This document shows positions 1 through 60,346 of a stretch of DNA of 60,346 nt, in pieces. Made by a program: the position numbers and the translations under genes. The notes below the pieces were generated by a model, which did no database searches, was not told the DNA's origin, and saw only the letters and a list, made by a program, of their open reading frames with translations. Origin of the DNA: a bacterium. Lineage in GTDB: Bacteria; Cyanobacteriota; Vampirovibrionia; LMEP-6097. The stretch lies in contig JBJTTW010000066.1 of NCBI GenBank assembly GCA_046080385.1, forward strand, positions 1 through 60,346. The letters run 5' to 3'. Position 1 is the stretch's first letter. Each line of letters opens with the position of its first letter.

Positions 1-2
1 AG

Positions 3-38
3 CACATAGTATTTTTTCTTACGAAAAAATACTATGTG
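3..38. other. Perfect 15-bp inverted repeat (hairpin) at window edge
   Basis: cacatagtatttttt (3-17) pairs with aaaaaatactatgtg (24-38), with 6-nt loop cttacg. It lies just upstream of the methyltransferase remnant. Confidence 0.5.
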
Positions 39-70
39 TCAATAATCTGTGATAAAAATATTAGTTGTAG

Positions 71-256
71 TTAAAAAATTCCCTTCTACTTTTCTCAATT
101 ATTGGTTTAATTTTTCAGTCCACTTTAGAAGAGATAGCTAAATTAAAACCTAAAAGAGTAGTTTTTTATGATGAGGTTTTTAAGGATGATGTCGTGAAGC
201 TTAATGCAGAGCAGACTTTAAGGAAGTTTGGGGTGGAGGATATTAGGGTTATATGA
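71..256 (+). pseudogene. C-terminal remnant of a DNA methyltransferase (type III mod-like)
   Basis: The frame ending at TGA 254-256 reads ...STLEEIAKLKPKRVVFYDEVFKDDVVKLNAEQTLRKFGVEDIRVI*. This resembles the conserved C-terminal tail of type III/N6-adenine Mod proteins. The frame is closed by stops at 50-70 and has no start codon. Its stop overlaps the next ATG (ATGA). Confidence 0.4.
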
Positions 257-1440
257 GTGATCTAATTGAGCGAGAAGATTATCATAGCTTGCTTCTTGAA
301 TTAAAATCTAAAATTCATCAGTCACAATTCAGAGCAAGCTTAGCTGTTAATAAGGAGCTCATATTACTTTACTGGCAAATCGGTAATTCTATACTGGTAC
401 AGCAAGAAAAAGAAGGCTGGGGTTCCAAGATTATAGAGCAATTAGCTAAAGATCTGAAGAGTGAATTTCCACTAATGAAGGGCTTTTCAGTGCGTAATCT
501 TAAGGAAGTGATGAAAAATGAAATTTTTCATCACGGACTGTCAGGTCAAGAGGTTAAGGATCCGCTCCCCGAGCTAGGTTTTATACCTCGGTCGGGGTCG
601 AAAAATGCTAAAAATAGCATTTTTCAGCGGATCCTTAAGTATATGCGTAGCTTTGCTGAAAATTATAGAGATTTAGAATTTGTGCAAGTGGTTCTTGCAC
701 AAATCACTTGGTACCATAACATAACTCTTTTAGATAAAGTAAAAGACAGCACCGAAAGAAATTTCTATATTCAAGAAAGTATTAAAAATGGCTGGTCTCG
801 TAATGTGATGGTACATCAAATAGAATCTAATCTTTACAAAAGACAGATTCAGACAGAAAAAGTACATAATTTTCAAGAAACATTAAGTAAGCCACAATCT
901 GATTTAGCACAGGAGATACTTAAAGATCCTTATAACTTTGATTTTCTCTCTTTAGGAGAAGAGATTAAAGAAAAAGACTTAGAAAGTGCTTTAGTAAAGC
1001 ATATTACAAAGTTCTTGTTAGAGCTAGGAGCAGGTTTTGCTTTTATAGGAAAACAGTATCACCTAGAAGTTGCAGGGCAGGATTTTTATATAGACCTACT
1101 TTTCTACCATATTAAACTACGTGCTTATGTAGTCATTGAGCTTAAGGCTGGAGATTTTAAGCCAGAGTACGCTGGGAAATTGAACTTCTATCTCTCCGCA
1201 GTAGATAAAATTTTAAAAAGTGATGATGATAAACCATCTATTGGTATTATTCTCTGTAAATCTAAGAGTAAGATCATCGCCGAATATGCACTAAGAGACA
1301 TTACTAAGCCGATAGGAGTTTCTGAATATATGCTTACAGAATCTATTCCAGAAAATTTCAAGGGGGAATTGCCGAGTATTGAGGATTTAGAAAAAAGTCT
1401 TAGTGATTATCAGATAATTACTAAAGAACAGGACGAATAA
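253..1440 (+). CDS. DUF1016 / YhcG-family PD-(D/E)XK nuclease-like protein carrying a 45-aa repeat-derived insertion
   Basis: N-terminal ...GWGSKIIEQLAKDLKSEFPLMKGFSVRNLK...YMRSFAENY... and C-terminal nuclease core IDLLFYHIKLRAYVVIELKAGDFKPEYAGKLNFY. The insertion lies between RNLK and YMRSF. Confidence 0.85.
   Translation: MSDLIEREDYHSLLLELKSKIHQSQFRASLAVNKELILLYWQIGNSILVQQEKEGWGSKIIEQLAKDLKSEFPLMKGFSVRNLKEVMKNEIFHHGLSGQEVKDPLPELGFIPRSGSKNAKNSIFQRILKYMRSFAENYRDLEFVQVVLAQITWYHNITLLDKVKDSTERNFYIQESIKNGWSRNVMVHQIESNLYKRQIQTEKVHNFQETLSKPQSDLAQEILKDPYNFDFLSLGEEIKEKDLESALVKHITKFLLELGAGFAFIGKQYHLEVAGQDFYIDLLFYHIKLRAYVVIELKAGDFKPEYAGKLNFYLSAVDKILKSDDDKPSIGIILCKSKSKIIAEYALRDITKPIGVSEYMLTESIPENFKGELPSIEDLEKSLSDYQIITKEQDE
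499..639 (+). mobile_element. CTTAAG-bounded 141-bp nested-palindrome element, copy 1 (in frame inside the DUF1016 CDS)
   Basis: Near-identical to the reverse complement of 40145-40286 and 42655-42796. It is flanked by cttaag at both ends. Internal hairpins are gtgatgaaaaat/atttttcatcac and gaaaaatgct/agcatttttc. The 135 bp between the duplicated CTTAAG equals 45 codons. Confidence 0.85.
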
Positions 1441-1443
1441 CTA

Positions 1444-1464
1444 GAGGATGTTAGGGTTATATAA
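1444..1464 (+). repeat. 21-bp direct repeat of the mod 3' end (partner at 236-256)
   Basis: gaggatgttagggttatataa versus gaggatattagggttatatga (19/21 identical). The two copies bracket the DUF1016 gene. Confidence 0.7.
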
Positions 1465-1471
1465 ATAAGGT

Positions 1472-2695
1472 GTGATTATGGAAGAACTAGAGTTATTAAA
1501 ACTACTATCTCTAGGAGAAGATAGTAGAAGGCAATTTAAAAAAAATATTCATAATATTGATTCCCTTGCTGCTGAGATGGTGGCCTTTAGTAATAGCAGT
1601 GGTGGACAGATATTCATTGGTGTATCTGATGATGGCAGTATAGATGAGGGACTTAGTCGAGAAGATATTAGTAGGCTAAATGAAATGCTTTCTAATGCTG
1701 CAAGTCAAAAAGTAATCCCACCGATTAATCCAGAGAATCAAGTAATCACAATTAACGATAAATTAGTAATGGTAGTAAATATTCAAGAAGGAATTAATAA
1801 ACCTTACCAAGACAGCAGTTCTCATTTTTGGGTTAAGAGTGGAGCTGATAAACGAAAACTTACAGCAAGAGAAGAATTACAGAGGATATTTCAAAGCTCA
1901 AATTTAATACACGCTGATGAAATACTAGCTAAGGGTCTAAGTATTACTGATTTGGACATGGAATATTTTCAGCAGTTTTTCCAAAAACGTTACGGAGAAA
2001 GTCTTTATGAAGCTGAATCTGGAGTCGCAAAATGTGGCGAAACTCACTTGGGATATTCAACTGATGCTTTGAACAAGCTCTTATCTAATTTAAATCTCGC
2101 TAAAGATGGACAATTAAATTTAGCAGCGGCTTTATTATTCACAAAAAATCCTTCTAATTATTTACCTGCTTTTATAGTTAAAGCAGCAGCTTTTCCTAGC
2201 CTAGAACTCACTACTGAAACATATTTAGATAGCCGTGATATTACAGGGAAACTATCAGATATTTTTCAGCAGACACTTAGTTTTATTCTTATAAATATTC
2301 ACCACATACAAGGAGACCAAGGTATTAATAGTATTGGTATCCCAGAAATACCACGTATAGTTTTAGAAGAGCTGATAGCAAATGCTTTAATTCATAGGGA
2401 TTATTTTATTTCTGCACCAGTAAGGGTCTTTATTTTTCTGGATCGAGTGGAGATCATTAGTCCAGGGCATCTGCCGAATAACCTTACTGTAGAAAATATT
2501 AAAGCAGGTAACTCTAATATACGAAACCCAGTCTTAGCTTCATTTGCGAATCATATTTTACCTTATAGGGGATTTGGATCTGGTATTTTAAGAGCTCTGC
2601 AAAATCACCCTCATATTGACTTCGAGGACGATAGAGCAGCGAATCTATTTAAGGCTATCATTTATAGACCAAGCTATGAGAGTGTATCATGCTAA
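1472..2695 (+). CDS. AlbA_2 (Schlafen-like) DNA-binding domain plus HATPase_c_4 protein ('RecG-like' putative regulator)
   Basis: N-terminal ESRRQFKK...AEMVAFSNSSGGQIFIGVSDDGSI and C-terminal EELIANALIHRDYF...VEIISPGHLPNNLTVENIKAGNSNIRNPVLA. Start is GTG 1472 or ATG 1478. The 3' end overlaps res by 7 nt. Confidence 0.8.
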   Translation: MIMEELELLKLLSLGEDSRRQFKKNIHNIDSLAAEMVAFSNSSGGQIFIGVSDDGSIDEGLSREDISRLNEMLSNAASQKVIPPINPENQVITINDKLVMVVNIQEGINKPYQDSSSHFWVKSGADKRKLTAREELQRIFQSSNLIHADEILAKGLSITDLDMEYFQQFFQKRYGESLYEAESGVAKCGETHLGYSTDALNKLLSNLNLAKDGQLNLAAALLFTKNPSNYLPAFIVKAAAFPSLELTTETYLDSRDITGKLSDIFQQTLSFILINIHHIQGDQGINSIGIPEIPRIVLEELIANALIHRDYFISAPVRVFIFLDRVEIISPGHLPNNLTVENIKAGNSNIRNPVLASFANHILPYRGFGSGILRALQNHPHIDFEDDRAANLFKAIIYRPSYESVSC

Positions 2696-5661
2696 AACTC
2701 AAATTTGATGCCAATCAAGCATATCAGCAGGAAGCTATAAGCTCTATAGTAGATATTTTCGAGGGGCAGGCATCTGTGCAATCGAGATTTACAGCCCTAG
2801 AGAGAGATAGAGGTATAGTTGGGAAAATAACAGAACTAGGTTACGCTAATAAATTAGATCTTATCGATGAAGATCTGATGAAAAATTTAATTAAAATTCA
2901 GGATCGCAATGGACTGAAACGTTCTAAGAGTCTAAAAGATATAGAATATGGAGTGCCAAACTTCGCTATAGAGATGGAAACTGGTACTGGTAAGACTTAT
3001 GTTTACAGCAGAACTATCATGGAGCTTAATGCTAGATATGGTTTTACTAAATTTATAATAGTAGTGCCGAGTGTCGCTATTAGAGAAGGTGTTTATAAAT
3101 CTTTACAAATCACAGAAGAGCATTTTAGGGAATTATACACAGGGAGAGCTTTTCATTATTTTATTTATAATTCTTCTCGTCTTAATGAAGTAAGAACCTT
3201 CGCTACTAGTGACGCTATAGAAATAATGATTATTAATATAGACGCTTTTCGTAAGGGCTTTGAGGAAGGTAAAGATAAGGCTGCGACTGTAATTCATAAC
3301 CCTTCAGATAAGCTAGAAGGACGTAAGCCTATAGAATTTATTCAGCAGACTAATCCTATAGTCATAATAGATGAACCTCAGTCTGTAGATGCTACTCCTA
3401 AAGCAAAGGAAGCTATTAAAGCCTTAAATCCACTCTGTATTTTAAGATACTCTGCTACTCACAGGGAGACTTATAATTTAATGTATAAACTAGGTGCTGT
3501 AGAGGCTTTTGAGAAAAATTTAGTTAAAAAAATAGAAGTGCTATCTATTGATAATGGAAGTTCTAATTCATCACGTATTAAACTTCTAAGTGTTTCGGAG
3601 AAATCGGGCTCTTACTCAGCTACAGTCATGCTGAACTGCATAGATAAAAAAGGTACTCATAAGTTTAAAGAGGTCTCTGTAAACACTAATAAGCGAAGCA
3701 GTCTCTATGTTGTTTCTGGGGAAAATGATGAGTATAAAGATCTTAATGTCAGCAATATCTGTGCTCAAACAGATAAAGAATACATAGAAATAAATCAGAC
3801 TGAAATTATAAAGATCGGACAGGCAGAAGATGATTTAGTAAGTAAAAGAGCTCAGATCCGCTGGACTATAGAAAGCCATTTAGATAGAGAGGCGATTCTG
3901 CTAGAGCAGGGTATTAAAGTACTATCTCTGTTTTTTATAGATAAAGTTCATAACTACAGGGAATCAGCAGACACTCAGAAAGGTATTTATGCCGAGATCT
4001 TTGAGGAAGAATATCTAAATCTAATTAAACTACCTAAATATAATCAGCTTTTCGCTAAAGAAGAATTTAAAAGCTATGCTCTGAATCCTCGTGTAGATGA
4101 GGTTCATGCAGGGTATTTCGCCCAAGATAATAAAGGTACTTATAAAGACACTAATGGAAATACTAAACCTGACGAAACCGCTTATGAATTGATTATGAAG
4201 AATAAGGAGAGACTCTTAAGCTTTGATACACCACTTAGGTTTATTTTCTCCCATTCGACTTTAAAAGAAGGCTGGGATAATCCTAATGTCTTTCAGATCT
4301 GTACTCTAGTAGAGAATCAGGATCTTATGACTAAGCGTCAGAAAATCGGTAGGGGCTTGCGTTTACCAGTGAATCAGGCTGGTGAAAGGGTTCTGGATGA
4401 AAATGTTAATATACTAACTATAGTCGCAAATGAAAGTTATGATAGTTTCGCCGAAAATTTACAGCGTGAAATAGAGAAAGATACGAATATTAAATTCGGA
4501 GTTATTACAGAAAGGTTATTTGAAACGATTCGTATACAGAGAGAAGGAGAGCATACAGAGTTAGGCTATGAAGCTTCTCTAAGAATTTATAACTATTTAA
4601 AATTAGAAAAACTAATTGATAAAAATGGTAAACCTAGCTCAGAACTCAAAGAAGCCTTAGTGATGGAATCTTTAACTTTGCCAGAAGAGTTTTTAGAAAT
4701 TAAAAAAGAAATTATCAGTACTATAGTGCAGACTCAGAAGCGTTTACCAATACTCAATAGAGCAGATAAAGTGAAATTAGAGCTTAATAAACAGGTTTAT
4801 TTAAGTCCAGATTTTATTGAGCTTTGGGAACGTATTAAATATAAAACTGTTTATAGAATTGATTTTAGCAGTGACGAACTAATAGAAAGCTGCACTAAGG
4901 CGATAGCAAGAATGCCAGAAATAAAAACCAATCCAGTAATAGGAAGATGGGTTAAGCTGCAAATAGATAAAAAGGGAATTTCGGCTAGCGATCCTTTACG
5001 CATTAGGACTTTGATTCGGGAAGAGTATGAGGATAAACGTTTACCAGATATATTAAAATACGTGGAAACTTATACTAGGCTTAAAAAGAGTTCTATTGCA
5101 GAAATTTTAATTAGATCTAAAACTCTTGATGCTTTTTACTCAAACCCTCAAGAGTACATGGAAAGAGTGGTAGAGGCTATTAATGCAGAAAAACGCAAGA
5201 TAGTCGTTAATGGTATTAAATATGAAAAAATAGGTGCTCACGAATTCTACCAGCAAGAACTATTTGATGATAAAGAGCTAATAGGGTATCTGAAAAACAA
5301 TGCCATTCCTGTATCTAAAAATGTTTACTCTCATGTACTTTATGATTCTGGAGTAGAAAAGCTTTGGGCAGAAAGGTTGAATAATGATCCAGATGTGAAA
5401 TTATTCACTAAACTACCGCGCTGGTTTAAAATTGAAACGCCACTTGGTGACTATCATCCCGATTGGATGATTTTATTAGATAAAAATTCAGAAGAAAAAC
5501 TTTATTTCGTAATTGAGACTAAAGGCTCCATTAAAGATGAAGATTTAAGATATCTAGAGGATAAAAAGATTCAGTGTGGTGAAAAGCATTTCGAAGCTTT
5601 AGGTACTGGAGTGAGTTTTACCAAGGCTGACGATTATAATACTTGGCGAGCTGGGGTTTAA
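2689..5661 (+). CDS. res: Type III restriction endonuclease, Res subunit (SF2 helicase plus C-terminal PD-(D/E)XK)
   Basis: Motif I METGTGKTYVY, motif II IIDEPQS, LRYSATH, FIFSHSTLKEGWDNPNVFQICTL and QKIGRGLRLPV. C-terminal nuclease motif HPDWMILLD...YFVIETKG. Confidence 0.9.
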   Translation: MLKLKFDANQAYQQEAISSIVDIFEGQASVQSRFTALERDRGIVGKITELGYANKLDLIDEDLMKNLIKIQDRNGLKRSKSLKDIEYGVPNFAIEMETGTGKTYVYSRTIMELNARYGFTKFIIVVPSVAIREGVYKSLQITEEHFRELYTGRAFHYFIYNSSRLNEVRTFATSDAIEIMIINIDAFRKGFEEGKDKAATVIHNPSDKLEGRKPIEFIQQTNPIVIIDEPQSVDATPKAKEAIKALNPLCILRYSATHRETYNLMYKLGAVEAFEKNLVKKIEVLSIDNGSSNSSRIKLLSVSEKSGSYSATVMLNCIDKKGTHKFKEVSVNTNKRSSLYVVSGENDEYKDLNVSNICAQTDKEYIEINQTEIIKIGQAEDDLVSKRAQIRWTIESHLDREAILLEQGIKVLSLFFIDKVHNYRESADTQKGIYAEIFEEEYLNLIKLPKYNQLFAKEEFKSYALNPRVDEVHAGYFAQDNKGTYKDTNGNTKPDETAYELIMKNKERLLSFDTPLRFIFSHSTLKEGWDNPNVFQICTLVENQDLMTKRQKIGRGLRLPVNQAGERVLDENVNILTIVANESYDSFAENLQREIEKDTNIKFGVITERLFETIRIQREGEHTELGYEASLRIYNYLKLEKLIDKNGKPSSELKEALVMESLTLPEEFLEIKKEIISTIVQTQKRLPILNRADKVKLELNKQVYLSPDFIELWERIKYKTVYRIDFSSDELIESCTKAIARMPEIKTNPVIGRWVKLQIDKKGISASDPLRIRTLIREEYEDKRLPDILKYVETYTRLKKSSIAEILIRSKTLDAFYSNPQEYMERVVEAINAEKRKIVVNGIKYEKIGAHEFYQQELFDDKELIGYLKNNAIPVSKNVYSHVLYDSGVEKLWAERLNNDPDVKLFTKLPRWFKIETPLGDYHPDWMILLDKNSEEKLYFVIETKGSIKDEDLRYLEDKKIQCGEKHFEALGTGVSFTKADDYNTWRAGV

Positions 5662-5708
5662 ATAGCATCGCAGAAGACCAAAATCCCACTATTAAAACAT
5701 CGCAGAGC

Positions 5709-7862
5709 TTACAGTATTCTACAGCCATTTTCATCACATTGATAAGTTGGTTGAAATTCTAAAAGACTTTCTAAGCCGACTAAAGCTTGACCATAACCCG
5801 TAGGGTACTGCTTGGCATTAGCGACCATAATCTTAATCATAGAATTTAACTTATCTAAATAAATATTCTTATTAGTTAGTTTAAACAGCTCAATTAAATT
5901 ACCGAAAGCGATAGAATTTCCAGAGGGAAGAGCACCATCGAAAAATTCTTTATTTGCTAAAGGTAATTCCTGAGCTTCTTTATCAGCGTAGAAAAAAGCA
6001 CCATTTTTATCATCCCAGAATTTACGAAACATAATCTCCTGTGTATCTACAGCGATATTAATTAGTTTTTTAGTCTCTAGGCACTGCTCGCCAGCTCCAA
6101 TTTCTACGTTTTTGGCAACAGTGCTCTCTGAAGTCTCAGATGCTTTAATTAATTCTATTAAGGCAAAGATAAAAAAGCTGTAATCGTTTATACATGCAAT
6201 ATTTGACGAACTAATGCCGAGGCGTGAAGATTTCAGTAGTTCACCATTAGGCTTGCGCATGATTTTTAAAAGTGAATCTGTAACTTTAAGAGCAAGATTT
6301 AAAAACTTAGTATCTTGAGTTGCCTGATAAGCTTTCGCTAAACCTGCCACCATCAGTGAATTCCAATCAGTGAGTATCTTATCGTCTTTTAATGGATGGA
6401 TTCTTGTTCTACGATGTGCATAGAGCTTCTCCATTCCTGTTAGTGAAGAATCATTTAAATCTTTGCGATGCAGAATATTTCTACCTGTTTTTTCCTTAGT
6501 GCTTTCATCTAAAAAATTCCCCTTTTCCTCTATCTGAAAGGTTTTTATCATTAGAGTTAACTCATCTTTATTTAATATCTCTTTAAGCTCTTTCATCGTC
6601 CAAGTGTAAAATAATCCCTCTTCTCCCTCACTGTCAGCATCTTCAGCGCTGAAGAAAAGATTCTCTGATGAAAGCATGTCTGTTACTAAGTATTCATATA
6701 TTTCATCTAAGACTCTTTTATATACAGATATATTATTTTTAAGTTTTTCCTGATTTAAATTCAGATCTTTTAAATTTATAGAGTTTTGACTTTTTTGAGA
6801 ATAAAGTTTTTCTAAAACCAGCACGGCATCACTGTAAGCAAGCATAAGCGTAGCTTGGTCATATAGCATCTTCTCGAAATGTGGTAACAGCCACTCTCTA
6901 TCTGTAGAGTAGCGATGAAAGCCATAACCCAGTTGATCAAAAACACCACCAAGGCGAAACTGTGTCAGGCTTTTAAGCACCATATCAAGAGCAGTCAAAA
7001 TTTTTTCCTTGGCTTCTTGAGGGTGCTGGTTTATAAGGCGTTCGTAATATTTTAAAAGAAAAGAATATACATGCGGACTAAAGAATTTAGGCGCTGGTCC
7101 GAAACCACCATATTTATGATCAAACTGGTGACTTAACTGCATAAAAGCTTTATCTGATATCTCTTGAATCTCGTTACGAAAAGCTTTTGAGCTTTCATTT
7201 ATTTCTAAATTAAATATCTCTTTTCCTATTTCAGATGCTAGTTCTGAACTACTATCTTCACCTAAATGATACTTTCTATAATTAACACTAATGTTTTCGG
7301 CGGTGGTCTCTAGCTTCTCTTTATCGTTTAACCACATCTGACCAAGATGATGAGCGATTTGAATTATCCCAGGCATCTCATAGCCATTAGGATAAAGTTT
7401 ACTTAATTTAGGGAAATAAGTCCCTGCATAAAATACATGCTTTTCTGGTGTAAGAAAAAGATTAAGAGGCCAGCCCCCTCTAGATATAAGCATTTGAGCT
7501 ATACCCATATAAAGACTGTCTATGTCTGGTCTTTCCTCTCTATCGACTTTAATACAGATGAAATATTGATTTAAAACCTTGGCTACATCTTCATTCTCAA
7601 AGGATTCATGCTCCATGACATGACACCAATGACAAGTCGAATAACCAATAGATAAAAATATAGCTTTATTTTCTACTTTAGCCTTAGCAAAAGCTTTTTC
7701 AGACCATGGATACCAATCTACTGGATTCGCAGCATGCTGTAATAGATAAGGACTTTTCTCGAATACCAGCCTATTCCATTTATGACCACCATCTTCTGGA
7801 ATTTTTTTTAAATCCTCGCCTTGGGGCAGGTCTTGAAGTACTTTTTCTATGGTGTAATTCAT
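5709..7862 (-). CDS. Thioredoxin-domain protein, YyaL/DUF255 (SSP411-like) family
   Basis: [45 protein letters not shown] followed by a six-hairpin glycosidase-like C-terminal region. Confidence 0.9.
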
Positions 7863-7881
7863 TTAATAAAAATCTTAGCAA

Positions 7882-10800
7882 TTATAGCCAAGCAAAACTC
7901 TCTTTAATAGACTGAGCTATAGCATCAGGATCACTAGCTTTACCCTTAGCTTTAAATTTAAAGAAACGCTTTTCAGATTTACGTAAGCCTAAGTTCAGGT
8001 TAGCGACAGAGGTTAAATTACCAAGATTAAACTCGCCTATACCTACTTTTTGCAGGAAGCTTTTAGAATATTTTGGTATCACCCCTTGCCCACGAACATC
8101 TTGAAAATCTTTATCTTTGTTGTAGTCCACATAACCTTTTGCCAAAATCTCTATCTGTGGTGCTTTTAATAAAAACTTCTCTGTACTTACCTTTCCACGA
8201 TTATAACTAAGAGAACTAATTAAATGATCAAAACGACCACCTTCAAAAGTAATTAGAGTATGCACTATGTTATTCATATCTAAACTCTTTACAGCATTAA
8301 TTGCTGAAAGTATACGCTGCATTAAGCTTAACTGGCTGAGCTTACCATTTTTAATGATTAGATCAGCTTTACCTTCTAAGTTAAAGAAAACCTCGTCTGG
8401 GAGGAGACCTTTAGTCTTACCCGTAAAATTAATATCTAGTAAACCACTAGGGATCTCCGAACCTAATTTCCAAATGCTTTCTGCAATTTCATGAGCTGGT
8501 AGCTTATTACCGTTAATCTTAAATACTGAATCAAAGTTTAGATAATTAAAATCTATACTAGATTCAACGAAACCTTCTTTAATACGAGCTTTCAGATTTC
8601 TTACTCTTGAAAACTGTTCATCTACAGCTAAATGAAAGGATAGATCACTATAAGGTAATCCATTCCAGTCACCAGCAGTCATTCTCATCTGCATTTCAGC
8701 AGGTTTATTAACTACAGAAATAAATTCTATCTTAGAACTTTTACTAAACAGATCACCAATACCAAACTGCTTTGCAGTTGCTGGTCCTAGAGTGAATTTA
8801 CACACAGATAATCTATCAAGATAGCTACCGTAAGTGTCACAGAGGAAATTACCATTATTGAATACTAAATTAAATGGTTTAATAGTAGCGATATGTGGTG
8901 AATATAGATTTAGATTATTTTTCACAGTTTCCGTTTCAGGAGGAGATTCCACAAGAATTTCATAATTCAATTTTTCTCTATTTCGGTAATCTCTTACCTG
9001 AAAGCGTCCGAATAATTTAGCTTTATTAACACCTTGCTTAAAAACAACCTTCGCATCATTGGAGCTAATCAAACTAGGAGTAATAGTAATTTTAGTTTTA
9101 ATTTTAGTAAGAATTTTTTTATCTAAATCTAGCCAAGTGGAGAATTTACAATATTTAAGTTCATCAAGAAAAACTTTAACATCTAATACTTGCTTTGCTG
9201 GTCCGCCATTTAAAGCTAACTCGGAGCGGACTAATCCTTCGTAATTCAAACTAGTTTTAATCGCAGGCGGGGAATACTTATTAAGCAAACTAGAGTGCAG
9301 TTTCCCCTTGAATAGTAGATTAAATAACGGCTCAAAACTTTCTTTACCAATATTTTGAATATCGCCATTAAAGATTCCAGAACTAGCTCCAGAGCTTAAA
9401 CTTAAATCCTCAAAAGTAAATTTATTATTCCTAAAACTGAGTTTCCCATTTAAATTTCGCACTGGCTCTGAGAATTTCTCATGGACACTAGTCAGAGAAA
9501 CATTTTTAAAAGTGCTGTCGACCTCAAGCCCAAGAGGATTATATTTAAGAACAATATCTAATAATCCATTTGGATCTATAACAAAATCCTTTATTTTAGG
9601 TACATTAAAAAGGCTCAAATAATAAAGGTCTTTCGCTAAAAGATTAGTTGCAAGTAATTCTATTGATTGTATATGACCACTTGTATCCATAGCACCCATG
9701 CCCTTAATTTCAGCACCATTAATATGAGCTGAAAGGTTTTTAGAACTAATTAATGTTTTGGAAAGAATGACTTCACCATTTACATCACTGATAATAGGCG
9801 TATCTTCGTTGATTTGAAAATTAAGATCTTTAATATCAAAGCGCCCTTCCATATTGTAATCACCATGATTAGGTGTGGTGATCTTCAGCTTAATATTCGC
9901 AAGTTCACCATAAAGACTGTCTGGGAGTATTTTTTTAAACTGAAACGAGTCTAAAGCACCAGACTCTAAAATCCCAGAAAGGTCTAATTTCTGTGCTATA
10001 AAATCAAGTTTAATTTTAGGCTTCGCTGGTGCTGCTGGAAATTCTATTTCACCATTACTAGAAAAGAAACTACCATTAATAAAACCATTTAGCTGTTTAA
10101 TTTTTAGGTCATTATTATCTATCTGTAAATCAGCATTTAACTGATTTACAGATAAAGGGTAATCCTGTTTTCTAAATCGACCATCTGTAATTTTGGCAGT
10201 TCCCTTAAGGAAACTATCGGTTATTTGCAGGTCTATAAAAGCAAAACCTTTTAAAGTCGAGTTACTGAGATAGTTCTGATATTCTTTAAAGAAATTAAAA
10301 CCATGGAAAATTTTCTTGAACTTCTCTATGGCAAAGTCTTTGGTGAAAATTTTAATATCAAATTTTTTAGTCTTAGTATTAATCTTTCCTGTAACATTTA
10401 AAGCACTCTCATTGAAAGGAATACTAAGATTTAGAATTTTAAAATTTTCACCCTTAAAACTCAGATCAGCAGTGAGAAGCTTATCTAAGACTTCGAAAGT
10501 TTTGTTAATTCTCTGCTTGAGATTAAGCTTTAGCTTTAAGGTTCTCTGTTTAATATCAGAGCTATAACTGACTTCACCATTGAAAAGATCATTATAATTA
10601 ATGATCTTAATTTTACTTAATATAGTTTTTAAATTTTCATTATCTATAAAAGTAAAATGATTTTGAACTAAGTTGAGTAAGTCATTATTAGTGAGTTTTA
10701 CTTTTATATCTATGTCTGGGTTTTTACTTTGCCATTTTTTAAGATCTCCAGTAATAGCAAAAAACTCTTGATCAAAAGATGTTTCAAGCTTATTGATATG

Positions 10801-11712
10801 AATAGATTCACTTACATTTAAATCAGCGAGGATTTGAGTTTTTTTAAAACCACTAAAATTCTCTATATCTTGTTGTAGATTTATTCTTAGCTGGTCTTTA
10901 ATGCGATTAATTTTAATATCGCCATCTAAAATGGCTTTTGCTGCGGAATATTTATTAATAGCCTCTCGTATTTTCTGAAATTCTTCATAGGAAAGAATAG
11001 TCGCTAAGAAAAACTCTAAATGACTGATCGGCAAATGATGTAATTCTGTATTTAAAAAGAAATCGGGGTCTTTATGAAAATCCTTAGAGAAGTTTAAAAG
11101 CCCATTTACGCTTAAAGAGGTTCCTGTTTTATTGAGCTGCTGAGAGCTTGGACTCAGTTCTACAAGAAAACGTTTATGCTTTTTTTCTTTCTTCCAGTTC
11201 AGGGTAAGGTTTTCATAAAGCACTTGATGATTCTGAATTTCATCTATAACTCTAATATTTATGTTATCGATTTTCAGTAAGTCTATTTCAGGCATTTTGC
11301 CTTTTTTCTCTTTCGCCTTAAAAATCTTATAGATATTCCATTCGCCTTTTTTATCTTTAATAACTCGTAGTTCTAATAAATCAGTGCTTAAGGAATTAAA
11401 TTTCACTTTAAATCTAAGTAAATTAGGCGTAGATAAAACGGCATTTAATTTATTCAGGCTAAGAACTTCTGTGCGAGACTTATCTGAGATTTTTAAGCCT
11501 GTAACTGCGATATTAAGCGAGCTTGGCTTAAGTTCTAAACGAAGATCCTTAGCACTAATCTTTCCATCTAGCCTTTTATTAATCTCCTGGAGTAGAATTT
11601 TTTTAGCTTGTTTAGAAATATCATTATTCTGCGCATAAATAAATACTGAAATCCCGCCCACGACACTAATCGCAGCGAAAACGAGCAGAAAATTCAGGAG
11701 GTTTTTCATCAA
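7882..11712 (-). CDS. Large AsmA-like / YhdP-like envelope protein (N-terminal TM anchor, 1276 aa)
   Basis: Single N-terminal TM (LLNFLLVFAAISVVGGISVFIYA). Long beta-rich repetitive body and a size typical of YhdP/TamB-type AsmA-family proteins. The call rests on architecture only. Confidence 0.5.
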   Translation of the reverse strand: MMKNLLNFLLVFAAISVVGGISVFIYAQNNDISKQAKKILLQEINKRLDGKISAKDLRLELKPSSLNIAVTGLKISDKSRTEVLSLNKLNAVLSTPNLLRFKVKFNSLSTDLLELRVIKDKKGEWNIYKIFKAKEKKGKMPEIDLLKIDNINIRVIDEIQNHQVLYENLTLNWKKEKKHKRFLVELSPSSQQLNKTGTSLSVNGLLNFSKDFHKDPDFFLNTELHHLPISHLEFFLATILSYEEFQKIREAINKYSAAKAILDGDIKINRIKDQLRINLQQDIENFSGFKKTQILADLNVSESIHINKLETSFDQEFFAITGDLKKWQSKNPDIDIKVKLTNNDLLNLVQNHFTFIDNENLKTILSKIKIINYNDLFNGEVSYSSDIKQRTLKLKLNLKQRINKTFEVLDKLLTADLSFKGENFKILNLSIPFNESALNVTGKINTKTKKFDIKIFTKDFAIEKFKKIFHGFNFFKEYQNYLSNSTLKGFAFIDLQITDSFLKGTAKITDGRFRKQDYPLSVNQLNADLQIDNNDLKIKQLNGFINGSFFSSNGEIEFPAAPAKPKIKLDFIAQKLDLSGILESGALDSFQFKKILPDSLYGELANIKLKITTPNHGDYNMEGRFDIKDLNFQINEDTPIISDVNGEVILSKTLISSKNLSAHINGAEIKGMGAMDTSGHIQSIELLATNLLAKDLYYLSLFNVPKIKDFVIDPNGLLDIVLKYNPLGLEVDSTFKNVSLTSVHEKFSEPVRNLNGKLSFRNNKFTFEDLSLSSGASSGIFNGDIQNIGKESFEPLFNLLFKGKLHSSLLNKYSPPAIKTSLNYEGLVRSELALNGGPAKQVLDVKVFLDELKYCKFSTWLDLDKKILTKIKTKITITPSLISSNDAKVVFKQGVNKAKLFGRFQVRDYRNREKLNYEILVESPPETETVKNNLNLYSPHIATIKPFNLVFNNGNFLCDTYGSYLDRLSVCKFTLGPATAKQFGIGDLFSKSSKIEFISVVNKPAEMQMRMTAGDWNGLPYSDLSFHLAVDEQFSRVRNLKARIKEGFVESSIDFNYLNFDSVFKINGNKLPAHEIAESIWKLGSEIPSGLLDINFTGKTKGLLPDEVFFNLEGKADLIIKNGKLSQLSLMQRILSAINAVKSLDMNNIVHTLITFEGGRFDHLISSLSYNRGKVSTEKFLLKAPQIEILAKGYVDYNKDKDFQDVRGQGVIPKYSKSFLQKVGIGEFNLGNLTSVANLNLGLRKSEKRFFKFKAKGKASDPDAIAQSIKESFAWL

Positions 11713-11796
11713 GGAGATTTTTTAAATCAGTTAAAAGACACTTGCTTAAGCTAGCTTATCTCTATAGTTATTTTAGCTGTAATATGCAGTTTATCG

Positions 11797-12190
11797 TTAA
11801 AGCTCATCGCACACACCCCGAAGGAACGTAAAAAAACGATTTTAGAGTATCGTTTTTTTACCAGTGGATTCTCACTGACACCCTACATAAAACAGAGAAG
11901 ATTTAACAGAGAGGGTTTAGGGGAGACGCCAACAAAGAACCTTAAAAGCTCATCGCGCACACCCCGAAGGAACGTAAAAAAACGATTTTAGAGTATCGTT
12001 TTTTTACCAGTGGATTCTCACTGACACCCTACATACAAACAAAAAAGATTTAACAGAGAGGGTTTAGGGGAGACGCCAACAAAGAACCTTAAAAGCTCAT
12101 CGCACACACCCCGAAGGAACGTAAAAAAACGATTTTAGAGTATCGTTTTTTTACCAGTGGATTCTCACTGACACCCTACATAAAACAAAA
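11797..12190. repeat. Tandem repeat, 146-bp unit x ~2.7
   Basis: Units start at ~11797, ~11943 and ~12089 (agctcatcgc at 11801, 11947, 12093). Each holds a 13-bp perfect hairpin gtaaaaaaacgat-N8-atcgtttttttac. On the minus strand each has a cc-UUCG-gg tetraloop motif (ccttcgggg). Confidence 0.9.
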
Positions 12191-12216
12191 GCCTACTGTA
12201 AGTAGGCTTTTGTTTT
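12182..12216. terminator. Bidirectional hairpin terminator downstream of tRNA-Ser
   Basis: aaaacaaaagcctac / gtaggcttttgtttt, a 15-bp stem with 5-nt loop and A/T runs on both sides. Confidence 0.7.
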
Positions 12217-12223
12217 ATTGTAA

Positions 12224-12311
12224 TGGCGGACAGAGAGGGATTCGAACCCTCGGTAGCTTGCGCTACGACGGTTTTCAAGACCGCTCCGATCGACCACTCT
12301 GGCACCTGTCC
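12224..12311 (-). tRNA. tRNA-Ser (anticodon TGA), 88 nt, CCA encoded
   Basis: Minus strand reads GGACAGGTGCCAGAGTGG...GGTCTTGAAAACC...long variable arm...GAGGGTTCGAATCCCTCTCTGTCCGCCA. The cloverleaf folds by hand. Confidence 0.9.
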
Positions 12312-12398
12312 ATTCAACATTTTACACTAAGCCCCTAAGTGAAAATTAAATTTTTTCATAAAGTTTTTGGCACTTTTACTGAATCTTTGGACGCAATT

Positions 12399-13229
12399 CT
12401 ACCTTAATTCCACGGATTCCACTAAATCAATAACCCCAATATTTTTTTTAACCTCTTTCCCGGCCACCATCATAGAGAGGATAACAGGTAATTTGCTGTT
12501 ATCTGGTATTTCATCTAGAGTGATATTAGCAATTATCATCTTTTTATTAATCAAATCCGCTTTCTGATTATTAATTTTTATATTCGTGATATTTTTTTCT
12601 AAATTAAAGCCATAGGTCTCTATATCACCTATGCTAATGAACATTCTCTTGGAATATAATCTAGGATTGGGTCCTAGGATTTTAGCTTTTGTGATCCCAA
12701 AAAAAGGTAATAGATCATCTTCTTTGGTGATCGTTACAACACTGCTAATAAGCTTAGTGTCCAGCTCTTTACCGAAATCAGCTATAAGCTCAGCACTTAA
12801 AACTTTTGCACTTAAGTTTCCAGTATAGTTAAGCCTTTTAAGCTTTCCTTTTATCTCTATAGTTTCTGAGTTACTGTCCCTAATTACAGCAGAGACGCTT
12901 TTAGTGTTCAGAAGATTAGCAGTACTGGTTTTAAATGAAACATTAATAAGTGAACCCTGCGGGTCAACATTTTTAAAGAAAGTCTGCCTGTTGATATTAA
13001 TCTCTTTATCAAGCTCACAGTATTTTTTAGGATCTACAGCAAGTTTAATGCTTAATGCTGAGAGGTTATCTAAATTGGGCCCAGTGATTTTTATAATAAA
13101 ATCATCTGCCTGTAAGGTATTTAGAGAGCTTATGGCAAAGGCGAAACAGAAAAGGATTGTCAGGAAGATTCTTTTTTTACTATTAAACAGTTGCCTAGTC
13201 TTGAACTTTAGGTCTGATAATATTCTCAC
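12399..13229 (-). CDS. Hypothetical secreted protein (signal peptide), co-transcribed with lpxC
   Basis: Long ORF with 4-nt overlap with lpxC. N-terminal hydrophobic segment IFLTILFCFAFAISSLNTLQA. No recognisable family. Confidence 0.55.
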   Translation of the reverse strand: MRILSDLKFKTRQLFNSKKRIFLTILFCFAFAISSLNTLQADDFIIKITGPNLDNLSALSIKLAVDPKKYCELDKEININRQTFFKNVDPQGSLINVSFKTSTANLLNTKSVSAVIRDSNSETIEIKGKLKRLNYTGNLSAKVLSAELIADFGKELDTKLISSVVTITKEDDLLPFFGITKAKILGPNPRLYSKRMFISIGDIETYGFNLEKNITNIKINNQKADLINKKMIIANITLDEIPDNSKLPVILSMMVAGKEVKKNIGVIDLVESVELR

Positions 13230-14092
13230 AGCTTACTTAATTCCCTTGCGAGCAGAGAATTTAGGTAATGCCCGCCCTGATTGCTAATCACTTGCATTTG
13301 AAAATTCAGTGGATTAATTCCTGAAAGATAAAGATCACCGATGAGATCTAAAACCTTATGCCTACTAGGCTCATCAGAAAATCTTAAAGGCATAGTGAAA
13401 TCAGTTTCAGTAATACCTACTATCCAGTCACTTAAGCCGAGCATCTGGTTTTCAGCTTCAGTACTGAAAGTTCTAGCATTAGCGACTTCCTCTATCGCAT
13501 CTTTATCTAAAGTCCAAGCGTAGGACTGTTTCCCTATCTTGGGATGATTCCAGTCCATCTGATAAGTAGCACTAAAATTAGTATCTGTAGGAATAGCTTT
13601 AATATATTTATGTGCTTGATTAGGATCTTCGATGTAAATTTCTTCTTTAAGCTTGATCTGCGATTTTTTTAAAGTCTGAACTAAATTATATTTTTTAAAA
13701 AGCTCTAACCATAAATTAGCAGAACCATCCCCGAAAGGCAGCTCTTCATTATCTAGGTAAACATCTATATTATTAAGATTCGCTAAAGCGCAAGCTGCTA
13801 GAAAATGTTCAGTAAGGCAGATGGAATCCGTACCATTGCTTAGAACAGTGTTTCTCTGTGTGCTGGAGATATTATTTATGTGAGCGAGAACAGCGGTATT
13901 TTCCGAAATAGTTATCAACTCTTGATCTGGGATATTTATTAAATCTCTTTGAACAAAAAATCTAATTCCCTTATTATTATTTTTAATAATTTTAGCTTTT
14001 ACATCAGCTCTACTAATAAGTCCTTTCGCAGATATCTCAAGACTTTTAAAAGTCGCATTAGGTAAGCTCATTCTGAAAATTATATACTGCAA
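13226..14092 (-). CDS. lpxC: UDP-3-O-acyl-N-acetylglucosamine deacetylase
   Basis: TEHFLAACALANLNNIDVYLDNEELPFGDGSA, FSDEPSRHKVLDLIGDLYLSG and GGHYLNSLLAREL. Confidence 0.9.
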   Translation of the reverse strand: MQYIIFRMSLPNATFKSLEISAKGLISRADVKAKIIKNNNKGIRFFVQRDLINIPDQELITISENTAVLAHINNISSTQRNTVLSNGTDSICLTEHFLAACALANLNNIDVYLDNEELPFGDGSANLWLELFKKYNLVQTLKKSQIKLKEEIYIEDPNQAHKYIKAIPTDTNFSATYQMDWNHPKIGKQSYAWTLDKDAIEEVANARTFSTEAENQMLGLSDWIVGITETDFTMPLRFSDEPSRHKVLDLIGDLYLSGINPLNFQMQVISNQGGHYLNSLLARELSKL

Positions 14093-14166
14093 AGAAAAAA
14101 TTATTCTTTTTTCTGAAATCTGATAAGTTCATAATATCTTAAAAGTGTTAAAATCTTAGTTCGCGT

Positions 14167-14243
14167 GGCTGGGTAGCTCAGTTGGCTAGAGCAGAGGATT
14201 CATACCCCTCAGGTCGGCGGTTCGATTCCGCCCCCAGCTACCA
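14167..14243 (+). tRNA. tRNA with CAT anticodon (elongator Met or lysidine-modified Ile2), 77 nt, CCA encoded
   Basis: GGCTGGGTAGCTCAGTTGGCTAGAGC...loop TTCATAC...GGCGGTTCGATTCCGCCCCCAGCTACCA. Confidence 0.85.
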
Positions 14244-14259
14244 CTTATTAAAAAAATTT

Positions 14260-16209
14260 ATGACCAAAACCATAGCCTCTTTTGGAAAAATATTTTTAAT
14301 CTGCCTATTAGTTTTCACTTTAATCCTAACTGGCGTTTATGCTTTTTTTGAGTTTTATTTTAAAAATAACTGGGCGAAAATTGTTAAAGAGCAGATAGTT
14401 AAGAACACTGGGCTGAGTGTCGAGTTCAACCAAGTGAGATTCAGTTTTCTGAGTTTTATTAAGCTCAACCCTAGTCTAGTAATAGAAGATATTAAAGTCG
14501 GTGAGGCTTTAACTGTAGATAAATTTTATATAGAAGCGAAGTTAAAATCTTTACTGAAAAGAAAGCTCTTAGTGGAGGCACTTTTAGTCGAATCACCAGT
14601 GTTTACTTTAGTCGAGAATGAGAAAAGAGAAGTTTCTTTAAAGGGTTTAGATTTCACTAAATTACAGGAGTTACTAAAACCTAGTGAGGATGATCTAATG
14701 CGCGAAGAGATGAACACTAGAGATAAAGGTCTTAAGAGTCTTAGCTTAGATTTACTAAAAATTAAAAACGCAAATATCCTTTTTGAGCCATATAAAGGAG
14801 CTCCCCTTAGATTCAGAAATTTAAATTTAGATATAAAGGATATTTATGTCAGTGATAAACCAAGAGAGAAGCTATCTGAGATAGATTTTCATACGAATTT
14901 CTTTGATAAAGGTGATTCTAAGCTGAGTTTTAAAGGTTCACTAAAGACTATTCCTTTGGATTTAAGTAGCATTCCAGTAAAAGGATCTTTAAAAGCACAG
15001 ATTAATCTTAAAGACTTGCCTAAAGCTATGCTGGATACTTCTGCTAAGCTGCTTGCTTTTAACGGTTCGCAGAAGCATGTAGATCTTAATGCTAGTTTAC
15101 GCGGTGATATTTTAAAAACTCTGTATGGCTCTGGTACTCTTACTTTAAATGATTTTAGAATAGGTGCGGCTGAAAGAAACCTTTTAAAGATAAGCTCTAT
15201 ATTAAATTTAAATACGGCTATGAGTTTAATAAAAAATCCTAATCTACAGTTTAATGTCAGTAAGGGTTCTATGAAGATAGAGAGTGTAGATAAAAATAAA
15301 AATGCTACGGGGAATTTAAATTTCACTTTAAATACTAATGTAGATTTAATTAGCTTTGCTATGCAAGTCAGTTCTACTGGAGCTTTGAGTGGTCTTAGAA
15401 TTCATGAAGTTTTACATGCTTTTGATCCGAATTTTAAAGCACCTATTGAAGGAACTTTCCAGATACCTCAGTATAGGCTTAGTTTTAGTGGTAAGACTCC
15501 AGAGCAACAGTCTAGGAGCCTTATAGCTAACGGTAATTTTAAATTTACTGATATTAATATTCCGATGATATTAGATCTGAAAAAGAAAAAAGATAAATAT
15601 ATTAAATTCTTACCTATAGACACTACTGGTATAGATAAAGCTTTAGAAAGGAATTTCCTTGCAGCTAGCTCTGATTTCTCCGTTGCGAGCAAGCTTATGC
15701 AGATGAATAATCTTGTAGCTGAAAGTAAATATGCGACTTTAAAAGGTAGTGGTAGCTCAAGTTTTAAAGGTCTTTTAAATTTTGATTTAAATTTAACTGT
15801 GCCAGAAAGGCTTATGATGGCATTTAATGTTCATGGCGAATCTAAAAAACCTAAAGTGAAAATAAAAGATTTTCAACTGATCGGAAATCAGCCTTTAGCA
15901 TTACCGAAGGATTTAGGACTAAAAATTACTCGTGAGCCTGTAGCTAAGGCAGTTACGGAGAGAGTAGATAAAGCTGTTAATAAAGTAAATACCAAGCTTG
16001 ACTCTATTCCTCTTACGGATGAGACTAAAGCTAAGGCGAAAAAGAGTATTAATAAGCTTTTAGATTTAGGAGCTAAATATGGGGTTTACACTAAGCCAGC
16101 CCAGGATCCAGTTCCTGCACCTGCGCCAGTTTCTATGCCTAGTACTCCTGTAACCGATACCAGTTTGAGTAGTACTGCTGTGCCAGCGGAGATACTAGTT
16201 ACTCCTTGA
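14260..16209 (+). CDS. AsmA-family envelope protein (N-terminal TM, C-terminal Pro-rich tail)
   Basis: Start moved to ATG 14260 (MTKTIASFGKIFLICLLVFTLILTGVYAF) because the ORF-track start at 14182 lies inside the tRNA. The N-terminal region is AsmA-like. Confidence 0.5.
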   Translation: MTKTIASFGKIFLICLLVFTLILTGVYAFFEFYFKNNWAKIVKEQIVKNTGLSVEFNQVRFSFLSFIKLNPSLVIEDIKVGEALTVDKFYIEAKLKSLLKRKLLVEALLVESPVFTLVENEKREVSLKGLDFTKLQELLKPSEDDLMREEMNTRDKGLKSLSLDLLKIKNANILFEPYKGAPLRFRNLNLDIKDIYVSDKPREKLSEIDFHTNFFDKGDSKLSFKGSLKTIPLDLSSIPVKGSLKAQINLKDLPKAMLDTSAKLLAFNGSQKHVDLNASLRGDILKTLYGSGTLTLNDFRIGAAERNLLKISSILNLNTAMSLIKNPNLQFNVSKGSMKIESVDKNKNATGNLNFTLNTNVDLISFAMQVSSTGALSGLRIHEVLHAFDPNFKAPIEGTFQIPQYRLSFSGKTPEQQSRSLIANGNFKFTDINIPMILDLKKKKDKYIKFLPIDTTGIDKALERNFLAASSDFSVASKLMQMNNLVAESKYATLKGSGSSSFKGLLNFDLNLTVPERLMMAFNVHGESKKPKVKIKDFQLIGNQPLALPKDLGLKITREPVAKAVTERVDKAVNKVNTKLDSIPLTDETKAKAKKSINKLLDLGAKYGVYTKPAQDPVPAPAPVSMPSTPVTDTSLSSTAVPAEILVTP

Positions 16210-16654
16210 ATTCATTCGTTCGGCTACACGCCCTGCTCGAATGCTGACTAAAATACTGCTCAAGAATAATAGCAGCAGCATGCATATCTATAAGTCCTTT
16301 ATTTTTTTCAGTAAGATGAACACCCATATCTAAAAGCCTTTCTTTAGCTGCACTACTAGTCAGTATTTCATCTTCAAAGCATATATCTAAATTAGAAAAC
16401 CTTTCCCGAATCAGCTCTGTAAAGCTTTCTACTTTAAGAGTCTGCTCGCTCTTATTTCCGTCTCTGTGTTTAGGAAGACCGATTACTAGTTTAATAACTT
16501 CATATTCTTTCATCAATGACTCAAGGGTTTTTATAAGTTCAGCTTTAAGAACGGTTTTATAAGGTCTGATGCCTAACCCAAGAATGTCACTAGTGGCTAT
16601 GCCTACACGTTTTTCACCTATGTCTAAAGCTACGATTTGTTCCATGTTTTTCAA
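16199..16654 (-). CDS. ruvX: Holliday-junction resolvase-like nuclease YqgF/RuvX with a repeat-derived C-terminal tail
   Basis: IVALDIGEKRVGIATSD, ...EDEILTSSAAKE... and AAAIILEQYF. The last ~14 aa (SSRACSRTNEFKE) are encoded by a family-1 repeat fragment. Confidence 0.9.
   Translation of the reverse strand: MKNMEQIVALDIGEKRVGIATSDILGLGIRPYKTVLKAELIKTLESLMKEYEVIKLVIGLPKHRDGNKSEQTLKVESFTELIRERFSNLDICFEDEILTSSAAKERLLDMGVHLTEKNKGLIDMHAAAIILEQYFSQHSSRACSRTNEFKE
16205..16232 (-). repeat. Family-1 (NAEIG element) right-end fragment
   Basis: cttgaattcattcgttcggctacacgcc matches gaacttgttcgttcggctatacgcc (46897-46922) and the ArgJ copies. Confidence 0.7.
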
Positions 16655-16682
16655 TTCTATTTTAAAAATCGCTGCACTTTGC

Positions 16683-17549
16683 CTATAAGTCTCTTTTATT
16701 AAAGCTTTGAAAATGAAATAATAGCACCGTGCTTGCAGCTAGAACGTTTAAGCTCTCCACTTTAGAACTAATCGGAATACTAAGGGTTATGTCACAAGCA
16801 GAGAAAGCTTTTTCGCTTAGACCTTTTCCTTCATTCCCCATCATTAAAATTATTTTTTCATGGCTTTCAGGTTTAAAATCATAATATGCATGTTTGGCTC
16901 TAGGAGAGGTCGCAACTAAAGTTATTTTTTCTTGACTGTCGAAATTCATTTTTAATTTTAAAAATTCTTCTAAATTTATCTCATGGAATTTTACATGAAA
17001 CACAGCTCCAGCACTAGCTCTAATTAATTTAGGATTATAAATATCCACGCAGTTATCTAAGAAAATATTCTCACAGCCACTTGCTAGGGCAGTTCTAATA
17101 ATGCCACCTAAATTACCAGGGTCTTGAAGGTTTTCGCAATATAGGCTAACTTTCTCCAAATTAGGTAGGTGATTACTTAAAGGAAAATCAGTTTCCATTT
17201 TGTTAATAGAAGACTGTTGCTGAAATGATTTTTTAGAAAATATAGCTAGTGATTCTTGCGGTGTTTCAGTGCTGGCTATCTTTTTCATCAGCCCCTCTGG
17301 AATTGAAAATATTTTCTTGGTCTTACTCGCAGCAGTTTTTTGAAAAGTTTCTTCTAGCTCAATACTATTCTGTGATTCTTCTTCAAGGATATAAAGATAC
17401 TTAAGGTTCAAATCAGCTGCCATAGCCTCATTTATTAGTTTAAAACCTTCGACTATAAACAGATTTTCCTTGTCTCGATTCTTCTTCTCCAAGAGAGACT
17501 TAGCGAGTTTAATAAACTGATTAGTGTCACTGTTTAATTTAGCGGGCAT
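16683..17549 (-). CDS. TrmH/SpoU-family RNA 2'-O-methyltransferase (RlmB-like)
   Basis: PGNLGGIIRTALASG, MGNEGKGLS and ESLNVLAASTVLLFH. Confidence 0.9.
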   Translation of the reverse strand: MPAKLNSDTNQFIKLAKSLLEKKNRDKENLFIVEGFKLINEAMAADLNLKYLYILEEESQNSIELEETFQKTAASKTKKIFSIPEGLMKKIASTETPQESLAIFSKKSFQQQSSINKMETDFPLSNHLPNLEKVSLYCENLQDPGNLGGIIRTALASGCENIFLDNCVDIYNPKLIRASAGAVFHVKFHEINLEEFLKLKMNFDSQEKITLVATSPRAKHAYYDFKPESHEKIILMMGNEGKGLSEKAFSACDITLSIPISSKVESLNVLAASTVLLFHFQSFNKRDL

Positions 17550-17551
17550 CA

Positions 17552-17592
17552 GTCCTCCTCAGCGTTGAACTTGTTGGTTCAGCTACACGCCC
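17552..17592 (-). repeat. Family-1 right-end fragment filling the whole intergenic gap and supplying the SD
   Basis: gtcctcctcagcgttgaacttgttggttcagctacacgccc. The minus strand reads ...gctGAGGAGGactgATG for the TrmH-family gene. Confidence 0.75.
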
Positions 17593-17961
17593 TTAGTAAA
17601 CAAAACCTTCGTCAACTTCAGGATGAGGGGTTACATTATTTAAATTACAGTGGCGAATATAGTCACCAGCGACTTTATCGTAATTTTTTTTATAAGACTT
17701 AGAGTCAGCCATGCTGTCTAAATAGTTTTTAATATGCTCAGGTACAGTCTTTTTAAAGGAAGAGCCAGATTTGAGATACAGGCTTTTGAGTGCAAGTCTC
17801 AGGTTCTCTTTAGTACCCCTGAACATTACAGAAACTTTATCACCAATAAATCTTAGGCTTAGTAGGGTTACACTATAGTTTGCTAAAAAACGTTCTAATT
17901 GGTCTAGGGAAAAATTAGATATACAATCCCTTTCCAATTCAGCACTTGCATTAACTTTCAT
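17593..17961 (-). CDS. Hypothetical protein (122 aa)
   Basis: ORF in an operon-like array. No recognisable motif. Confidence 0.45.
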   Translation of the reverse strand: MKVNASAELERDCISNFSLDQLERFLANYSVTLLSLRFIGDKVSVMFRGTKENLRLALKSLYLKSGSSFKKTVPEHIKNYLDSMADSKSYKKNYDKVAGDYIRHCNLNNVTPHPEVDEGFVY

Positions 17962-18028
17962 TCTATTTATATTTTATAGCAAAATTCTGAATTTGTAGCT
18001 TAGATAAATTTTAGAAAAAAAAGTTAAA

Positions 18029-19267
18029 TTATGCTGCTAGAGCTATTGACAAAGCTGTATAAAAGCCGAGAATCTGATCGTGAGTGTGTTTACTACTGAT
18101 GCATATTCTCAATCGGGCGATTTTTACAGTCGGTGGTCTGATGCTTGTGCAGATAAAACCTTTTTCTAGAAGCTTGTTACTAACAGTAAGGCACTTATCT
18201 ATTTCTTGAAATTGTATAGTGAATATTGGGCTGCCGAAATTTGTCCAGAAGAATTTGTTTTCACTATTTAGGTCATTTTTGGCTTTAAGATTACTGAGTA
18301 GCGAATCTAAGTATGTAATATTACTGAAAAGCTTTTGGCGAAGATCATTTCCATGAATGATCTTTTTGATATTATGCTGAGCGATTTTCATTAATAAAGG
18401 AGAACTCGCTGTGGAATAGACGTAAGTTCGTGCTTTATTGCGCAAGAAGTCAATTAGTGAAGATGATCCAGAGATATAACCGCCTTCAAGACCAATCGCT
18501 TTAGACAGTGTCCCCATTTGAATAAGGTTGCTGAAATCTTCTTGGGGATTCTTTTCTTTATATTCATTGATAAGACCTGCTCCAGATTGTCCATATATGC
18601 CAGTGCTGTGAGCTTCATCTATATATATAAATGATGAATATTCGTCAGCGATGGATTTTAAATCAGCCAAGGGGGCAAGGTCACCATCCATGCTAAATAC
18701 GGACTCTGTGATGATAAAAGAATTGGTATATTTATAACGATATTTTTGGATGAGTCTCCTCAATTCCTGAGCGTCATTATGTGCAAAAATATATTTTCTT
18801 GCATTGTTAATCCTGAGAGCATCCCACATACAGGAGTGTGCAAGTTCATCAATGAAGACAACATCCTCTTTATCTATTAATGCGGATAAAGCGCCAAGAT
18901 TTGCTAAATAACCACTACTGAAAATGATAGTATCTTCAGAGCTTTTCCAGTTTGAGATACAGTCCTCAAGCTCTTTATGCTCTAGGTGCGTGCCAGTTGT
19001 CAACCTTGAACCACCACTGCCAAAAGGTACTTGCATTAATTGGGGGTGTGGCGAAACTCCAATTTCCGTTAAATTATTGACTGAGTAATTTGTAGCATTG
19101 ATATTTAATATTTCCGAAATGAAGCATTCAGCAAGCCCAAGATAGTCATTACTTGAGAAATTTATTAGTTCTTTCTGTCTTGAAAGTCGCTTATTAATTG
19201 AATTTTGATCTCTGTATAAATTTTGTTTTTTAAGATCATTGATTTTGTCTTGAAAAATCCTGTCCAT
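18029..19267 (-). CDS. bioF: PLP-dependent alpha-oxoamine synthase (8-amino-7-oxononanoate synthase-like)
   Basis: FSSNDYLGL, DEAHSTGIYGQSGAG and GTLSKAIG (PLP lysine). The family call is secure. Specificity (BioF, KBL or SPT) is not. Confidence 0.8.
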   Translation of the reverse strand: MDRIFQDKINDLKKQNLYRDQNSINKRLSRQKELINFSSNDYLGLAECFISEILNINATNYSVNNLTEIGVSPHPQLMQVPFGSGGSRLTTGTHLEHKELEDCISNWKSSEDTIIFSSGYLANLGALSALIDKEDVVFIDELAHSCMWDALRINNARKYIFAHNDAQELRRLIQKYRYKYTNSFIITESVFSMDGDLAPLADLKSIADEYSSFIYIDEAHSTGIYGQSGAGLINEYKEKNPQEDFSNLIQMGTLSKAIGLEGGYISGSSSLIDFLRNKARTYVYSTASSPLLMKIAQHNIKKIIHGNDLRQKLFSNITYLDSLLSNLKAKNDLNSENKFFWTNFGSPIFTIQFQEIDKCLTVSNKLLEKGFICTSIRPPTVKIARLRICISSKHTHDQILGFYTALSIALAA

Positions 19268-19332
19268 TATTTAGATAATCTTAATGCCAAAATATCATTT
19301 AATTTGGAAAAAACTTTTTTTATATCCTTTAC

Positions 19333-20124
19333 CTAGTCTTGATTTTCAAACAGAAAGCTTATATTTTCTGTAAAAGCTTTAAGGTATTTAGTAATTAGTT
19401 CTTCTGCTTGAATGTTATCATCAAACTCAATAGTAATGCAGTCCAGTTTCTTGTCTTTAGAGTAAGAGCCAAGTGAGCCAGGGGTTGGATAGCCAATGTC
19501 TTCAGTAAATTCCAATCCTGTATCGCGTGCAAGTTTTATAGCAAAGTCTTTATGAGTACCGAGCCCGTCATAATTTACTTGAGGAGCATTCGGAAAGCGA
19601 ATGAAGTGGTTAGTATGAAAGCTAATAATTAAATCAAAATCAAGCGCTTCTATCAATTTAGTTAATAGTTGAGTTTCAATTTCACTTGCAGGAAAGTCAC
19701 CAGGATAATAGGGATTTTTTTCACCATCTATTCTAAATTTCGCACTCTGCCAATTTTGGCTTGGCATATTACGATTTAAATCTACGTCGTGATGATTATG
19801 GCGAGTGAAATTTTTTAAACCATGTGGATTTAATATTGGTATTGCGATGATTCTAAAATCTTTAAGTTCATCTAAGTTCAGTTCTAGATCATTAATTTGG
19901 ATGGCATTGCTCTCTGCTTCATGCGCGGTTAGTCCAAGTAGCTCGGATACTGAGAATATTCCTATTGATTCTTTGTTGAGAGCAACACTGGTATGCAGTG
20001 AAACTCCATTCTCTGCGCTTTTGTGAGAGTCATCCGTGGATAAAATTTGAGAAAGAAGATTGCTCAAAAAAGCAGAACTCTGAGGTTCTACTCCATGCGT
20101 TCCCGCGATTAACAACAGTCTCAT
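19333..20124 (-). CDS. M14-family zinc carboxypeptidase/amidase (MpaA-like)
   Basis: AGTHGVEPQS (HxxE), ILNPHGL...DVDLNRNMP and ISFHTN. Confidence 0.7.
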   Translation of the reverse strand: MRLLLIAGTHGVEPQSSAFLSNLLSQILSTDDSHKSAENGVSLHTSVALNKESIGIFSVSELLGLTAHEAESNAIQINDLELNLDELKDFRIIAIPILNPHGLKNFTRHNHHDVDLNRNMPSQNWQSAKFRIDGEKNPYYPGDFPASEIETQLLTKLIEALDFDLIISFHTNHFIRFPNAPQVNYDGLGTHKDFAIKLARDTGLEFTEDIGYPTPGSLGSYSKDKKLDCITIEFDDNIQAEELITKYLKAFTENISFLFENQD

Positions 20125-20134
20125 CGACTTACTC

Positions 20135-20461
20135 CTAGGCTTTAATAGGGAAAATATTTTGTAGTTTCATTGCAAGCCCCATGTCACCTTTAACTTTCAG
20201 CTTGCCTTGCATAAAAGCCATTTGACTATTGAGTCTGCCTTCACGAATGGAGATCCAGTCTTTATCGCTCATCGCTATTTCTACACTCGGATTTGATAAT
20301 GGAGTAGAACTGAATTCACACTCCTTATCTTTTATTGAAAAAACCCATGTTCCACCTTCTGGGCCTGAAATATTAAACTGATAAGTTGCAGCGATTCCTG
20401 CTGCTCCTTCTGGGTTGAAATGCTTGTGCATTTCCTCGAAAACTTCACCAATAGTCGCCAT
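20135..20461 (-). CDS. SCP2 sterol-carrier-domain protein
   Basis: ATYQFNISGPEGGTWVFSIKD...LNSQMAFMQGKLKVKGDMGLAMKLQNIF. Confidence 0.85.
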   Translation of the reverse strand: MATIGEVFEEMHKHFNPEGAAGIAATYQFNISGPEGGTWVFSIKDKECEFSSTPLSNPSVEIAMSDKDWISIREGRLNSQMAFMQGKLKVKGDMGLAMKLQNIFPIKA

Positions 20462-20579
20462 GATTTTTATCTTATCATTGAATTTTCAAAAGATTGCAAA
20501 CCTAGTAAGTTAATTGCTAGAATAATTAGCCTGCTTAATTGTCTTGACTTGGGACTAATAATGTAGATGGTAAAATAAT

Positions 20580-21365
20580 ATGTCAATAGAAATAAAAGAA
20601 GCAAATAGCGTGAATGATACAGCCACAGAAGCTGAAAAATTGGAAAAGCTTGAGGCGAAAAAAGCTGAGGCTAAAGAATTACTAAGAGCACTGGTAGCAG
20701 CTGGTTCACATTTAGGGCACCCTACTCGTAAGAAAAACCCTAAGATGGATGCCTACATTCACTCTGCGAAGAATGGCTTGCATGTTATTGATGTTTCTAT
20801 AACGGTCTCTAATATGATGAGGGCCGCAGAATTTTTAAAAAAACAAGTCAAGCTTGATAGAAATATTCTGCTAGTGGGTACTTCTAAGCAAGCTTCTGAA
20901 TTAGTTAAGCTTGAGGCTGAAAGAGCGGGTATTTTCTTTATTAACCAGAGATGGTTAGGTGGATTGATTACTAACTTTGACATAATTAGATCTAGATTAA
21001 ACACTCTGAGAGAGCTTGAGCATTCTAGAGATACTGGTGGTTTTAAAGGTCTTGGGAAAAAGGAAATAGCATCTATTAATAGACAGATTCTAAAACTTAA
21101 TAGATCATTAGGTGGTCTTAAGAAGATGAAGGGTAGACCAGATGTGGTTATGGTTCTTGATCAGAAGAAAGATGCATTAGCTATAACTGAATCGAAGAAG
21201 CAAGGCAATATTACTATAATTTCTTTAGTGGATACAGATGGTGATCCGACTGGTATAGATTTTCCTATCCCTGCTAATGATGACTCTATTAGTTCACTTA
21301 GCTTCTTACTTAAATATTTTATGGATGTGATTTTGGCAGCTAAACAAAAAATATCTAAGAGATAA
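20580..21365 (+). CDS. rpsB: 30S ribosomal protein S2 (with ~30-aa Lys/Glu-rich N-terminal extension)
   Basis: LVAAGSHLGHPTRKKNPKM, INQRWLGGLITNF and VDTDGDPTGIDFPIPANDDSISS. Confidence 0.95.
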   Translation: MSIEIKEANSVNDTATEAEKLEKLEAKKAEAKELLRALVAAGSHLGHPTRKKNPKMDAYIHSAKNGLHVIDVSITVSNMMRAAEFLKKQVKLDRNILLVGTSKQASELVKLEAERAGIFFINQRWLGGLITNFDIIRSRLNTLRELEHSRDTGGFKGLGKKEIASINRQILKLNRSLGGLKKMKGRPDVVMVLDQKKDALAITESKKQGNITIISLVDTDGDPTGIDFPIPANDDSISSLSFLLKYFMDVILAAKQKISKR

Positions 21366-21406
21366 GCTATTATAGTTTTCGAGAGATAGAAGGAATTTAA
21401 AAGAAG

Positions 21407-22294
21407 ATGAGTTTTGGAGCAAAAGACGTAGCTGAATTAAGAGCGATGACTGGTGTCGGCATGATGAAGTGCAAAGAAGCCTTGACCGAGTCTAATGGAA
21501 ACATAGAAGAAGCTGTTAATTATTTGCGAAAGAAAGGTATAGCGGGTGCTGCTAAGAAAATTGGTAATATCGCTGCTGAAGGAATTATTGCAGTGGCTGT
21601 GGCTGATGATAAGAAGTCTGCGACTCTTATTGAACTTAATTGTCAAACTGATTTCGTTGCTAAGAATGATGATTTTATTAACTTTGCTAAGAAAATTGCG
21701 AAGATAGCTTTAGATACTAAGTCTAATAATTTAGAAGAAGTTCTAGCTGTAGATTTTGAAGGAAAGCCTTTAAGTGAGACTATCCTTGAGCAGATTTCTA
21801 AAATTGGTGAAAAAATAGAGCTTAGAAGATTAGCATATTTAAAGACTGATGGTGTGGTAGCTCCATATATACACCCAGTTGGTTATAAAATTGGTGCTTT
21901 AGTTGCTTTATCTGGTACTGCTGTAACTGAGGATAAAGCTTTAGATCTTGCTATGCACGTAGCTGCTAGTAATCCAGCTCCAGAGTTTAAAACTAGAGCG
22001 GATATTTCAGCTGAGGTAATTGCTACTGAGAAGAATATAGAGATGCAGAAAGATGATCTTAATGGGAAACCTGATGAGATTAAAGAGAAGATTGTTGAGG
22101 GTAGAATCGGTAAGCTTCTTGCTGTGAAGACTTTAGACGAACAGCCATTTATTAAAAATCCAGACCAGAAGGTTAAAGATTATTTGGGCGGGGCGACTAT
22201 TGATGCTTTTGTTTTACTTAAAGTTGGTGAAGGTATACAGAAAAAAGAAGATAACTTCGCAGATGAAGTAGCTTCTATGATGGCTGGATCTTAA
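21407..22294 (+). CDS. tsf: Elongation factor Ts
   Basis: VAELRAMTGVGMMKCKEALTESNGNIEEAVNYLRKKG. Position directly after rpsB. Confidence 0.95.
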   Translation: MSFGAKDVAELRAMTGVGMMKCKEALTESNGNIEEAVNYLRKKGIAGAAKKIGNIAAEGIIAVAVADDKKSATLIELNCQTDFVAKNDDFINFAKKIAKIALDTKSNNLEEVLAVDFEGKPLSETILEQISKIGEKIELRRLAYLKTDGVVAPYIHPVGYKIGALVALSGTAVTEDKALDLAMHVAASNPAPEFKTRADISAEVIATEKNIEMQKDDLNGKPDEIKEKIVEGRIGKLLAVKTLDEQPFIKNPDQKVKDYLGGATIDAFVLLKVGEGIQKKEDNFADEVASMMAGS

Positions 22295-22311
22295 TTTAGA
22301 AGTCTGGTACT

Positions 22312-22397
22312 GCCGCAGTGGCGGAATCGGTAGACGCGCTTGACTCAAAATCAAGTTCCCTTAAAGAGTGTCGGTTCGAGTCCGACCTGCGGTACCA
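22312..22397 (+). tRNA. tRNA-Leu (anticodon CAA), 86 nt, CCA encoded
   Basis: GCCGCAGTGGCGGAATCGGTAGACGCG CTTGA-CTCAAAA-TCAAG, long variable arm, then GTCGGTTCGAGTCCGACCTGCGGTACCA. Confidence 0.9.
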
Positions 22398-22427
22398 ATA
22401 AATTAAAAAAGGGATTAATATATATCT

Positions 22428-23732
22428 ATGTCACAAGATCAACACAGGTTAAAATCCCTAGATGCACTGAGGACGCATGATTCTGGTTATCAGGATATTT
22501 TTTATAAAAGAAGCCAAAAAGATAGATTTAACAAATATTTAAGCAGATATCTTCAAGGTAAATCTCTTAGCTTGCATGGTGAATTAGTTAATAGGCCAGA
22601 CCTAATGGACTCTCTAGATATTAAGAGTCTATTTATTTTAAATGCTTTAACTTATGAGATTCATTTAGAGGAAAAGAATCTCTTTGTGGTAAAAAGAAAT
22701 GAATTTATAGCTAACTCTCTTGCAAAGAAGCTTTTAGATGTTTATACGAAAATTTATAAATATGTTCAATTAGATGAGGACTTAGATAAGAGATTTAAGA
22801 ATATAGATTTTTATACTATTGTTAATTTATTACCAACTGTAATCGTTTACTATACTGATTTTATATTAGTCAATCAACTTGAAGAGCTTTATCCTAAAGC
22901 CTTTGAAATATTATCTAATAAAAACTTATTTGATAATCTAAAAGAAGAATCTTTAAAGCCAGAGAGATTACGTTTACTTGCTTTATATCATAGGCGTAAT
23001 AAAGATTTAGGGAAAGCCGATGATGTCATGTTAGAGTACAGAGAGCATTATCTCCCAGACTTAACTAAGAAAGTTAGCTTAAAGAAATTACCAAATAAGC
23101 ATAGTTACCCACCTTCAGAAGTGGTTAATAACCTAGGTGTGCTTTATCAAGAGATCAAGGATATTCAGGCAGAGGTCTGCAATCTCACTGGCGTTAATGA
23201 AGATACCTGTTTTTATTATAGTTGTTCAGAGTGCTGTCATAATGACTATCCTGTACTCTATTACTCTGAATATAAATATTTAGTCCAGAAACTCAAAGAA
23301 GAAGGGCGTGATATCGAAATTTATAAAGCCAAGGCTAGAGACATCCAAAGCAAGCATGTAGAAAAGTATGGCTATGAGCTGAAGCTCACCAATAAACATA
23401 GACCGACTAAAGAAGATGCGAATCCTAATGATTTTAAATATAGTTGTCCTTTCTTAGGTGAATCGGGTGGCTGTTCGGTACACCAGATTCGTCCGATGAT
23501 GTGCAGGGCCTACGGTCTCTCCACTTCTGATAACAGAAATGTTCAGTCTTGTAATTATTACCTAAAACAACATCAGTATAATTCCAATTATGAGAATATT
23601 CGTTATGTTTACGACGTCAGACCTTATGTAGCTTTAATTGAGGCTAGTGATGCTTACCAAATCAAGCAGGATTTTAATGAGAGTAAAAATCTCTGTGGTA
23701 CTTTTATTGCTTGGCTGTGTAGTGATTATTAA
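22428..23732 (+). CDS. Hypothetical protein with C-terminal YkgJ-type Cys-rich (CxxCxxCC) zinc/iron-chelating domain
   Basis: CFYYSCSECCHNDYP ... SCPFLGESGGCSVHQIRPMMCRAYG. The N-terminal ~250 aa are unassigned. Confidence 0.6.
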   Translation: MSQDQHRLKSLDALRTHDSGYQDIFYKRSQKDRFNKYLSRYLQGKSLSLHGELVNRPDLMDSLDIKSLFILNALTYEIHLEEKNLFVVKRNEFIANSLAKKLLDVYTKIYKYVQLDEDLDKRFKNIDFYTIVNLLPTVIVYYTDFILVNQLEELYPKAFEILSNKNLFDNLKEESLKPERLRLLALYHRRNKDLGKADDVMLEYREHYLPDLTKKVSLKKLPNKHSYPPSEVVNNLGVLYQEIKDIQAEVCNLTGVNEDTCFYYSCSECCHNDYPVLYYSEYKYLVQKLKEEGRDIEIYKAKARDIQSKHVEKYGYELKLTNKHRPTKEDANPNDFKYSCPFLGESGGCSVHQIRPMMCRAYGLSTSDNRNVQSCNYYLKQHQYNSNYENIRYVYDVRPYVALIEASDAYQIKQDFNESKNLCGTFIAWLCSDY

Positions 23733-23747
23733 ACGCTTACTCAGGAA

Positions 23748-23970
23748 GAGACCACTGCACAACGTGCAGTTTCAAGGCTGAGGAGGACGAATGACCGCAG
23801 TGTACTCAAGGTACATGATACCATTCTGGAAAATTCTTTTGAGTCCAAGCAGTCCGAAACTAGGACTGCGCAAGGGACATATAAAAGTCTTTTTCAGATT
23901 AAAATGGTATTTTGGTATGAGGATCATGAGGAGGACGAAAACGCAGAAAATGGAGTTGTGCAGTAGTCTC
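23748..23970 (+). mobile_element. Family-1 (NAEIG element) long variant, ~223 bp, with terminal inverted repeats
   Basis: Left end gagaccactgcacaac and right end gttgtgcagtagtctc (15/16 as inverted repeat). ctcaggaag occurs on both flanks (23740-23748 and 23968-23976). Contains modules C (gtttcaaggctgaggaggacgaatgaccgcagtg), B (tgaggatcatgaggagga) and A (cgaaaacgcagaaaatggag). Confidence 0.8.
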
Positions 23971-25867
23971 AGGAAGTGTATTCTGCATTAATCTTCACAT
24001 AGTCATAACTTAAATCATTCCCAAGAAAATGTGAAGAATTTAGAACCTCGTCTGCAAGCGATGGCGTGGTCTCTTTATTGTTAACAGTTAATTGACTTTT
24101 ATTTAAACCAATAGTTATCTCTACGTGCCTTGCCTGTTTCAATCGCTTAGCGAGTTTATCTAAATCCTCTCCGAAAAGCTGTGCAGAAGCATTTTTAAAA
24201 ACACAGCTATCCAATAGATTTACTTCAATTAAGCTCATGTCTAAGCCTTCTAGCAGAGCTTCTTCCCGTGCGAAAGCTGCAACGATACGTCCCCAATTCG
24301 GGTCATTACCAAAGATAGCAGTTTTAACTAACATCGAATTGATAATATTTTTGCCAATTTTTTGAAGATTTAATGGACTGATGGGTAAATGTTCTAGCTT
24401 TAAGTCTATGATTTTAGTTAAACCTTCACCATCTGCAATAATTTGATAACAGAGTCCTTTGCAGACCTCTTCAAGAGATGATTTGAATTCTTCTCGGCTA
24501 ATTTCTTCCCCGCTAAAATTATTTAAGAGGAGAACCATGTCATTAGTACTAGTATCACCATCTACACTAATGTTATTAAAAGTAGCATTGACGATTTCAC
24601 TTAGAGTCTCTTGCATAAATTTCGTAGCTTTTTCATTATTCAGCCCAGAGATTTTTAGATCCGTAATAATAAAACCAAGCATAGTTGCCATATTCGGAGC
24701 TATCATCCCAGAGCCTTTACAGATGCCAAGAAATCGCTGTTTCTTATCCTGACTGATTTTCGGGGCGGTATCTGTGGTCATAATCGCTCTAGCGAAATCA
24801 TAGACAGCTTCATAGGATTCAGAATTTCTCTTTTCTTCTATTTTTTCGGTGAAAACTTTTTTAGCGTGACTGAGGTCAAGTTTGCGTCCTATAACCCCTG
24901 TACTTGCCGACAGCACCTTTGGACACTGCTCCCAGACTCCAATTTCATCGTTTTCGTCGTCCTCATGATCCTCATGTACCCGCAGTACACTGCGGTCATT
25001 CGTCCTCCTTAGCCTTGAACTTGCGCGCCTATGAGCAGCGTCTTGTGTGGACTGCTCCCAGGCTCCAATTTCAGAGCTATTTGCAATAAAATTTTCAAGC
25101 AGTTTCCTCAAATCGTTATCGGCTTTAATCCCATCTTCTCCAGTGCAGCAGTTAGCATTACCAGAATTCGCGATAAGACCATAGACGGTTTTAGATTTTA
25201 ATTTTATGTTCTGCTCTATGCATATAGCTTTCATCGCATTAGTCGTAAAGGTACCAGCCCATGAACATGGTTTCTCTGAAAATAAAACTGCCATATCCAA
25301 GTTATTCGTTTTAGATGCAGCTTTAATTCCCGAATGAAAACCCGTCAGAGAAAAGTATTTAGGCAGCGACGGTATATAGGCTTTAGCTAAAAGGGTGTAG
25401 CCTTCTGCACCGTAGTAAAGCGCTAGAGGCATTAAGGCGTAACTGTAAGCCTGTACGCCTTGTGAAATTAGTAAGGCTTTTTCTTCTTCAGAGGGTACTT
25501 CACCATCGGCAAGAGCAGCCACTTTAATCCCTAGGCACTGTTGCGGAACTCCAATTTCTGCGTTTTCGTCGTCCTCATGATCCTCATGCACACCTAGTGC
25601 ACTGCGGTCATTCGTCCTCCTCAGCCTTGAACTTGTTCGTTCGGCAGCAGTGCCCTCTAAAGACTGTTGCGGAACTCCAATTTCCGCGTTTTCGTTGTTA
25701 AGCTGGGATTTATACAATTCAGTAACAGGGATAAAACCTATATTTCTAGGACTAGAGCCTGTTAAATTAAGATGATCTATAATCCAGAGTTCTTTTCCGG
25801 CTAGCTCTTCTGTAAGTGGAATTACAGGAATAAAAAGTTCTTTGATTTTCATCTTTCCATGAGCCAT
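23969..25867 (-). CDS. argJ: Glutamate N-acetyltransferase / amino-acid acetyltransferase ArgJ, enlarged (632 aa) by repeat insertions and an extra N-terminal region
   Basis: GFHSGIKAA...FTTN, STGVIGRKL, autoprocessing site PNMATMLGFIITD, GDTSTNDMV, NDPNWGRI and C-terminus YVKINAEYTS*. An alternative start at Met146 (ATG 25430-25432) is possible. Confidence 0.85.
   Translation of the reverse strand: MAHGKMKIKELFIPVIPLTEELAGKELWIIDHLNLTGSSPRNIGFIPVTELYKSQLNNENAEIGVPQQSLEGTAAERTSSRLRRTNDRSALGVHEDHEDDENAEIGVPQQCLGIKVAALADGEVPSEEEKALLISQGVQAYSYALMPLALYYGAEGYTLLAKAYIPSLPKYFSLTGFHSGIKAASKTNNLDMAVLFSEKPCSWAGTFTTNAMKAICIEQNIKLKSKTVYGLIANSGNANCCTGEDGIKADNDLRKLLENFIANSSEIGAWEQSTQDAAHRRASSRLRRTNDRSVLRVHEDHEDDENDEIGVWEQCPKVLSASTGVIGRKLDLSHAKKVFTEKIEEKRNSESYEAVYDFARAIMTTDTAPKISQDKKQRFLGICKGSGMIAPNMATMLGFIITDLKISGLNNEKATKFMQETLSEIVNATFNNISVDGDTSTNDMVLLLNNFSGEEISREEFKSSLEEVCKGLCYQIIADGEGLTKIIDLKLEHLPISPLNLQKIGKNIINSMLVKTAIFGNDPNWGRIVAAFAREEALLEGLDMSLIEVNLLDSCVFKNASAQLFGEDLDKLAKRLKQARHVEITIGLNKSQLTVNNKETTPSLADEVLNSSHFLGNDLSYDYVKINAEYTS
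24921..25074 (-). mobile_element. Family-1 composite insertion in the argJ core domain (full element plus adjacent solo left end)
   Basis: ggacactgctcccagactccaatttcatcgttttcgtcgtcctcatgatcctcatg...cattcgtcctccttagccttgaacttg..., then ggactgctcccaggctccaatttc. Translated as SEIGAWEQSTQDAAHRRASSRLRRTNDRSVLRVHEDHEDDENDEIGVWEQC. Confidence 0.85.
25534..25693 (-). mobile_element. Family-1 composite insertion in the argJ 5' region (full ~122-bp element plus adjacent solo left end)
   Basis: TIRs ggcactgttgcggaac (25534-25549) and gttcggcagcagtgcc (~25639-25654). The solo copy actgttgcggaactccaatttccgcgttttcg is at 25662-25693. Translated as ENAEIGVPQQSLEGTAAERTSSRLRRTNDRSALGVHEDHEDDENAEIGVPQQC. 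Confidence 0.85.
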
Positions 25868-26871
25868 AGTGGTTGAAATACGGAGGATGCTGTACCATTC
25901 TCACCCGTTAAAAGATTTTTTATAGAATCTCTCTGTGACATCTTCATGCCGAATAGACCTTCTAATGAAGAAAATTGACCGCCATCCCAAGTCTCTCTAA
26001 AAGCGAGGCTGTCAGCGCCTTTTACTTTATATTTAGTTTTTAATAAATCTTTCAGAATAACTTTAGAGTCTTCTAATGTTCCAAGATGATCTACTAGTCC
26101 GACTTCTTTTGCTTGAGAACCCGTATAAATTATCCCTCTTGCAATAATCTGAAGTTTATCTATCTCGATACCTCTACCAGCATGAATATCATTTAAAAAT
26201 TGATCGTAACTGTTTTCTAGGAGCTTATTTAAGATGCTTATTTCTTCAGGTATTAATTCTCTTTGACTAGAACCTATGTCCTTAAATTTACCTGCTTTAA
26301 AAGTCTGATCTTTAATCCCAAGTCTATCAAAAAATCCTTTAAGATTCACTCCCTGACTAATAACACCGATACTGCCAGTAAGAGTACCAGGGTTAGCGAC
26401 TATGGAATCAGCGGCACTTGCTATGTAATAGCAACCACTGCCACATATGTCTCCCATAGAGACTAGTACTGGTTTTTTAGCTTCGCGAAGTTTCTTTACC
26501 AGTTGGTAAATTTCTTGACTAGCTGCGACCGTTCCACCAGGACTATTCATTCTTAAAAGAACAGCTTTCGCTTTTTTATCATCTAAGGCTTTTTGTAATT
26601 CCTGTTTACAGCTAATGGCATCGGTAGCAGAACTAAAAGGGCTGCTTTTTGCAAAGCCATCATAAATAACACCTTCAAGTCCAATGATTGGAATATAATC
26701 CTGATAGTTACCAATTTGAGATAATAATTCTTTTTTAACCTCATTCCCAGAGTGCATTTGACCTTGCCCGTCTTTTAAAAGAACCATGCCAAGGATGGAA
26801 GATAATAAACAAAGAGCTAGCAGCGTGACAACGACGATGACTTCTCTTTTTTCTTGCTTAATTAAACTCAT
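25849..26871 (-). CDS. sppA: Signal peptide peptidase SppA (36K type)
   Basis: NSPGGTVAASQEIY, GDICGSGCYYIASAAD, TGSIGV and an N-terminal TM. Confidence 0.9.
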   Translation of the reverse strand: MSLIKQEKREVIVVVTLLALCLLSSILGMVLLKDGQGQMHSGNEVKKELLSQIGNYQDYIPIIGLEGVIYDGFAKSSPFSSATDAISCKQELQKALDDKKAKAVLLRMNSPGGTVAASQEIYQLVKKLREAKKPVLVSMGDICGSGCYYIASAADSIVANPGTLTGSIGVISQGVNLKGFFDRLGIKDQTFKAGKFKDIGSSQRELIPEEISILNKLLENSYDQFLNDIHAGRGIEIDKLQIIARGIIYTGSQAKEVGLVDHLGTLEDSKVILKDLLKTKYKVKGADSLAFRETWDGGQFSSLEGLFGMKMSQRDSIKNLLTGENGTASSVFQPLWLMER

Positions 26872-26954
26872 ATCAATTAATTGTAACGCTATTTTAATTT
26901 TTAAAGCTCTATATTGGCGGCAGTTCTATGAATTTTGCTACAATAGGCTAGCAG

Positions 26955-27971
26955 ATGGAAGAGAAAAAATTAAAAGCAATGGTACTTGCAGCTGGAATCG
27001 GTTCTAGACTCGAACCACTGACTAGTATTTTACCAAAACCACTTGTGCAGATAGCTGGTAGACCGGTGATGGAGCATATACTTCTCTTACTGAAAAAGCA
27101 CGGCATTACAGATGTCGTATCTAACACGTATCATCTTGCACCGAAGCTCCATGATTATTTTGCTGACATTAAACAGAGAGAAGGTATTGATATTCATTTT
27201 ATACATGAATCGAAACTCTCTGGCGTTGCTGGTGGTATCAGGGCTTGTAGAGAATATTTGAAAGGTTCTACTGTTTGTATTATTATGGGCGATGCACTTA
27301 CTAACGCTGATTTAACTAAATTATTACAAGCACACCAAAAAGCAGTTAAAGAAAATAACTGCAAAGTTACTATCGCAAAGATGCAAGTGGAAGATACGAC
27401 GCATTTCGGGGTAGTCGTGACTGATGGTAAAGGTCGGGTTATTAATTTTCAAGAAAAGCCAAAGCCAGAAGAAGCTCTCTCTAACTGGGCGAATACTGGT
27501 ATTTATTTCTTTGAGCCTGAAATTTTAGATATGATTCCTAGTATAGAAGAGGCACCTGTATATGATGTGGCTCATGATCTTTTCCCGAAGCTTCTAGAAG
27601 CTGGAGTCTATATGCAGGCTGTGGCCGTGGATGCGGATATTTATTGGGCTGATATTGGTACACCTCAGCAGTATATTCAGACGATGAAAGATATAGCTTC
27701 TGGTTCAGTAAATTTTGACAGCTTTAAACCCCTAATTCGCTCTAAAGATATATCTCCGTTAGCGAGTTTGATTGAAGATAACGAAATTGGTGATAAGACT
27801 GTGATCGCTGATACTGTAAGCTTGAAAAACTGTGTGATTTGGGATAATGTGGAAATCGGTGAGGGAGCTGATCTTGAAGATTGTATAGTAGTTTCTGGTG
27901 TGAAAATTAATCCTTATGAAAAACATAAAGGAAAGATTCTTGTAGCAGAAATGCCTATTGCTGCTAATTAA
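26955..27971 (+). CDS. Sugar-1-phosphate nucleotidyltransferase (GlmU/ManC-like, with left-handed beta-helix C-terminus)
   Basis: MKAMVLAAGIGSRLEPLTSILPKPLVQIAGRPVMEHIL. C-terminal hexapeptide-like repeats. Confidence 0.85.
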   Translation: MEEKKLKAMVLAAGIGSRLEPLTSILPKPLVQIAGRPVMEHILLLLKKHGITDVVSNTYHLAPKLHDYFADIKQREGIDIHFIHESKLSGVAGGIRACREYLKGSTVCIIMGDALTNADLTKLLQAHQKAVKENNCKVTIAKMQVEDTTHFGVVVTDGKGRVINFQEKPKPEEALSNWANTGIYFFEPEILDMIPSIEEAPVYDVAHDLFPKLLEAGVYMQAVAVDADIYWADIGTPQQYIQTMKDIASGSVNFDSFKPLIRSKDISPLASLIEDNEIGDKTVIADTVSLKNCVIWDNVEIGEGADLEDCIVVSGVKINPYEKHKGKILVAEMPIAAN

Positions 27972-28029
27972 AAGCTTTGTTCTTTTTCAACAAACTAATG
28001 AGACTGAGACGTGTCATAATTTCTTACGT

Positions 28030-29103
28030 ATGATTATTGGTGTTCCTAAAGAAATACTTGCACATGAAAATAGAGTAGCTATGACTCCAGATTGGACTCG
28101 GACTCTTTATGAAGCTGGACATAATGTCTATGTTCAGGCTGGTGCTGGTGTCGGTAGTAGTTTTCATGACGAGGCTTATAGAAAGGCTGGAGCGGTTATT
28201 TTAGATACTGCGGAAGAAGTTTTTAAAAAATCCGATATTATCGTTAAGGTAAAACAGCCTTTAGAGCAGGAGTATAAGTTAATCGAGGAGAGACATATAC
28301 TCTTTACTTATTTACACTTAGCTTCTAGTAAAGCTTTGACTCAGGCTCTGACTGACACTGGGGCTCACTGTATAGCCTATGAGACTATAGAAGATAGATC
28401 GGGTAGATTACCTTTACTTAAGCCGATGTCAGAGGTGGCTGGGCGTATGTCTGTTCAGATCGGGGCGAGATTTTTAGAAAGAGGTGTTAATGATCAGCAT
28501 CCAGGAAGAGGGATTCTTTTAGGTGGTGCTGCTGGCGTACCTCCTGCGATAGTAACTATTCTTGGTGCTGGTATAGTTGGTAGAGCTGCATTGAAGATAG
28601 CGGTGGGTATGGGCGCGCATGTTAATGTTTTTGATAATAATTTAAATGCTCTTTCAGAGATAGATGATTTATACGGCAGTAGAGTCGCTACTATTTTTAG
28701 TACTTCTTCTGCAATAGAGAAGAGAGTCTTAGAATCAGATTTAGTTATCGGAGCTGTATTAATTAGTGGTAAAAAAGCACCTATGTTAGTCACTGAGAGT
28801 ATGGTTAAACAGATGCGTTACGGTTCAGTAATCATAGACGTGGCTGTAGATCAGGGTGGCTGTATAGAAACTAGTGAAGTTACTAGCCATGATAATCCGA
28901 TAATCGTTAAGCATAACGTGCTTCATTATGGTGTGGCTAATATGCCGGGTGCAGTACCTAATACTAGTACTCATGCACTGTGTAATTCGACTATGCCTTA
29001 TTTATTAAAGCTTGCGAATCGTGGCATCTCTGCACTAGACGAAGATCCAGGTTTTAAGAAAGGCTTAAATATCGCTGATGGTAAGCTTTTGATTGATATT
29101 TAG
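28030..29103 (+). CDS. ald: Alanine dehydrogenase
   Basis: MIIGVPKEILAHENRVAMTP..., Rossmann motif ILGAGIVGRAA and VDVAVDQGGCIETS. Start moved from 27958 to ATG 28030. Confidence 0.9.
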   Translation: MIIGVPKEILAHENRVAMTPDWTRTLYEAGHNVYVQAGAGVGSSFHDEAYRKAGAVILDTAEEVFKKSDIIVKVKQPLEQEYKLIEERHILFTYLHLASSKALTQALTDTGAHCIAYETIEDRSGRLPLLKPMSEVAGRMSVQIGARFLERGVNDQHPGRGILLGGAAGVPPAIVTILGAGIVGRAALKIAVGMGAHVNVFDNNLNALSEIDDLYGSRVATIFSTSSAIEKRVLESDLVIGAVLISGKKAPMLVTESMVKQMRYGSVIIDVAVDQGGCIETSEVTSHDNPIIVKHNVLHYGVANMPGAVPNTSTHALCNSTMPYLLKLANRGISALDEDPGFKKGLNIADGKLLIDI

Positions 29104-29280
29104 GCTGCTTGTTGCTAAGATCGATTTTCAATGAATTTTTTATCTGCTACCTTTTCTGAAAATATTAAGAAGATATGATATAATCTTAATACGTTTAGTA
29201 TAAATCCTACACGTCGAATTGCTGCTGCTAATGTAGGTATTGGTCAAGGTCAACAGAATTTAGTTAAGGCTGAGAAAAAG

Positions 29281-29463
29281 ATGCAGCAAGTGGTTTTAGG
29301 TGGATCTGGTTCTGCTGGAGCTGCTAGGCATGAGCTTTTTTTAGCTAAGTCGTTAATTGGTTTGATGCGTGAAATATCTCAATTTTGGCTTCAAGAAGCC
29401 AAAATTGAACAAGAAGCTATGCGGCAAATGCGTCTTGTTAACAAAGATTTAGCAACTGCTTAG
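29281..29463 (+). CDS. Small hypothetical ORF (60 aa). The frame stays open upstream to an in-frame TGA at 29176
   Basis: ORF only, with no family recognised. See the finding on 29131-29463. Confidence 0.3.
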   Translation: MQQVVLGGSGSAGAARHELFLAKSLIGLMREISQFWLQEAKIEQEAMRQMRLVNKDLATA

Positions 29464-29527
29464 CGAATCTTAGATGATACTTTAAGTCTTTTAAAAGCTG
29501 CTCTATGACTTCATCTTCTGTGTTTAA

Positions 29528-30574
29528 TTATTTATCAAATAACTCACTTTTATTTACAAGCTCAACAAGCCTTTCTCTAAAGTTTTTCTGAAACTCATCA
29601 GAGTTTATATCCTCAGTCCACATAATTAAGGCTGATTCTAAAGTATCTTCATAGTATCTTTTACGAATGCCCTGTCTTTTAAATAAATATTTTTCATAAA
29701 GACCTTGAGCTTTAATATTACTTACTCTCACTTCAAGAGTGAGTGCTTTAATGTTCTGGGCTAGAGCTTTAAAAATCTGGGCTACAAGAAGAGCCTCTGC
29801 GACACCTTTTCTCGTATGATTTTTAGCAGTAGCTATAGTCGTGATGTGCATTTCATCTATGATCATCCAAGAGCCTAGGTATCCTAAAATTTCATTTTGG
29901 CACCGCTGCCGAACTTCAATTTCTGCGTTTTCGTCATCTTTATATAGGACATTATAGTCACCAACAGTATTATCTAATTCACTAACGAAATTATCCCGAG
30001 TCCAGTGTACTTCACCGTAGGCATCTGCTTCTATGAGGCAGATTTGGTCTAAATCTGAAAGCATCATTCTGCGAATTTTATATTCAGGCTTAAGTTTAAA
30101 ATATGAATAAACGATTTCTTGCACTATCTCTGGTTCTATCTCATTAAGCGGTTTTAAGACGAAACTCCTGCTAAACATTCGAGGGTGAGGAATAGTCAGT
30201 TCCGCAGAATCTAGTTTAAGTCTATCAAAGAGCAGAATATCTATATCTATAATTCGTGCTGATTTTCTGCCACGCTCGGCTCTATTACAGTCGATATTTA
30301 ATTCAATTCGCTGTAGCTCTTTTAAAAGCTCTATGGGGGATAAATTTACCGATATTTTAATGACGCCATTTAAGAAAGGATTCGGACCTGCTTCTTCTAT
30401 CGCTGGGTTTTCAAGCCAAGCAGAGCATTTTAAAATTCTCACTCCCTTGCACTTAGCTATCTGTGAAAGAGCAGTTTCTAAATTTTTTTGTCTATCCCCT
30501 AGATTAGATCCTAGAGACAGGTAAGCGGTGTGCATGGCATTATATATAATGTAAATTATAGGAAATATAGCCAT
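29528..30574 (-). CDS. folK: Fusion of HPPK (FolK) with a RimI-like GNAT acetyltransferase
   Basis: N-terminal half AYLSLGSNLGDR...DIDILLF...LTIPHPRMFSRSFVLKPL. C-terminal half IRRMMLSDLDQICLIE...ITTIATAKNHTRKGVAEALL...LTLEVRVSNIKAQGLYEKYLF. The likely true start is MHTAY (30535). Confidence 0.8.
   Translation of the reverse strand: MAIFPIIYIIYNAMHTAYLSLGSNLGDRQKNLETALSQIAKCKGVRILKCSAWLENPAIEEAGPNPFLNGVIKISVNLSPIELLKELQRIELNIDCNRAERGRKSARIIDIDILLFDRLKLDSAELTIPHPRMFSRSFVLKPLNEIEPEIVQEIVYSYFKLKPEYKIRRMMLSDLDQICLIEADAYGEVHWTRDNFVSELDNTVGDYNVLYKDDENAEIEVRQRCQNEILGYLGSWMIIDEMHITTIATAKNHTRKGVAEALLVAQIFKALAQNIKALTLEVRVSNIKAQGLYEKYLFKRQGIRKRYYEDTLESALIMWTEDINSDEFQKNFRERLVELVNKSELFDK
29899..29935 (-). 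repeat. Family-1 solo left end, in frame in the RimI-like domain
   Basis: ggcaccgctgccgaacttcaatttctgcgttttcgtc, translated DENAEIEVRQRCQ. Confidence 0.8.
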
Positions 30575-30620
30575 AGGATTTGCAGTTTTTTATTTCTTAA
30601 TCGCTTTTATACTAGCTTCA

Positions 30621-31670
30621 TTGTTTGGAAGCTTTGCTAATGTGCTTATTTATAGGCTTCCCTTAGGGCTTTCTATCGTAAAGCCAGCATCCTTCTGTCC
30701 TAGTTGTAATCATAAATTAGGCTTCTGGGAAAAAATTCCGATCTTTAGTTACGTTTTTTTGCAAGGAAGATGCTTTCACTGTGATACTAGAGTTGACATT
30801 CGCTATCTAAATGTTGAGCTTCTTGTGAGCCTATGTTCCATTCCCTTTATATATAAATTAGTTTTTCTGCCGATTCGTGCTTTCGTGGAAGTAGGTATGT
30901 TATTACCAGAGTGTTTAAAAAGTATATTTTCTTTTTTATTTATTCTGGTCTTTTTAGTAATAGCGGTAGCAGTGGCCGTCATCGATAATGCATCAGCAAG
31001 AATCCCGCATTCCTTAAGCTATTCTGGGATTATCTTTGCGATATTTTTTGCCAAGTTTTGTTTAGCAGTACCTTTTATAGAGAGCTTTGCTAATCTTGGT
31101 TTAATATTAGTGTTCTTTGATGCGTTTAATCATTTTGCAAATAAAATAATTTATAAAAAATTCGCTCTGCCTATCTGTCCTAGTGCGCTTACTTTAAGGT
31201 TTAAGTTTTTAGAAAAATATATTTCCTTTATTTATATTTCTTTATTTACTCTTATATTTGTTTTGTTTTTAGGCAATCATTTTATAGGATTGAAGATACT
31301 GCTTTGTTATTTAGGGTTCGCTTATTTTATTAATGAGATAGTTTTTGATTTTTTCTTATTTCGTTTTTATTCTCCAGAGTTAATTCATGATCAGGAGGAG
31401 GAGAATAAAATTTATGATAAAAATAGTGAATTTTTTTCATCAGCCGAATTTAAGCCAACTGAGCTTAAAAATGCATGGGGTGGTGGCGATACTATTATGA
31501 TCGCTTTTATTACCATAATAGGAGGCATAGAATGCTCATTACTCAGTGTGGCTATAGCTTTTTCAGCTTTGTTGATTTTTCGGGCGCTTATGAAAGATAA
31601 ATCTAAGACAGTCCGTTTAGGGCCAGCATTGGCTCTTGCCGTATTTGTTGCTATCATACTAAGAGTTTGA
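30621..31670 (+). CDS. pilD: Prepilin peptidase (A24 family, PilD-like)
   Basis: GSFANVLIYRLP, CPSCNHKL...GRCFHCDTRV and WGGGDTIMIAF. The TTG start at 30621 truncates the expected first TM helix (see finding). Confidence 0.85.
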   Translation: MFGSFANVLIYRLPLGLSIVKPASFCPSCNHKLGFWEKIPIFSYVFLQGRCFHCDTRVDIRYLNVELLVSLCSIPFIYKLVFLPIRAFVEVGMLLPECLKSIFSFLFILVFLVIAVAVAVIDNASARIPHSLSYSGIIFAIFFAKFCLAVPFIESFANLGLILVFFDAFNHFANKIIYKKFALPICPSALTLRFKFLEKYISFIYISLFTLIFVLFLGNHFIGLKILLCYLGFAYFINEIVFDFFLFRFYSPELIHDQEEENKIYDKNSEFFSSAEFKPTELKNAWGGGDTIMIAFITIIGGIECSLLSVAIAFSALLIFRALMKDKSKTVRLGPALALAVFVAIILRV

Positions 31671-33004
31671 AAGATACTAATCAGGCTTTAATAATAGATT
31701 TTAGTTTAGAGAAAATACTTGTCTCTATAAATTCTGTCGTCCGTAAAACCCAAGTCAGTACAGAAGATTTTTTTAAAAAACCTAAACAGGCTCATCAGGA
31801 TTTAAAACAAGAACTGAAATCTTATGGCATTAGCTCCGCTAAGGTCATTTTTTCTTTACCGATTCGTTATATAACTTATCAGGTTATTCCACTTCCAGAT
31901 GAAGCCCCGCAAGACGAGAAGCTGAAGCTTATGAGTATTGAGTTAGACAGGGTTAATTTTTTAGATCTATTTTCTTGTGAAAGATTAAATGTTACAGACA
32001 GAATGGTCGCTGGTGAGAGAATCTGTGATTATCTTTTAGTAGCTCCACAGAAGGCCGTTAGGTTTAACTGTCAGAGTTTTTTAAAGAAAATAAATTCTAA
32101 GCTGTATAAATTCGTCGCTAATTATAATCTTTTTAAACCAGAGCGAGATTCTGAGATTTTATCAGCGTTCACACATTCATCTAATATGGAGATAGTCTTC
32201 TGGAGCTATTCTTTCCCTATAGCTATCTCTACTTTAAGTTCTACTAATGACCCTGCGAATGATCTGAATCGTTTTTTAGATATTTATCAGAATGATCTTG
32301 AGAATAAAACTTTAAGTATAGAAAATATAGATATTTATGGAACTAATCTAGGTGAGTATTCTTTTGGTAATTTAACTCATAAATTAACTCTGAGAGAGGA
32401 TTATGAAAGATTCCTAATGGAGAATCTGCCTTCTGTCAGCTCTTTTCAGGATATTACTAAAAAAGTTAAACTTCCATCTGAGCCTTTTAGATGGGATCTT
32501 CCGAATGTCATTCATTTATTTGCGGTGATATTTTTAGTTTTCAGTTTACTTTTAGGGCTTTTCGCGACTTTACAGAATATGAGTTTAGATCAGAAGTACT
32601 TAGTATTTCAGAATGAAGTTACTCAGTACGAAAGGCAGATAGCAGAGAAGAAGCGTATTAAACAAGAGATAAGCGATTTAGAGAAAGAAAGAGAATTTTA
32701 TTATTCGATAACTAGAAGGCGAGCACCTTGGGATTTAATTTTAAAGGAACTCAGTAAGCTAACCCCTAAAGGCTTATGGATAGAGCGTTTTAGTGCAGCT
32801 AAGAATAATTTAGTCATGATAGGTAAGGCAGAAAAAGTAAATGAAGTTTCAGCCTTCGCTGTGAATTTAAGTCATAGCTCAAAGTATTTCTCTGAGGTAC
32901 TTTTAAGCGGTTCGCGAGATTATAGTGATGGACTAGTTTATAAGGAATTCCAGATTACGGCGAAGCTTAAGGCGCCAGAAACTGCTCCGATGCCAACAAA
33001 TTAG
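31667..33004 (+). CDS. Hypothetical membrane protein, possible PilM/PilN-like pilus assembly fusion
   Basis: Adjacent to and overlapping pilD. Central TM VIHLFAVIFLVFSLLLGLFATL, then a coiled coil and a PilN-like segment LILKELSKLTPKGLWIERFS...LVMIGKAEKVNEVSAFAVNL. Weak call. Confidence 0.4.
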   Translation: MKDTNQALIIDFSLEKILVSINSVVRKTQVSTEDFFKKPKQAHQDLKQELKSYGISSAKVIFSLPIRYITYQVIPLPDEAPQDEKLKLMSIELDRVNFLDLFSCERLNVTDRMVAGERICDYLLVAPQKAVRFNCQSFLKKINSKLYKFVANYNLFKPERDSEILSAFTHSSNMEIVFWSYSFPIAISTLSSTNDPANDLNRFLDIYQNDLENKTLSIENIDIYGTNLGEYSFGNLTHKLTLREDYERFLMENLPSVSSFQDITKKVKLPSEPFRWDLPNVIHLFAVIFLVFSLLLGLFATLQNMSLDQKYLVFQNEVTQYERQIAEKKRIKQEISDLEKEREFYYSITRRRAPWDLILKELSKLTPKGLWIERFSAAKNNLVMIGKAEKVNEVSAFAVNLSHSSKYFSEVLLSGSRDYSDGLVYKEFQITAKLKAPETAPMPTN

Positions 33005-33007
33005 TTT

Positions 33008-33040
33008 GGGACTGTAGCCAAACTCCAATTTCTGCATTTC
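33008..33040 (-). repeat. Family-1 solo left end, intergenic
   Basis: gggactgtagccaaactccaatttctgcatttc, starting 4 nt after the stop of the preceding ORF. Confidence 0.75.
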
Positions 33041-33095
33041 TTCCCCTGACTGTTTTTAACTTTTTAATTCGGCTATTCCTAGTAAAATAAAGCTT

Positions 33096-33788
33096 ATGGA
33101 AAAGAAAAAAGTTTTAGTTTTACTTGCTGGTTCTGGAGCTAAGGATGGTAGTGAAATCCGTGAGACCGTGCTAACACTGACAGCGATAGAGAAAGCTGGA
33201 ATGAGTTTTCAATGCACTGCACCTAATAAGCCACAAACAGATGTAATTAATTTTATAGATGGCTCTATATTAAATGAGCAGCGTAATGTCCTTGTGGAAG
33301 CCGCTCGCATAGCTCGCGGCGACATACTTGATCTTGCGAATGTGTCTATGAATGATTATGATGCTATTGCGATCCCTGGTGGTTTTGGGGTAGCTAAAAA
33401 TCTCTGTAGTTTTGCTTTAGATGGAATAAAAGCCAGTGTTGATACGGATACCAAAAGAATTATTCGAGAAGCGTTTACTATGAAAAAAGCTATTTTAGCT
33501 ATCTGTATAGCCCCAGCTTTAGTAGCTCTTTCTTTGCATGATTTAGAACCAGAGATTCTACTCACTTTAGGTCTTGATGATGGTCCTAATCAGGCTCTTG
33601 AAGCGATAGGTGTAAAATCGGCTAAATGTTTAAGCACAGAATGTGTAGTGGATGAGAAGCATAAGATAGTATCCTCGCCTGCTTATATGGATGATGCAGC
33701 GAGTCTTGTGGATTTAGATATGGGCATTAATAAAGCGATGATAGCTTTTAGTAATTTAGTAGAGGATTTTGAAACTGTTCATGCCTAA
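33096..33788 (+). CDS. elbB: DJ-1/PfpI-family glyoxalase ElbB
   Basis: KKVLVLLAGSGAKDGSEIRETVLTLTAIEKAG and YDAIAIPGGFGVAKNLCSFA. Confidence 0.85.
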   Translation: MEKKKVLVLLAGSGAKDGSEIRETVLTLTAIEKAGMSFQCTAPNKPQTDVINFIDGSILNEQRNVLVEAARIARGDILDLANVSMNDYDAIAIPGGFGVAKNLCSFALDGIKASVDTDTKRIIREAFTMKKAILAICIAPALVALSLHDLEPEILLTLGLDDGPNQALEAIGVKSAKCLSTECVVDEKHKIVSSPAYMDDAASLVDLDMGINKAMIAFSNLVEDFETVHA

Positions 33789-34822
33789 ATATCCTTTATT
33801 CTCGGATCTATCTTTTTTAAAACCAAGTCAGCTAGAAGATTCCCCAAGACTAGCATTAAGCTTCCCAGTAAAAGGTTAGCCATAACTATATTAATATCCT
33901 GTTTTCTTGCTGCTTCTAAAGTAAGTAAGCCTAAGCCTGGATAAGCTAGAACCATCTCGATGAGAGCAGAGCCAGCGAATAAGCCAGCGAACTCAAAACC
34001 GAATAAAGTAACTAAGGGGTTAATCGCATTTCTTAAAGCGTGTTTCCAGATGACTATGTCGAATTTCAAACCTTTCGCGAAGGCAGTTCTAATGTAGGGT
34101 CTATCTAATATTTCTAATAAATTCGCCCGCATCTGTCTCTGTATGCTAGGTATGCTAAGCAGAGTAAGTATGCTAACTGGAATAAAGAGGTGTCTAGCTA
34201 CATCTATAAAGCGTTCAAAAAAATTCATCTCATCTATAACGACACTAGTAAGCCCGCCGATAGGAAACCAGCCACTATAAAGAGCGAACAGTAACATAAA
34301 AATAGCAAGTATAAAACTTGGCATCGCCATTAAAGAAGAGAGTAAGAACCTTACAGAGAGATCAAGCCAGCTGTTTTGCTTAATCGCACAGATTACTCCA
34401 AGCGGAATAGCGATAAGCCAACTGAAGAAAATCGCACAGAGATTTAAAATTAAGGTGTTTTTTAAGGCTGGTATTATGACGTCTATGACTTTTTGATTGG
34501 CTTGAGTGTAACCGAGATCTCCTTTAACTAAATTACTTAACCACGTTAGATACTGATAGAAAAAGCCTTTATCTAATCCTAGCCTTTTAGATTCAGCTTC
34601 TATTTGAGCGGCTGAAATCGCTGGATTCAATCTAAGGTCAGCAAGAGGATCACCGGTCTGTATCTGAATTTCTTTAGTATCAAGATGTATAAAAGCTATA
34701 TCTAACTTTACTTTAGGGATTTTAAAATCAGCTTTCATTAAGCTAAAAGTTAGAAAGCTTATAAACAGTGACAGAAAGATGAGATGAATAAATCTTTTAG
34801 AAATATAAATTAAATCGCTCAT
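33785..34822 (-). CDS. ABC transporter permease (DppB/OppB type)
   Basis: RPYIRTAFAKGLKFDIVIWKHALRNAINPLVTLFG...LIEMVLAYPGLG. Confidence 0.9.
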   Translation of the reverse strand: MSDLIYISKRFIHLIFLSLFISFLTFSLMKADFKIPKVKLDIAFIHLDTKEIQIQTGDPLADLRLNPAISAAQIEAESKRLGLDKGFFYQYLTWLSNLVKGDLGYTQANQKVIDVIIPALKNTLILNLCAIFFSWLIAIPLGVICAIKQNSWLDLSVRFLLSSLMAMPSFILAIFMLLFALYSGWFPIGGLTSVVIDEMNFFERFIDVARHLFIPVSILTLLSIPSIQRQMRANLLEILDRPYIRTAFAKGLKFDIVIWKHALRNAINPLVTLFGFEFAGLFAGSALIEMVLAYPGLGLLTLEAARKQDINIVMANLLLGSLMLVLGNLLADLVLKKIDPRIKDI

Positions 34823-36537
34823 GGCTCGTCTATTTCTTTAGTCGCCTCAAAATTAATAATATCGGATCTAGTCATTATACCGATTAGCTTTTTAGGATTA
34901 TGTCTATCGACGATTAATAATCTGCCTATATTATGCTCATGTAAGCTGATAATGGCTTGGTGAAGGTTATCATCTTCGGTAAGTATAATAAGTGATTTTG
35001 ACATTATTTGAGAGACCTTGGTATTTCTCTTGAGATTCTCTTTTAGAGCCTGTTTTAGGTCATTGCGGGTAACTATGCCGACTAGGTTTTGTTCAGCATC
35101 TACTATGGGTAATGCACCATGAGTAGTTCTTTGAAATACTCTATTTAAAGAACTAAGTGAAATGTTCTCCTCTACACATTCTGGGTCTAGAGCCATAGCC
35201 TCTTTAACACTAAATTGCTGTAAATAAGATGGGCTGGTGTATTGATTTAGCTTTATACCTTGGCGAGAGAGAAGGTTTTCATATATTCCACCAAGGTGTA
35301 ATTTCTCAGAAGTTACATTTGCGATAATACAGGAAAACATTAAAGGGAGTACTAAGTCATAGTTACCAGTTAATTCAAAAAGCATGACTATGCTTGTGAT
35401 GGGTGCTCTAGAAATAGCTGTGAAAAAAGCTCCCATCCCCACAAAAGCGAAGGTCGAGGGATTTAAATCAAGAAAAGGAAATAATGAATTTAAACTATTC
35501 CCGAACATCGCTCCAAGTAAGGCTCCTAGAATTAACGATGGTGCAAATATACCACCAGGAACACCGCTGCCATAAGCTATTAACGTGAGAATATATTTAA
35601 ATAAAAATATCAGTGGTATCATCCACCAAATATAAGCTTGTGCTAGTGTGCCTTCTAGAGTAGCGTGCCCGCCACCTATAGCTTCTGGTAACCATAGAGC
35701 GACTATGCCTGTGAAAAAACCAGCTATACCACCATGTGCCCAAGCTGGAATAAAAGCTAATTTTTGTTGATAAAAATTTAGGGATTTTAAGATAGATTTT
35801 TGGAAGCTGATACCAATAACACCACAGACTATGCCAAGTATTATATAAAGAGGAATTGAGCTGAGACTCATTCCAGAACTGGATTGAAAATGAAAAGTAA
35901 AGAAATCACCATAAAGTAATCTACAGGTGATCGCAGCAGAGACAGTCCCAACTATTGCTGGTCCAAGAGAAGTGCTGGAAAAATCTTTATCTAATTCTTC
36001 GATAATAAAAAGTACGCCAGCGATAGGAGTATTAAAAGCAGCAGCTAGACCAGCTCCAGCCCCACTCGCTAAGGCTCTTTTTTGATGTTTACTATTCATT
36101 AGCCTTGCGATTTTACCGCCTAGGCCAGCACCTATGTGAATTGTTGGTCCTTCACGTCCTAGTGATAAACCCGAAGCGATGCCCACTATAGCTCCGAAGA
36201 ATTTAACGATTACAGTTCTTAGTCTAATTGTGATATTTGGGTTATTTAATGCATGTTTAACTTGTGGTATGCCGCTACCACCAGCGTCTTTGGCATATTT
36301 CTGAGTAATAAATCCAGCAAATAAGCCTCCGGAGCTACAGATGAGAATAGGATAAAGCCATTCATACCAGTATTCACGATGATAGAGGTTATAGTAAAAA
36401 AGATGACTTAGTTTCTCGGTCAGAACCCTGAATGCAACTGCAATACAGCCAACTATAACCCCAATTAAAGCAACCCTAAGTAAAATCTGAGTCTTAGTAT
36501 CAAAGCTTTTTAAAAAAAGGTATTTAAGTCTACGCAA
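34819..36537 (-). CDS. ClC-family chloride channel/antiporter with C-terminal CBS pair
   Basis: GSGIPQV, GREGPTIHIG and GIFAPSLILGA. Two CBS-like repeats at the C-terminus. Confidence 0.9.
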   Translation of the reverse strand: MRRLKYLFLKSFDTKTQILLRVALIGVIVGCIAVAFRVLTEKLSHLFYYNLYHREYWYEWLYPILICSSGGLFAGFITQKYAKDAGGSGIPQVKHALNNPNITIRLRTVIVKFFGAIVGIASGLSLGREGPTIHIGAGLGGKIARLMNSKHQKRALASGAGAGLAAAFNTPIAGVLFIIEELDKDFSSTSLGPAIVGTVSAAITCRLLYGDFFTFHFQSSSGMSLSSIPLYIILGIVCGVIGISFQKSILKSLNFYQQKLAFIPAWAHGGIAGFFTGIVALWLPEAIGGGHATLEGTLAQAYIWWMIPLIFLFKYILTLIAYGSGVPGGIFAPSLILGALLGAMFGNSLNSLFPFLDLNPSTFAFVGMGAFFTAISRAPITSIVMLFELTGNYDLVLPLMFSCIIANVTSEKLHLGGIYENLLSRQGIKLNQYTSPSYLQQFSVKEAMALDPECVEENISLSSLNRVFQRTTHGALPIVDAEQNLVGIVTRNDLKQALKENLKRNTKVSQIMSKSLIILTEDDNLHQAIISLHEHNIGRLLIVDRHNPKKLIGIMTRSDIINFEATKEIDEP

Positions 36538-36545
36538 CTGAGCTT

Positions 36546-37892
36546 CTATTCTTCTTGTGTCTTAAATTTTATCAGAATGGGCGTACCAATAAAACCGAAA
36601 TACTCTCGAAGTTTCTTTTCTATAAATCTCACAAAGGTAGGAGGGATTAATTCAGGGTAGTTCGCAAATAGCAGAAACTCTGGTGGTTCTGTGGTAATCT
36701 GCGTCGCATATTTAATCTTAATCGCCTTCTGTTTCACTATCGGCGGTGGCTGTAAAGAGAGAATATCTCTTAGAACTTTATTAAGTAGATTAGTTTCTAT
36801 GCGGCGTTTATGCTGTTCGCTGACTTCTATGGCTCTAGTCCAGATCTTATCAGTTCTAGTACCTTCTAAGGCTGATATAAATTCTATTGGTGCATAGTCA
36901 ACGAATCTTAATTTAAATAAAAGCTCTTCTTTAAAGGCTTTGAGCTTAGTCTGATCATTTTTAATTTCAGGATCTACTATGTCCCATTTATTCATAGCGA
37001 TTACACAAGCTCTGCCTTTACTCTGTATCAGTGCTGCGATCTTTTGATCCTGTTCGCTTACTATATCGTCTTGAGTGCTATCTAGAATTAAAATAGCTAC
37101 ATCACAGCGAGCTATGCTGTGGGTTGTTCTTATCGTCGAATATCTTTCTATTTCTTCTTGAACTTTAGACTTTCTTCTAAGCCCAGCAGTGTCTATTAAC
37201 TCGAATTTATGGCCATGCCTATTTAGAAAAATATTTATAGAATCGCGCGTAGTGCCGCTAACGTCACTCACTATAGATCTTTCTTCACCGATGAGTTTGT
37301 TATAGAGACTAGATTTCCCGACATTAGGTTTACCAATAAAGGCGATCTTAATAGATTCTTCTGGCTTTTCATCACTGGCTTTTAGCCCAGCACCATAATT
37401 TTCAATAATATCAGTTAGCATATTATTCAATCCTACTGAACCGTGTAAGGCACTGAAACCATAAACCTTGTCAAAGCCAAGTTTATAAAAATCATAAACA
37501 AGGCTTTCTCTTTCTATGCTATCGACTTTATTAACAGCTACATAGACTCTGTCAAAGAATTTTTCTCTTAAGATGCTGCATATTCTCTGGTCTTCCATTG
37601 TCATGCCAGTATTAACATCGAGTAAGAATACTATTGCATCTGAATGTTCCATGGCTATTACTGCTTGGCGATAAATATCATCAGAAAAAGGATCTTGTTT
37701 ATCAAAAGTTATTCCACCAGTATCTAAAATAGTGAAAGGAGTATCTTCCCATTCAAAAGTAACTTCTTTGCGATCTCGCGTAATACCAGCTTTTTCGCCA
37801 ACTATGCAGACTTGTCTGCCAGCCAATCTATTTACTAGAGCGCTTTTGCCGACATTAGGTCTGCCTATTAATGAGATGCGAATGCTTTTCAT
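36546..37892 (-). CDS. der: Ribosome-associated GTPase Der (EngA), tandem G domains
   Basis: GRPNVGKSAL...DTGG and GKPNVGKSSL...DTAGLRR...NKWD, plus a KH-like C-terminus. Confidence 0.95.
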   Translation of the reverse strand: MKSIRISLIGRPNVGKSALVNRLAGRQVCIVGEKAGITRDRKEVTFEWEDTPFTILDTGGITFDKQDPFSDDIYRQAVIAMEHSDAIVFLLDVNTGMTMEDQRICSILREKFFDRVYVAVNKVDSIERESLVYDFYKLGFDKVYGFSALHGSVGLNNMLTDIIENYGAGLKASDEKPEESIKIAFIGKPNVGKSSLYNKLIGEERSIVSDVSGTTRDSINIFLNRHGHKFELIDTAGLRRKSKVQEEIERYSTIRTTHSIARCDVAILILDSTQDDIVSEQDQKIAALIQSKGRACVIAMNKWDIVDPEIKNDQTKLKAFKEELLFKLRFVDYAPIEFISALEGTRTDKIWTRAIEVSEQHKRRIETNLLNKVLRDILSLQPPPIVKQKAIKIKYATQITTEPPEFLLFANYPELIPPTFVRFIEKKLREYFGFIGTPILIKFKTQEE

Positions 37893-39225
37893 GTTTTGCT
37901 TTTAGGATTAGACTTAAATGATCTAATATATGGTCAGCACTTAAGGATTTATTCTGCTTAACTAATTTTATAATTTCGAGTTCATTAGAATCATCTAATT
38001 TAGGATAAATTATATTAATTTCGCTTTCTTTGCTATTTATAGCATCAACGCCATTTGCGATTATCATATCCAAGTTCTTTGCTATCAGTTTTTTTCGAGC
38101 ATTTTCTATTAGGTCTTCGGATTCAAGTGAAAAGCCTACTGTTATTTGGATTGGGCTTTTCTGAGCAGATAAATGCTTAATTATATCAGGATTTTCTTTG
38201 AGTTCTAGGGTAACAGTACTTGTGGTATTACTATCTTTTTTAATTTTTTTTGATAAATGCTGCATTGGGCTGTAGTCTGATACGGCTGCTGCCATGATTA
38301 CAGCATCTATAGATTCATTGAAATTCGCTTCCATGGCTTTAAGCATTTCTTCGGATGAGTTAACTTCTAAAAGTAATAGATTAGGATGATCTAGTAGAGC
38401 GGATTTGATAGGGTCTTTTCTATAATTTACTGTAGATACAAGTATGACATTAGCGCCACGATAGAGAGCTTCTTGTGCTAGTGCAAATCCCATTTCTCCA
38501 GAACTGTCGTTGGAAATGAATCTAACGGGATCTAAATATTCTTTAGTCCCACCAGCACTGATAAGTATATTGTTGTCTAGCAAGTTCTGGGGTTTTCCTT
38601 TAGAGTTAAATTGTAATTTAGAGTATTTAGACAATATCTTTTTGCTTAGTATTTTATTTACTGCATTGAGGATAGAGTCTAAATCTGCTAACCTACCTAT
38701 TCCACTTGTTTTACAAGCTAAAGCTCCCACGCTAGGTTGAATTATTGAATAAGCATAGCTACCACTTAATTTTTTGATATTATCTTGAACTCCTGGATGT
38801 AGCCACATATTGGTATTCATGGCTGGAGCTATTACTACGGGGGCTTTAGTCGCTAGGATTATATCGTAGATTAAATCATCACTGATGGCAGTCGCGAGTT
38901 TACCAATGCAGTTAGCAGTCGCTGGAGCTACTAATATGAGATCTGCTATTTGAGCTAAATATATATGATCTATGTAAGAATTATTAGGGAAGGGGTTCAT
39001 AGTCGATTCTTCGACTGTATGTTTAGACTCTTTGGTGAATACTCTATTAGCACTTATAACTTCTAAGCTGAGCGGACTCACAAAGCTTGCAGCTGAACTG
39101 CTTAAAACCACATAGACATTAGCTCCTAGTTTTTTTAACTGGGAAACTAATTCGACAGATTTATAACTAGCTATGCCGCCAGTAACTCCAAGAACTATAG
39201 TCTTATTTTCAAGAATTAGTTCCAC
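37855..39225 (-). CDS. coaBC: Bifunctional phosphopantothenoylcysteine decarboxylase / synthetase
   Basis: IVLGVTGGIASYKSVELVSQLKKLGANV, PAMNTNMW, ISAGGTKEYLDPVRFISNDSSGEMG and AAAVSDY. Confidence 0.9.
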   Translation of the reverse strand: MELILENKTIVLGVTGGIASYKSVELVSQLKKLGANVYVVLSSSAASFVSPLSLEVISANRVFTKESKHTVEESTMNPFPNNSYIDHIYLAQIADLILVAPATANCIGKLATAISDDLIYDIILATKAPVVIAPAMNTNMWLHPGVQDNIKKLSGSYAYSIIQPSVGALACKTSGIGRLADLDSILNAVNKILSKKILSKYSKLQFNSKGKPQNLLDNNILISAGGTKEYLDPVRFISNDSSGEMGFALAQEALYRGANVILVSTVNYRKDPIKSALLDHPNLLLLEVNSSEEMLKAMEANFNESIDAVIMAAAVSDYSPMQHLSKKIKKDSNTTSTVTLELKENPDIIKHLSAQKSPIQITVGFSLESEDLIENARKKLIAKNLDMIIANGVDAINSKESEINIIYPKLDDSNELEIIKLVKQNKSLSADHILDHLSLILKAKHEKHSHLINRQT

Positions 39226-39230
39226 TTAGG

Positions 39231-39434
39231 TTAGTAACGATTTTCTACTCTGTGTACGTAAACTTCTTTAATCGCTTTAAGAATGGGTGGGTAAGGACTA
39301 GGTTCTTCTTTATCCTGCTCTTTAATTCTTTTAGCTACACCAGCGATCTCTCTAGTCATTTCATAGATATTCTCTTCGTAATCTATAATCTCACTTAAGA
39401 ACTTATTAGTAGAATCACTCTGATTATTAGGCAT
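39231..39434 (-). CDS. rpoZ: Probable RNA polymerase omega subunit
   Basis: 67 aa. ENIYEMTREIAGVAKRIKEQ resembles the N(R/K)YEL...A.RAR helix. Conserved position next to coaBC. Confidence 0.5.
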   Translation of the reverse strand: MPNNQSDSTNKFLSEIIDYEENIYEMTREIAGVAKRIKEQDKEEPSPYPPILKAIKEVYVHRVENRY

Positions 39435-39445
39435 AAGTCAAGTAA

Positions 39446-40111
39446 TTATACCACAGCTTGAGCTAAAGACTGTGTAATGCTTTTATAAACTTCATCTGGG
39501 CTGAGTTCTGCATCTAATTCAATAAATTTACCTGATTTATAATTATTATAGAATTGAGTTAAAGGTAAACCAGTTTCCGCTTCATAAGTGCTGAGTCTTT
39601 TTTCTATAATTTCAGGATTATCATCTTTCCTTTGGTACAGATCTGAGCCACATAAATCACAGCGGCCTTCTACTTTAGGCGGAGTGAATAGGACGTGGAA
39701 CATACCTTTACAGTTCGGATCTTGAGTTTTAGAACACATTCTTCTACCGCTAAGTCTTTCTACGAGAATTTTTTTGCGGACGTTTAACGCAAATATATAA
39801 TCGAGTGGGCTAACTTGCTCAGCTAAGAATTTAGCTTGCTCCAGTGTTCTTGGGTAACCATCTAGTAAAAATCTATTAGTGGTTTTTAATTTGCTTTTAA
39901 CTATTTCATTCACGATGTCGTCTGAGACTAGTTCGCCGCGCTCAACGATAGCTTTAACTTCTTTCCCCAAGGTAGATTCACTCTTTATTTCGTTTCTAAT
40001 AAGATCACCAGTGCTAATGTGTTCAAGTTTAAATTCCTCCGCAAGCCGAGCTGCTTGCGTTCCTTTGCCTGCACCTGCTGGACCGATAAATAGGATTCTT
40101 AAATTTTCCAT
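39446..40111 (-). CDS. adk: Adenylate kinase (zinc-lid type)
   Basis: ILFIGPAGAGKGTQA, LLDGYPRT, CSKTQDPNCKG...CDLCGSDLYQRKDD. Confidence 0.95.
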   Translation of the reverse strand: MENLRILFIGPAGAGKGTQAARLAEEFKLEHISTGDLIRNEIKSESTLGKEVKAIVERGELVSDDIVNEIVKSKLKTTNRFLLDGYPRTLEQAKFLAEQVSPLDYIFALNVRKKILVERLSGRRMCSKTQDPNCKGMFHVLFTPPKVEGRCDLCGSDLYQRKDDNPEIIEKRLSTYEAETGLPLTQFYNNYKSGKFIELDAELSPDEVYKSITQSLAQAVV

Positions 40112-40144
40112 GTATGGAGAAATTCTAACATAAGCAAATTAGTT

Positions 40145-40286
40145 CTTAAGGATCCGCTGAAAAATGCTGTTTTTAGCATTTTTCGACCCCGACCGAGGTA
40201 TAAAACCTAGCTCGGGGGAGCGGATTCTTAACTTCTTCACCTGACAGTCCGTGATGAAAAATGAAATTTTTCATCACTTCCTTAAG
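40145..40286 (-). mobile_element. CTTAAG-bounded nested-palindrome element, copy 2 (intergenic queA/adk)
   Basis: cttaaggatccgctgaaaaatgctgtttttagcatttttcgaccccgaccgaggtataaaacctagctcgggggagcggattcttaac...gtgatgaaaaatgaaatttttcatcacttccttaag. A partial inverted extra copy of the first hairpin lies at ~40290-40322. Confidence 0.85.
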
Positions 40287-40328
40287 CATTCGCTAAAAAA
40301 TGCTCAAAATAGCATTTTCATTATTTCC

Positions 40329-41528
40329 TTAAAGTAAAAGACAGCAGTCACCATAACTAAAGAATCGATATTTTTCTTCGACGGCTATCTGGTAAAGGGT
40401 TTTACATTCTTCTGTGCCGATTAATGCACTGACTAATAGTAGTAAAGTGGACTTAGGCAAATGGAAATTAGTTAAAAGTCCATCTATAATTTTAAATTTA
40501 AAATTCCCAGGATAAATATATAAATCAGTCTCACCACGCAGCTTACCAGTAATAGCTATGCTTTCAAGACAGCGTAAGCTAGTAGTGCCGATAGCGATTA
40601 TTCTTTGACCACGAGTTTTAGCGGTTTGAATTTTATCCCAGTTTTCAGAGCTAATTTCATAAGATTCAAAATGCATTTTATGGTCTTTCACTTCGCTTAC
40701 ACTGACAGGTTTAAAGGTCCCGATTCCCACATCTAGATTTAAGTCTATAAATTCAACTCCTTTCCTTGTAAGTGCTTGAATGATTTCTTCGCTAAAATGT
40801 AGCCCAGCAGTAGGTGCGGCAATACTGCTGCCGAGAGAATCCTGCTTAGAATAAACTGTCTGATAGCGTTCCTTATCGCTGTCTTCAGCACTCCTTTGCA
40901 GATAAGGTGGTATTGGCATAGTGCCGTGATTAGTAATTATGTTTAGAAATTGCTCATAGCCTTTGAATTCGACTATCATCATCCCATCTTCATTTGAAGA
41001 CCGCTGCACAAGTCCATTGTGGGCATGCAGCCGAACTCCAATTTCTGCGTTCTCTTTAAAAATAATTATTTCTTCTGAGGAACCACTTATGATATAGGAT
41101 TTAGGAGTGTTTTTGATTTTCTTTCCTGGCTTAGCTAGAGCTATCCAGCGATATCTTTTATCATGACGCTGCTCGCAAGCTCCAATTTCTGCGTTTCCGC
41201 CCGCCTCATGATCCAGAAATTCCTTAACTAAAAGTATTTCAATGGCTTTGTTTTCAGGCTTCTCTTTATCTATAACAAAAAATCTTGCCGCTAGCACTCT
41301 AGTGACATTCCTCACTAAAATATCCCCAGCTTTTAAGATAGAGCATATATCTTTAAAGGATTTATGTTCAATATTTTTATTAAGTTCTTGCAAAATAGTA
41401 TCTTTGAGATTTGGTGCTTCCTGAATTTCTCGCTTATAATAGAGCAAGCGAGAATTATCCCTTTTATCTAGTGGATACTTAGCGACTAATTCCTCTGGTA
41501 GCTCAAAATCAAAATCGTCAATTAACAT
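40329..41528 (-). CDS. queA: S-adenosylmethionine:tRNA ribosyltransferase-isomerase, with two repeat insertions
   Basis: FDFELPEELVAKYPLDKRDNSRLL, YQTVYSK...AAPTAGLHF, AIGTTSLR and RFFSYGDCCLL. Confidence 0.95.
   Translation of the reverse strand: MLIDDFDFELPEELVAKYPLDKRDNSRLLYYKREIQEAPNLKDTILQELNKNIEHKSFKDICSILKAGDILVRNVTRVLAARFFVIDKEKPENKAIEILLVKEFLDHEAGGNAEIGACEQRHDKRYRWIALAKPGKKIKNTPKSYIISGSSEEIIIFKENAEIGVRLHAHNGLVQRSSNEDGMMIVEFKGYEQFLNIITNHGTMPIPPYLQRSAEDSDKERYQTVYSKQDSLGSSIAAPTAGLHFSEEIIQALTRKGVEFIDLNLDVGIGTFKPVSVSEVKDHKMHFESYEISSENWDKIQTAKTRGQRIIAIGTTSLRCLESIAITGKLRGETDLYIYPGNFKFKIIDGLLTNFHLPKSTLLLLVSALIGTEECKTLYQIAVEEKYRFFSYGDCCLLL
41031..41064 (-). repeat. Family-1 solo left end, in frame in queA
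   Basis: gggcatgcagccgaactccaatttctgcgttctc, translated ENAEIGVRLHAH. Confidence 0.8.
41165..41214 (-). repeat. Family-1 left end plus partial module B, in frame in queA
   Basis: gacgctgctcgcaagctccaatttctgcgtttccgcccgcctcatgatcc, translated DHEAGGNAEIGACEQRH. Confidence 0.8.
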
Positions 41529-41537
41529 AGTTCCTCA

Positions 41538-42650
41538 ATGATTAAACTGAGTATAATAATCACCACATATAATAGAGCAAATTTGCTTGAGCAATTGTTA
41601 AATGATATTTTAGAGCAACACGTAAGTTTAGCTCCTGAAGAGCAGTCTATTGAGTTAATTCTTGTTGATAATAATTCTGGGGATGATACTAAAGCTGTTA
41701 TTTATAAGTTTATTGAAGCGAATACTTTAAGCGTGAAGTACGTCTTTGAACCTATACAAGGTATTGCCGCTGCACGCAATGCTGGCATAGAGAAGTCGCA
41801 AGGTAATTTACTGGCCTTTCTGCATGATGATATTTCTTTAGATGAAGATTGGCTGAGAGAAGCTTACAAGCTGGCTTCTAATTGTTTACAGCATGAAATA
41901 GGTGTCTATGGTGGGCGCTCTATACCTCTTTGGGAGGATGCTTTACCTGAATGGCTTGATTTAGAGCCACCTTATGGTGTTGATCAAGAAGTCTTCAGGG
42001 GACATAGTTATGGTGATGAAGAGAGATTTTATCCTTTCAATACAGAGTTTGGTAAGGCGGATTATCCATCTGGCATAAACGTCTTTATCCGTAGAGAAAT
42101 TTTTATTAACTGTGGAATTTTTAGAGTGGATTTAGGAGCTAATGCTGAAGGTGGTCTTGGCTCGCATGAGGATTATGAATTTTTTGATTACCTCGCTGCT
42201 ATAAACATTCCAATGTTGTATGTGCCACAGTGTATAGTCTTTCACCCCATTAAACCAGAGCATCTAGACGAGCATTATGTAAGAACTAGTTATTTTAAAA
42301 CAGGTAGAAGTCTTTATTGGATAGCTCATACTGACAGGCTTAAACGCTCTGCCCCAGATTTATTTCAGATTAGTAGTGGAGATAGATTGTTTTATCCAGA
42401 GTTTACTAAAATTAAAATCGCAAGAATCCCTCTCTATTTACATTTGAAGATATTTTACGTTGCTTGTGAATTATTATATGTCCTTGTCCTATTTGATAAG
42501 AAAAAATTGCACTACGTTACCTTTAAGCTCTGCCAGGCTTTAGGTGAAATGAATGCAGCTGTCCTTTTAGCACAACGAGAGAAGAATAAGAAATTTAGTT
42601 TTAAAGACAGAATTATAAAAAAGAAAGTGATCGAATTTAAGGAAGAGTGA
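41538..42650 (+). CDS. Family 2 glycosyltransferase
   Basis: LSIIITTYNRANLLEQLL, LVDNNSGDDT, AAARNAGIEKSQGNLLAFLHDD. Confidence 0.85.
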   Translation: MIKLSIIITTYNRANLLEQLLNDILEQHVSLAPEEQSIELILVDNNSGDDTKAVIYKFIEANTLSVKYVFEPIQGIAAARNAGIEKSQGNLLAFLHDDISLDEDWLREAYKLASNCLQHEIGVYGGRSIPLWEDALPEWLDLEPPYGVDQEVFRGHSYGDEERFYPFNTEFGKADYPSGINVFIRREIFINCGIFRVDLGANAEGGLGSHEDYEFFDYLAAINIPMLYVPQCIVFHPIKPEHLDEHYVRTSYFKTGRSLYWIAHTDRLKRSAPDLFQISSGDRLFYPEFTKIKIARIPLYLHLKIFYVACELLYVLVLFDKKKLHYVTFKLCQALGEMNAAVLLAQREKNKKFSFKDRIIKKKVIEFKEE

Positions 42651-42654
42651 ATCT

Positions 42655-42796
42655 CTTTAAGGATCCACTGAAAAATGCTGTTTTTAGCATTTTTCGACCC
42701 CGACCGAGGTATAAAACCTAGCTCGGGGAGTGGATCCTTAATCTCTTTACCTGACAGTCCGTGATGAAAAATTTCATTTTTTATCACTTCCTTAAA
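42655..42796 (-). mobile_element. CTTAAG-bounded nested-palindrome element, copy 3 (fills the gap between the convergent GT2 and nagZ-like genes)
   Basis: Near-identical to copy 2. Begins 5 nt after the GT2 stop. The nagZ-like stop codon (42792-42794) lies in the element terminus. Confidence 0.85.
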
Positions 42797-44420
42797 GTTC
42801 TGTTTGATCAGCTTGAAAAACTTTTAAGAGTGCTTTATAGTGTACGAAATTTGCACCATCTAGATTAATATCAGCGATTTCACTATCAAAATCACATTCA
42901 ACATGAATAGTATTAGGGAAGTCTTTTTTAAAATCTAGAATAAGAGACTCCTGCACAACTCCATTTTCTGCGTTTTCAATAAAGTTTTCTGGCTGTGGAT
43001 CGCTCTGACATTGAAAACTTAGTATTAAATATTTTAAAGACCTCTTTGAGCTTGCGGTTAATTCTTTATCCGAGCTTAATATCAGATCACTCAGGGATTT
43101 AGTTTCTCGTGAGAATTGTAGCAACTTGGCTTCTGGAAACACTTTCCTGATAATTTCAAGCTCTAATTTAGGGTGTTCAAAAACCAAAATATAATCAGGT
43201 CTAAATGGTAGGGAACTGGATAACTCTGCACCTAAGCCATTTTGAGCTTTATGATTTATTTGAATACTGTCTTGAACTATGTTTGACATCTCTTGTATTA
43301 ATTTTTCTCTGTAGCTATGGTCTAAAGTGTGTTTTACAGTACTGTTTCTATTTAAACTAAAATCCTGTTGCCTTTTCAGTGTTTTTTTATCCTTTAGTCG
43401 ATCTTTAGTTAGTTTAATTTTTTCTATGGAATTTTCGATACGCTCACGCAGAGATTTACTAAAATGGCAGGTAGGACTAGATCTTTCTATCTCTAAGGCT
43501 TCGTCTAGATTAGTGTTCCAGATAATTAAATCATTGCCAGCTTTTATCATTAACTCACAGATTCTTTTATAATCCCCAAATTCACTCAGAGCTTTCATTG
43601 TGATCTCATCAGTCACACACAATCCTTTAAACTTAAGTTCTTGCTGGAGAAGACCTTCTACGAAAAAAGGATTAATACTTGCTGGTAGTTTTTCTAGTAT
43701 TTCCTGCGTAGGTTTATTATTAAAACCACTATTCAAAAGCTTTTCTTGAATATTTGCTGGAAGCTTATAAATAGCGTGGGCCGTCATGACCATATCTATT
43801 TCAGAGTTTATCGCTGCACGAAAAGGCTGAAGATGATCATTAAAGAATAATTCTTTGCTTAAATCTATATGGGGTAAAGAGTGATGAGAATCTTTGATTG
43901 AGTCACCATGTCCAGGAAAGTGTTTGGCACAGTTAAGTAGGGGATATTTTTTTAATTCATTTATAATAACAGTAGCCTGCTCAGAGACTAGTTTAGAATC
44001 GTTCCCAAGGCTTCTTGTACCGATAATGGGATTCAGAGGGTTAGTATTTAAATCTAAGCAGGGAGCGAAAACTAGATTAAAGCCCAAATCAATTAATTCA
44101 GAAGCAAAGAGCTGAGTGTGTGCTTTTAAATAGTCTGGATTCTTTCTGCTAGCAGTACCTAGGGCATAGAGACTTGGCAAACTTGCTGAAACTTTTCTAA
44201 GGCGCTCTACTTTGCCACCTTCTTGGTCGACACTAATTAAAATATCTTCGCCTAATAAATCTTTTAAATCGGTAATGAGTTTTTTTAACTGAGCGGCTTC
44301 TTCTATATTTGTATCAAAGAGAATTAATCCAGCTGGCTTTAGCTCTAAAAGTTTAGCTGCGGTTTCTTTGTCTAAAGTGTCTCCCTTAAAGCCACAGATG
44401 AAGAGATTGCTGAGTTGCAT
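42792..44420 (-). CDS. nagZ: GH3 beta-N-acetylhexosaminidase (NagZ-like) with ~200-aa C-terminal extension
   Basis: GLILFDTNI, VDQEGGKVERL and KHFPGHGDSIKDSHHSLP. The C-terminal region is unassigned and contains a family-1 insertion. Confidence 0.8.
   Translation of the reverse strand: MQLSNLFICGFKGDTLDKETAAKLLELKPAGLILFDTNIEEAAQLKKLITDLKDLLGEDILISVDQEGGKVERLRKVSASLPSLYALGTASRKNPDYLKAHTQLFASELIDLGFNLVFAPCLDLNTNPLNPIIGTRSLGNDSKLVSEQATVIINELKKYPLLNCAKHFPGHGDSIKDSHHSLPHIDLSKELFFNDHLQPFRAAINSEIDMVMTAHAIYKLPANIQEKLLNSGFNNKPTQEILEKLPASINPFFVEGLLQQELKFKGLCVTDEITMKALSEFGDYKRICELMIKAGNDLIIWNTNLDEALEIERSSPTCHFSKSLRERIENSIEKIKLTKDRLKDKKTLKRQQDFSLNRNSTVKHTLDHSYREKLIQEMSNIVQDSIQINHKAQNGLGAELSSSLPFRPDYILVFEHPKLELEIIRKVFPEAKLLQFSRETKSLSDLILSSDKELTASSKRSLKYLILSFQCQSDPQPENFIENAENGVVQESLILDFKKDFPNTIHVECDFDSEIADINLDGANFVHYKALLKVFQADQTEL
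42944..42977 (-). repeat. Family-1 solo left end, in frame in the nagZ-like C-terminal extension
   Basis: gagactcctgcacaactccattttctgcgttttc, translated ENAENGVVQESL. Confidence 0.75.
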
Positions 44421-44426
44421 AATGCT

Positions 44427-44564
44427 TTAATTATCTCATGGATATTTTATTATCTGAGTTTTAAAGTATCTAATTTATTGGATATTTTAAGAATAACATT
44501 ATAAAATACCTAATATATTAGATATTTTATAATCTAGTGGGTATAATATCTAATATATTGGATA
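44427..44564. promoter_or_regulatory. Four HipB-type operator-like sites phased at exactly 40 bp
   Basis: TATCTAATTTATTGGATA (44467-44484), TACCTAATATATTAGATA (44507-44524), TATCTAATATATTGGATA (44547-44564), and a degenerate site with a conserved GGATA half at 44427-44444. TATAAT lies at 44543-44548, overlapping the last site. Confidence 0.6.
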
Positions 44565-44570
44565 TTACAG

Positions 44571-45752
44571 ATGGCTAATTCTAATTGGGCGAAAGTCTAT
44601 TTAAATAATGATTTTGTTGGTTACTTAGAGGAACAAGCAGGTGGAAGAACTTGTTTTACTTACGATGAGAGTTTTATACAAAGCAGTAATAATCCAGTAT
44701 CGGTAACATTACCTTTAAATATAAATAAGCATTATTCTGAAAATGGCTTACATCCTTTTTTTGATAATCTTGTCGCAGAGGGATGGCTTGCCCAGATTCA
44801 AGCTAAAGCCTTAGGTATTCGTGAGAATGATAGATTCAAACTGTTAATGGCTTTTGGTCATGATTTAATCGGAGCTGTGACGGTAGTTGATCCAGATCCA
44901 CAGTATCAGATCCACCTTGATAAAAATGATTATGTAAAAAAAATAGCTGTAAAATCTAAAGCTTCTATGTCTGGTGTGCAGCCTAAAATATTAGTAACTT
45001 TAGGGGAGAATGGTTTCGTACCTGTCAATTTAGGAGAGACTTCTACGTATATCGCTAAGCTGAAAGGTAAGTATCCATTAATTTTAGAGAATGAATATCT
45101 TTGCATGAAAGTAGCTGAAATCTTACTGAAGCCTGATGAAGTTGCGGAAACCCAGCTTGCGAAAATAGAAGGCATTGGCGATGCATTGTTGGTGAAACGC
45201 TTTGATAGACTTGAAAACAAGGCTAAAGTACATTTTGAAGAATTTGCTTCGCTGCTACAAATGAAGGCTATAGATAAATATGATTTAAACTATAAAGATT
45301 TAGCTGATTACATGAATAACAGTGAACTATGTAATAAAGTTGACGTTGAAAAGCTCTTTAGAAGAGTTTTGGCTTGTATACTTTTAGGGAATACCGACGC
45401 ACATTTGAAAAATTTTGCTATGTTACATAATGCTGCTGGTCTAAAGTTAAGCCCTCTATATGATATGGTTTTTGTCAGGTATTATGAAGAATTGACTCCT
45501 AATTTAGCTTTGGGATTTAATTCTAAGCTTGATTTACCCTTAGGCGATATTAAAGCTAAGCATTTAAAGATACTGTGTGCAGACTTTAAGTTACGTGAAG
45601 CAGTTTTAGAACAGGCGGTAAAAGATTTTTCCTCTAGGTTAGATCACATTTATGATTTTATAGAAGCTTCTAAAAAAGTAAACCCTTTACTGAGAAAAGC
45701 TTTCAGAGAACATATTAAAAAAAGATGGAACGGCATATTCAAAAATATTTAA
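44571..45752 (+). CDS. hipA: HipA-family Ser/Thr kinase toxin
   Basis: N-terminal HipA_N-like segment (VYLNNDFVGYLEE...FTYDESF...PFFDNLVAEGW), SGVQPKILV and catalytic loop ILLGNTDAHLKNFAML. Confidence 0.85.
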   Translation: MANSNWAKVYLNNDFVGYLEEQAGGRTCFTYDESFIQSSNNPVSVTLPLNINKHYSENGLHPFFDNLVAEGWLAQIQAKALGIRENDRFKLLMAFGHDLIGAVTVVDPDPQYQIHLDKNDYVKKIAVKSKASMSGVQPKILVTLGENGFVPVNLGETSTYIAKLKGKYPLILENEYLCMKVAEILLKPDEVAETQLAKIEGIGDALLVKRFDRLENKAKVHFEEFASLLQMKAIDKYDLNYKDLADYMNNSELCNKVDVEKLFRRVLACILLGNTDAHLKNFAMLHNAAGLKLSPLYDMVFVRYYEELTPNLALGFNSKLDLPLGDIKAKHLKILCADFKLREAVLEQAVKDFSSRLDHIYDFIEASKKVNPLLRKAFREHIKKRWNGIFKNI

Positions 45753-46063
45753 AAACTATAGTTTCTGAGATTAAGTCTGAGCGAAAGAAACAAAAAATAT
45801 CTCAGAAAAGATTAGCTGCTTTAACGGGAATCAGCACTCAAACTATTTCACGCTTTGAACAAGCTGAAGAGAATATACAGTTTTCTACCGTACTTCAACT
45901 TGCAGATGCCTTAGGCTTACATCTTGAAGTCGCTTCACCAAAAGGTTTTCAGCTCTTAGTTAAAAGACTTTTGAGATATGCTTTAGAAAAAGATATTCCT
46001 GAAGTGGCTGATTTAATGCTTGATGAAGAGATTAGAGCTATTGTAGAGAGAGTGATTCAGTAA
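45725..46063 (+). CDS. XRE-family HTH protein, putative HipB-like antitoxin encoded downstream of the toxin
   Basis: KISQKRLAALTGISTQTISRFEQAEENIQFSTVLQLADALGL. Overlaps the hipA 3' end by 28 nt. Confidence 0.75.
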   Translation: MERHIQKYLKTIVSEIKSERKKQKISQKRLAALTGISTQTISRFEQAEENIQFSTVLQLADALGLHLEVASPKGFQLLVKRLLRYALEKDIPEVADLMLDEEIRAIVERVIQ

Positions 46064-46089
46064 TTTTAAGAGACCGCTACGGTTTTTAT

Positions 46090-47070
46090 TTAAATCAAAG
46101 CCCACTTATTTAAATAGTTTTCATATAGAGCTAATCCCTGTATATGTTCATCGGTGAAATCATAATTTAAGGTCTGAAAATAACTACTTAAAATATTCTT
46201 CTGCAAATTAGTCCTAGAATGAGTTATATCTATTATTTCATCCAGATCTTGGTTAAGCCCCATGGCTTTTGCTGTAAGGATAAGTTCTTGTAAAAATTTT
46301 TCCTTCTGAGGATTTAGTTTATGAGCCCATAGCCCAAAGACCATTGGTAAGCCATTCGATAAATCGAACCATTCTTCACCAAGATCATAAATATATTGGT
46401 AATTTATAAGCTTGGCAACACTGGCCTGTAGCGGAGCTCCAATTTCTGCATTTTCGTTCGCTTCGAGTAAAGCTTTATCACCGATTAATAGTTTATTAGG
46501 TAAACCTTCTCCCTTACCAGAAAATTTAATAAACTCAATATTATTAATATCTAAAGTATATTTTTCAGCTAACAGTATTTTTAATAAACCTACGGAACTT
46601 GCACTTTCTTCGCTTATATATATCTTAGGCTTTAAACCCTTTTGTTGTAAGCTTTTTAATTCTTTTAAATTTTGAGTAGAGAAGAATAATACGCTTTTAA
46701 CTTTGCCAAAGGCACTAATAGAGATTCGTTTAAGTAATTTACAGTGTTCTTTTATCTTTAGATAAGCAAAGCTTGAAATAGGAGCTGCGTCTATTAGACC
46801 TTCTGTAAAGAGTTTATTTAAATGACTTGGTGCACCAGTACTAATCTTTATTTTAAAAGTATCTTCGGCGTGTAGCCGAACTCCAATTTCTGCGTTTGAA
46901 CTTGTTCGTTCGGCTATACGCCTATTTTCAGGTACACGCCCCCTGGATTGAATAATTTTATTTAAAGGGTAGTTAAAAATTTCGCAGTTAATATATGAAA
47001 TTTCGCCAAGTTTAATTAAGGGAGAACCATCCGAAGAATCTCTGCTTATCTGTGTTTCAGTAATGTTCAT
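46090..47070 (-). CDS. mqnA: Chorismate dehydratase MqnA (futalosine pathway), with two repeat insertions
   Basis: LGEISYINCEIFNYPL, GLIDAAPISSFAYL, LLIGDKAL and YIYDLGEEWFDLSNGLPMVFGLWA. Confidence 0.8.
   Translation of the reverse strand: MNITETQISRDSSDGSPLIKLGEISYINCEIFNYPLNKIIQSRGRVPENRRIAERTSSNAEIGVRLHAEDTFKIKISTGAPSHLNKLFTEGLIDAAPISSFAYLKIKEHCKLLKRISISAFGKVKSVLFFSTQNLKELKSLQQKGLKPKIYISEESASSVGLLKILLAEKYTLDINNIEFIKFSGKGEGLPNKLLIGDKALLEANENAEIGAPLQASVAKLINYQYIYDLGEEWFDLSNGLPMVFGLWAHKLNPQKEKFLQELILTAKAMGLNQDLDEIIDITHSRTNLQKNILSSYFQTLNYDFTDEHIQGLALYENYLNKWALI
46419..46461 (-). repeat. Family-1 solo left end, in frame in mqnA
   Basis: cactggcctgtagcggagctccaatttctgcattttcgttcgc, translated ANENAEIGAPLQAS. 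Confidence 0.8.
46867..46922 (-). mobile_element. Family-1 minimal complete element (56 bp) in frame in mqnA
   Basis: TIRs ggcgtgtagccgaac and gttcggctatacgcc (14/15) flank tccaatttctgcgtttgaacttgttc. Translated IAERTSSNAEIGVRLHA. Confidence 0.85.
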
Positions 47071-48781
47071 ATTTAGCTGCTATTGGCATTTTTCTACCAT
47101 ATCCAAAGGTTAATTCTTTAACTTTAATAATAGGTGGATATTGTTGTCTTTTATATTCGTTTCTATCTATCATGCCTAAGATGCTGAGTACGGTTGGTTC
47201 ATAGAAGCCCATTTCGACTATTTCTGTAAGTGATTTTCGCTTTTCAACGTAATTCATAATAATCGCATCTAGCTTAGGATAAGGCGGTAAGCTATCTTCA
47301 TCTTTTTGATTTTCTCTTAGTTCAGCTGTTGGAGCTTTTTTGCAGATGTTATCGGGAATGGTGAGTCCTACATCTAGCGAAACAGTATTTTGGTTGATGT
47401 AATCTACTAGAGCATAGACTTCTGTTTTCAATAGATCACCTATGGGGGCTATGCTACCGCAGGTATCACCATAAATAGTGGCATAACCTACAGCTAGTTC
47501 AGATTTATTGCTGGTAGCTAATAATAGTGAACCCTCGGTATTAGAAAGAGCCAAGAGAATATTTGCTCTGAGCCTCGCTTGCACATTCTCGCTTGCGAGT
47601 TTACTTATTTTGGGCACAGTCTCCAACATGGTTTCATGAAGTTCTTTTATGCTAATGCTACGGTAGTCTATGCCAAGATTTTTTGCAAGCTGCTGAGCGT
47701 CTTTTAGGCTTTCATTACTTGTAAATTTAGAAGCTAACATTATGCCGCTGACATTCTCTTTGCCGAGGGCTTGAACTGCTAAATAGGCGACTAAAGCGGA
47801 ATCTATGCCACCAGAAAGACCCAGTATTGCTTTTTTAAAACCACATTTTTTGAAATAATCTTGTATGCCGAGCTTGAGAGCGGAGAGTATTTCGCCATAG
47901 GCTTTTATATCGCTGATAAAGAGTTCAGTATTGTTTTCTTGGACATCTAGCAGAACTCCAATCTCTGCGTTTTTCTTCTCTTCGCTTATGAATGCTTTTT
48001 CTTCATTCTTCATAAGAGATTCGATATCTATTTCCATAAGATCTTCAATAAAAGAGCGTCCCTGTCTTGTTACATAACCATGTTTATTTACTACGAGTGA
48101 AGCACCGTCAAAGACTAGGTGGTCATTAGAACCTACTTGGTTACAGTAGAGTATCGGCACTTGATGTTTTTCTGCGGCGTGAGTAATAAGGCTCTGTCTA
48201 AGTTTAATTTTATTGATGTAATAAGGAGAGGCAGAGCAGTTAATGATTAATTTAGCTCCGAGCTTAGTTAATTTAGCGATGGGATCTATATCGTAGAGAT
48301 TTTTAAGTTCATCTGCCCATAGATCCTCACAGATACTGATTCCTAGCTTATATCCACCGAAATCTAAAGTTTTAAATTCTTTGTTTGATTCGAAATATCT
48401 TGTCTCATCGAATACATCGTAATTAGGGAGTAGAGTTTTTCTAAATACATCAGCTACTTTATTCCAAGTGATAAAAAATACGGAGTTGAAAAGCTCTTTA
48501 CCAGTAGTATCGTTAGAACTTACTCCTCCCACTAATATACCTAAATTCGCAGGACAGATCTCAGAGAGCTGTTTTAAATAGTCACCTTGTCTAATTAATA
48601 ATTCTTTTTTAAACAGTAAGTCTCTTGCAGGATAACCAATTAGACTCAGCTCTGGAAATATTATTAATTTAGGATTAGAATCCCTTTTACTATTAACTAT
48701 ATTAATAATATCTAGGTGCTTCTCGAAATTAGTTCTAAGGTCACCAACTACAGGGTTAATTTGTGCTAAAAAGGCTTTCAT
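47057..48781 (-). CDS. nadE: Glutamine-dependent NAD+ synthetase (CN-hydrolase plus NAD synthase domains)
   Basis: FPELSLIGYP, GISICEDLW and GLSGGIDSALVAYLA. Confidence 0.95.
   Translation of the reverse strand: MKAFLAQINPVVGDLRTNFEKHLDIINIVNSKRDSNPKLIIFPELSLIGYPARDLLFKKELLIRQGDYLKQLSEICPANLGILVGGVSSNDTTGKELFNSVFFITWNKVADVFRKTLLPNYDVFDETRYFESNKEFKTLDFGGYKLGISICEDLWADELKNLYDIDPIAKLTKLGAKLIINCSASPYYINKIKLRQSLITHAAEKHQVPILYCNQVGSNDHLVFDGASLVVNKHGYVTRQGRSFIEDLMEIDIESLMKNEEKAFISEEKKNAEIGVLLDVQENNTELFISDIKAYGEILSALKLGIQDYFKKCGFKKAILGLSGGIDSALVAYLAVQALGKENVSGIMLASKFTSNESLKDAQQLAKNLGIDYRSISIKELHETMLETVPKISKLASENVQARLRANILLALSNTEGSLLLATSNKSELAVGYATIYGDTCGSIAPIGDLLKTEVYALVDYINQNTVSLDVGLTIPDNICKKAPTAELRENQKDEDSLPPYPKLDAIIMNYVEKRKSLTEIVEMGFYEPTVLSILGMIDRNEYKRQQYPPIIKVKELTFGYGRKMPIAAKYEHY
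47941..47974 (-). repeat. Family-1 solo left end, in frame in the nadE interdomain linker
   Basis: ggacatctagcagaactccaatctctgcgttttt, translated KNAEIGVLLDVQ. Confidence 0.75.
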
Positions 48782-48784
48782 TTT

Positions 48785-50185
48785 ATGCTAGTATCGTGTC
48801 CTATGATAGCTCAAGGTGCTTCTCTTAGTTCTAAATTAGACCAAATTTCTAGCCACTTGAAACCGCTTAGTTATGCGGTAGATGCAAACAATAATATTAC
48901 AATAGCAGGACTTAAAGTAAAAGATTTACTTACTAAGTATGGTAGCCCTTTGTATATTCTCTGTGAAGAAACTATTCGCACTCGCGCAAAGCTCTATGTA
49001 AATGCTTTTAAGAAATTTTATTCAGGTGAAAGCTTAGTTATTTACGCAAGTAAGGCACTTAACTGTAAAGCAGTCTGCAAGATTATAGATTCTGAAGGCT
49101 TAGGTATAGATGTGGTTAGTGGTGGGGAGCTGTTTACTGCATTATCAGTAGGCTTCCCGAAAGAAAAAATTATTTTTCATGGTAATAATAAAGCTAAAGA
49201 TGAACTTGAGATGGCGATAGAAAATCAAATCGGTTCTATTATGCTTGATAATTTTTATGAATTAGAACTTATTTCAGAACTCCTTCATGAAAAGTTTTCT
49301 GTAGATACGACAGTGAACATCTCTATTAGGGTGACTCCGGGTATCGAATGTCATACCCATGAATATATTAAGACTGGCAGAATTGATAGTAAGTTTGGTT
49401 TTGATCTGTCTCAGGTTGATGAACTTATCTCTAAAATACTGACTCTGAAAGAGAAGTATAAAAATATAAATATCAAGGGTCTGCATGCACACATAGGTTC
49501 ACAGATATTTGAAACTATGCCGCATAACGATGTTGCGGGAGTTTTACTGAATCAATACAGAAGCCTTAAAGATAAATACGGCATTAGCCTACAGGACATT
49601 AATGTCGGTGGTGGCTTAGGTATTAAATATCATGAACACGATGATCCTCCAGAGATTAATGACTGGGTGAAAGTGGTAGCTGATTCTATTATCGCTAATT
49701 GTAAAACACTAAATTTAGATTTACCAAGAGTAATAGTGGAGCCTGGTAGAAGTATAGTAGGACCCGCTGGTATAACGGCTTATAAGGTCGGGAATATTAA
49801 AAATATTCCAAATCTGCGTAAGTATGTGGCTGTTGATGGTGGTATGGCAGATAATGTCAGGCACATTATGTATCAGGCTCGTTACTATGCTGAGCTAGAT
49901 GGAAAGATTAGTGATGCTAAAACTGAAAAAGTTACTATTGCAGGTAAATTCTGTGAGTCTGGGGATATACTGATCCGTGATATCGATCTTCCAGAACTAA
50001 ATCATGATGATGTCCTTGTGGTCTATTCGACAGGTGCTTATAACTATAGTATGGCAAGTAACTATAATCGCGTGCGAAGACCAGCCATGCTACTTGTAAA
50101 TAACGGCAGAGCCGATATTATTATAAGGAGAGAGACTTATGAGGATGTCGTACAATGGGATGAACTACCTCAGAACTTATCTTAG
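48785..50185 (+). CDS. lysA: Diaminopimelate decarboxylase
   Basis: YGSPLYILCE, YASKALNCKAV, HAHIGSQI, EPGRSIVG and CESGD. An alternative start is Met7 (48803). Confidence 0.9.
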   Translation: MLVSCPMIAQGASLSSKLDQISSHLKPLSYAVDANNNITIAGLKVKDLLTKYGSPLYILCEETIRTRAKLYVNAFKKFYSGESLVIYASKALNCKAVCKIIDSEGLGIDVVSGGELFTALSVGFPKEKIIFHGNNKAKDELEMAIENQIGSIMLDNFYELELISELLHEKFSVDTTVNISIRVTPGIECHTHEYIKTGRIDSKFGFDLSQVDELISKILTLKEKYKNINIKGLHAHIGSQIFETMPHNDVAGVLLNQYRSLKDKYGISLQDINVGGGLGIKYHEHDDPPEINDWVKVVADSIIANCKTLNLDLPRVIVEPGRSIVGPAGITAYKVGNIKNIPNLRKYVAVDGGMADNVRHIMYQARYYAELDGKISDAKTEKVTIAGKFCESGDILIRDIDLPELNHDDVLVVYSTGAYNYSMASNYNRVRRPAMLLVNNGRADIIIRRETYEDVVQWDELPQNLS

Positions 50186-50276
50186 AGAACTAGCAGAAAG
50201 CTTTTAAGGAGGTTGAACCACTATCCCAGCTGATAACACTAGTCTAGAGCTGAACTATTTAGATGTAGGCGAGCTT

Positions 50277-51155
50277 TTGTATAAGTTCTTAGATATAGAG
50301 TTTAATACTGTAAGTCTTTTTACGGTAGCGATACAGCTTGCGATTTTAGCTTGGTTAGTATATCAGGCTTATGATCGTTTTAAAGGCACGCAAGCAGAGA
50401 GAATCTTAAGGGGTTTAATTATGCTTCTGCCGGTAATGATGCTTTGTTATATTTTGAAATTAAGTATACTTACTAAAATTTTTGAGATATTTTCACAGAC
50501 TTTTATTGTAGGTTTGATCGTTATATTTGCTCCAGAGTTTCGCAGAGTGCTGATTCAGTTAGGTGGCGAGTTTAATCTTTTAAGCTATATAGATGGTCAT
50601 AAATCTTTAGATCAGTTGGAGAAGGCGAATAAAAATATTGTTGCTTCTTTAGAGATGTTGCAGAAAAAGCGAGTAGGGGCTTTGATTATTGTAGAAAAGT
50701 CTCAGGCGGAGCGTTATTATATTAATGCAGGTTTTCCTATTAATGCAGATATCTCGAAGGAGCTCATGATGACTATCTTTGATAATAAATCTCCTTTGCA
50801 TGATGGTGCTGTTATTATTCGTGGAACTCAGCTTGCTCTTGCTAGTGTTATATTGCCGATGACAGAGAACCCTAAGTTAGATTGGCAGTATGGAACTAGG
50901 CATAGGGCTGCTATTGGTTTTAGTGAAGTTACAGATGCTCTGTGTTTTGTGGTTTCAGAAGAGACTGGTGATATTTCTATGGCAAAGCAGGGGAGATTAA
51001 AGCGATATGAGAGCCTCGTAGCTTTAGAGCAAGAGCTGAGTGATTTTTATAAGCATATTTATCGTAATCGGAGTAAAAGAACGCAGATATTTAGTACTTT
51101 AGGTAAGGTTTTAAGGAAAAGAAAAAAAATAATAGCTAGCGATGACGGTGTTTGA
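50277..51155 (+). CDS. cdaA: Diadenylate cyclase CdaA (DisA_N domain, three N-terminal TM helices)
   Basis: GALIIVE, PLHDGAVIIRG and GTRHRAAIGFSEVTDALCFVVSEETGDIS. Confidence 0.9.
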   Translation: MYKFLDIEFNTVSLFTVAIQLAILAWLVYQAYDRFKGTQAERILRGLIMLLPVMMLCYILKLSILTKIFEIFSQTFIVGLIVIFAPEFRRVLIQLGGEFNLLSYIDGHKSLDQLEKANKNIVASLEMLQKKRVGALIIVEKSQAERYYINAGFPINADISKELMMTIFDNKSPLHDGAVIIRGTQLALASVILPMTENPKLDWQYGTRHRAAIGFSEVTDALCFVVSEETGDISMAKQGRLKRYESLVALEQELSDFYKHIYRNRSKRTQIFSTLGKVLRKRKKIIASDDGV

Positions 51156-51171
51156 TAGAATATTATGAGCT

Positions 51172-51909
51172 ATGAATCAGGAACTAAAAAAAGATATTCT
51201 CGTCATTGATGATGATCCAGCTATACTCGAGCTTATAAGTTTTAATCTAGAATTACAAGGCTATAATGTTGAATCTTGCGATAATGCTATAGATGGTTTG
51301 GCTATGGCGTTTCAGAAGCCACCACATCTAATTATTCTTGATTTGATGATGCCTAATATGGATGGCTTTACAGCCTGTCAGCGCATTAGACAGAATGATT
51401 TAACGAAGGAGACTCCAGTATTAATGCTTACAGCTCTTAACCGCACTAATGATAAAGTTACGGGTTTTGATTCTGGTGCTGATGATTATTTAACTAAGCC
51501 TTTTGAGCTTCCTGAACTTTTTGTACGCGTTAAAGCACTTCTTAGAAGATCTGGGGCTATTACTTTAGCTCAATCGATTCCAGAAGTTCTTCATTCTGGA
51601 GATATTACTTTAATGCCAGAATCTAGAGAAGTTAAAATCGAAGATAAAATTTTAAGACTCACCCCTATTGAATTTGAAGTTCTACATTGCTTAATGCAGA
51701 ATCATGGTCAAACAGTATCACCAGGGCTTATTCTTAAAGAAGTCTGGGGTTATTCACCCGAGGATGATATAGATACCATCAGAGTGCATATTCGCCATTT
51801 AAGGTCTAGAATAGAAGCTGGGGCTAAGAAGTATATTAAGACTGTCTATGGTGGTGGTTATCAGCTAATCCCAGAGGGGTTTTTAAAGAGTCATTCTGGG
51901 GCAGTTTAG
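51172..51909 (+). CDS. OmpR-family response regulator
   Basis: ILVIDDDPAILELI, LIILDLMMPNMDG, LTKPF, LTPIEFEVLHCLMQN and TVYGGGYQL. Confidence 0.9.
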   Translation: MNQELKKDILVIDDDPAILELISFNLELQGYNVESCDNAIDGLAMAFQKPPHLIILDLMMPNMDGFTACQRIRQNDLTKETPVLMLTALNRTNDKVTGFDSGADDYLTKPFELPELFVRVKALLRRSGAITLAQSIPEVLHSGDITLMPESREVKIEDKILRLTPIEFEVLHCLMQNHGQTVSPGLILKEVWGYSPEDDIDTIRVHIRHLRSRIEAGAKKYIKTVYGGGYQLIPEGFLKSHSGAV

Positions 51910-51961
51910 ATTTGTTAAAGGCTGATGTGTAACCTATATCGGTCTCTGTTAGAATGTTCTT

Positions 51962-52363
51962 ATGACTTTTCTTAAAAGATTATTTTTCTTAGTTCTTGTG
52001 TTGAGTTTATCCTTAGGTGCAAGTCCAGCTTACAGCTCGCATGGAGCTGTTTCTAAAGTTACTTCATCTCTAATCTCGGCTCCTTTGGGTGGCTTCTTTG
52101 GTCTTGCACGTGGAGCTGTTTCTAAGTCTTCACAGTATGCTTCATCGTTCTCTACGGAATTTGGCGAAGGACTTCTTCCGCGATTAGTTGGTGTGCCGTC
52201 TGGTTTTCTTGTTGGTGGTGCTGCAGGTGGTCTCACAGGCCTTTTGCGTGGTGTGATTAATGGTGTAAGAATTAGTCAAGATAGTCCATTCTCCGCTGCG
52301 GCTATGAGTTTGGATGGTGATTTTATTGATTTCGATCCCTATGATTTTAATGCTACATATTGA
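51962..52363 (+). CDS. Small secreted Gly/Ser-rich hypothetical protein
   Basis: Signal peptide LFFLVLVLSLSLGASPAYS and repeated GAVSK motif. Locally GC-richer. No family recognised. Confidence 0.45.
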   Translation: MTFLKRLFFLVLVLSLSLGASPAYSSHGAVSKVTSSLISAPLGGFFGLARGAVSKSSQYASSFSTEFGEGLLPRLVGVPSGFLVGGAAGGLTGLLRGVINGVRISQDSPFSAAAMSLDGDFIDFDPYDFNATY

Positions 52364-52401
52364 ACACGAAAAAGCAAAAATAGGAGATTGGCAAAAGTGC
52401 C

Positions 52402-54057
52402 ATGCGAGCAATAGAGATTTACGATACTACACTTAGAGATGGCGCACAAATGCGTGGCATCTCTTTTAGCGTGAATGATAAGCTCAAAGTACTCAGGCTC
52501 TTAGATGATATTGGTGTCGCTTTCGTAGAGGGCGGCTGGCCTGGGGCGAATCCGAAGGATATAGATTTTTTTACTGAAGCGAAAAAAATGAAGCTGAAAA
52601 CCACTCAGCTAGTAGCTTTTGGCAGTACTCGTAAGGCTAATACCAAGGTAGAAGCAGATCCTATACTAGCAGCTCTTTTGCGAGCGGAGACAGAGGTTAT
52701 CTGCATAGTGGGGAAAAGCTCTGCCCCGCAGGTTACTAATACTTTAAAAATTTCCTTAGATAAGAATTTAGATATGCTCGCTGAAAGTATATCTTTTTTA
52801 AAATCAGAAGGGCGACGGGTGATTATAGATGCAGAGCATTTCTTTGATGGTTATGTGGCTGATTCTGCTTATTCGCTTAGGTTTGCTAAAATTGCGGTGG
52901 AGGCTGGGGCTGAGACATTAGTTCTCTGTGATACTAATGGTGGCAGTCTGCCGGAGCAGGTTTTTAAAATTACTAAAGAGATTATTGAGATTTATGACGG
53001 GACTGCTTGCAGGGACATAAGCTCAAAGCTGCTCCCTATTAAAATTGGTATTCATGCGCATAATGACTGTGAGCTTGCGGTGGCTAACAGTATTAGAGCC
53101 GTGAGAGCTGGTGCTACTCAAGTACAGGGAACTATTAATGGATATGGAGAACGCTGTGGTAATGCGAATCTGATTTCTATAATTCCTAATTTAGAGCTTA
53201 AGTATACTGAAGAAAAATTAAAGTGTTTACCTAAGGATAAGCTAAAACATTTAAGCAGTCTATCTCATGCTGTGGCTGAAATTGCTAATCAGCACCATAA
53301 TGCTCATCAGCCTTTCGTGGGAGCTAGTTCCTTTGCTCACAAGGCTGGCTTGCATGCTAGTGCAATGAAAAAACAGGACTTTAGCTATGAGCATATAGAC
53401 CCTGTTCTAGTTGGTAATGCGACTAAGATTATTATCTCAGAGCAGTCTGGGGTGAGTAATATACTAGATTGGCTACAGAAGAAAAAGCTTTCCCCGAAGG
53501 CGAGTGATGAGATTATCGGGGAATTCGCTAAAACTGTTTTAGAGAGAGTGAAGAAGCTAGAGCATAAGGGATATAGCTTTGAGAATGCTGATGCGAGCTT
53601 AGAGTTAATGGTGCGCAAGTTAATAGATGCAGAAGAGTCTGCTGAAACTAAACTCAAAGCTTATAAGCCCTATTTTAAGTTAGTGGAGCATAATGTCTAT
53701 ATTTCAAATGGTGAGAAGACAGAGGCTACGGTGCGAATCGAAATAGCAGGCGAGGAAATCCACTCTGCGAGCGTGGGTAATGGTCCTGCGAATGCCTTAG
53801 ATAAGGCTCTCAGAAAAGCTTTAGTAAATTTCTATCCTAAGATAGAGGAGTTTCAGTTATTAGATTATAAAGTGAGGATTCAGGACAGTTCACTTGGAAC
53901 GGCGGCCCTGACTAAGGTTCAGGTTAATACTGGAAATCTAGCTGAAGACTGGGATACTATCGGAGTTAGCACTAATATTATTAAAGCCTCTTGGGATGCG
54001 ATTGTTGACAGTATTGAATATGGTCTAATTAAGTATGCTGTTAAGCCAAAATCTTAA
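52402..54057 (+). CDS. cimA: Citramalate synthase (LeuA/CimA family, long form with LeuA-dimer C-terminus)
   Basis: IYDTTLRDGAQMRGISFSVNDKLKVLRLLDDIGVAFVEGGWPGANPKD, HAHNDCELAVANS. Confidence 0.8.
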   Translation: MRAIEIYDTTLRDGAQMRGISFSVNDKLKVLRLLDDIGVAFVEGGWPGANPKDIDFFTEAKKMKLKTTQLVAFGSTRKANTKVEADPILAALLRAETEVICIVGKSSAPQVTNTLKISLDKNLDMLAESISFLKSEGRRVIIDAEHFFDGYVADSAYSLRFAKIAVEAGAETLVLCDTNGGSLPEQVFKITKEIIEIYDGTACRDISSKLLPIKIGIHAHNDCELAVANSIRAVRAGATQVQGTINGYGERCGNANLISIIPNLELKYTEEKLKCLPKDKLKHLSSLSHAVAEIANQHHNAHQPFVGASSFAHKAGLHASAMKKQDFSYEHIDPVLVGNATKIIISEQSGVSNILDWLQKKKLSPKASDEIIGEFAKTVLERVKKLEHKGYSFENADASLELMVRKLIDAEESAETKLKAYKPYFKLVEHNVYISNGEKTEATVRIEIAGEEIHSASVGNGPANALDKALRKALVNFYPKIEEFQLLDYKVRIQDSSLGTAALTKVQVNTGNLAEDWDTIGVSTNIIKASWDAIVDSIEYGLIKYAVKPKS

Positions 54058-54213
54058 AAATTTTTCATAAAAGATAATACCGTATGAAGGACTTTTAACT
54101 TTGTAATTACTAAATAGCGTTTATACTACTTCTTGTAAGCGTTTAATCGGTTTTATAAGAAACTTTTTAGGCGTGATCTCTCCCACACTTTTCCAGGTTT
54201 ATGTATTAAATTT

Positions 54214-54233
54214 GGTTGGCAAGTCCTTAAAAC
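54214..54233 (+). promoter_or_regulatory. Conserved 20-21-nt motif upstream of small ORFs (copy A; copies B and C at 54810-54830 and 55034-55054)
   Basis: ggttggcaagtccttaaaac / ggttgacgcgagtcttaaaat / ggttggcgagagtcgtaaaac. Confidence 0.45.
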
Positions 54234-54257
54234 ACCTGAAATATTTTGAGGTGTTCA

Positions 54258-54437
54258 ATGAATGTTCTCTTGGCTCCAGTAGCTGTTTTTGGTTTAGCTG
54301 TTTTGGGGGCGGCACGACAGGTGCAGCACAATTCTTCTAATTCTCTGCCGTCAAATTTTAGCTCAGAGCAGTCTTCAGCTGCATTGGAATCTTCTGATTA
54401 TCGCTCACTAGCTTCGTCGATCTCGCAGCCAGCTTAA
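54258..54437 (+). CDS. Small signal-peptide ORF (59 aa), paralogue of 55132-55308
   Basis: GAGGTG SD 5 nt upstream of ATG 54258. MNVLLAPVAVFGLAVLGAARQ... followed by a Ser-rich tail and then a terminator hairpin. Confidence 0.5.
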   Translation: MNVLLAPVAVFGLAVLGAARQVQHNSSNSLPSNFSSEQSSAALESSDYRSLASSISQPA

Positions 54438-54467
54438 ATCCAAATAAACTAAACACAATTAACAGGG

Positions 54468-54490
54468 GCAAGAAGAAATTCTTGCTTTTG
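54468..54490 (+). terminator. Rho-independent terminator after the small ORF
   Basis: gcaagaa-gaaa-ttcttgc followed by ttttg. Confidence 0.6.
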
Positions 54491-54492
54491 TG

Positions 54493-54710
54493 TTTAGAGG
54501 CTGATGTATAGTGGGATTGCTCACGAAGGCGCAAGTAAGTCCACAAGCTGAGAACCACGAAAACGCAGAAATTGGAGTCTAGTAGCAGTGTCTTAGAGGC
54601 TGATTTGCAATCGGGCTGCTCACAAAGGTACAGGTTCAAGGCACTGTTCGCAAGCGTGCAAGTTTAAGACTAGGGGGATGAATGTCCGCAAAATGTAGTC
54701 GAGTATTCAC
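54493..54710. repeat. Mosaic of family-1 modules and a local ~100-bp duplication
   Basis: ttagaggctgat...gctcac(g/a)aagg occurs twice (54493 and 54592). Module A cgaaaacgcagaaattggagtctagtagcagtgtc is at 54558-54592. A degenerate module C (ggttcaaggcactgttcgcaag...gatgaatgtccgcaaaatgtag) follows. Confidence 0.65.
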
Positions 54711-54780
54711 ATCTTTGAAAGATTAAATTATCCTAAACCCACTTGATTAGCCATATTAGAGGCTGTATAATAATTCTTCT

Positions 54781-54896
54781 ATAACTTTCCATGTTTCTGT
54801 ACCAAACATGGTTGACGCGAGTCTTAAAATGTTTAATTTTTAAACAGCAATTAAATAAAAATCTTCAAATGTGTGAGGAGGAGTTTTTTGTTTATG
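54781..54896 (+). repeat. ~115-bp upstream module, copy B (hairpin, conserved motif, GAGGAGG and short ORF)
   Basis: Aligns with 55005-55108. Hairpin ccatgttt-ctgtacc-aaacatgg is at 54789-54811. tgtgtgaggagg is followed by ATG 54894 (17-codon ORF). Confidence 0.7.
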
Positions 54897-55004
54897 TTGT
54901 TTTCTTTTGAGGTTTCTATAATGCTATTCGAGGAGAATCTTAAATAATTGTAAATAATGTAGTAATTCTAAAATCTTTGTAGTACTATGATATAAACCAA
55001 ATTA

Positions 55005-55108
55005 ATAACTTTCCGTGTTTCTGTACCAAATCCGGTTGGCGAGAGTCGTAAAACTTTTAAAAATTTAAAAACTATAAATCTTATTTATTGTGTGAGGAGG
55101 GATTTATG
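55005..55108 (+). repeat. ~115-bp upstream module, copy C
   Basis: ataactttccgtgtttctgtaccaaatccggttggcgagagtcgtaaaac...tgtgtgaggaggg, then ATG 55106 (9-codon leader MFISGGVLL whose TGA overlaps ATG 55132). Confidence 0.7.
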
Positions 55109-55131
55109 TTTATTTCTGGGGGGGTTCTTTT

Positions 55132-55308
55132 ATGAACCCTTTAATTCTGCCTGCCGCATTTCTTTCGTTGTATGCTACTTTGAAGGCTGTCGCTGGCTTT
55201 AGTCACCCTGAGGGATTGAGGGACTCTAGTAGTTCTCTATCTGATTCTGGAAACTCGATTACTGGTGGTACAAGAGATAATGGTTGCAGGATGGCTGCTC
55301 GGTCATAG
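55132..55308 (+). CDS. Small signal-peptide ORF (58 aa), paralogue of 54258-54437
   Basis: MNPLILPAAFLSLYATLKAVAG... with a Ser/Gly-rich tail. Its start overlaps the leader stop (ATGA). Below the 60-aa ORF-track cutoff. Confidence 0.45.
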   Translation: MNPLILPAAFLSLYATLKAVAGFSHPEGLRDSSSSLSDSGNSITGGTRDNGCRMAARS

Positions 55309-55317
55309 TAAGGGCTT

Positions 55318-55350
55318 AAAACGCAGAAATTGGAGCCTCAAAATAGTGTC
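55318..55350 (+). repeat. Family-1 solo end, intergenic
   Basis: aaaacgcagaaattggagcctcaaaatagtgtc, 10 nt after the small ORF stop. Confidence 0.75.
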
Positions 55351-55397
55351 ACTTTGCTGCTCTTCTGGGGCTATTTTTGGATTGAGATTACTGTGAG

Positions 55398-57371
55398 TTA
55401 ACTGCTTTCAGGCGAGTGAGGGGGGATAATTCTATTCGCTGCTTCTCCATCTCTCGTAATACTATCGTTAAGGGCATTTTTGAGATTCGCTGCTGCTTGA
55501 ATACTGTCTGTGAGTTTGGAGTAAATCTTGTTAGCTTCGTTGGATTTAACGAACCAGTCTGTAACATTTAGAGGTGTTTTCGCTAAGCTCTTTATAGCAA
55601 GAAGGGCAGTTTTAAGGAGACCAGTATTTTTATATTCGCCGAGATAAGACGGTAATCCAGGCTGGAATACTTCTTCTTTTTTCTCATCAAAAAGATGCGG
55701 AATATCTTTAGCTTTCCTGCGAGTAATGGCGCAGCTGATTTTTTGAATTAACCAGAAAGGGCTGGAAGCTGGGCTTAGCTTGATTATGGCTGGATAAGTT
55801 CCCACCGCTGCGTGGAAGTTTTTACCCCACCACATCCAGCACTTTTTCAATTCTTCTACCAAAGGAGAGAGTATTGGTTTAATCAGTGTATGAGCCACGA
55901 ATTGAGTATCTTTATCTATAGCCCCTTTTTCTGATTTTTTCATGAAACTTTGTACAAAAGGTGGTGCAGTAAATTCCAGAACTATGTTAAATAATATCGA
56001 TTTAGTAACTGGATTTATCATGTCGCCACCGACAAGATTAGATAAACCCTTCATCATAGCCTGACAAAATGGCATTATTAACTTTTTGGGAATTATGTCA
56101 TGGAAAGTATCCATAAAGCTTGAGCCAGTTCTTACGGATGAGTGTGCGTAACTGGTCATCGCAGAATCTATACGGTTAGCACTATTCAGTAAGATTGCAG
56201 CGGCACTTGTTAACGGAGTATTAGCATCCTGAAAGCCAGTGGCTTGAGCTTTTTTATCTAAAGTGAAATTCGTTAAGCCAAGGCTGAGTAAAGAAGTGAA
56301 GCCAAAATGTAAAGGGTTAAATTTAGCTAATGATTTAATTTCTTTTTTCTCACCTAAAGAATTAACTGTATAAAGGGTTTGACCTTGTTCATCTTTAAGA
56401 ACCTCACCAGCTGTGATGCCTAGTAAATATTTATTAATAAAATTTACAAAGGGATCTAAGGTTGTTTTAATGTTAAAGCCAGTTGGGACCTCAATAGTTT
56501 CACCATTTTCTTTTTGAACAAGTTTTACTTTTTTGTTACCGTCTTCGTCTTCGCCGCGTATCCAGTGAATTAATTTAGCTACACCTGTATCTTTCATCGC
56601 TTCAATTATTGCTTGTTGCCGTGGACTTACTTCACCAGCATGATTAGTTGCGTTGGTAAGGATATTATTTTCGGCAGTGACTGTTCTTAAGATGAAAGTG
56701 GAAGGTCTTGCAACTATGTCACTGATCAAAGTATTTATTATCGGGAATTTCTTGGAAAATTCAGGAAACTTTCGCCTAAATGCAGATATAGACTGGTCTT
56801 GAGCAATATCTGTAATTAATCGTGAGAGGAAAGAATCAGCAAAAGTCTTTTCTAGATTTCGATTGAAAGAATTATATTCAACTGTATTAGGGTCATGTTT
56901 GTTTTTTTCAAGCTGTTCTATCTGGCTTTTAATCTGCTTTTTTTGCTCATCAGAAGAAAAAGTCCCCTTGTCTAAAAGCTGCTTTAATTCTCCGCACTGT
57001 CTATCTAATTGAGCTGATAGTTTTTTTGCTTCACCTTCACCAGTAATTGCATTTACTATAGTTTCAGCAGATGAACTGGTTAGGAGAGCATTTGACCAAG
57101 ACTTTAGAACACTTTCCCAGAGAGAATAAATAAAGCCTCGCGAATGTTCTTTTTCTTGATGCTGAGTGTTTGTTTTTCGTGAGTTATTAGTCTGCCTTTT
57201 GCGAGCAAACTTGACGATATTGTTTCCGGCAGAAGAATCTTCCTTTAAGCCCTGATTAAAGTCTTTAGCGGCGTTAAAAATCGTCCCAGTTGGTTCTGGG
57301 TTTGTTGCAGTATTTGGATTTATTCCTTGTTCTAGAAAGCTCTTGTTCGTACCTATAGCAGTACTAACCAA
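55398..57371 (-). CDS. Orphan 657-aa protein (disordered polar N-terminus, coiled coil, hydrophobic C-terminal half)
   Basis: Long uninterrupted ORF in AT-rich DNA. TTG start preceded by GAGGGAGG 7-8 nt upstream. No family recognised. Confidence 0.6.
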   Translation of the reverse strand: MVSTAIGTNKSFLEQGINPNTATNPEPTGTIFNAAKDFNQGLKEDSSAGNNIVKFARKRQTNNSRKTNTQHQEKEHSRGFIYSLWESVLKSWSNALLTSSSAETIVNAITGEGEAKKLSAQLDRQCGELKQLLDKGTFSSDEQKKQIKSQIEQLEKNKHDPNTVEYNSFNRNLEKTFADSFLSRLITDIAQDQSISAFRRKFPEFSKKFPIINTLISDIVARPSTFILRTVTAENNILTNATNHAGEVSPRQQAIIEAMKDTGVAKLIHWIRGEDEDGNKKVKLVQKENGETIEVPTGFNIKTTLDPFVNFINKYLLGITAGEVLKDEQGQTLYTVNSLGEKKEIKSLAKFNPLHFGFTSLLSLGLTNFTLDKKAQATGFQDANTPLTSAAAILLNSANRIDSAMTSYAHSSVRTGSSFMDTFHDIIPKKLIMPFCQAMMKGLSNLVGGDMINPVTKSILFNIVLEFTAPPFVQSFMKKSEKGAIDKDTQFVAHTLIKPILSPLVEELKKCWMWWGKNFHAAVGTYPAIIKLSPASSPFWLIQKISCAITRRKAKDIPHLFDEKKEEVFQPGLPSYLGEYKNTGLLKTALLAIKSLAKTPLNVTDWFVKSNEANKIYSKLTDSIQAAANLKNALNDSITRDGEAANRIIPPHSPESS

Positions 57372-57634
57372 TCAGAGCCCTCCCTCGGAATGTTGACACT
57401 GACTCATCCCCGTGAGGACAGAAAGGCCCAATTATGCAATTTATCTTGAAAGAAGTCATGTGAGGAGCTTAGTCAAGTATTACGTAATATATTATATACA
57501 AGTAAGAGATAATTTACTGGAAAATGTAATACGGAATATAAATAAATATTAATCAAAGTAATATCAAATGAAAAAACTCTAATATCAGCTTATTTAGTTT
57601 TACATGAGAGACTAAAGGTAATAAGATAAAATTA

Positions 57635-58153
57635 ATGCCTGCTAAAAAAGCTCTTTATCCAGGAAGTTTCGATCCTTTTACTTTAGGGCATCTAGACGTG
57701 CTTGCAAGAGCGGTGGAACTTTTTGACTGCGTCGAAATTGCTATAGCTAGTAATTCTAGAAAAAAATCTATTTTAGATGCTAAAGAGAGGGAGTCTTTAG
57801 TTAAAACGGCGACGGCTAATTTGCCAAATGTTAAGGTCTCAATAGTTGAAGGTTTGGTTATAGATTATGCAAGAGCGAATGATTATAGATTGCTATTGAG
57901 AGGAATTCGTGCTGCTAATGATTTTGAGCAGGAGTTAGAGATGTCACAAATAAACAGATCACTGTCCCTAAAAGGACATAAGGATTCTATTGAGACTGTT
58001 TTTTTGATGACTAGCCCAGAATATTCTTTTATAAGGGCAAGCAGGGTGTGGGAATTGCTAGAATTGGGGGGAGATGTAAGCACTCTCGTTCCAGATTGTG
58101 TGAGTAAATATTTGGAGGGAAGAAATATTGGATATTTTCAGCAAACTAGATGA
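57635..58153 (+). CDS. coaD: Phosphopantetheine adenylyltransferase
   Basis: ALYPGSFDPFTLGHLDVLARA, LLRGIRAANDFEQELEM. Confidence 0.95.
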   Translation: MPAKKALYPGSFDPFTLGHLDVLARAVELFDCVEIAIASNSRKKSILDAKERESLVKTATANLPNVKVSIVEGLVIDYARANDYRLLLRGIRAANDFEQELEMSQINRSLSLKGHKDSIETVFLMTSPEYSFIRASRVWELLELGGDVSTLVPDCVSKYLEGRNIGYFQQTR

Positions 58154-58730
58154 AATCGGCGAATATATAGAGCAGGCTAAGAACATACCTATGATTAATC
58201 AGAAAATGATTGATCCAGAGTACTTGATGAGAGCCTTTGAAGATCTTTATGCGACTATCCCAGAGGAAATAAAAGAGGCTAGGCAGCTTATCGAGAAGAG
58301 GGATAAGGAACTTACTGAAGCGAGGAAGCAGGCTGATGATCTTCTGACTAGGACTAAGCAAGAATGCGAAACTATGCTTATTAGGGCTAAAGATCAAGCA
58401 GAGAAGCTTTTAGATGAAAGCCAAATAAAAAGATCAGCGGAACATGAGGCGAAAAGTTTATTCAATGAATGTAGTGAACATGCAAAACGATTAACTAAAG
58501 ACGCTGAATCAGATGCTGAGACTATTAGAATGCAGGCAATAGAAAAGGCTCAGAGATTTGAAGAGCAGGCCTTACTTAAAGCTAGAAGGATTAAAGAAGA
58601 TGCTGATAATTATGCACAGCAGATTCTTAGTTACATAGAAAGTGATGTGGTGAGAAAGATAGATGAACTTAATGCTAAGGGTAAAAGTTTTTTCTCAGAC
58701 TTAAAAGAGAAAGATTTACATCTGTCATAA
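58128..58730 (+). CDS. Coiled-coil protein (Glu/Lys/Ala-rich), function unknown
   Basis: ORF overlapping the coaD 3' end by 26 nt. Heptad-rich sequence EARQLIEKRDKELTEARKQADDLL.... Confidence 0.45.
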   Translation: MDIFSKLDEIGEYIEQAKNIPMINQKMIDPEYLMRAFEDLYATIPEEIKEARQLIEKRDKELTEARKQADDLLTRTKQECETMLIRAKDQAEKLLDESQIKRSAEHEAKSLFNECSEHAKRLTKDAESDAETIRMQAIEKAQRFEEQALLKARRIKEDADNYAQQILSYIESDVVRKIDELNAKGKSFFSDLKEKDLHLS

Positions 58731-58734
58731 AGGT

Positions 58735-58772
58735 GGCGTATAGTCAAACGAACAGGTTCTTGGCAACACGCC
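58735..58772 (+). repeat. Family-1 TIR-only mini copy
   Basis: ggcgtatagtcaaac-gaacag-gttcttggcaacacgcc. The ends resemble the 46867-46922 TIRs and the module A core is absent. Confidence 0.5.
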
Positions 58773-58835
58773 TAAAAAATTTAATCATTATCCTAGAAAA
58801 TACGCAGGATAATTTGCTAATATAATAGTCTGCCT

Positions 58836-58910
58836 GCGGAAGTGGCTCAGTGGTAGAGCAATTCCTTGCCAAGGAATAGGTCGCGAGTTCGAATCTCGTC
58901 TTCCGCTCCA
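58836..58910 (+). tRNA. tRNA-Gly (anticodon GCC), 75 nt, CCA encoded
   Basis: GCGGAAGTGGCTCAGTGGTAGAGCAATTCCTTGCCAAGGAATAGGTCGCGAGTTCGAATCTCGTCTTCCGCTCCA. Perfect acceptor stem. Confidence 0.95.
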
Positions 58911-58929
58911 TCTGTAATTAGGACTGATA

Positions 58930-60039
58930 ATGAACAAAAATCTAGAATTGATACCTGAAGAAATGATATTTGAGGATCTTGCTGTTGAGTTTGATTCTTT
59001 GCTTGATAAAAACTCTTACAAGTTTGACTTTAAAGCAGGCGACATTATTAGAGGTTTTGTCTCTAGATTTGATAAAGATGGCGTACTGGTTGACGTGGGC
59101 TATAAGAGTGAGGGTTTCCTTCCTAGTAAAGAAGTAGCTAATAAAGAAGATGAATTAAGCCCTCAGGATGTGCTTGAACTGGCTAAAGAATATGATTTTT
59201 ATGTAATTAGAGAAGAGAGCGATAAAGGTCCTCTCCTGCTTTCTTATAAGAGAGTAGCTCAAGCTAGAGGCTGGGCTAAGCTTGAAGAGATTAAGAATAA
59301 AGATGAAATCGTTGAAGGTGAAGTTATCGCTGTTGTTAAGGGCGGTATCATTATCGAAATTTATGGTGTCAGAGGTTTCGTGCCAGCAAGCCAATTACGT
59401 GCTGCTTCTGAAGATGAAAATGAGAAGGGTGCTCTTCTGAAAATGAAGATTATTGAGCTTAATAAGAATAGCCGTAAGCTCATCTGTTCTCGTAAAGTAG
59501 TTATCGAAGCTGAAAAAGCTAACCTCAGAGAGAAAGCTCTTATTGAGCTTGAAGTTGGGCAGGTTATTTCTGGTGCTGTCGTTAGAGTCGCTGAATTCGG
59601 TGCTTTTATCGACATCGGTGGAATCGATGGTTTACTTCCAGTTTCTGAAATTTCATGGCAGAGAATTAATCACCCTAAAGAAAGACTTTCAGTCGGTGAT
59701 AATATTTCTGTTAAAGTTCTTAAAATCGATGAAGCTGGTAAAATTAGTCTTTCATTAAAGCGTTTAGAACAAGATCCATGGACTGAGATCGAAGATAAAT
59801 TCGTTGAAGGTCAGATCGTTTCTGGTGCTGTAGTTAAGATCACTGCTTTCGGTGCTTTCGTAGAAGTTTATCCAGGTGTAGAGGGTCTACTACCATCTAA
59901 TGAAATTACTGATGATGAAGATGCTAGTCCAGATAAATATTTAGAAGTCGGTCAGCAAGTAGAAGTTATTCTTAAAAAGCTTTCTCCTTATGAAAGAAGA
60001 ATACTTCTTTCTATGAGAGATATAGCTTCGGCTAATTAA
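58930..60039 (+). CDS. rpsA: 30S ribosomal protein S1, short four-domain form
   Basis: Four S1 repeats, e.g. GDIIRGFVSRFDKDGVLVDVGYKSEGFLP, GEVIAVVKGGIIIEIYGVRGFVPAS, GQVISGAVVRVAEFGAFIDIGGIDGLLPVSE and GQIVSGAVVKITAFGAFVEVYPGVEGLLP. Confidence 0.9.
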   Translation: MNKNLELIPEEMIFEDLAVEFDSLLDKNSYKFDFKAGDIIRGFVSRFDKDGVLVDVGYKSEGFLPSKEVANKEDELSPQDVLELAKEYDFYVIREESDKGPLLLSYKRVAQARGWAKLEEIKNKDEIVEGEVIAVVKGGIIIEIYGVRGFVPASQLRAASEDENEKGALLKMKIIELNKNSRKLICSRKVVIEAEKANLREKALIELEVGQVISGAVVRVAEFGAFIDIGGIDGLLPVSEISWQRINHPKERLSVGDNISVKVLKIDEAGKISLSLKRLEQDPWTEIEDKFVEGQIVSGAVVKITAFGAFVEVYPGVEGLLPSNEITDDEDASPDKYLEVGQQVEVILKKLSPYERRILLSMRDIASAN

Positions 60040-60229
60040 TTATAATTAATAGGACTATTGCTGAAGCTATGCGGTTGATGAAGCAATAGTAGAATTAGCT
60101 CTGTTTACCGTAGTCTTACTGTCTAGGCGAAGACGACTGCATACTGTGAAGCTTTAAGGTGTATTTACAGAAGTAAAAAACTTTTTCTTACTGTCTTTAT
60201 ATTTAATCAGGGCTGTCTCATTCTAAAAA

Positions 60230-60346
60230 TCACGAGATTTTAGGAAATTTTTGAAAGATAATTTGTTCTCTAAAGTCATCATTCCATCCAGAGACCTGTC
60301 TTTTGCCGATGAGGTTGTATTTAGAGCCATCAAGTTTAATGAGATT
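60230..60346 (-). CDS. 3' end of an unidentified gene running off the window
   Basis: Minus strand reads [38 protein letters not shown]. Partial, no family assignable. Confidence 0.3.

Follow-up and report, generated by a model that had tools for sequence, protein, structure and literature searches.

The yhcG gene at the start of a 60,346-bp contig stretch from a Vampirovibrionia bacterium (the window, by which we mean this whole stretch of DNA) encodes a protein of 395 amino acids, as against 350 in its relatives, and the additional codons coincide with a strongly palindromic sequence. What kind of element is this sequence, how did it come to lie in frame within a gene, and is it maintained for the peptide it encodes? 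We consider, with a probability of about 0.85, that the feature at 499-639 belongs to a young family of non-autonomous DNA transposons (MITEs), of which it is one copy.

The element body comprises 131 bp (GGAAGTG...GCGGATCC) and combines imperfect terminal inverted repeats with four nested hairpins (Table 1). The left terminus, GGAAGTGATGAAAAATG, agrees with the reverse complement of the right end (GGATCCGCTGAAAAATG) at 13 of 17 bases; it also resembles a Shine-Dalgarno sequence followed by ATG, and gene callers start the element's open reading frame (ORF) there. The stacked hairpins reported in a preliminary description of this DNA are real: the predicted RNA fold reaches -66.8 kcal/mol (z = -10), a stability equalled by none of 200 shuffles, and searches of shuffled windows for partial hairpin patterns returned none. 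The central hairpin is without change in the 14 copies compared. An Rfam 15 scan of the whole window at the gathering threshold detected four tRNAs only, with no family match for the element; the encoded peptide has no match in Pfam or NCBIfam, and a terminator and promoter consensus scan found nothing within the element.

Table 1. Positions of the element copies, their parts and the host gene in the window.
Feature	Position	Strand	Basis or remark
Host gene yhcG, YhcG/DUF1016 protein of the PD-(D/E)xK nuclease family, 395 aa	253..1440	+	Pfam PF17761 and PF06250; homologues; gene neighbourhoods
Left TTAA of the target-site duplication, copy 1	500..503	+	single TTAA in the empty site of L001-L006; TTAA at both ends in nearly all copies
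Element body of copy 1, 131 bp (GGAAGTGATG...CAGCGGATCC), within yhcG	504..634	+	
Right TTAA of the duplication, copy 1	635..638	+	
Left terminal inverted repeat GGAAGTGATGAAAAATG	504..520	+	direct reading against the right end
Right terminal inverted repeat CATTTTTCAGCGGATCC	618..634	+	direct reading
Left hairpin GTGATGAAAAAT-GAA-ATTTTTCATCAC	508..534	+	
Outer stem TTAAGGATCCGCT / AGCGGATCCTTAA; 554-566 pairs with 626-638, and the central and right hairpins lie inside	554..638	+	
Central G+C-rich hairpin CCCCGAGCTAGG-loop-CCTCGGTCGGGG	567..597	+	best-conserved part of the element
Right hairpin GAAAAATGCTA-loop-TAGCATTTTTC	600..625	+	
Copy 2: TTAA, 132-bp body, TTAA; intergenic between queA and adk	40146..40285	-	empty site in relatives, CTTTAAGAAGTATTTCGC
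Mini derivative: 43-bp body (40286-40328) and TTAA, in tandem with copy 2	40286..40332	-	
Copy 3: TTAA, 131-bp body, TTAA; intergenic	42657..42795	-	empty site in L021-L023

The three near-identical copies first described, at 499-639 (+), 40145-40286 (-) and 42655-42796 (-), are borne out, also as the inverted-repeat pairs I1-I3; their column identity is 91%, flanks included, and the window contains four copies once the mini derivative is counted. Over 139 nt, copy 1 shows 100% identity with a copy at another locus (L010). Copy 2 is frameshifted by an additional C. The last TTAA of the mini (40329-40332) includes the TAA stop codon of queA, and the TTAA of copy 3 at 42792-42795 includes the stop codon of a glycoside-hydrolase gene (42792..44420, -). 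Mini derivatives keep both termini and the right hairpin loop and nothing else; similar 44-bp forms occur in L010 (2382-2434) and L043, and the minis are themselves dispersed. An independent 84-bp inner module (TTAAGGATCC...GGATCCTTAA), suggested by locus L016, was rejected, as this locus contains a full copy interrupted by a nested insertion of the second, unrelated repeat family treated below.

Insertion had initially been thought to duplicate CTTAAG, but the duplicated target is TTAA. Since the empty sites of all three window copies contain a single TTAA, the duplication comprises these 4 bp, which, the target being a palindrome that stands at both ends, are indistinguishable from a 2-bp TA duplication inside TTAA or from single-strand cleavage after TTAA at both ends. 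The CTTAAG at copies 1 and 2 consists of TTAA plus an element-end G/C that matches the flanks, and the bases outside TTAA vary across 14 copies. At three independent loci, relatives thus have a single TTAA where the element has one on either side, a filled/empty polymorphism seen in yhcG as ...AATCTTAAGTATATG... (empty, relatives) versus ...AATCTTAAG[135 bp]TATATG... (filled, window), and at copy 3 as GAATTTTAAAGAG (empty, L021-L023) versus GAACTTTAA[...]TTAAAGAG (filled). Copies on other contigs likewise have TTAA on both sides and variable outer flanks.

Comparison of the copies shows that hairpin pairing, not the peptide, is maintained in the element. Compensatory double changes were observed at five hairpin pairs, compared with 0-1 when the pairing was slid as a control and none when the sequence was shuffled 500 times. 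Of the five pairs, three lie in the outer stem, one in the left hairpin (T-A to C-G in L018) and one in the central hairpin (T-A to C-G in L057). These changes imply that the element folds into its hairpins in vivo, either as DNA or as RNA. Among near-identical copies, moreover, the left hairpin loop is found in either orientation (GAA or TTC), which indicates that the hairpins extrude in vivo. They would matter for propagation of the element or else for palindrome-internal repair.

These properties fit a MITE. The element is small (MITEs are shorter than ∼400 bp), lacks a transposase gene, its 45-aa peptide belonging to no family, and combines terminal inverted repeats and TTAA duplications, visible against empty sites, with dispersed, homogeneous copies. 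It would integrate at TTAA, duplicating this tetranucleotide, and would be moved in trans, presumably by a transposase whose gene lies at another place in the genome. Neither the window (Pfam scans) nor the fetched loci contained an autonomous element or a transposase gene with ends like these, the surroundings of a partial copy (L045) included, and a scan of reference genomes and viral contigs for the terminal-repeat pattern found no partner insertion sequence (IS).

That no DDE transposase was found could also point to movement in single-stranded form, catalysed by a Y1 enzyme (IS200/IS605-type) or a similar one that recognises hairpins, with TTAA as the cleavage or target tetranucleotide and no true duplication; the strong subterminal hairpins close to both ends, their compensated pairing and the loops in both orientations would all suit such an enzyme. 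We nevertheless regard this as unlikely, as the inverted repeats reach the very termini of the element and the minis keep exactly these termini, as DDE-type MITEs typically do. In IS200/IS605 elements, the left end differs from the right end and the target is strand-asymmetric; neither a TnpA nor a TnpB gene is present in any fetched locus. Palindrome-associated elements derived from IS200/IS605 have subterminal hairpins but neither terminal inverted repeats nor a duplication, and they insert strand-specifically 3' of a tetra- or pentanucleotide; here, the hairpins are present, but the element has inverted-repeat termini with TTAA on both sides, the palindromic target leaving some ambiguity in this assignment.

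A transposon of this kind may lie in frame by selection on the element or by selection among its insertions. The preliminary description, having noted that the reading frame is open in intergenic copy 3, which is correct, suggested that the element is constrained to be translatable. On this reading, it would be a 'protein-insertable' module shaped for life inside genes, in the style of the Rickettsia palindromic elements (RPE). Frame 0 is indeed open throughout in nine of the 11 full copies, including the 90.6%-identical copy in L057, as well as in the diverged peptide relatives P0174 and P0175; the inserted length is divisible by three, as is that of the 44+4 bp mini form, and both intragenic copies are in frame 0. 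The constraint is nevertheless unsupported, and we consider it very improbable. A single open frame out of six is equalled by 15% of composition-matched shuffles. Unique substitutions in the open frame of the 11 full copies comprise seven synonymous and 35 non-synonymous changes, a synonymous share of 16% versus 22% expected at random, so that there is no purifying selection on the peptide, and the recurrent changes are those that alter the peptide while base-pairing stays. Frameshifting indels occur in two of these copies (copy 2 of the window and L011), L016 is interrupted as described above, and the minis have a TAG in the open frame. With ∼40 substitutions, only ∼1.6 stop-creating changes would be expected anyway, and peptide-level matches are biased because ORF calls come from open copies only. 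The open frame of intergenic copies is explained by the youth of these copies (90-100% identity).

Selection among insertions would account for the distribution of the MITE. While 714 of 798 TTAA sites (89%) are intragenic, only two of ∼14 copies with known context are, both in the sole readable orientation and phase, which points to selection after insertion; the frame compatibility of the copies looks like survivorship. With 135 bp (45 codons) and one stop-free frame, about one in six intragenic insertions would leave the host ORF intact, and the survivors would be these together with the intergenic ones. Many intergenic copies lie at a TTAA overlapping a T-TAA stop codon, so that duplication of the target restores the stop.

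In yhcG, the clean in-frame insertion with duplication of the target that had been proposed is proven by the empty sites of close relatives. Six orthologous loci from 97%-identical strains (L001-L006) have the empty site at the DNA level; the body and one TTAA add 135 bp to an otherwise intact ORF, placing 45 residues (with the peptide EVMKNEIFHHGLSGQEVK) between ...GFSVRNLK and YMRSFAENY. Alignment of homologues confirmed the insertion point, the segment being missing in 114 of 114. The intact ORF and the in-frame position would also suit an ancestral, native YhcG segment, or else an intein or an intron that is excised post-transcriptionally, but there is next to no chance of this, the native segment being already refuted by its absence from all 114 homologues and the six orthologous loci, the same 139 nt being found both between genes and inside an unrelated gene, Rfam providing no intron family match, and 45 aa without a Pfam or NCBIfam match being much too small for an intein. 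The yhcG copy, which would be a survivor of selection, is very recent: another copy matches it with 100% identity, and 97%-identical strains lack it. In relatives, yhcG lies between mod and res of a type III restriction-modification locus. Since the element divides the best-conserved motif in the N-terminal domain of YhcG (the conserved helix GFSxRNLK / YMRxFA), that it is 'tolerated' is unproven for this protein. AlphaFold2 models built from 14 and 115 sequences are weak (pLDDT 48 and 60, respectively; 23-33 for the insert), and a sequence search for a relative of YhcG in the PDB found none.

A second in-frame insertion of the element, in the same frame and orientation, was identified in a gene encoding an MqnE/CofH-like radical-SAM protein, where it occupies a stretch that is variable in length relative to 6xi9. 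The second, unrelated repeat family that had been said to lie in frame within the same genome is likewise present, in queA and argJ.

In-frame insertion of small palindromic elements is of a kind already known from Rickettsia and other bacteria. NCBIfam includes RPE domain models, and neither the peptide nor the host protein has an NCBIfam match at E<=1; the absence of such a match and the host, a Caenarcaniphilales/Vampirovibrionia bacterium and not Rickettsia, led us to reject membership of the RPE. In the summaries of RPE (Ogata et al. 2000) given in PMC10969869 and PMC3184786, these elements share with ours a size class of ∼105-150 bp, palindromic structure, dispersal, in-frame presence in unrelated protein genes to which they add a conserved peptide of ∼35-50 aa, intergenic copies, and more than one family per genome. 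Here, the conserved protein genes carrying in-frame copies encode YhcG and the MqnE-like protein. Beyond lacking sequence relationship, the TTAA element differs in that its TTAA duplications are clear and its recent mobility can be demonstrated, in its insertion in a conserved helix motif of YhcG rather than an obviously permissive loop, and in its low intragenic proportion, nearly half of RPE being intragenic according to the same summaries (PMC10969869, PMC3184786).

MITEs with intragenic in-frame copies include ERIC/IRU, YPAL/RU-2, Coxiella QMITE1/2, pneumococcal BOX and Anabaena MITEb/e (PMC3184786, PMC5896051, PMC10969869). Like these, the TTAA element is non-autonomous, with inverted-repeat termini and strong hairpins, is flanked by short direct repeats where it has inserted, occasionally fuses in frame with, or extends the C-terminus of, host ORFs, and gives rise to spurious annotated small ORFs. 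It differs from them as a separate sequence family with TTAA as its fixed target, four hairpins in a nested arrangement, very little divergence among copies and a narrow host range. The element is accordingly an RPE-, ERIC- or QMITE-like intragenic MITE. REP and BIME sequences are single, imperfect palindromes of 20-40 bp that have conserved GTAG/CGTC heads and are associated with a RAYT gene, whereas this element has 131 bp, four hairpins and GG...CC ends, and no RAYT-like gene was found in the window. TTAA or YTAR targets are used by eukaryotic piggyBac and by bacterial IS5-group elements, the latter with 4-bp YTAR duplications. The element shares with these groups a 4-bp TTAA duplication and, with many IS5-family members, ends starting in GG, but no transposase was found and the CCC...GGG ends of piggyBac do not match. 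Vampirovibrionia belong within the Cyanobacteriota, and the host is a non-photosynthetic relative of the cyanobacteria. By description only, as summarised in PMC3184786, Nezha (Zhou et al. 2008), from broadly the same phylum, is similar in its length of 130-170 bp, its terminal and subterminal inverted repeats and its recent transposition, evident from comparison of close genomes; an autonomous partner has been proposed for Nezha, in contrast to the TTAA element.

The family is young and, within the data searched, limited to a few Caenarcaniphilales/Vampirovibrionia genomes, only ∼25 copies having been observed in all. An exact 27-mer core had no match in 185,579 reference genomes, and a degenerate terminal pattern found 42 loci there, ∼37 of them chance matches. 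One copy of 90.6% identity was identified in the reference metagenome-assembled genome (MAG) Cyanobacteria bacterium REEB446, element fragments in Caenarcaniphilales MAGs, and the element at 11 metagenome loci, on 11 contigs from one JGI project; viral contigs yielded no real copies. The source MAG has at least 13 further copies, seen as element-derived tiny ORFs, with ORFs beginning MKNEIFHH. The family appears to be undescribed so far: in the literature, fragments of the element sequence retrieved cloning primers only, and the search identified no publication dealing with repeats of Melainabacteria/Vampirovibrionia.

For host genomes, the practical effect is that the element breaks short-read assemblies, contigs ending exactly at its copies, and misleads annotation, with at least 13 spurious PGAP 'hypothetical proteins' and a 'YhcG' of 395 aa whose difference from its orthologues is a transposon. 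The hairpin pairing and loop flip-flop, visibly kept, are a useful feature of this element, and the frequent overlap of its target with T-TAA stop codons offers a simple explanation of neutral landing sites. In-frame MITE insertion is one route to new protein segments, of which yhcG provides a clean, datable example beyond Rickettsia, the filled and the empty allele occurring in strains of 97% identity. More tentatively, and in our view doubtfully, the Caenarcaniphilales lineage may have repeatedly fixed at least two unrelated families of small mobile repeats in frame in housekeeping and defence genes (the TTAA family in yhcG and the mqnE-like gene, the other in queA, argJ and lgt), as an independent free-living counterpart of RPE; the TTAA element might then be filtered at the family level for an ATG start behind a Shine-Dalgarno sequence, a single frame without stops and a length that is a multiple of three (full and mini forms), which would let it survive within genes and give rise to additional peptide segments. 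Should this lineage truly tolerate such insertions in a number of essential genes, one could test there whether the RPE phenomenon depends on an intracellular lifestyle.

The YhcG family protein encoded by the host ORF (395 aa) carries the Pfam domains DUF1016_N (PF17761) and YhcG_C (PF06250), the former matched in two stretches broken at profile position 64/65. In a protein search that also returned the window's own YhcG (P0001, 'MAG: YhcG family protein [bacterium]'), 350-aa relatives from Vampirovibrionia MAGs and lake metagenomes were 97% identical save for one 45-residue gap; the insert columns were empty in 114 of 114 aligned homologues, bearing out the clean 45-codon insertion proposed in the preliminary description. 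Six orthologous loci with common neighbours (type III mod upstream, res downstream), compared at the DNA level, read ...GTGCGTAATCTTAAGTATATGCG... where the window has ...AATCTTAAG[GAAGTG...GGATCCTTAAG]TATATG..., a gain of exactly 135 bp. Both in the window and in these six loci (L001-L006), yhcG belongs to a type III restriction-modification locus, with mod (N6_N4_Mtase) on one side of it and res (ResIII + RE_endonuc) on the other; some strains have a Schlafen/AlbA_2-HATPase_c_4 gene at this locus and others lack it.

The insertion separates N82-L-K from Y130-M-R-x-F, splitting the motif that is best conserved in the YhcG N-terminal domain, amid the invariant residues G77, F78, S79, N82, L128, Y130, M131, R132 and F134. 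No solved structure related to YhcG was found by sequence search. Two AlphaFold2 runs gave low-confidence models (mean pLDDT 48 and 60; flanks 70-90, insert 23-33), in which helices are prolonged on either side of the insert (H80-92, H117-137); tolerance of the insertion in this gene is therefore no more than putative.

Coordinates of the TTAA element, its derivatives and other features
Feature	Sequence	Positions	Remarks
Element copy 1	window	499-639	+ strand, in yhcG
Element copy 2	window	40145-40286	- strand
Element copy 3	window	42655-42796	- strand
Element body	window	504-634	131 bp; 131 + 4 = 135 bp = 45 codons
Left hairpin	window	508-534, 40251-40277, 42761-42787	loop GAA or TTC
TTAA-flanked mini (43-44 bp)	window	40286-40328	to 40332 with TTAA
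TTAA-flanked mini (43-44 bp)	L010	2382-2434	metagenome contig
TTAA-flanked mini (43-44 bp)	L043	around 2393-2415	reference MAG
Second family in queA	window	41021-41065, 41165-41209	
Second family in argJ	window	23969-25867	149-nt units 24924-25072, 25536-25684
Second family in lgt homologue	L045	6320-6874	related MAG
Second family nested in TTAA element	L016	1419-1472	= window 23865-23918, 100%
yhcG host ORF	window	253..1440	
Type III restriction-modification locus	window	253-5661	
Schlafen/AlbA_2-HATPase_c_4 gene	window	1472-2695	
Tandem 147-nt units	window	11744-12183	
AT-rich overlapping palindrome	window	44467-44564	98 nt
hipA-like toxin gene	window	44571..45752	

The target-site duplication, initially taken to be CTTAAG, is TTAA: across 14 copies these four bases are near-constant and the outer ones variable, so the rest reflects a chance match of the flanks to the element's terminal G and C. 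Orthologous regions reached via QueA relatives supplied empty sites for the two intergenic copies. At copy 3, the empty GAATT-TTAA-AGAG corresponds to a filled GAACT-TTAA-[131 bp]-TTAA-AGAG; at copy 2, located at the T-TAA stop of queA, the window has two tandem inserts (a 43-bp mini, or shortened derivative, and a full copy), with TTAA after each. These comparisons confirm insertion, with the duplication refined to TTAA. At two intergenic insertion sites in the window, the target TTAA includes the stop codon (TAA) of the gene upstream; since duplication regenerates the stop codon, T-TAA stops constitute neutral landing pads.

Three near-identical copies had been reported, and all three are present, copy 1 as described and the other two on the opposite strand. 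Their alignment has 91% column identity, flanks included, and a repeat search of the window recovered them as inverted-repeat pairs (139 nt at 96%; 73/79 nt at 99%/89%). The termini are imperfect inverted repeats (left, GGAAGTGATGAAAAATG; right, reverse-complemented, GGATCCGCTGAAAAATG). In keeping with the stacked hairpins noted earlier, the predicted single-strand fold has one hairpin on the left, followed by an outer stem around two more, with an energy of -66.8 kcal/mol vs -31.5 +/- 3.5 in shuffles (z = -10); the hairpin sub-patterns are restricted to the three window copies and absent from all of 100 shuffles.

Base pairing within the hairpins is conserved: when 11 copies were aligned to this four-helix structure, 96.7% of cells were paired, and five pairs exhibited double-sided, pairing-preserving changes, a number reached by none of 500 shuffles (slid controls, 0-1); the covariation signal was weaker on a 14-row alignment. 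The left loop reads GAA or TTC in otherwise near-identical copies (copy 3 vs L012, a metagenome copy), and the right loop is inverted (AAAAAC/ATTTTA) in the L057 copy described below and the window mini. This flip-flop of the loops (alignment columns 22-24 and 115-118) implies hairpin or cruciform extrusion in vivo; pairing may be kept either by selection (for a role in transposition or as RNA) or by palindrome-internal repair. The 44-bp mini retains only the element ends and the right hairpin loop, corresponding to a deletion between two GAAAAATG direct repeats. The window and L010 minis have a C-to-T change in common, which creates a TAG in the otherwise open frame and shows that the mini form itself has dispersed.

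No exact match to a 27-nt element core was found among 185,579 reference genomes, and a 22-nt core search recovered 11 contigs, all from JGI metagenomes of a single project. One of these, L012 (201-359, 1746-1872), overlaps with the window at its left end (6-131, 99%), indicating that these contigs include the same population, and carries another full copy ~1.4 kb beyond the window start. A degenerate terminal pattern identified a TTAA-flanked full copy, 90.6% identical, in 'Cyanobacteria bacterium REEB446' (L057), as well as one mini (L043, a Caenarcaniphilales reference MAG) and one partial copy (L045) in Caenarcaniphilales-type MAGs, the remaining matches being chance. No copies were found in ~100 kb of orthologous DNA from 88-97%-identical relatives or in viral contigs, and no transposase partner in the window or near the L045 partial copy. 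The family is thus young, narrowly distributed and of low-to-moderate copy number. In Logan short-read data from this strain (SRR29270179), two contigs (L007, 2401 nt; L008, 2915 nt) break off exactly at copy 2 and copy 3; the element breaks up assemblies of its host organism.

The preliminary description held that the element is constrained to remain translatable. Just one of the six frames is open in copies 1 and 3, copy 2 being frameshifted, and at least one open frame occurs in 15% of 20,000 composition-matched, TTAA-flanked shuffles. Among 44 unique substitutions in 11 full copies, 7 are synonymous in the open frame, 35 non-synonymous and 2 'stops' (random expectation, 22% synonymous and 4% stop), both 'stops' being artefacts of a multi-base loop inversion scored base by base. 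Two of the 11 full copies are frameshifted, one further copy has a nested insertion, and minis carry the TAG. Purifying selection on the peptide has thus left no sign, intergenic copies are open because they are young, and the proposed constraint to stay translatable is not supported. Whereas 714 of the 798 TTAA sites in the window lie within ORFs, only 2 of ~14 copies of known context are intragenic, both in the sole readable orientation and phase, which argues for selection after insertion rather than a 'designed' element. The second intragenic copy, in the gene for an MqnE/CofH-like radical-SAM protein on L010, is identical to copy 1 over 139 nt; its insert occupies a stretch that is unalignable to, and longer than, the PDB 6xi9 counterpart, and this site is more plausibly permissive than that in YhcG.

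The left end resembles a ribosome-binding site followed by an ATG, which explains why at least 13 'hypothetical proteins' (41-76 aa) are annotated by NCBI in the source MAG (ACKO3R_... locus tags). Starting MKNEIFHHGLSG... and differing at their C-termini (P0160-P0173), these are annotation artefacts, element copies translated from the left-hairpin ATG into flanking DNA.

A second, unrelated in-frame repeat family (core GAAAACGCAGAAATTGGAGT, peptide ENAEIGV...), also anticipated, resides inside housekeeping genes, and occurs at many further window sites (repeat families D1/D3/D4/D6). It accounts for the differing lengths of QueA among close strains (383, 391, 399 or 425 aa), and ArgJ, at 632 aa, has a split Pfam match. 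In L016 the second family is nested in the left half of a TTAA element (peptides P0170, P0173), indicating that the two families insert into each other. Other repeats in the window include three tandem 147-nt units, 73-97% identical and each containing the palindrome GTAAAAAAACGATTTTAGAGTATCGTTTTTTTAC, flanked by a large DUF748/AsmA-like gene and tRNA-Ser, and an AT-rich overlapping palindrome, which may be an operator region, directly upstream of a hipA-like toxin gene and then an HTH gene.

In-frame intragenic MITEs are well documented in bacteria, including RPE, ERIC, BOX, QMITE1/2 and Anabaena MITEb/e, and nearly half of 44 Rickettsia RPE insertions lie in ORFs (PMC10969869, PMC5896051, PMC3184786). 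The present family shows this phenomenon without sharing a sequence with them: the element had no match in Rfam or the literature, and its peptide none in NCBIfam or Pfam. In-frame repeats may be tolerated in many core genes of this lineage, a possibility to which the second family, found in queA, argJ and lgt, also points. The TTAA element is best regarded as a new MITE family, restricted to Caenarcaniphilales/Vampirovibrionia, with an RPE-like intragenic habit.

What the first reader, a model, noticed from the sequence alone, without database searches (positions are those of the whole stretch)
16205..58772. Modular MITE-like repeat family inserted in frame into six housekeeping enzymes ('NAEIG' signature)
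A ~34-nt module occurs at 15 or more places in 60 kb, on either strand. Its rough consensus is GAAAACGCAGAAATTGGAGTTCGGCTRCAGYGCC.

Ten or more copies lie inside otherwise well-conserved CDSs:
- ArgJ: ENAEIGVPQQ twice, SEIGAWEQ and ENDEIGVWEQ.
- FolK-RimI: ENAEIEVRQRC.
- QueA: GNAEIGACEQ and ENAEIGVRLHA.
- NagZ-like: ENAENGVVQES.
- MqnA: SNAEIGVRLHA and ENAEIGAPLQA.
- NadE: KNAEIGVLLDV.

Every genic copy keeps the host frame open, is co-oriented with its gene, and is read in the same one of three element frames. None of the six frames of the core contains a stop, so stop avoidance alone does not explain this bias.

The same nucleotide module also occurs in non-coding DNA (33008-33040, 54558-54592, 55318-55350, 23931-23970). 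It is therefore a DNA-level repeat, not a protein motif.

Longer versions add module B (CATGAGGATCATGAGGA, read as HEDHED) and module C (GTTCAAGGCTGAGGAGGACGAATGACCGCAGTG, read as SSRLRRTNDRS). They are bounded by ~15-nt inverted termini. No transposase is visible in the window.

In-frame palindromic elements are known from Rickettsia (RPEs). I do not recognise this sequence family.
Basis: partly seen in the sequence, partly recalled or inferred. Interest (0 to 1): 0.8.

Follow-up and report, generated by a model that had tools for sequence, protein, structure and literature searches.

The report
In-frame miniature transposons riddling melainabacterial genes
A 121-bp non-autonomous transposon family has spread so densely through a lineage of non-photosynthetic cyanobacteria that about one gene in five in this window carries a copy, always read through in one frame as extra peptide. 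This is a second example of the "selfish DNA inside proteins" known from Rickettsia, and its ends and target duplications are clear enough to study mechanism.

Summary
The 16-mer core gives 19 hits in the window against 0.75 expected. A census of the window plus 83 related loci finds 165 copies.

The full unit is a 121-bp MITE with 16-bp terminal inverted repeats and a 5-bp target-site duplication. Together that is 126 bp, or 42 codons.

The family occurs in at least six sister genomes of Caenarcaniphilales (Vampirovibrionia) that are 88-96% identical, with many filled/empty sites.

All 88 copies internal to ORFs are sense and in one frame. Non-genic copies show no orientation bias, so the bias comes from selection. 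The full element is open only in frames s1 and a1, and all antisense frames encode more hydrophobic peptide than s1.

ArgJ orthologues lack or vary the inserts. AlphaFold places both inserts in low-confidence loops.

No transposase was found, no Rfam family matched, and no publication on this family was found.

One oddity: the interior is nearly invariant while the TIR tips are hypervariable but compensatory.

Verdict: a new family that behaves like Rickettsia palindromic elements (RPEs).

The parts
25534..25654 (-). Complete 121-bp element (L-TIR, module C, internal hairpin, module B, module A, R-TIR) in frame in ArgJ insert site 1. Flanked by TAGAG/TAGGG (4/5 TSD).
   Evidence: profile E=1.9e-38
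25660..25693 (-). Upstream right-end solo (A-R') exactly 126 nt from the next A module. With 25534-25654 it forms the "tandem" form of period 121+5.
24922..25078 (-). ArgJ insert site 2: a degenerate A'-R' followed by a near-complete element. Absent in orthologue P0040/L085 and present as a solo in P0041/L087.
23748..23970 (+). Intergenic composite copy with TIR GAGACC.../...GGTCTC and an unrelated 98-nt nested insert (23819-23916) in the internal hairpin loop. 5-bp TSD (TTCCT on the ArgJ strand). Abuts the ArgJ stop codon in antisense. The site is cleanly empty in L085 and L087; L084 carries an unrelated ~50-nt sequence there.
6080..6124 (-). Short L-A-R hairpin form, in frame in the DUF255/thioredoxin-domain ORF 5709-7862. 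Lies within the 6.1-kb near-collinear (93% identical) match to REEB446 (L072), so probably conserved there; presence not checked directly.
29899..29943 (-). Solo (B'-A-R), 36-nt in-frame insert in HPPK-GNAT. The same site holds a full 121-bp element in L087 and is empty in L084.
41021..41054 (-). Solo in QueA (ENAEIGVRLHA).
41165..41215 (-). B'-A-R remnant in QueA (DHEAGGNAEIGACEQ).
42944..42977 (-). Solo in the GH3 glycosidase (ENAENGVVQES).
46422..46458 (-). Solo in MqnA (ENAEIGAPLQA).
46866..46924 (-). Internally deleted mini-element with both TIRs (L-C'-A-R, about 59 nt) in MqnA.
47941..47974 (-). Solo in NadE (KNAEIGVLLDV).
19042..19066 (-). Truncated A'-R remnant in the aminotransferase ORF 18029-19267. 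L085 has a 65-nt two-ended element with TSD GATTA/AATTA at this site; L084 is empty.
19993..20024 (-). Degenerate solo in the M14 peptidase-like ORF 19333-20124.
17537..17590 (-). 54-nt insert absent in L084 and L085: a left-end fragment (L + module C; profile match 17542-17591) plus a 5-bp target repeat. The fragment's GAGGAGGA Shine-Dalgarno-like box and ATG now start the SpoU methylase ORF (16683-17549).
16204..16235 (-). Left-end remnant (L + start of C) at the 3' end of RuvX. L085 keeps A+R at the same site; L084 is empty.
33008..33041 (-). Intergenic solo, antisense to both flanking genes.
54549..54592 (+). Intergenic solo (B'-A-R).
54615..54691 (+). Two adjacent left-end (L-C) fragments in the same intergenic "graveyard".
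55318..55350 (+). Intergenic solo next to the stop of ORF 55398-57371.
58734..58772 (+). L-R mini-hairpin left by deletion between AGTTC microhomologies. REEB446 (L043) has the 190-nt long form here.
52365..52400 (+). Doubtful, highly degenerate A-R-like stretch between ORFs.
   Evidence: E=0.29

Best explanation
This is a family of non-autonomous DNA transposons (MITEs) specific to a genus- or family-level clade of Caenarcaniphilales.

**Shown**
- The unit is 121 bp. It has 16-bp imperfect terminal inverted repeats, a near-invariant interior with an internal hairpin, a Shine-Dalgarno-like box plus ATG (module C), a (CATGAGGA)x2 box (module B) and the AACGCAGAAATTGGAG box (module A).
- It makes a 5-bp target duplication at A/T-rich sites of consensus ATNAT.
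- 121 + 5 = 126 bp, so an insertion adds exactly 42 codons.
- Every copy internal to an ORF is sense and in frame s1.
- Non-genic copies show no orientation bias.
- Full copies decay by deletion into 34-60-nt remnants, mostly right-end solos.
- Tandem forms have a period equal to element plus TSD.
- Copies are present or absent between genomes 88-96% identical.

**Inferred**
- Insertion is by a DDE-type transposase supplied in trans.
- Insertions land in all frames and both orientations. Only frame s1 survives. It is one of two open frames and encodes a very hydrophilic, probably disordered peptide (GTxAERTSSRLRRTNDRSvLxVHEDHEDDENAEIGVxxQC) that is translated as a surface loop.
- Occasional copies are co-opted. 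One example supplies a new ribosome-binding site and start codon for the SpoU methylase gene.
For: **Repeat is non-random:**

**Anatomy and fixed length:** 46 distinct copies are exactly 121 nt.

**TSD:** 19 of 29 non-tandem full copies have at least 4/5 identical 5-nt flanks, against 2.8 expected. No signal appears at registers 3, 4, 6 or 7. Clean filled/empty pairs: 126 nt in L056 vs L003; window 23748-23970 vs L085/L087; window 17537-17590; L085 vs L084.

**Frame and orientation:**
- 88 copies are s1, against 13 others in ORFs of at least 150 codons.
- All 13 others lie at ORF ends, either upstream of the real start or in the last ~15 codons.
- Copies are spread evenly along host proteins.
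- The full element is open only in s1 and a1. GRAVY is -1.27 for s1 and -0.19 for a1; the antisense 34-mer frames are +0.3 to +1.1.
- Non-genic copies between co-directional genes: 13 sense, 15 antisense. Convergent 18 vs divergent 2.

**Solos are remnants:**
- They show no TSD signal.
- None of the internal genic solos is in s2 or s3, although both frames are open.
- Solo vs full element at the same site, with the same right junction, in HPPK-GNAT, the aminotransferase and ArgJ.

**Inserts are lineage-specific:** in the ArgJ alignment both sites are empty in remote orthologues and in some close ones, with graded sizes.

**Inserts sit in loops:** AlphaFold2 gives pTM 0.76, with pLDDT<50 at residues 57-109 and 267-313, which coincide closely with the two inserts (about 58-113 and 266-315); other <50 stretches are short.

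**Not a widespread protein motif:** 82 hits in 1.84 billion representative proteins.

**Not an artefact:** copies occur at orthologous sites in independent NCBI, JGI and ENA assemblies.
Against: - No transposase or autonomous copy was found in the window, in long indels, next to module C, or next to TIR-like sequences. Trans-mobilisation is therefore inferred only.
- The TIR tips are hypervariable and only their pairing is conserved. This is atypical for ends recognised by a sequence-specific DDE transposase.
- Translation of the inserts is inferred from frame conservation. No RNA or peptide data exist.
- The density of in-frame copies per coding bp is about 0.11-0.23 of the intergenic density. 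That is near the 1/6 expected if every s1 insertion survived, which is hard to reconcile with purely random insertion plus selection.
- The right-end bias of remnants and their sharp left edge (46 of 89 within 0-3 nt of GAAAAC) are unexplained.
Confidence: 0.8

Rival explanations
1. A structure-recognised single-strand element of the REP/REPIN-RAYT or IS200/IS605-PATE type. Here an HUH tyrosine transposase would recognise a hairpin rather than a TIR sequence.
For: - The terminal helix is conserved as a structure, not as a sequence. 14 of 16 pairs carry double changes, 93% of cells are paired, and 0 of 500 shuffles reach the observed value.
- There are 26 distinct tips among 50 stems. On the top strand, G.T mismatches outnumber A.C by 37 to 19 (p=0.02).
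- One subfamily carries GTAG in its stem.
- The RNA fold has z=-5.3 and the DNA fold z=-2.5.
Against: - A 5-bp target duplication is present. HUH Y1 transposases make none.
- No fixed 4-5-nt target lies 5' of the element.
- More than half of the copies are inside genes, whereas REP/REPINs are extragenic.
- No RAYT or TnpA domain was found in the window ORFs scanned.
- There is no replication-strand association genome-wide.
Confidence: 0.1
2. The elements are removed before or during translation (intron-like excision, RNA processing and religation, or ribosomal bypassing). Under this view the host proteins do not contain the peptides.
For: - The element folds into a very stable hairpin (RNA -45 kcal/mol).
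- Element plus one TSD copy is exactly 126 nt, so precise removal would also restore the frame.
- No expression data exist.
Against: - If the elements were removed, nothing would keep them open. Yet 88 of 88 internal copies are in one of the only two open frames of the full element, and always the same one.
- All deletion derivatives checked inside genes are multiples of 3: 27, 36, 42, 81, 84, 126, 141 and 213 nt.
- No Rfam ribozyme or intron family matched.
- Decayed copies that could no longer fold persist in frame, for example in ArgJ P0042.
Confidence: 0.05
3. A conserved protein module (a low-complexity linker or motif) spread by duplication or recombination at the protein-coding level, not a mobile DNA element.
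For: - The same peptide occurs in many proteins, always in the same frame.
- Period-126 tandem arrays occur in some genes.
Against: - 64 copies lie outside ORFs, in both orientations.
- TIRs and TSDs are present.
- Presence/absence varies at orthologous sites.
- Remote orthologues lack the segments.
- Nucleotide identity of the interior is about 95-100% across unrelated hosts.
- Only 82 proteins in 1.84 billion representatives carry the peptide.
Confidence: 0.02
4. A domesticated cis-regulatory element (translation re-initiation or coupling cassette, mRNA stabiliser or terminator) whose genic copies are incidental.
For: - Module C carries GAGGAGGA plus an ATG. At window 17549 this ATG is the start codon of the SpoU methylase ORF after an insertion that cut off the ancestral TTG start.
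- Several copies end exactly at a downstream ATG.
- Non-genic copies favour convergent 3' regions, 18 vs 2.
Against: - Most copies are internal to ORFs or are remnants lacking module C.
- Intergenic orientation is unbiased.
- Copies decay rather than being maintained.
Confidence: 0.1
5. An assembly or binning artefact, or pseudogenised hosts.
For: All of the genomes are MAGs.
Against: - The same insertions occur at orthologous sites in independent assemblies from NCBI, JGI and ENA.
- Host ORFs are intact, with catalytic motifs conserved and a confident fold.
Confidence: 0.01

Closest known systems
Rickettsia palindromic elements (RPE-1 to RPE-10; Ogata et al. 2000, 2002, as summarised in PMC10969869 and PMC1779305)
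   Same: - Palindromic repeats of 100-150 bp, abundant in both intergenic and protein-coding regions.
- Inserted in frame in unrelated housekeeping genes.
- Encode a conserved peptide judged compatible with the host fold.
- Ancient, lineage-specific proliferation.
- No associated transposase is known.
   Different: - Unrelated host phylum: Cyanobacteriota/Vampirovibrionia, which by habitat are free-living or predatory rather than obligate intracellular. Sequence relatedness to RPEs was not tested.
- This family has clear 16-bp TIRs and a demonstrable 5-bp TSD. No RPE target duplication or mechanism is given in the two papers read here (PMC10969869, PMC1779305); I did not check the primary RPE papers.
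- Element plus TSD is an exact multiple of 3.
- Density appears higher here: about 1 copy per 3.5 kb, with 7-11 of about 46 genes hit in this window.
- 100% frame and orientation fidelity was measured on 88 copies.
- The TIR tips are hypervariable but compensatory.
Ordinary bacterial MITEs, including Tn3-derived TIMEs (5-bp TSD), Correia/CREE of Neisseria, and QMITE1 of Coxiella (PMC5896051)
   Same: - Short, non-autonomous, bounded by TIRs and flanked by a TSD.
- Occasionally overlap or extend ORFs.
- Can carry promoters or ribosome-binding sites.
- Internally deleted derivatives occur.
   Different: - In ordinary MITEs the TIRs are the conserved part and the interior drifts. Here it is the reverse.
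- The TIRs are 16 bp, not the ~38-bp GGGG... repeats of the Tn3 family (recalled from memory).
- Most bacterial MITEs are overwhelmingly intergenic. QMITE1 has 2-3-nt direct repeats and is 300-400 bp long (PMC5896051).
REP/REPIN elements mobilised by RAYT transposases (PMC3733652)
   Same: A hairpin whose stem covaries; high copy number; preference for 3' ends of convergent genes among the non-genic copies.
   Different: REPs are extragenic, 20-40 bp, tagged by GTAG or CGTC, and lack a TSD. This element makes a 5-bp TSD, and over half of its copies are inside genes.
Mycobacterial interspersed repetitive units (MIRUs) (from memory)
   Same: Small repeats oriented with operons that carry stop/start signals and can couple translation of flanking genes. 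The SpoU case here is comparable.
   Different: MIRUs sit between genes, not inside them, and are tandem minisatellites without TIRs or TSDs.

Membership tests
MITE (miniature inverted-repeat transposable element) | Short (<~500 bp), high copy number, no transposase ORF | tested here: met
   The unit is 121 bp. 165 copies occur in 643 kb. The full element has stops in 4 of 6 frames and no ORF longer than 40 codons.
MITE (miniature inverted-repeat transposable element) | Terminal inverted repeats | tested here: met
   A 16-bp terminal helix, 93% paired across 40 copies.
MITE (miniature inverted-repeat transposable element) | Target-site duplication of fixed length | tested here: met
   5 bp: 19 of 29 copies have at least 4/5 flank identity, against 2.8 expected, and only at register 5. 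Empty sites were also seen.
MITE (miniature inverted-repeat transposable element) | Presence/absence polymorphism between close relatives (mobility) | tested here: met
   Multiple filled/empty orthologous sites between genomes 88-96% identical.
MITE (miniature inverted-repeat transposable element) | A related autonomous IS with the same ends in the genome | tested here: inconclusive
   None was found in the window or the 88 loci held. Whole genomes could not be scanned.
Rickettsia palindromic elements (RPE) | Sequence membership in RPE-1..10 and occurrence in Rickettsiales | not tested
   The host is Caenarcaniphilales. No RPE sequence was available for comparison. It is filed as "works like an RPE", not as a member.
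Rickettsia palindromic elements (RPE) | In-frame insertion in unrelated housekeeping genes with a conserved element-encoded peptide | tested here: met
   88 of 88 internal copies are in frame s1. Hosts include ArgJ, QueA, NadE, MqnA, HPPK-GNAT, GH3 and DUF255.
Rickettsia palindromic elements (RPE) | Insert sites compatible with the host fold (surface loops) | tested here: met
   In the ArgJ AlphaFold2 model the two inserts coincide with the two long low-confidence coil segments between confident core elements. This was tested on one host only.
REP/REPIN-RAYT | Extragenic location | tested here: not met
   53% of copies are internal to ORFs.
REP/REPIN-RAYT | No target duplication; conserved GTAG/CGTC tag | tested here: not met
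   A 5-bp TSD is present. GTAG occurs in only one tip subfamily.
IS200/IS605-derived PATE | Subterminal hairpins without TIRs, no TSD, insertion 3' of a fixed tetra- or pentanucleotide, replication-strand bias | tested here: not met
   TIRs and a TSD are present. Host genes show no GC3-skew difference from non-hosts (p=0.78).
Tn3-family derived TIME | 5-bp TSD | tested here: met
Tn3-family derived TIME | ~38-bp IRs starting GGGG with an inner ...TAAG motif on both ends; Tn3-type transposase in the genome | tested here: inconclusive
   Inverted identity covers only 16 bp. Tips start GGG, GGC or GAG. The left subterminal GAACGAAC...TCAAGG vaguely resembles the Tn3 inner motif (recalled from memory), but the right end does not. 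The transposase was not searched genome-wide.
Self-splicing intron / known ribozyme or RNA family | Match to a curated covariance model | tested here: not met
   Only tRNAs reach the gathering score in the window. Three loci searched at E<=1 gave nothing relevant.

The most novel reading that the evidence does not exclude
The element may be an evolved specialist in colonising coding sequence. Three features would make this so.

1. Its ends would be recognised as a top-strand hairpin plus conserved subterminal boxes, not as a TIR sequence. That would explain the hypervariable but compensatory tips and the excess of G.T over A.C mismatches.
2. It would insert with an orientation-coupled preference for A-T-purine-A-T targets. 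On coding strands these fall mainly in the [xAT][NAT] Asp/Asn codon phase of surface loops.
3. Its length (121+5 = 42 codons; long form 202+5 = 69 codons), its purine-rich top strand and its stop-free hydrophilic frame would have been shaped so that a large share of genic insertions is harmless.

Under this reading the sense and frame bias is partly an insertion bias, not only a survivorship bias. It would also account for in-frame copy density approaching the 1/6 ceiling, and for antisense copies sitting exactly on stop codons.
Probability: 0.25. Interest if true: 0.8.

Novelty: new member of a known kind. Interest (0 to 1): 0.62.

Why it matters
- **A second instance.** The 2024 MITE review (PMC10969869) singles out RPEs as taking in-frame fusion to an unusually high frequency, and the 2002 paper title it cites calls protein-coding palindromes unique to Rickettsia. 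An independent, denser case in a free-living or predatory lineage of non-photosynthetic cyanobacteria shows the phenomenon is not tied to reductive intracellular genomes.
- **A tractable mechanism.** This family has clean ends, a measurable TSD and many filled/empty sites among sister genomes. That makes mechanism and rates approachable, and it offers a natural deep-mutational experiment on where 12-42-residue insertions are tolerated in conserved enzymes (ArgJ, QueA, NadE, MqnA and others).
- **Practical consequences.**
  - The elements inflate protein lengths in MAG annotations.
  - They generate spurious 44-71-aa "hypothetical proteins".
  - They can mislead orthology and domain calls.
  - They provide a lineage marker that would have caught a MAG labelled "Proteobacteria".
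- **Co-option.** The SpoU case shows a selfish element rescuing its own insertion by donating a ribosome-binding site and start codon.

Tried and rejected
1. **Known RNA family or ribozyme.** Rfam gave nothing beyond tRNAs.
2. **Replication-strand (ssDNA) insertion bias.**
   - All 7 window hosts are on the minus strand, and 12 of 14 further host sites on the same contig share the strand of the first.
   - GC3 skew marks the plus strand as the leading strand.
   - But across 63 host and 440 non-host ORFs the GC3 skew does not differ (p=0.78).
   - I dropped the idea. The local concordance stays unexplained.
3. **Solos as an independently mobile mini-element.** Rejected: they show no TSD signal, none is in the open s2 or s3 frames, and solo and full element occupy the same sites.
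4. **Selection for shortening inside genes as the source of solos.** Not supported: solos make up 56% of genic and 49% of intergenic copies.
5. **Autonomous partner.** Not found in any of these places:
   - Long indels between sister genomes hold ordinary genes.
   - The ATG of module C opens no long ORF, except where a host gene follows.
   - TIR-like sequences are not found around other cargo.
   - Pfam shows no transposase, RAYT or RT domain in the window ORFs scanned.
6. **Protein-level census with the 41-aa peptide.**
   - The word-indexed search returned only 35 mostly tiny ORFs.
   - The exhaustive search of representatives returned 82.
   - This is useful for showing rarity, not for listing hosts.
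7. **Spread outside the clade.**
   - The hit in a Zixibacteria MAG matches only the seed 20-mer. In the Pyrinomonadaceae MAG locus nothing matched the 34-mer even at up to 12 mismatches.
   - One IMG/VR contig has genuine in-frame solos, but it may be misclassified host DNA.
8. **Terminal bias of insert positions in proteins.** None: the distribution is roughly uniform.
9. **Tn3-family resemblance of the ends.** Too weak to claim.

Full report

Yes.
- The core AACGCAGAAATTGGAG with up to 3 mismatches occurs 19 times in the 60-kb window. Dinucleotide-preserving shuffles give 0.75 on average and 3 at most.
- The repeat finder independently recovers families of 11-13 copies, plus modules B and C.
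- Pfam confirms the hosts as ArgJ, HPPK-GNAT, QueA, a GH3 glycosidase, MqnA and glutamine-dependent NadE.
- A profile search adds fragments touching RuvX, a SpoU methylase, an aminotransferase and an M14 peptidase.
- No transposase domain was found in the 30 window ORFs scanned with Pfam. Pfam annotation of the syntenic locus L084 also shows none.

**2. Where the window comes from**

- Almost all come from five MAGs of Vampirovibrionia/Melainabacteria, order Caenarcaniphilales. One of them is mislabelled Proteobacteria.
- The single hits in a Zixibacteria and a Pyrinomonadaceae MAG appear to be chance matches. In the Zixibacteria MAG only the seed 20-mer matches, and in the Pyrinomonadaceae locus nothing matched the 34-mer.
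- The window is the whole of a 60,346-bp NCBI MAG contig.
- It is about 93% identical to MAG REEB446 where the two overlap.
- The relatives are 88-96% identical to one another at orthologous loci. This made filled/empty comparisons possible.
- I fetched three further syntenic loci through ArgJ orthologues.

**3. Anatomy**

Aligning all copies by their sharp right end shows one unit and its derivatives.

The unit:
- It is exactly 121 bp in 46 distinct copies.
- Its layout is L-TIR (16 nt), then GAACAAGTTCAAGGCTGAGGAGGACGAATGACCGCAG (module C, holding a Shine-Dalgarno-like GAGGAGGA and an ATG).
- Next comes a 5-bp-stem hairpin with a hypervariable loop, then CATGAGGATCATGAGGACGAC (module B).
- It ends with GAAAACGCAGAAATTGGAGTT (module A) and the R-TIR (16 nt).

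The target duplication:
- With boundaries fixed at GGGCG/GGCAC/GGGAC...CGCCC/GTGCC/GTCCC, 19 of 29 non-tandem full copies have at least 4 of 5 identical flanking bases.
- Random pairing predicts 2.8. No signal appears at registers 3, 4, 6 or 7.
- Empty sites confirm it. Examples are a clean 126-nt difference between L056 and L003 and window 23748-23970 against L085/L087.
- The element therefore makes a 5-bp target duplication. 121 + 5 = 126 bp is exactly 42 codons.
- The flank profile is A-T-R-A-W in both genic and non-genic copies. This points to a roughly palindromic ATNAT target with a purine-biased centre.

Derivatives:
- "Tandem" forms A-R'-5 nt-L-C-B-A-R with period 126, that is, element plus TSD.
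- L-A-R mini-hairpins of about 45 nt.
- L-R stubs.
- Long forms of about 202 nt with an 81-nt structured module nested in the internal loop. 202 + 5 is again a multiple of 3.
- Right-end solos of 34-50 nt, the commonest derivative.

**4. Solos are remnants, not the unit**

- The 89 solos show no TSD signal.
- At three sites a solo in one genome is a full, two-ended element in another, with the identical right junction. The sites are HPPK-GNAT (window vs L087, empty in L084), the aminotransferase (window vs L085, empty in L084) and ArgJ.
- At window 16204-16235 the window keeps L+C' while L085 keeps A+R of the same insertion, and L084 is empty.
- Right-end remnants outnumber left-end ones, about 13 to 4 in the unbiased window.
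- The left edge of solos clusters 0-3 nt before GAAAAC in 46 of 89 cases. I cannot explain either asymmetry.
- Solos are about equally frequent inside genes (56%) and outside them (49%). Protein-level selection for shortening is therefore not the cause.

**5. Frame and orientation**

- Among 165 copies, 101 lie in stop-to-stop ORFs of at least 150 codons. 88 are sense in frame s1 (GAA AAC GCA ...) and 13 are otherwise.
- All 13 exceptions sit at ORF ends. Either the copy lies upstream of the real start, often ending exactly at the ATG, or it supplies the last ~15 codons.
- Every copy internal to a gene is therefore in s1.
- Positions along host proteins are roughly uniform.
The full element, however, is open only in s1 and a1.
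- Because solos descend from full copies, this explains why the open s2 and s3 frames are never used.
- The missing a1 needs another cause. The purine-rich top strand encodes hydrophilic peptide in every frame (34-mer GRAVY -0.85 to -1.36; full s1 -1.27).
- The bottom strand encodes more hydrophobic, Cys/His-containing peptide (34-mer +0.3 to +1.1; full a1 -0.19).
- Outside genes orientation is unbiased: 13 sense and 15 antisense between co-directional genes.
- Non-genic copies favour convergent over divergent spacers, 18 to 2.
- The genic bias is therefore best read as survivorship.

Two observations hint that insertion itself may not be neutral.
- Antisense non-genic copies abut the stop codon of the gene reading toward the R end, within 0-2 nt in about 30 cases. 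Sense copies do not do this at the L end.
- The density of in-frame copies per coding bp is 0.11-0.23 of the intergenic density. That is close to the 1/6 ceiling (my arithmetic).

**6. Are they insertions in otherwise conserved proteins?**

- ArgJ orthologues form a length series from 632 down to about 405 residues.
- In the alignment, both ArgJ insert sites are empty in remote orthologues and in some close ones. Site 2 is empty in P0040 and site 1 is reduced to ENA in P0041. Intermediate, long-form and decayed states are also seen.
- At the DNA level the short states differ by deletions between microhomologies.
- The AlphaFold2 model built on this alignment has pTM 0.76. Its two long stretches with pLDDT below 50, residues 57-109 and 267-313, coincide closely with the two inserts; the remaining <50 stretches are short. 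The ArgJ core is confident.
- The peptide is rare in the protein universe: 82 hits among 1.84 billion cluster representatives, many of them small miscalled ORFs.

**7. An unusual conservation pattern**

- Across 40 aligned full copies, positions 17-105 are almost invariant. The outer 12 nt of both ends are hypervariable yet complementary.
- The 16-bp terminal helix is 93% paired, and 14 of its 16 pairs show changes on both sides.
- There are 111 doubly changed cells, against 33 in shuffles (0 of 500 shuffles reach this). Slid registers collapse to 25-50% pairing.
- There are 26 different tips among 50 stems. Top-strand G.T mismatches outnumber A.C by 37 to 19 (p=0.02; copies are not fully independent).
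- The internal hairpin covaries too.
- The conserved skeleton of the ends is only GGnnnTGnnnCnnAAC.
- This is the reverse of ordinary MITEs. It suggests that a hairpin plus subterminal boxes is what matters for propagation.
- Subfamily descent can inflate such statistics, so I treat structure-dependent recognition as a hypothesis.
- It sits uneasily with the 5-bp duplication, which points to a DDE-type staggered cut. I keep an HUH/RAYT-like mechanism as a minor rival.

**8. Side effects on genes**

- At window 17537-17590 a 54-nt insert (an L+C fragment plus a 5-bp target repeat), absent in two sister genomes, sits in the overlap of two genes.
- It cuts the ancestral TTG start of the SpoU methylase.
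- The element's own GAGGAGGA and ATG now open the ORF: MPAKLNSD, against the ancestral MFTKITSD.
- This is a likely case of co-option, or of rescue by a selected deletion.

**9. Comparison with the known**

- The closest analogue in behaviour is the Rickettsia palindromic elements. These are 100-150-bp palindromic repeats in intergenic and coding DNA.
- They are inserted in frame in unrelated genes, encode a conserved peptide, and have no known transposase (PMC10969869, PMC1779305).
- I file this element as working like an RPE, not as a member. The host phylum differs and no sequence comparison was possible.
- Formally it meets the defining features of a MITE (size, TIR, TSD, polymorphism), apart from an identified autonomous partner.
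- It fails the tests for REP/REPIN and for IS200/IS605-derived elements: it has a TSD, it is intragenic, and it shows no strand bias.
- It matches no Rfam family.
- Full-text searches found no paper linking Vampirovibrionia or Caenarcaniphilales with MITEs or such repeats.

**10. What I could not settle**

- The mobilising enzyme.
- Whether the peptides are really present in the proteins.
- Why right-end remnants dominate.
- Why antisense copies sit on stop codons.
- Why host genes share a strand within contigs (window 7 of 7; 12 of 14 overall), even though hosts and non-hosts have the same GC3 skew (p=0.78).

Noticed in passing
window 492-640 (+), 40145-40293 (-), 42657-42795 (-): A second, unrelated MITE-like family of about 141 nt (CTTAAGGAAGTGATGAAAAATGAAATTTTTCATCAC...GGATCCTTAAG; RNA folds of -57 to -66 kcal/mol). 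The first copy lies in frame inside the YhcG/DUF1016 nuclease ORF 253-1440 and splits its N-terminal domain match. In-frame MITEs in this genome are therefore not limited to one family.
   Followed up: partly
window 23819-23916, and long forms in L001, L018, L022, L037, L043, L061: The 5-nt loop of the element's internal hairpin is a hot spot for nested inserts. An 81-nt highly structured module makes the ~202-nt "long form", which is still a multiple of 3 with its TSD. The window copy carries an unrelated 98-nt insert.
   Followed up: partly
window 5709-48781: All seven clear host genes are on the minus strand, although the ORFs split 22 plus / 22 minus. Other contigs show the same concordance (12 of 14 further host sites). 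GC3 skew shows no link to replication strand across 63 hosts, so the pattern is unexplained.
   Followed up: yes
window 11744-12183: Three tandem copies of a 147-nt unit. Each holds the palindrome GTAAAAAAACGATTTTAGAGTATCGTTTTTTTAC (terminator-like). They sit between a 1276-aa YhdP/DUF748-like gene and a tRNA at 12227-12311.
   Followed up: no
window 44441-44566: Three 40-nt-spaced AT-rich repeats with inverted symmetry lie immediately upstream of a hipA-like ORF (44571-45752), which is followed by an HTH_3 ORF (45725-46063). They look like operator sites of a toxin-antitoxin module.
   Followed up: no
window 253-5661: A defence-like gene cluster: YhcG PDDEXK nuclease, a Schlafen AlbA_2 + HATPase_c_4 protein, and a 990-aa ResIII helicase with a C-terminal restriction endonuclease domain.
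   Followed up: no
window 23969-25867 (ArgJ) and orthologues P0001-P0060: ArgJ in this clade has a conserved N-terminal extension of about 170 residues that ordinary ~405-aa ArgJ proteins lack. The model folds it confidently. The ORF overlaps the upstream S49 peptidase gene by 19 nt.
   Followed up: partly
window 55465-58759 vs L043: This stretch is only 79.5% identical to REEB446, while both flanks are 92-93% identical. It includes a 657-aa ORF (55398-57371) with no Pfam match.
   Followed up: no
L088 (IMG/VR UViG_3300042866_002883), 3634-3667 and 3943-3976: The only "viral" contig with the pattern (14.9 kb, 34.6% GC). It carries a right-end solo at 3634-3667 that appears in frame in a 1086-aa ORF (671-3931) and a second, weaker copy at 3943-3976 near the start of the next ORF (3935-4714). 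It may be host DNA misclassified as viral, or a mobile island of the same lineage.
   Followed up: partly
L003-L077 (RFQS01...), and proteins P0121-P0155: MAG WB4_1_1465, labelled "Proteobacteria bacterium", belongs to the same Caenarcaniphilales group. Public annotations of these MAGs-71-aa "hypothetical proteins" that match the element-encoded peptide; they are probably miscalled element copies (genomic context not checked).
   Followed up: partly
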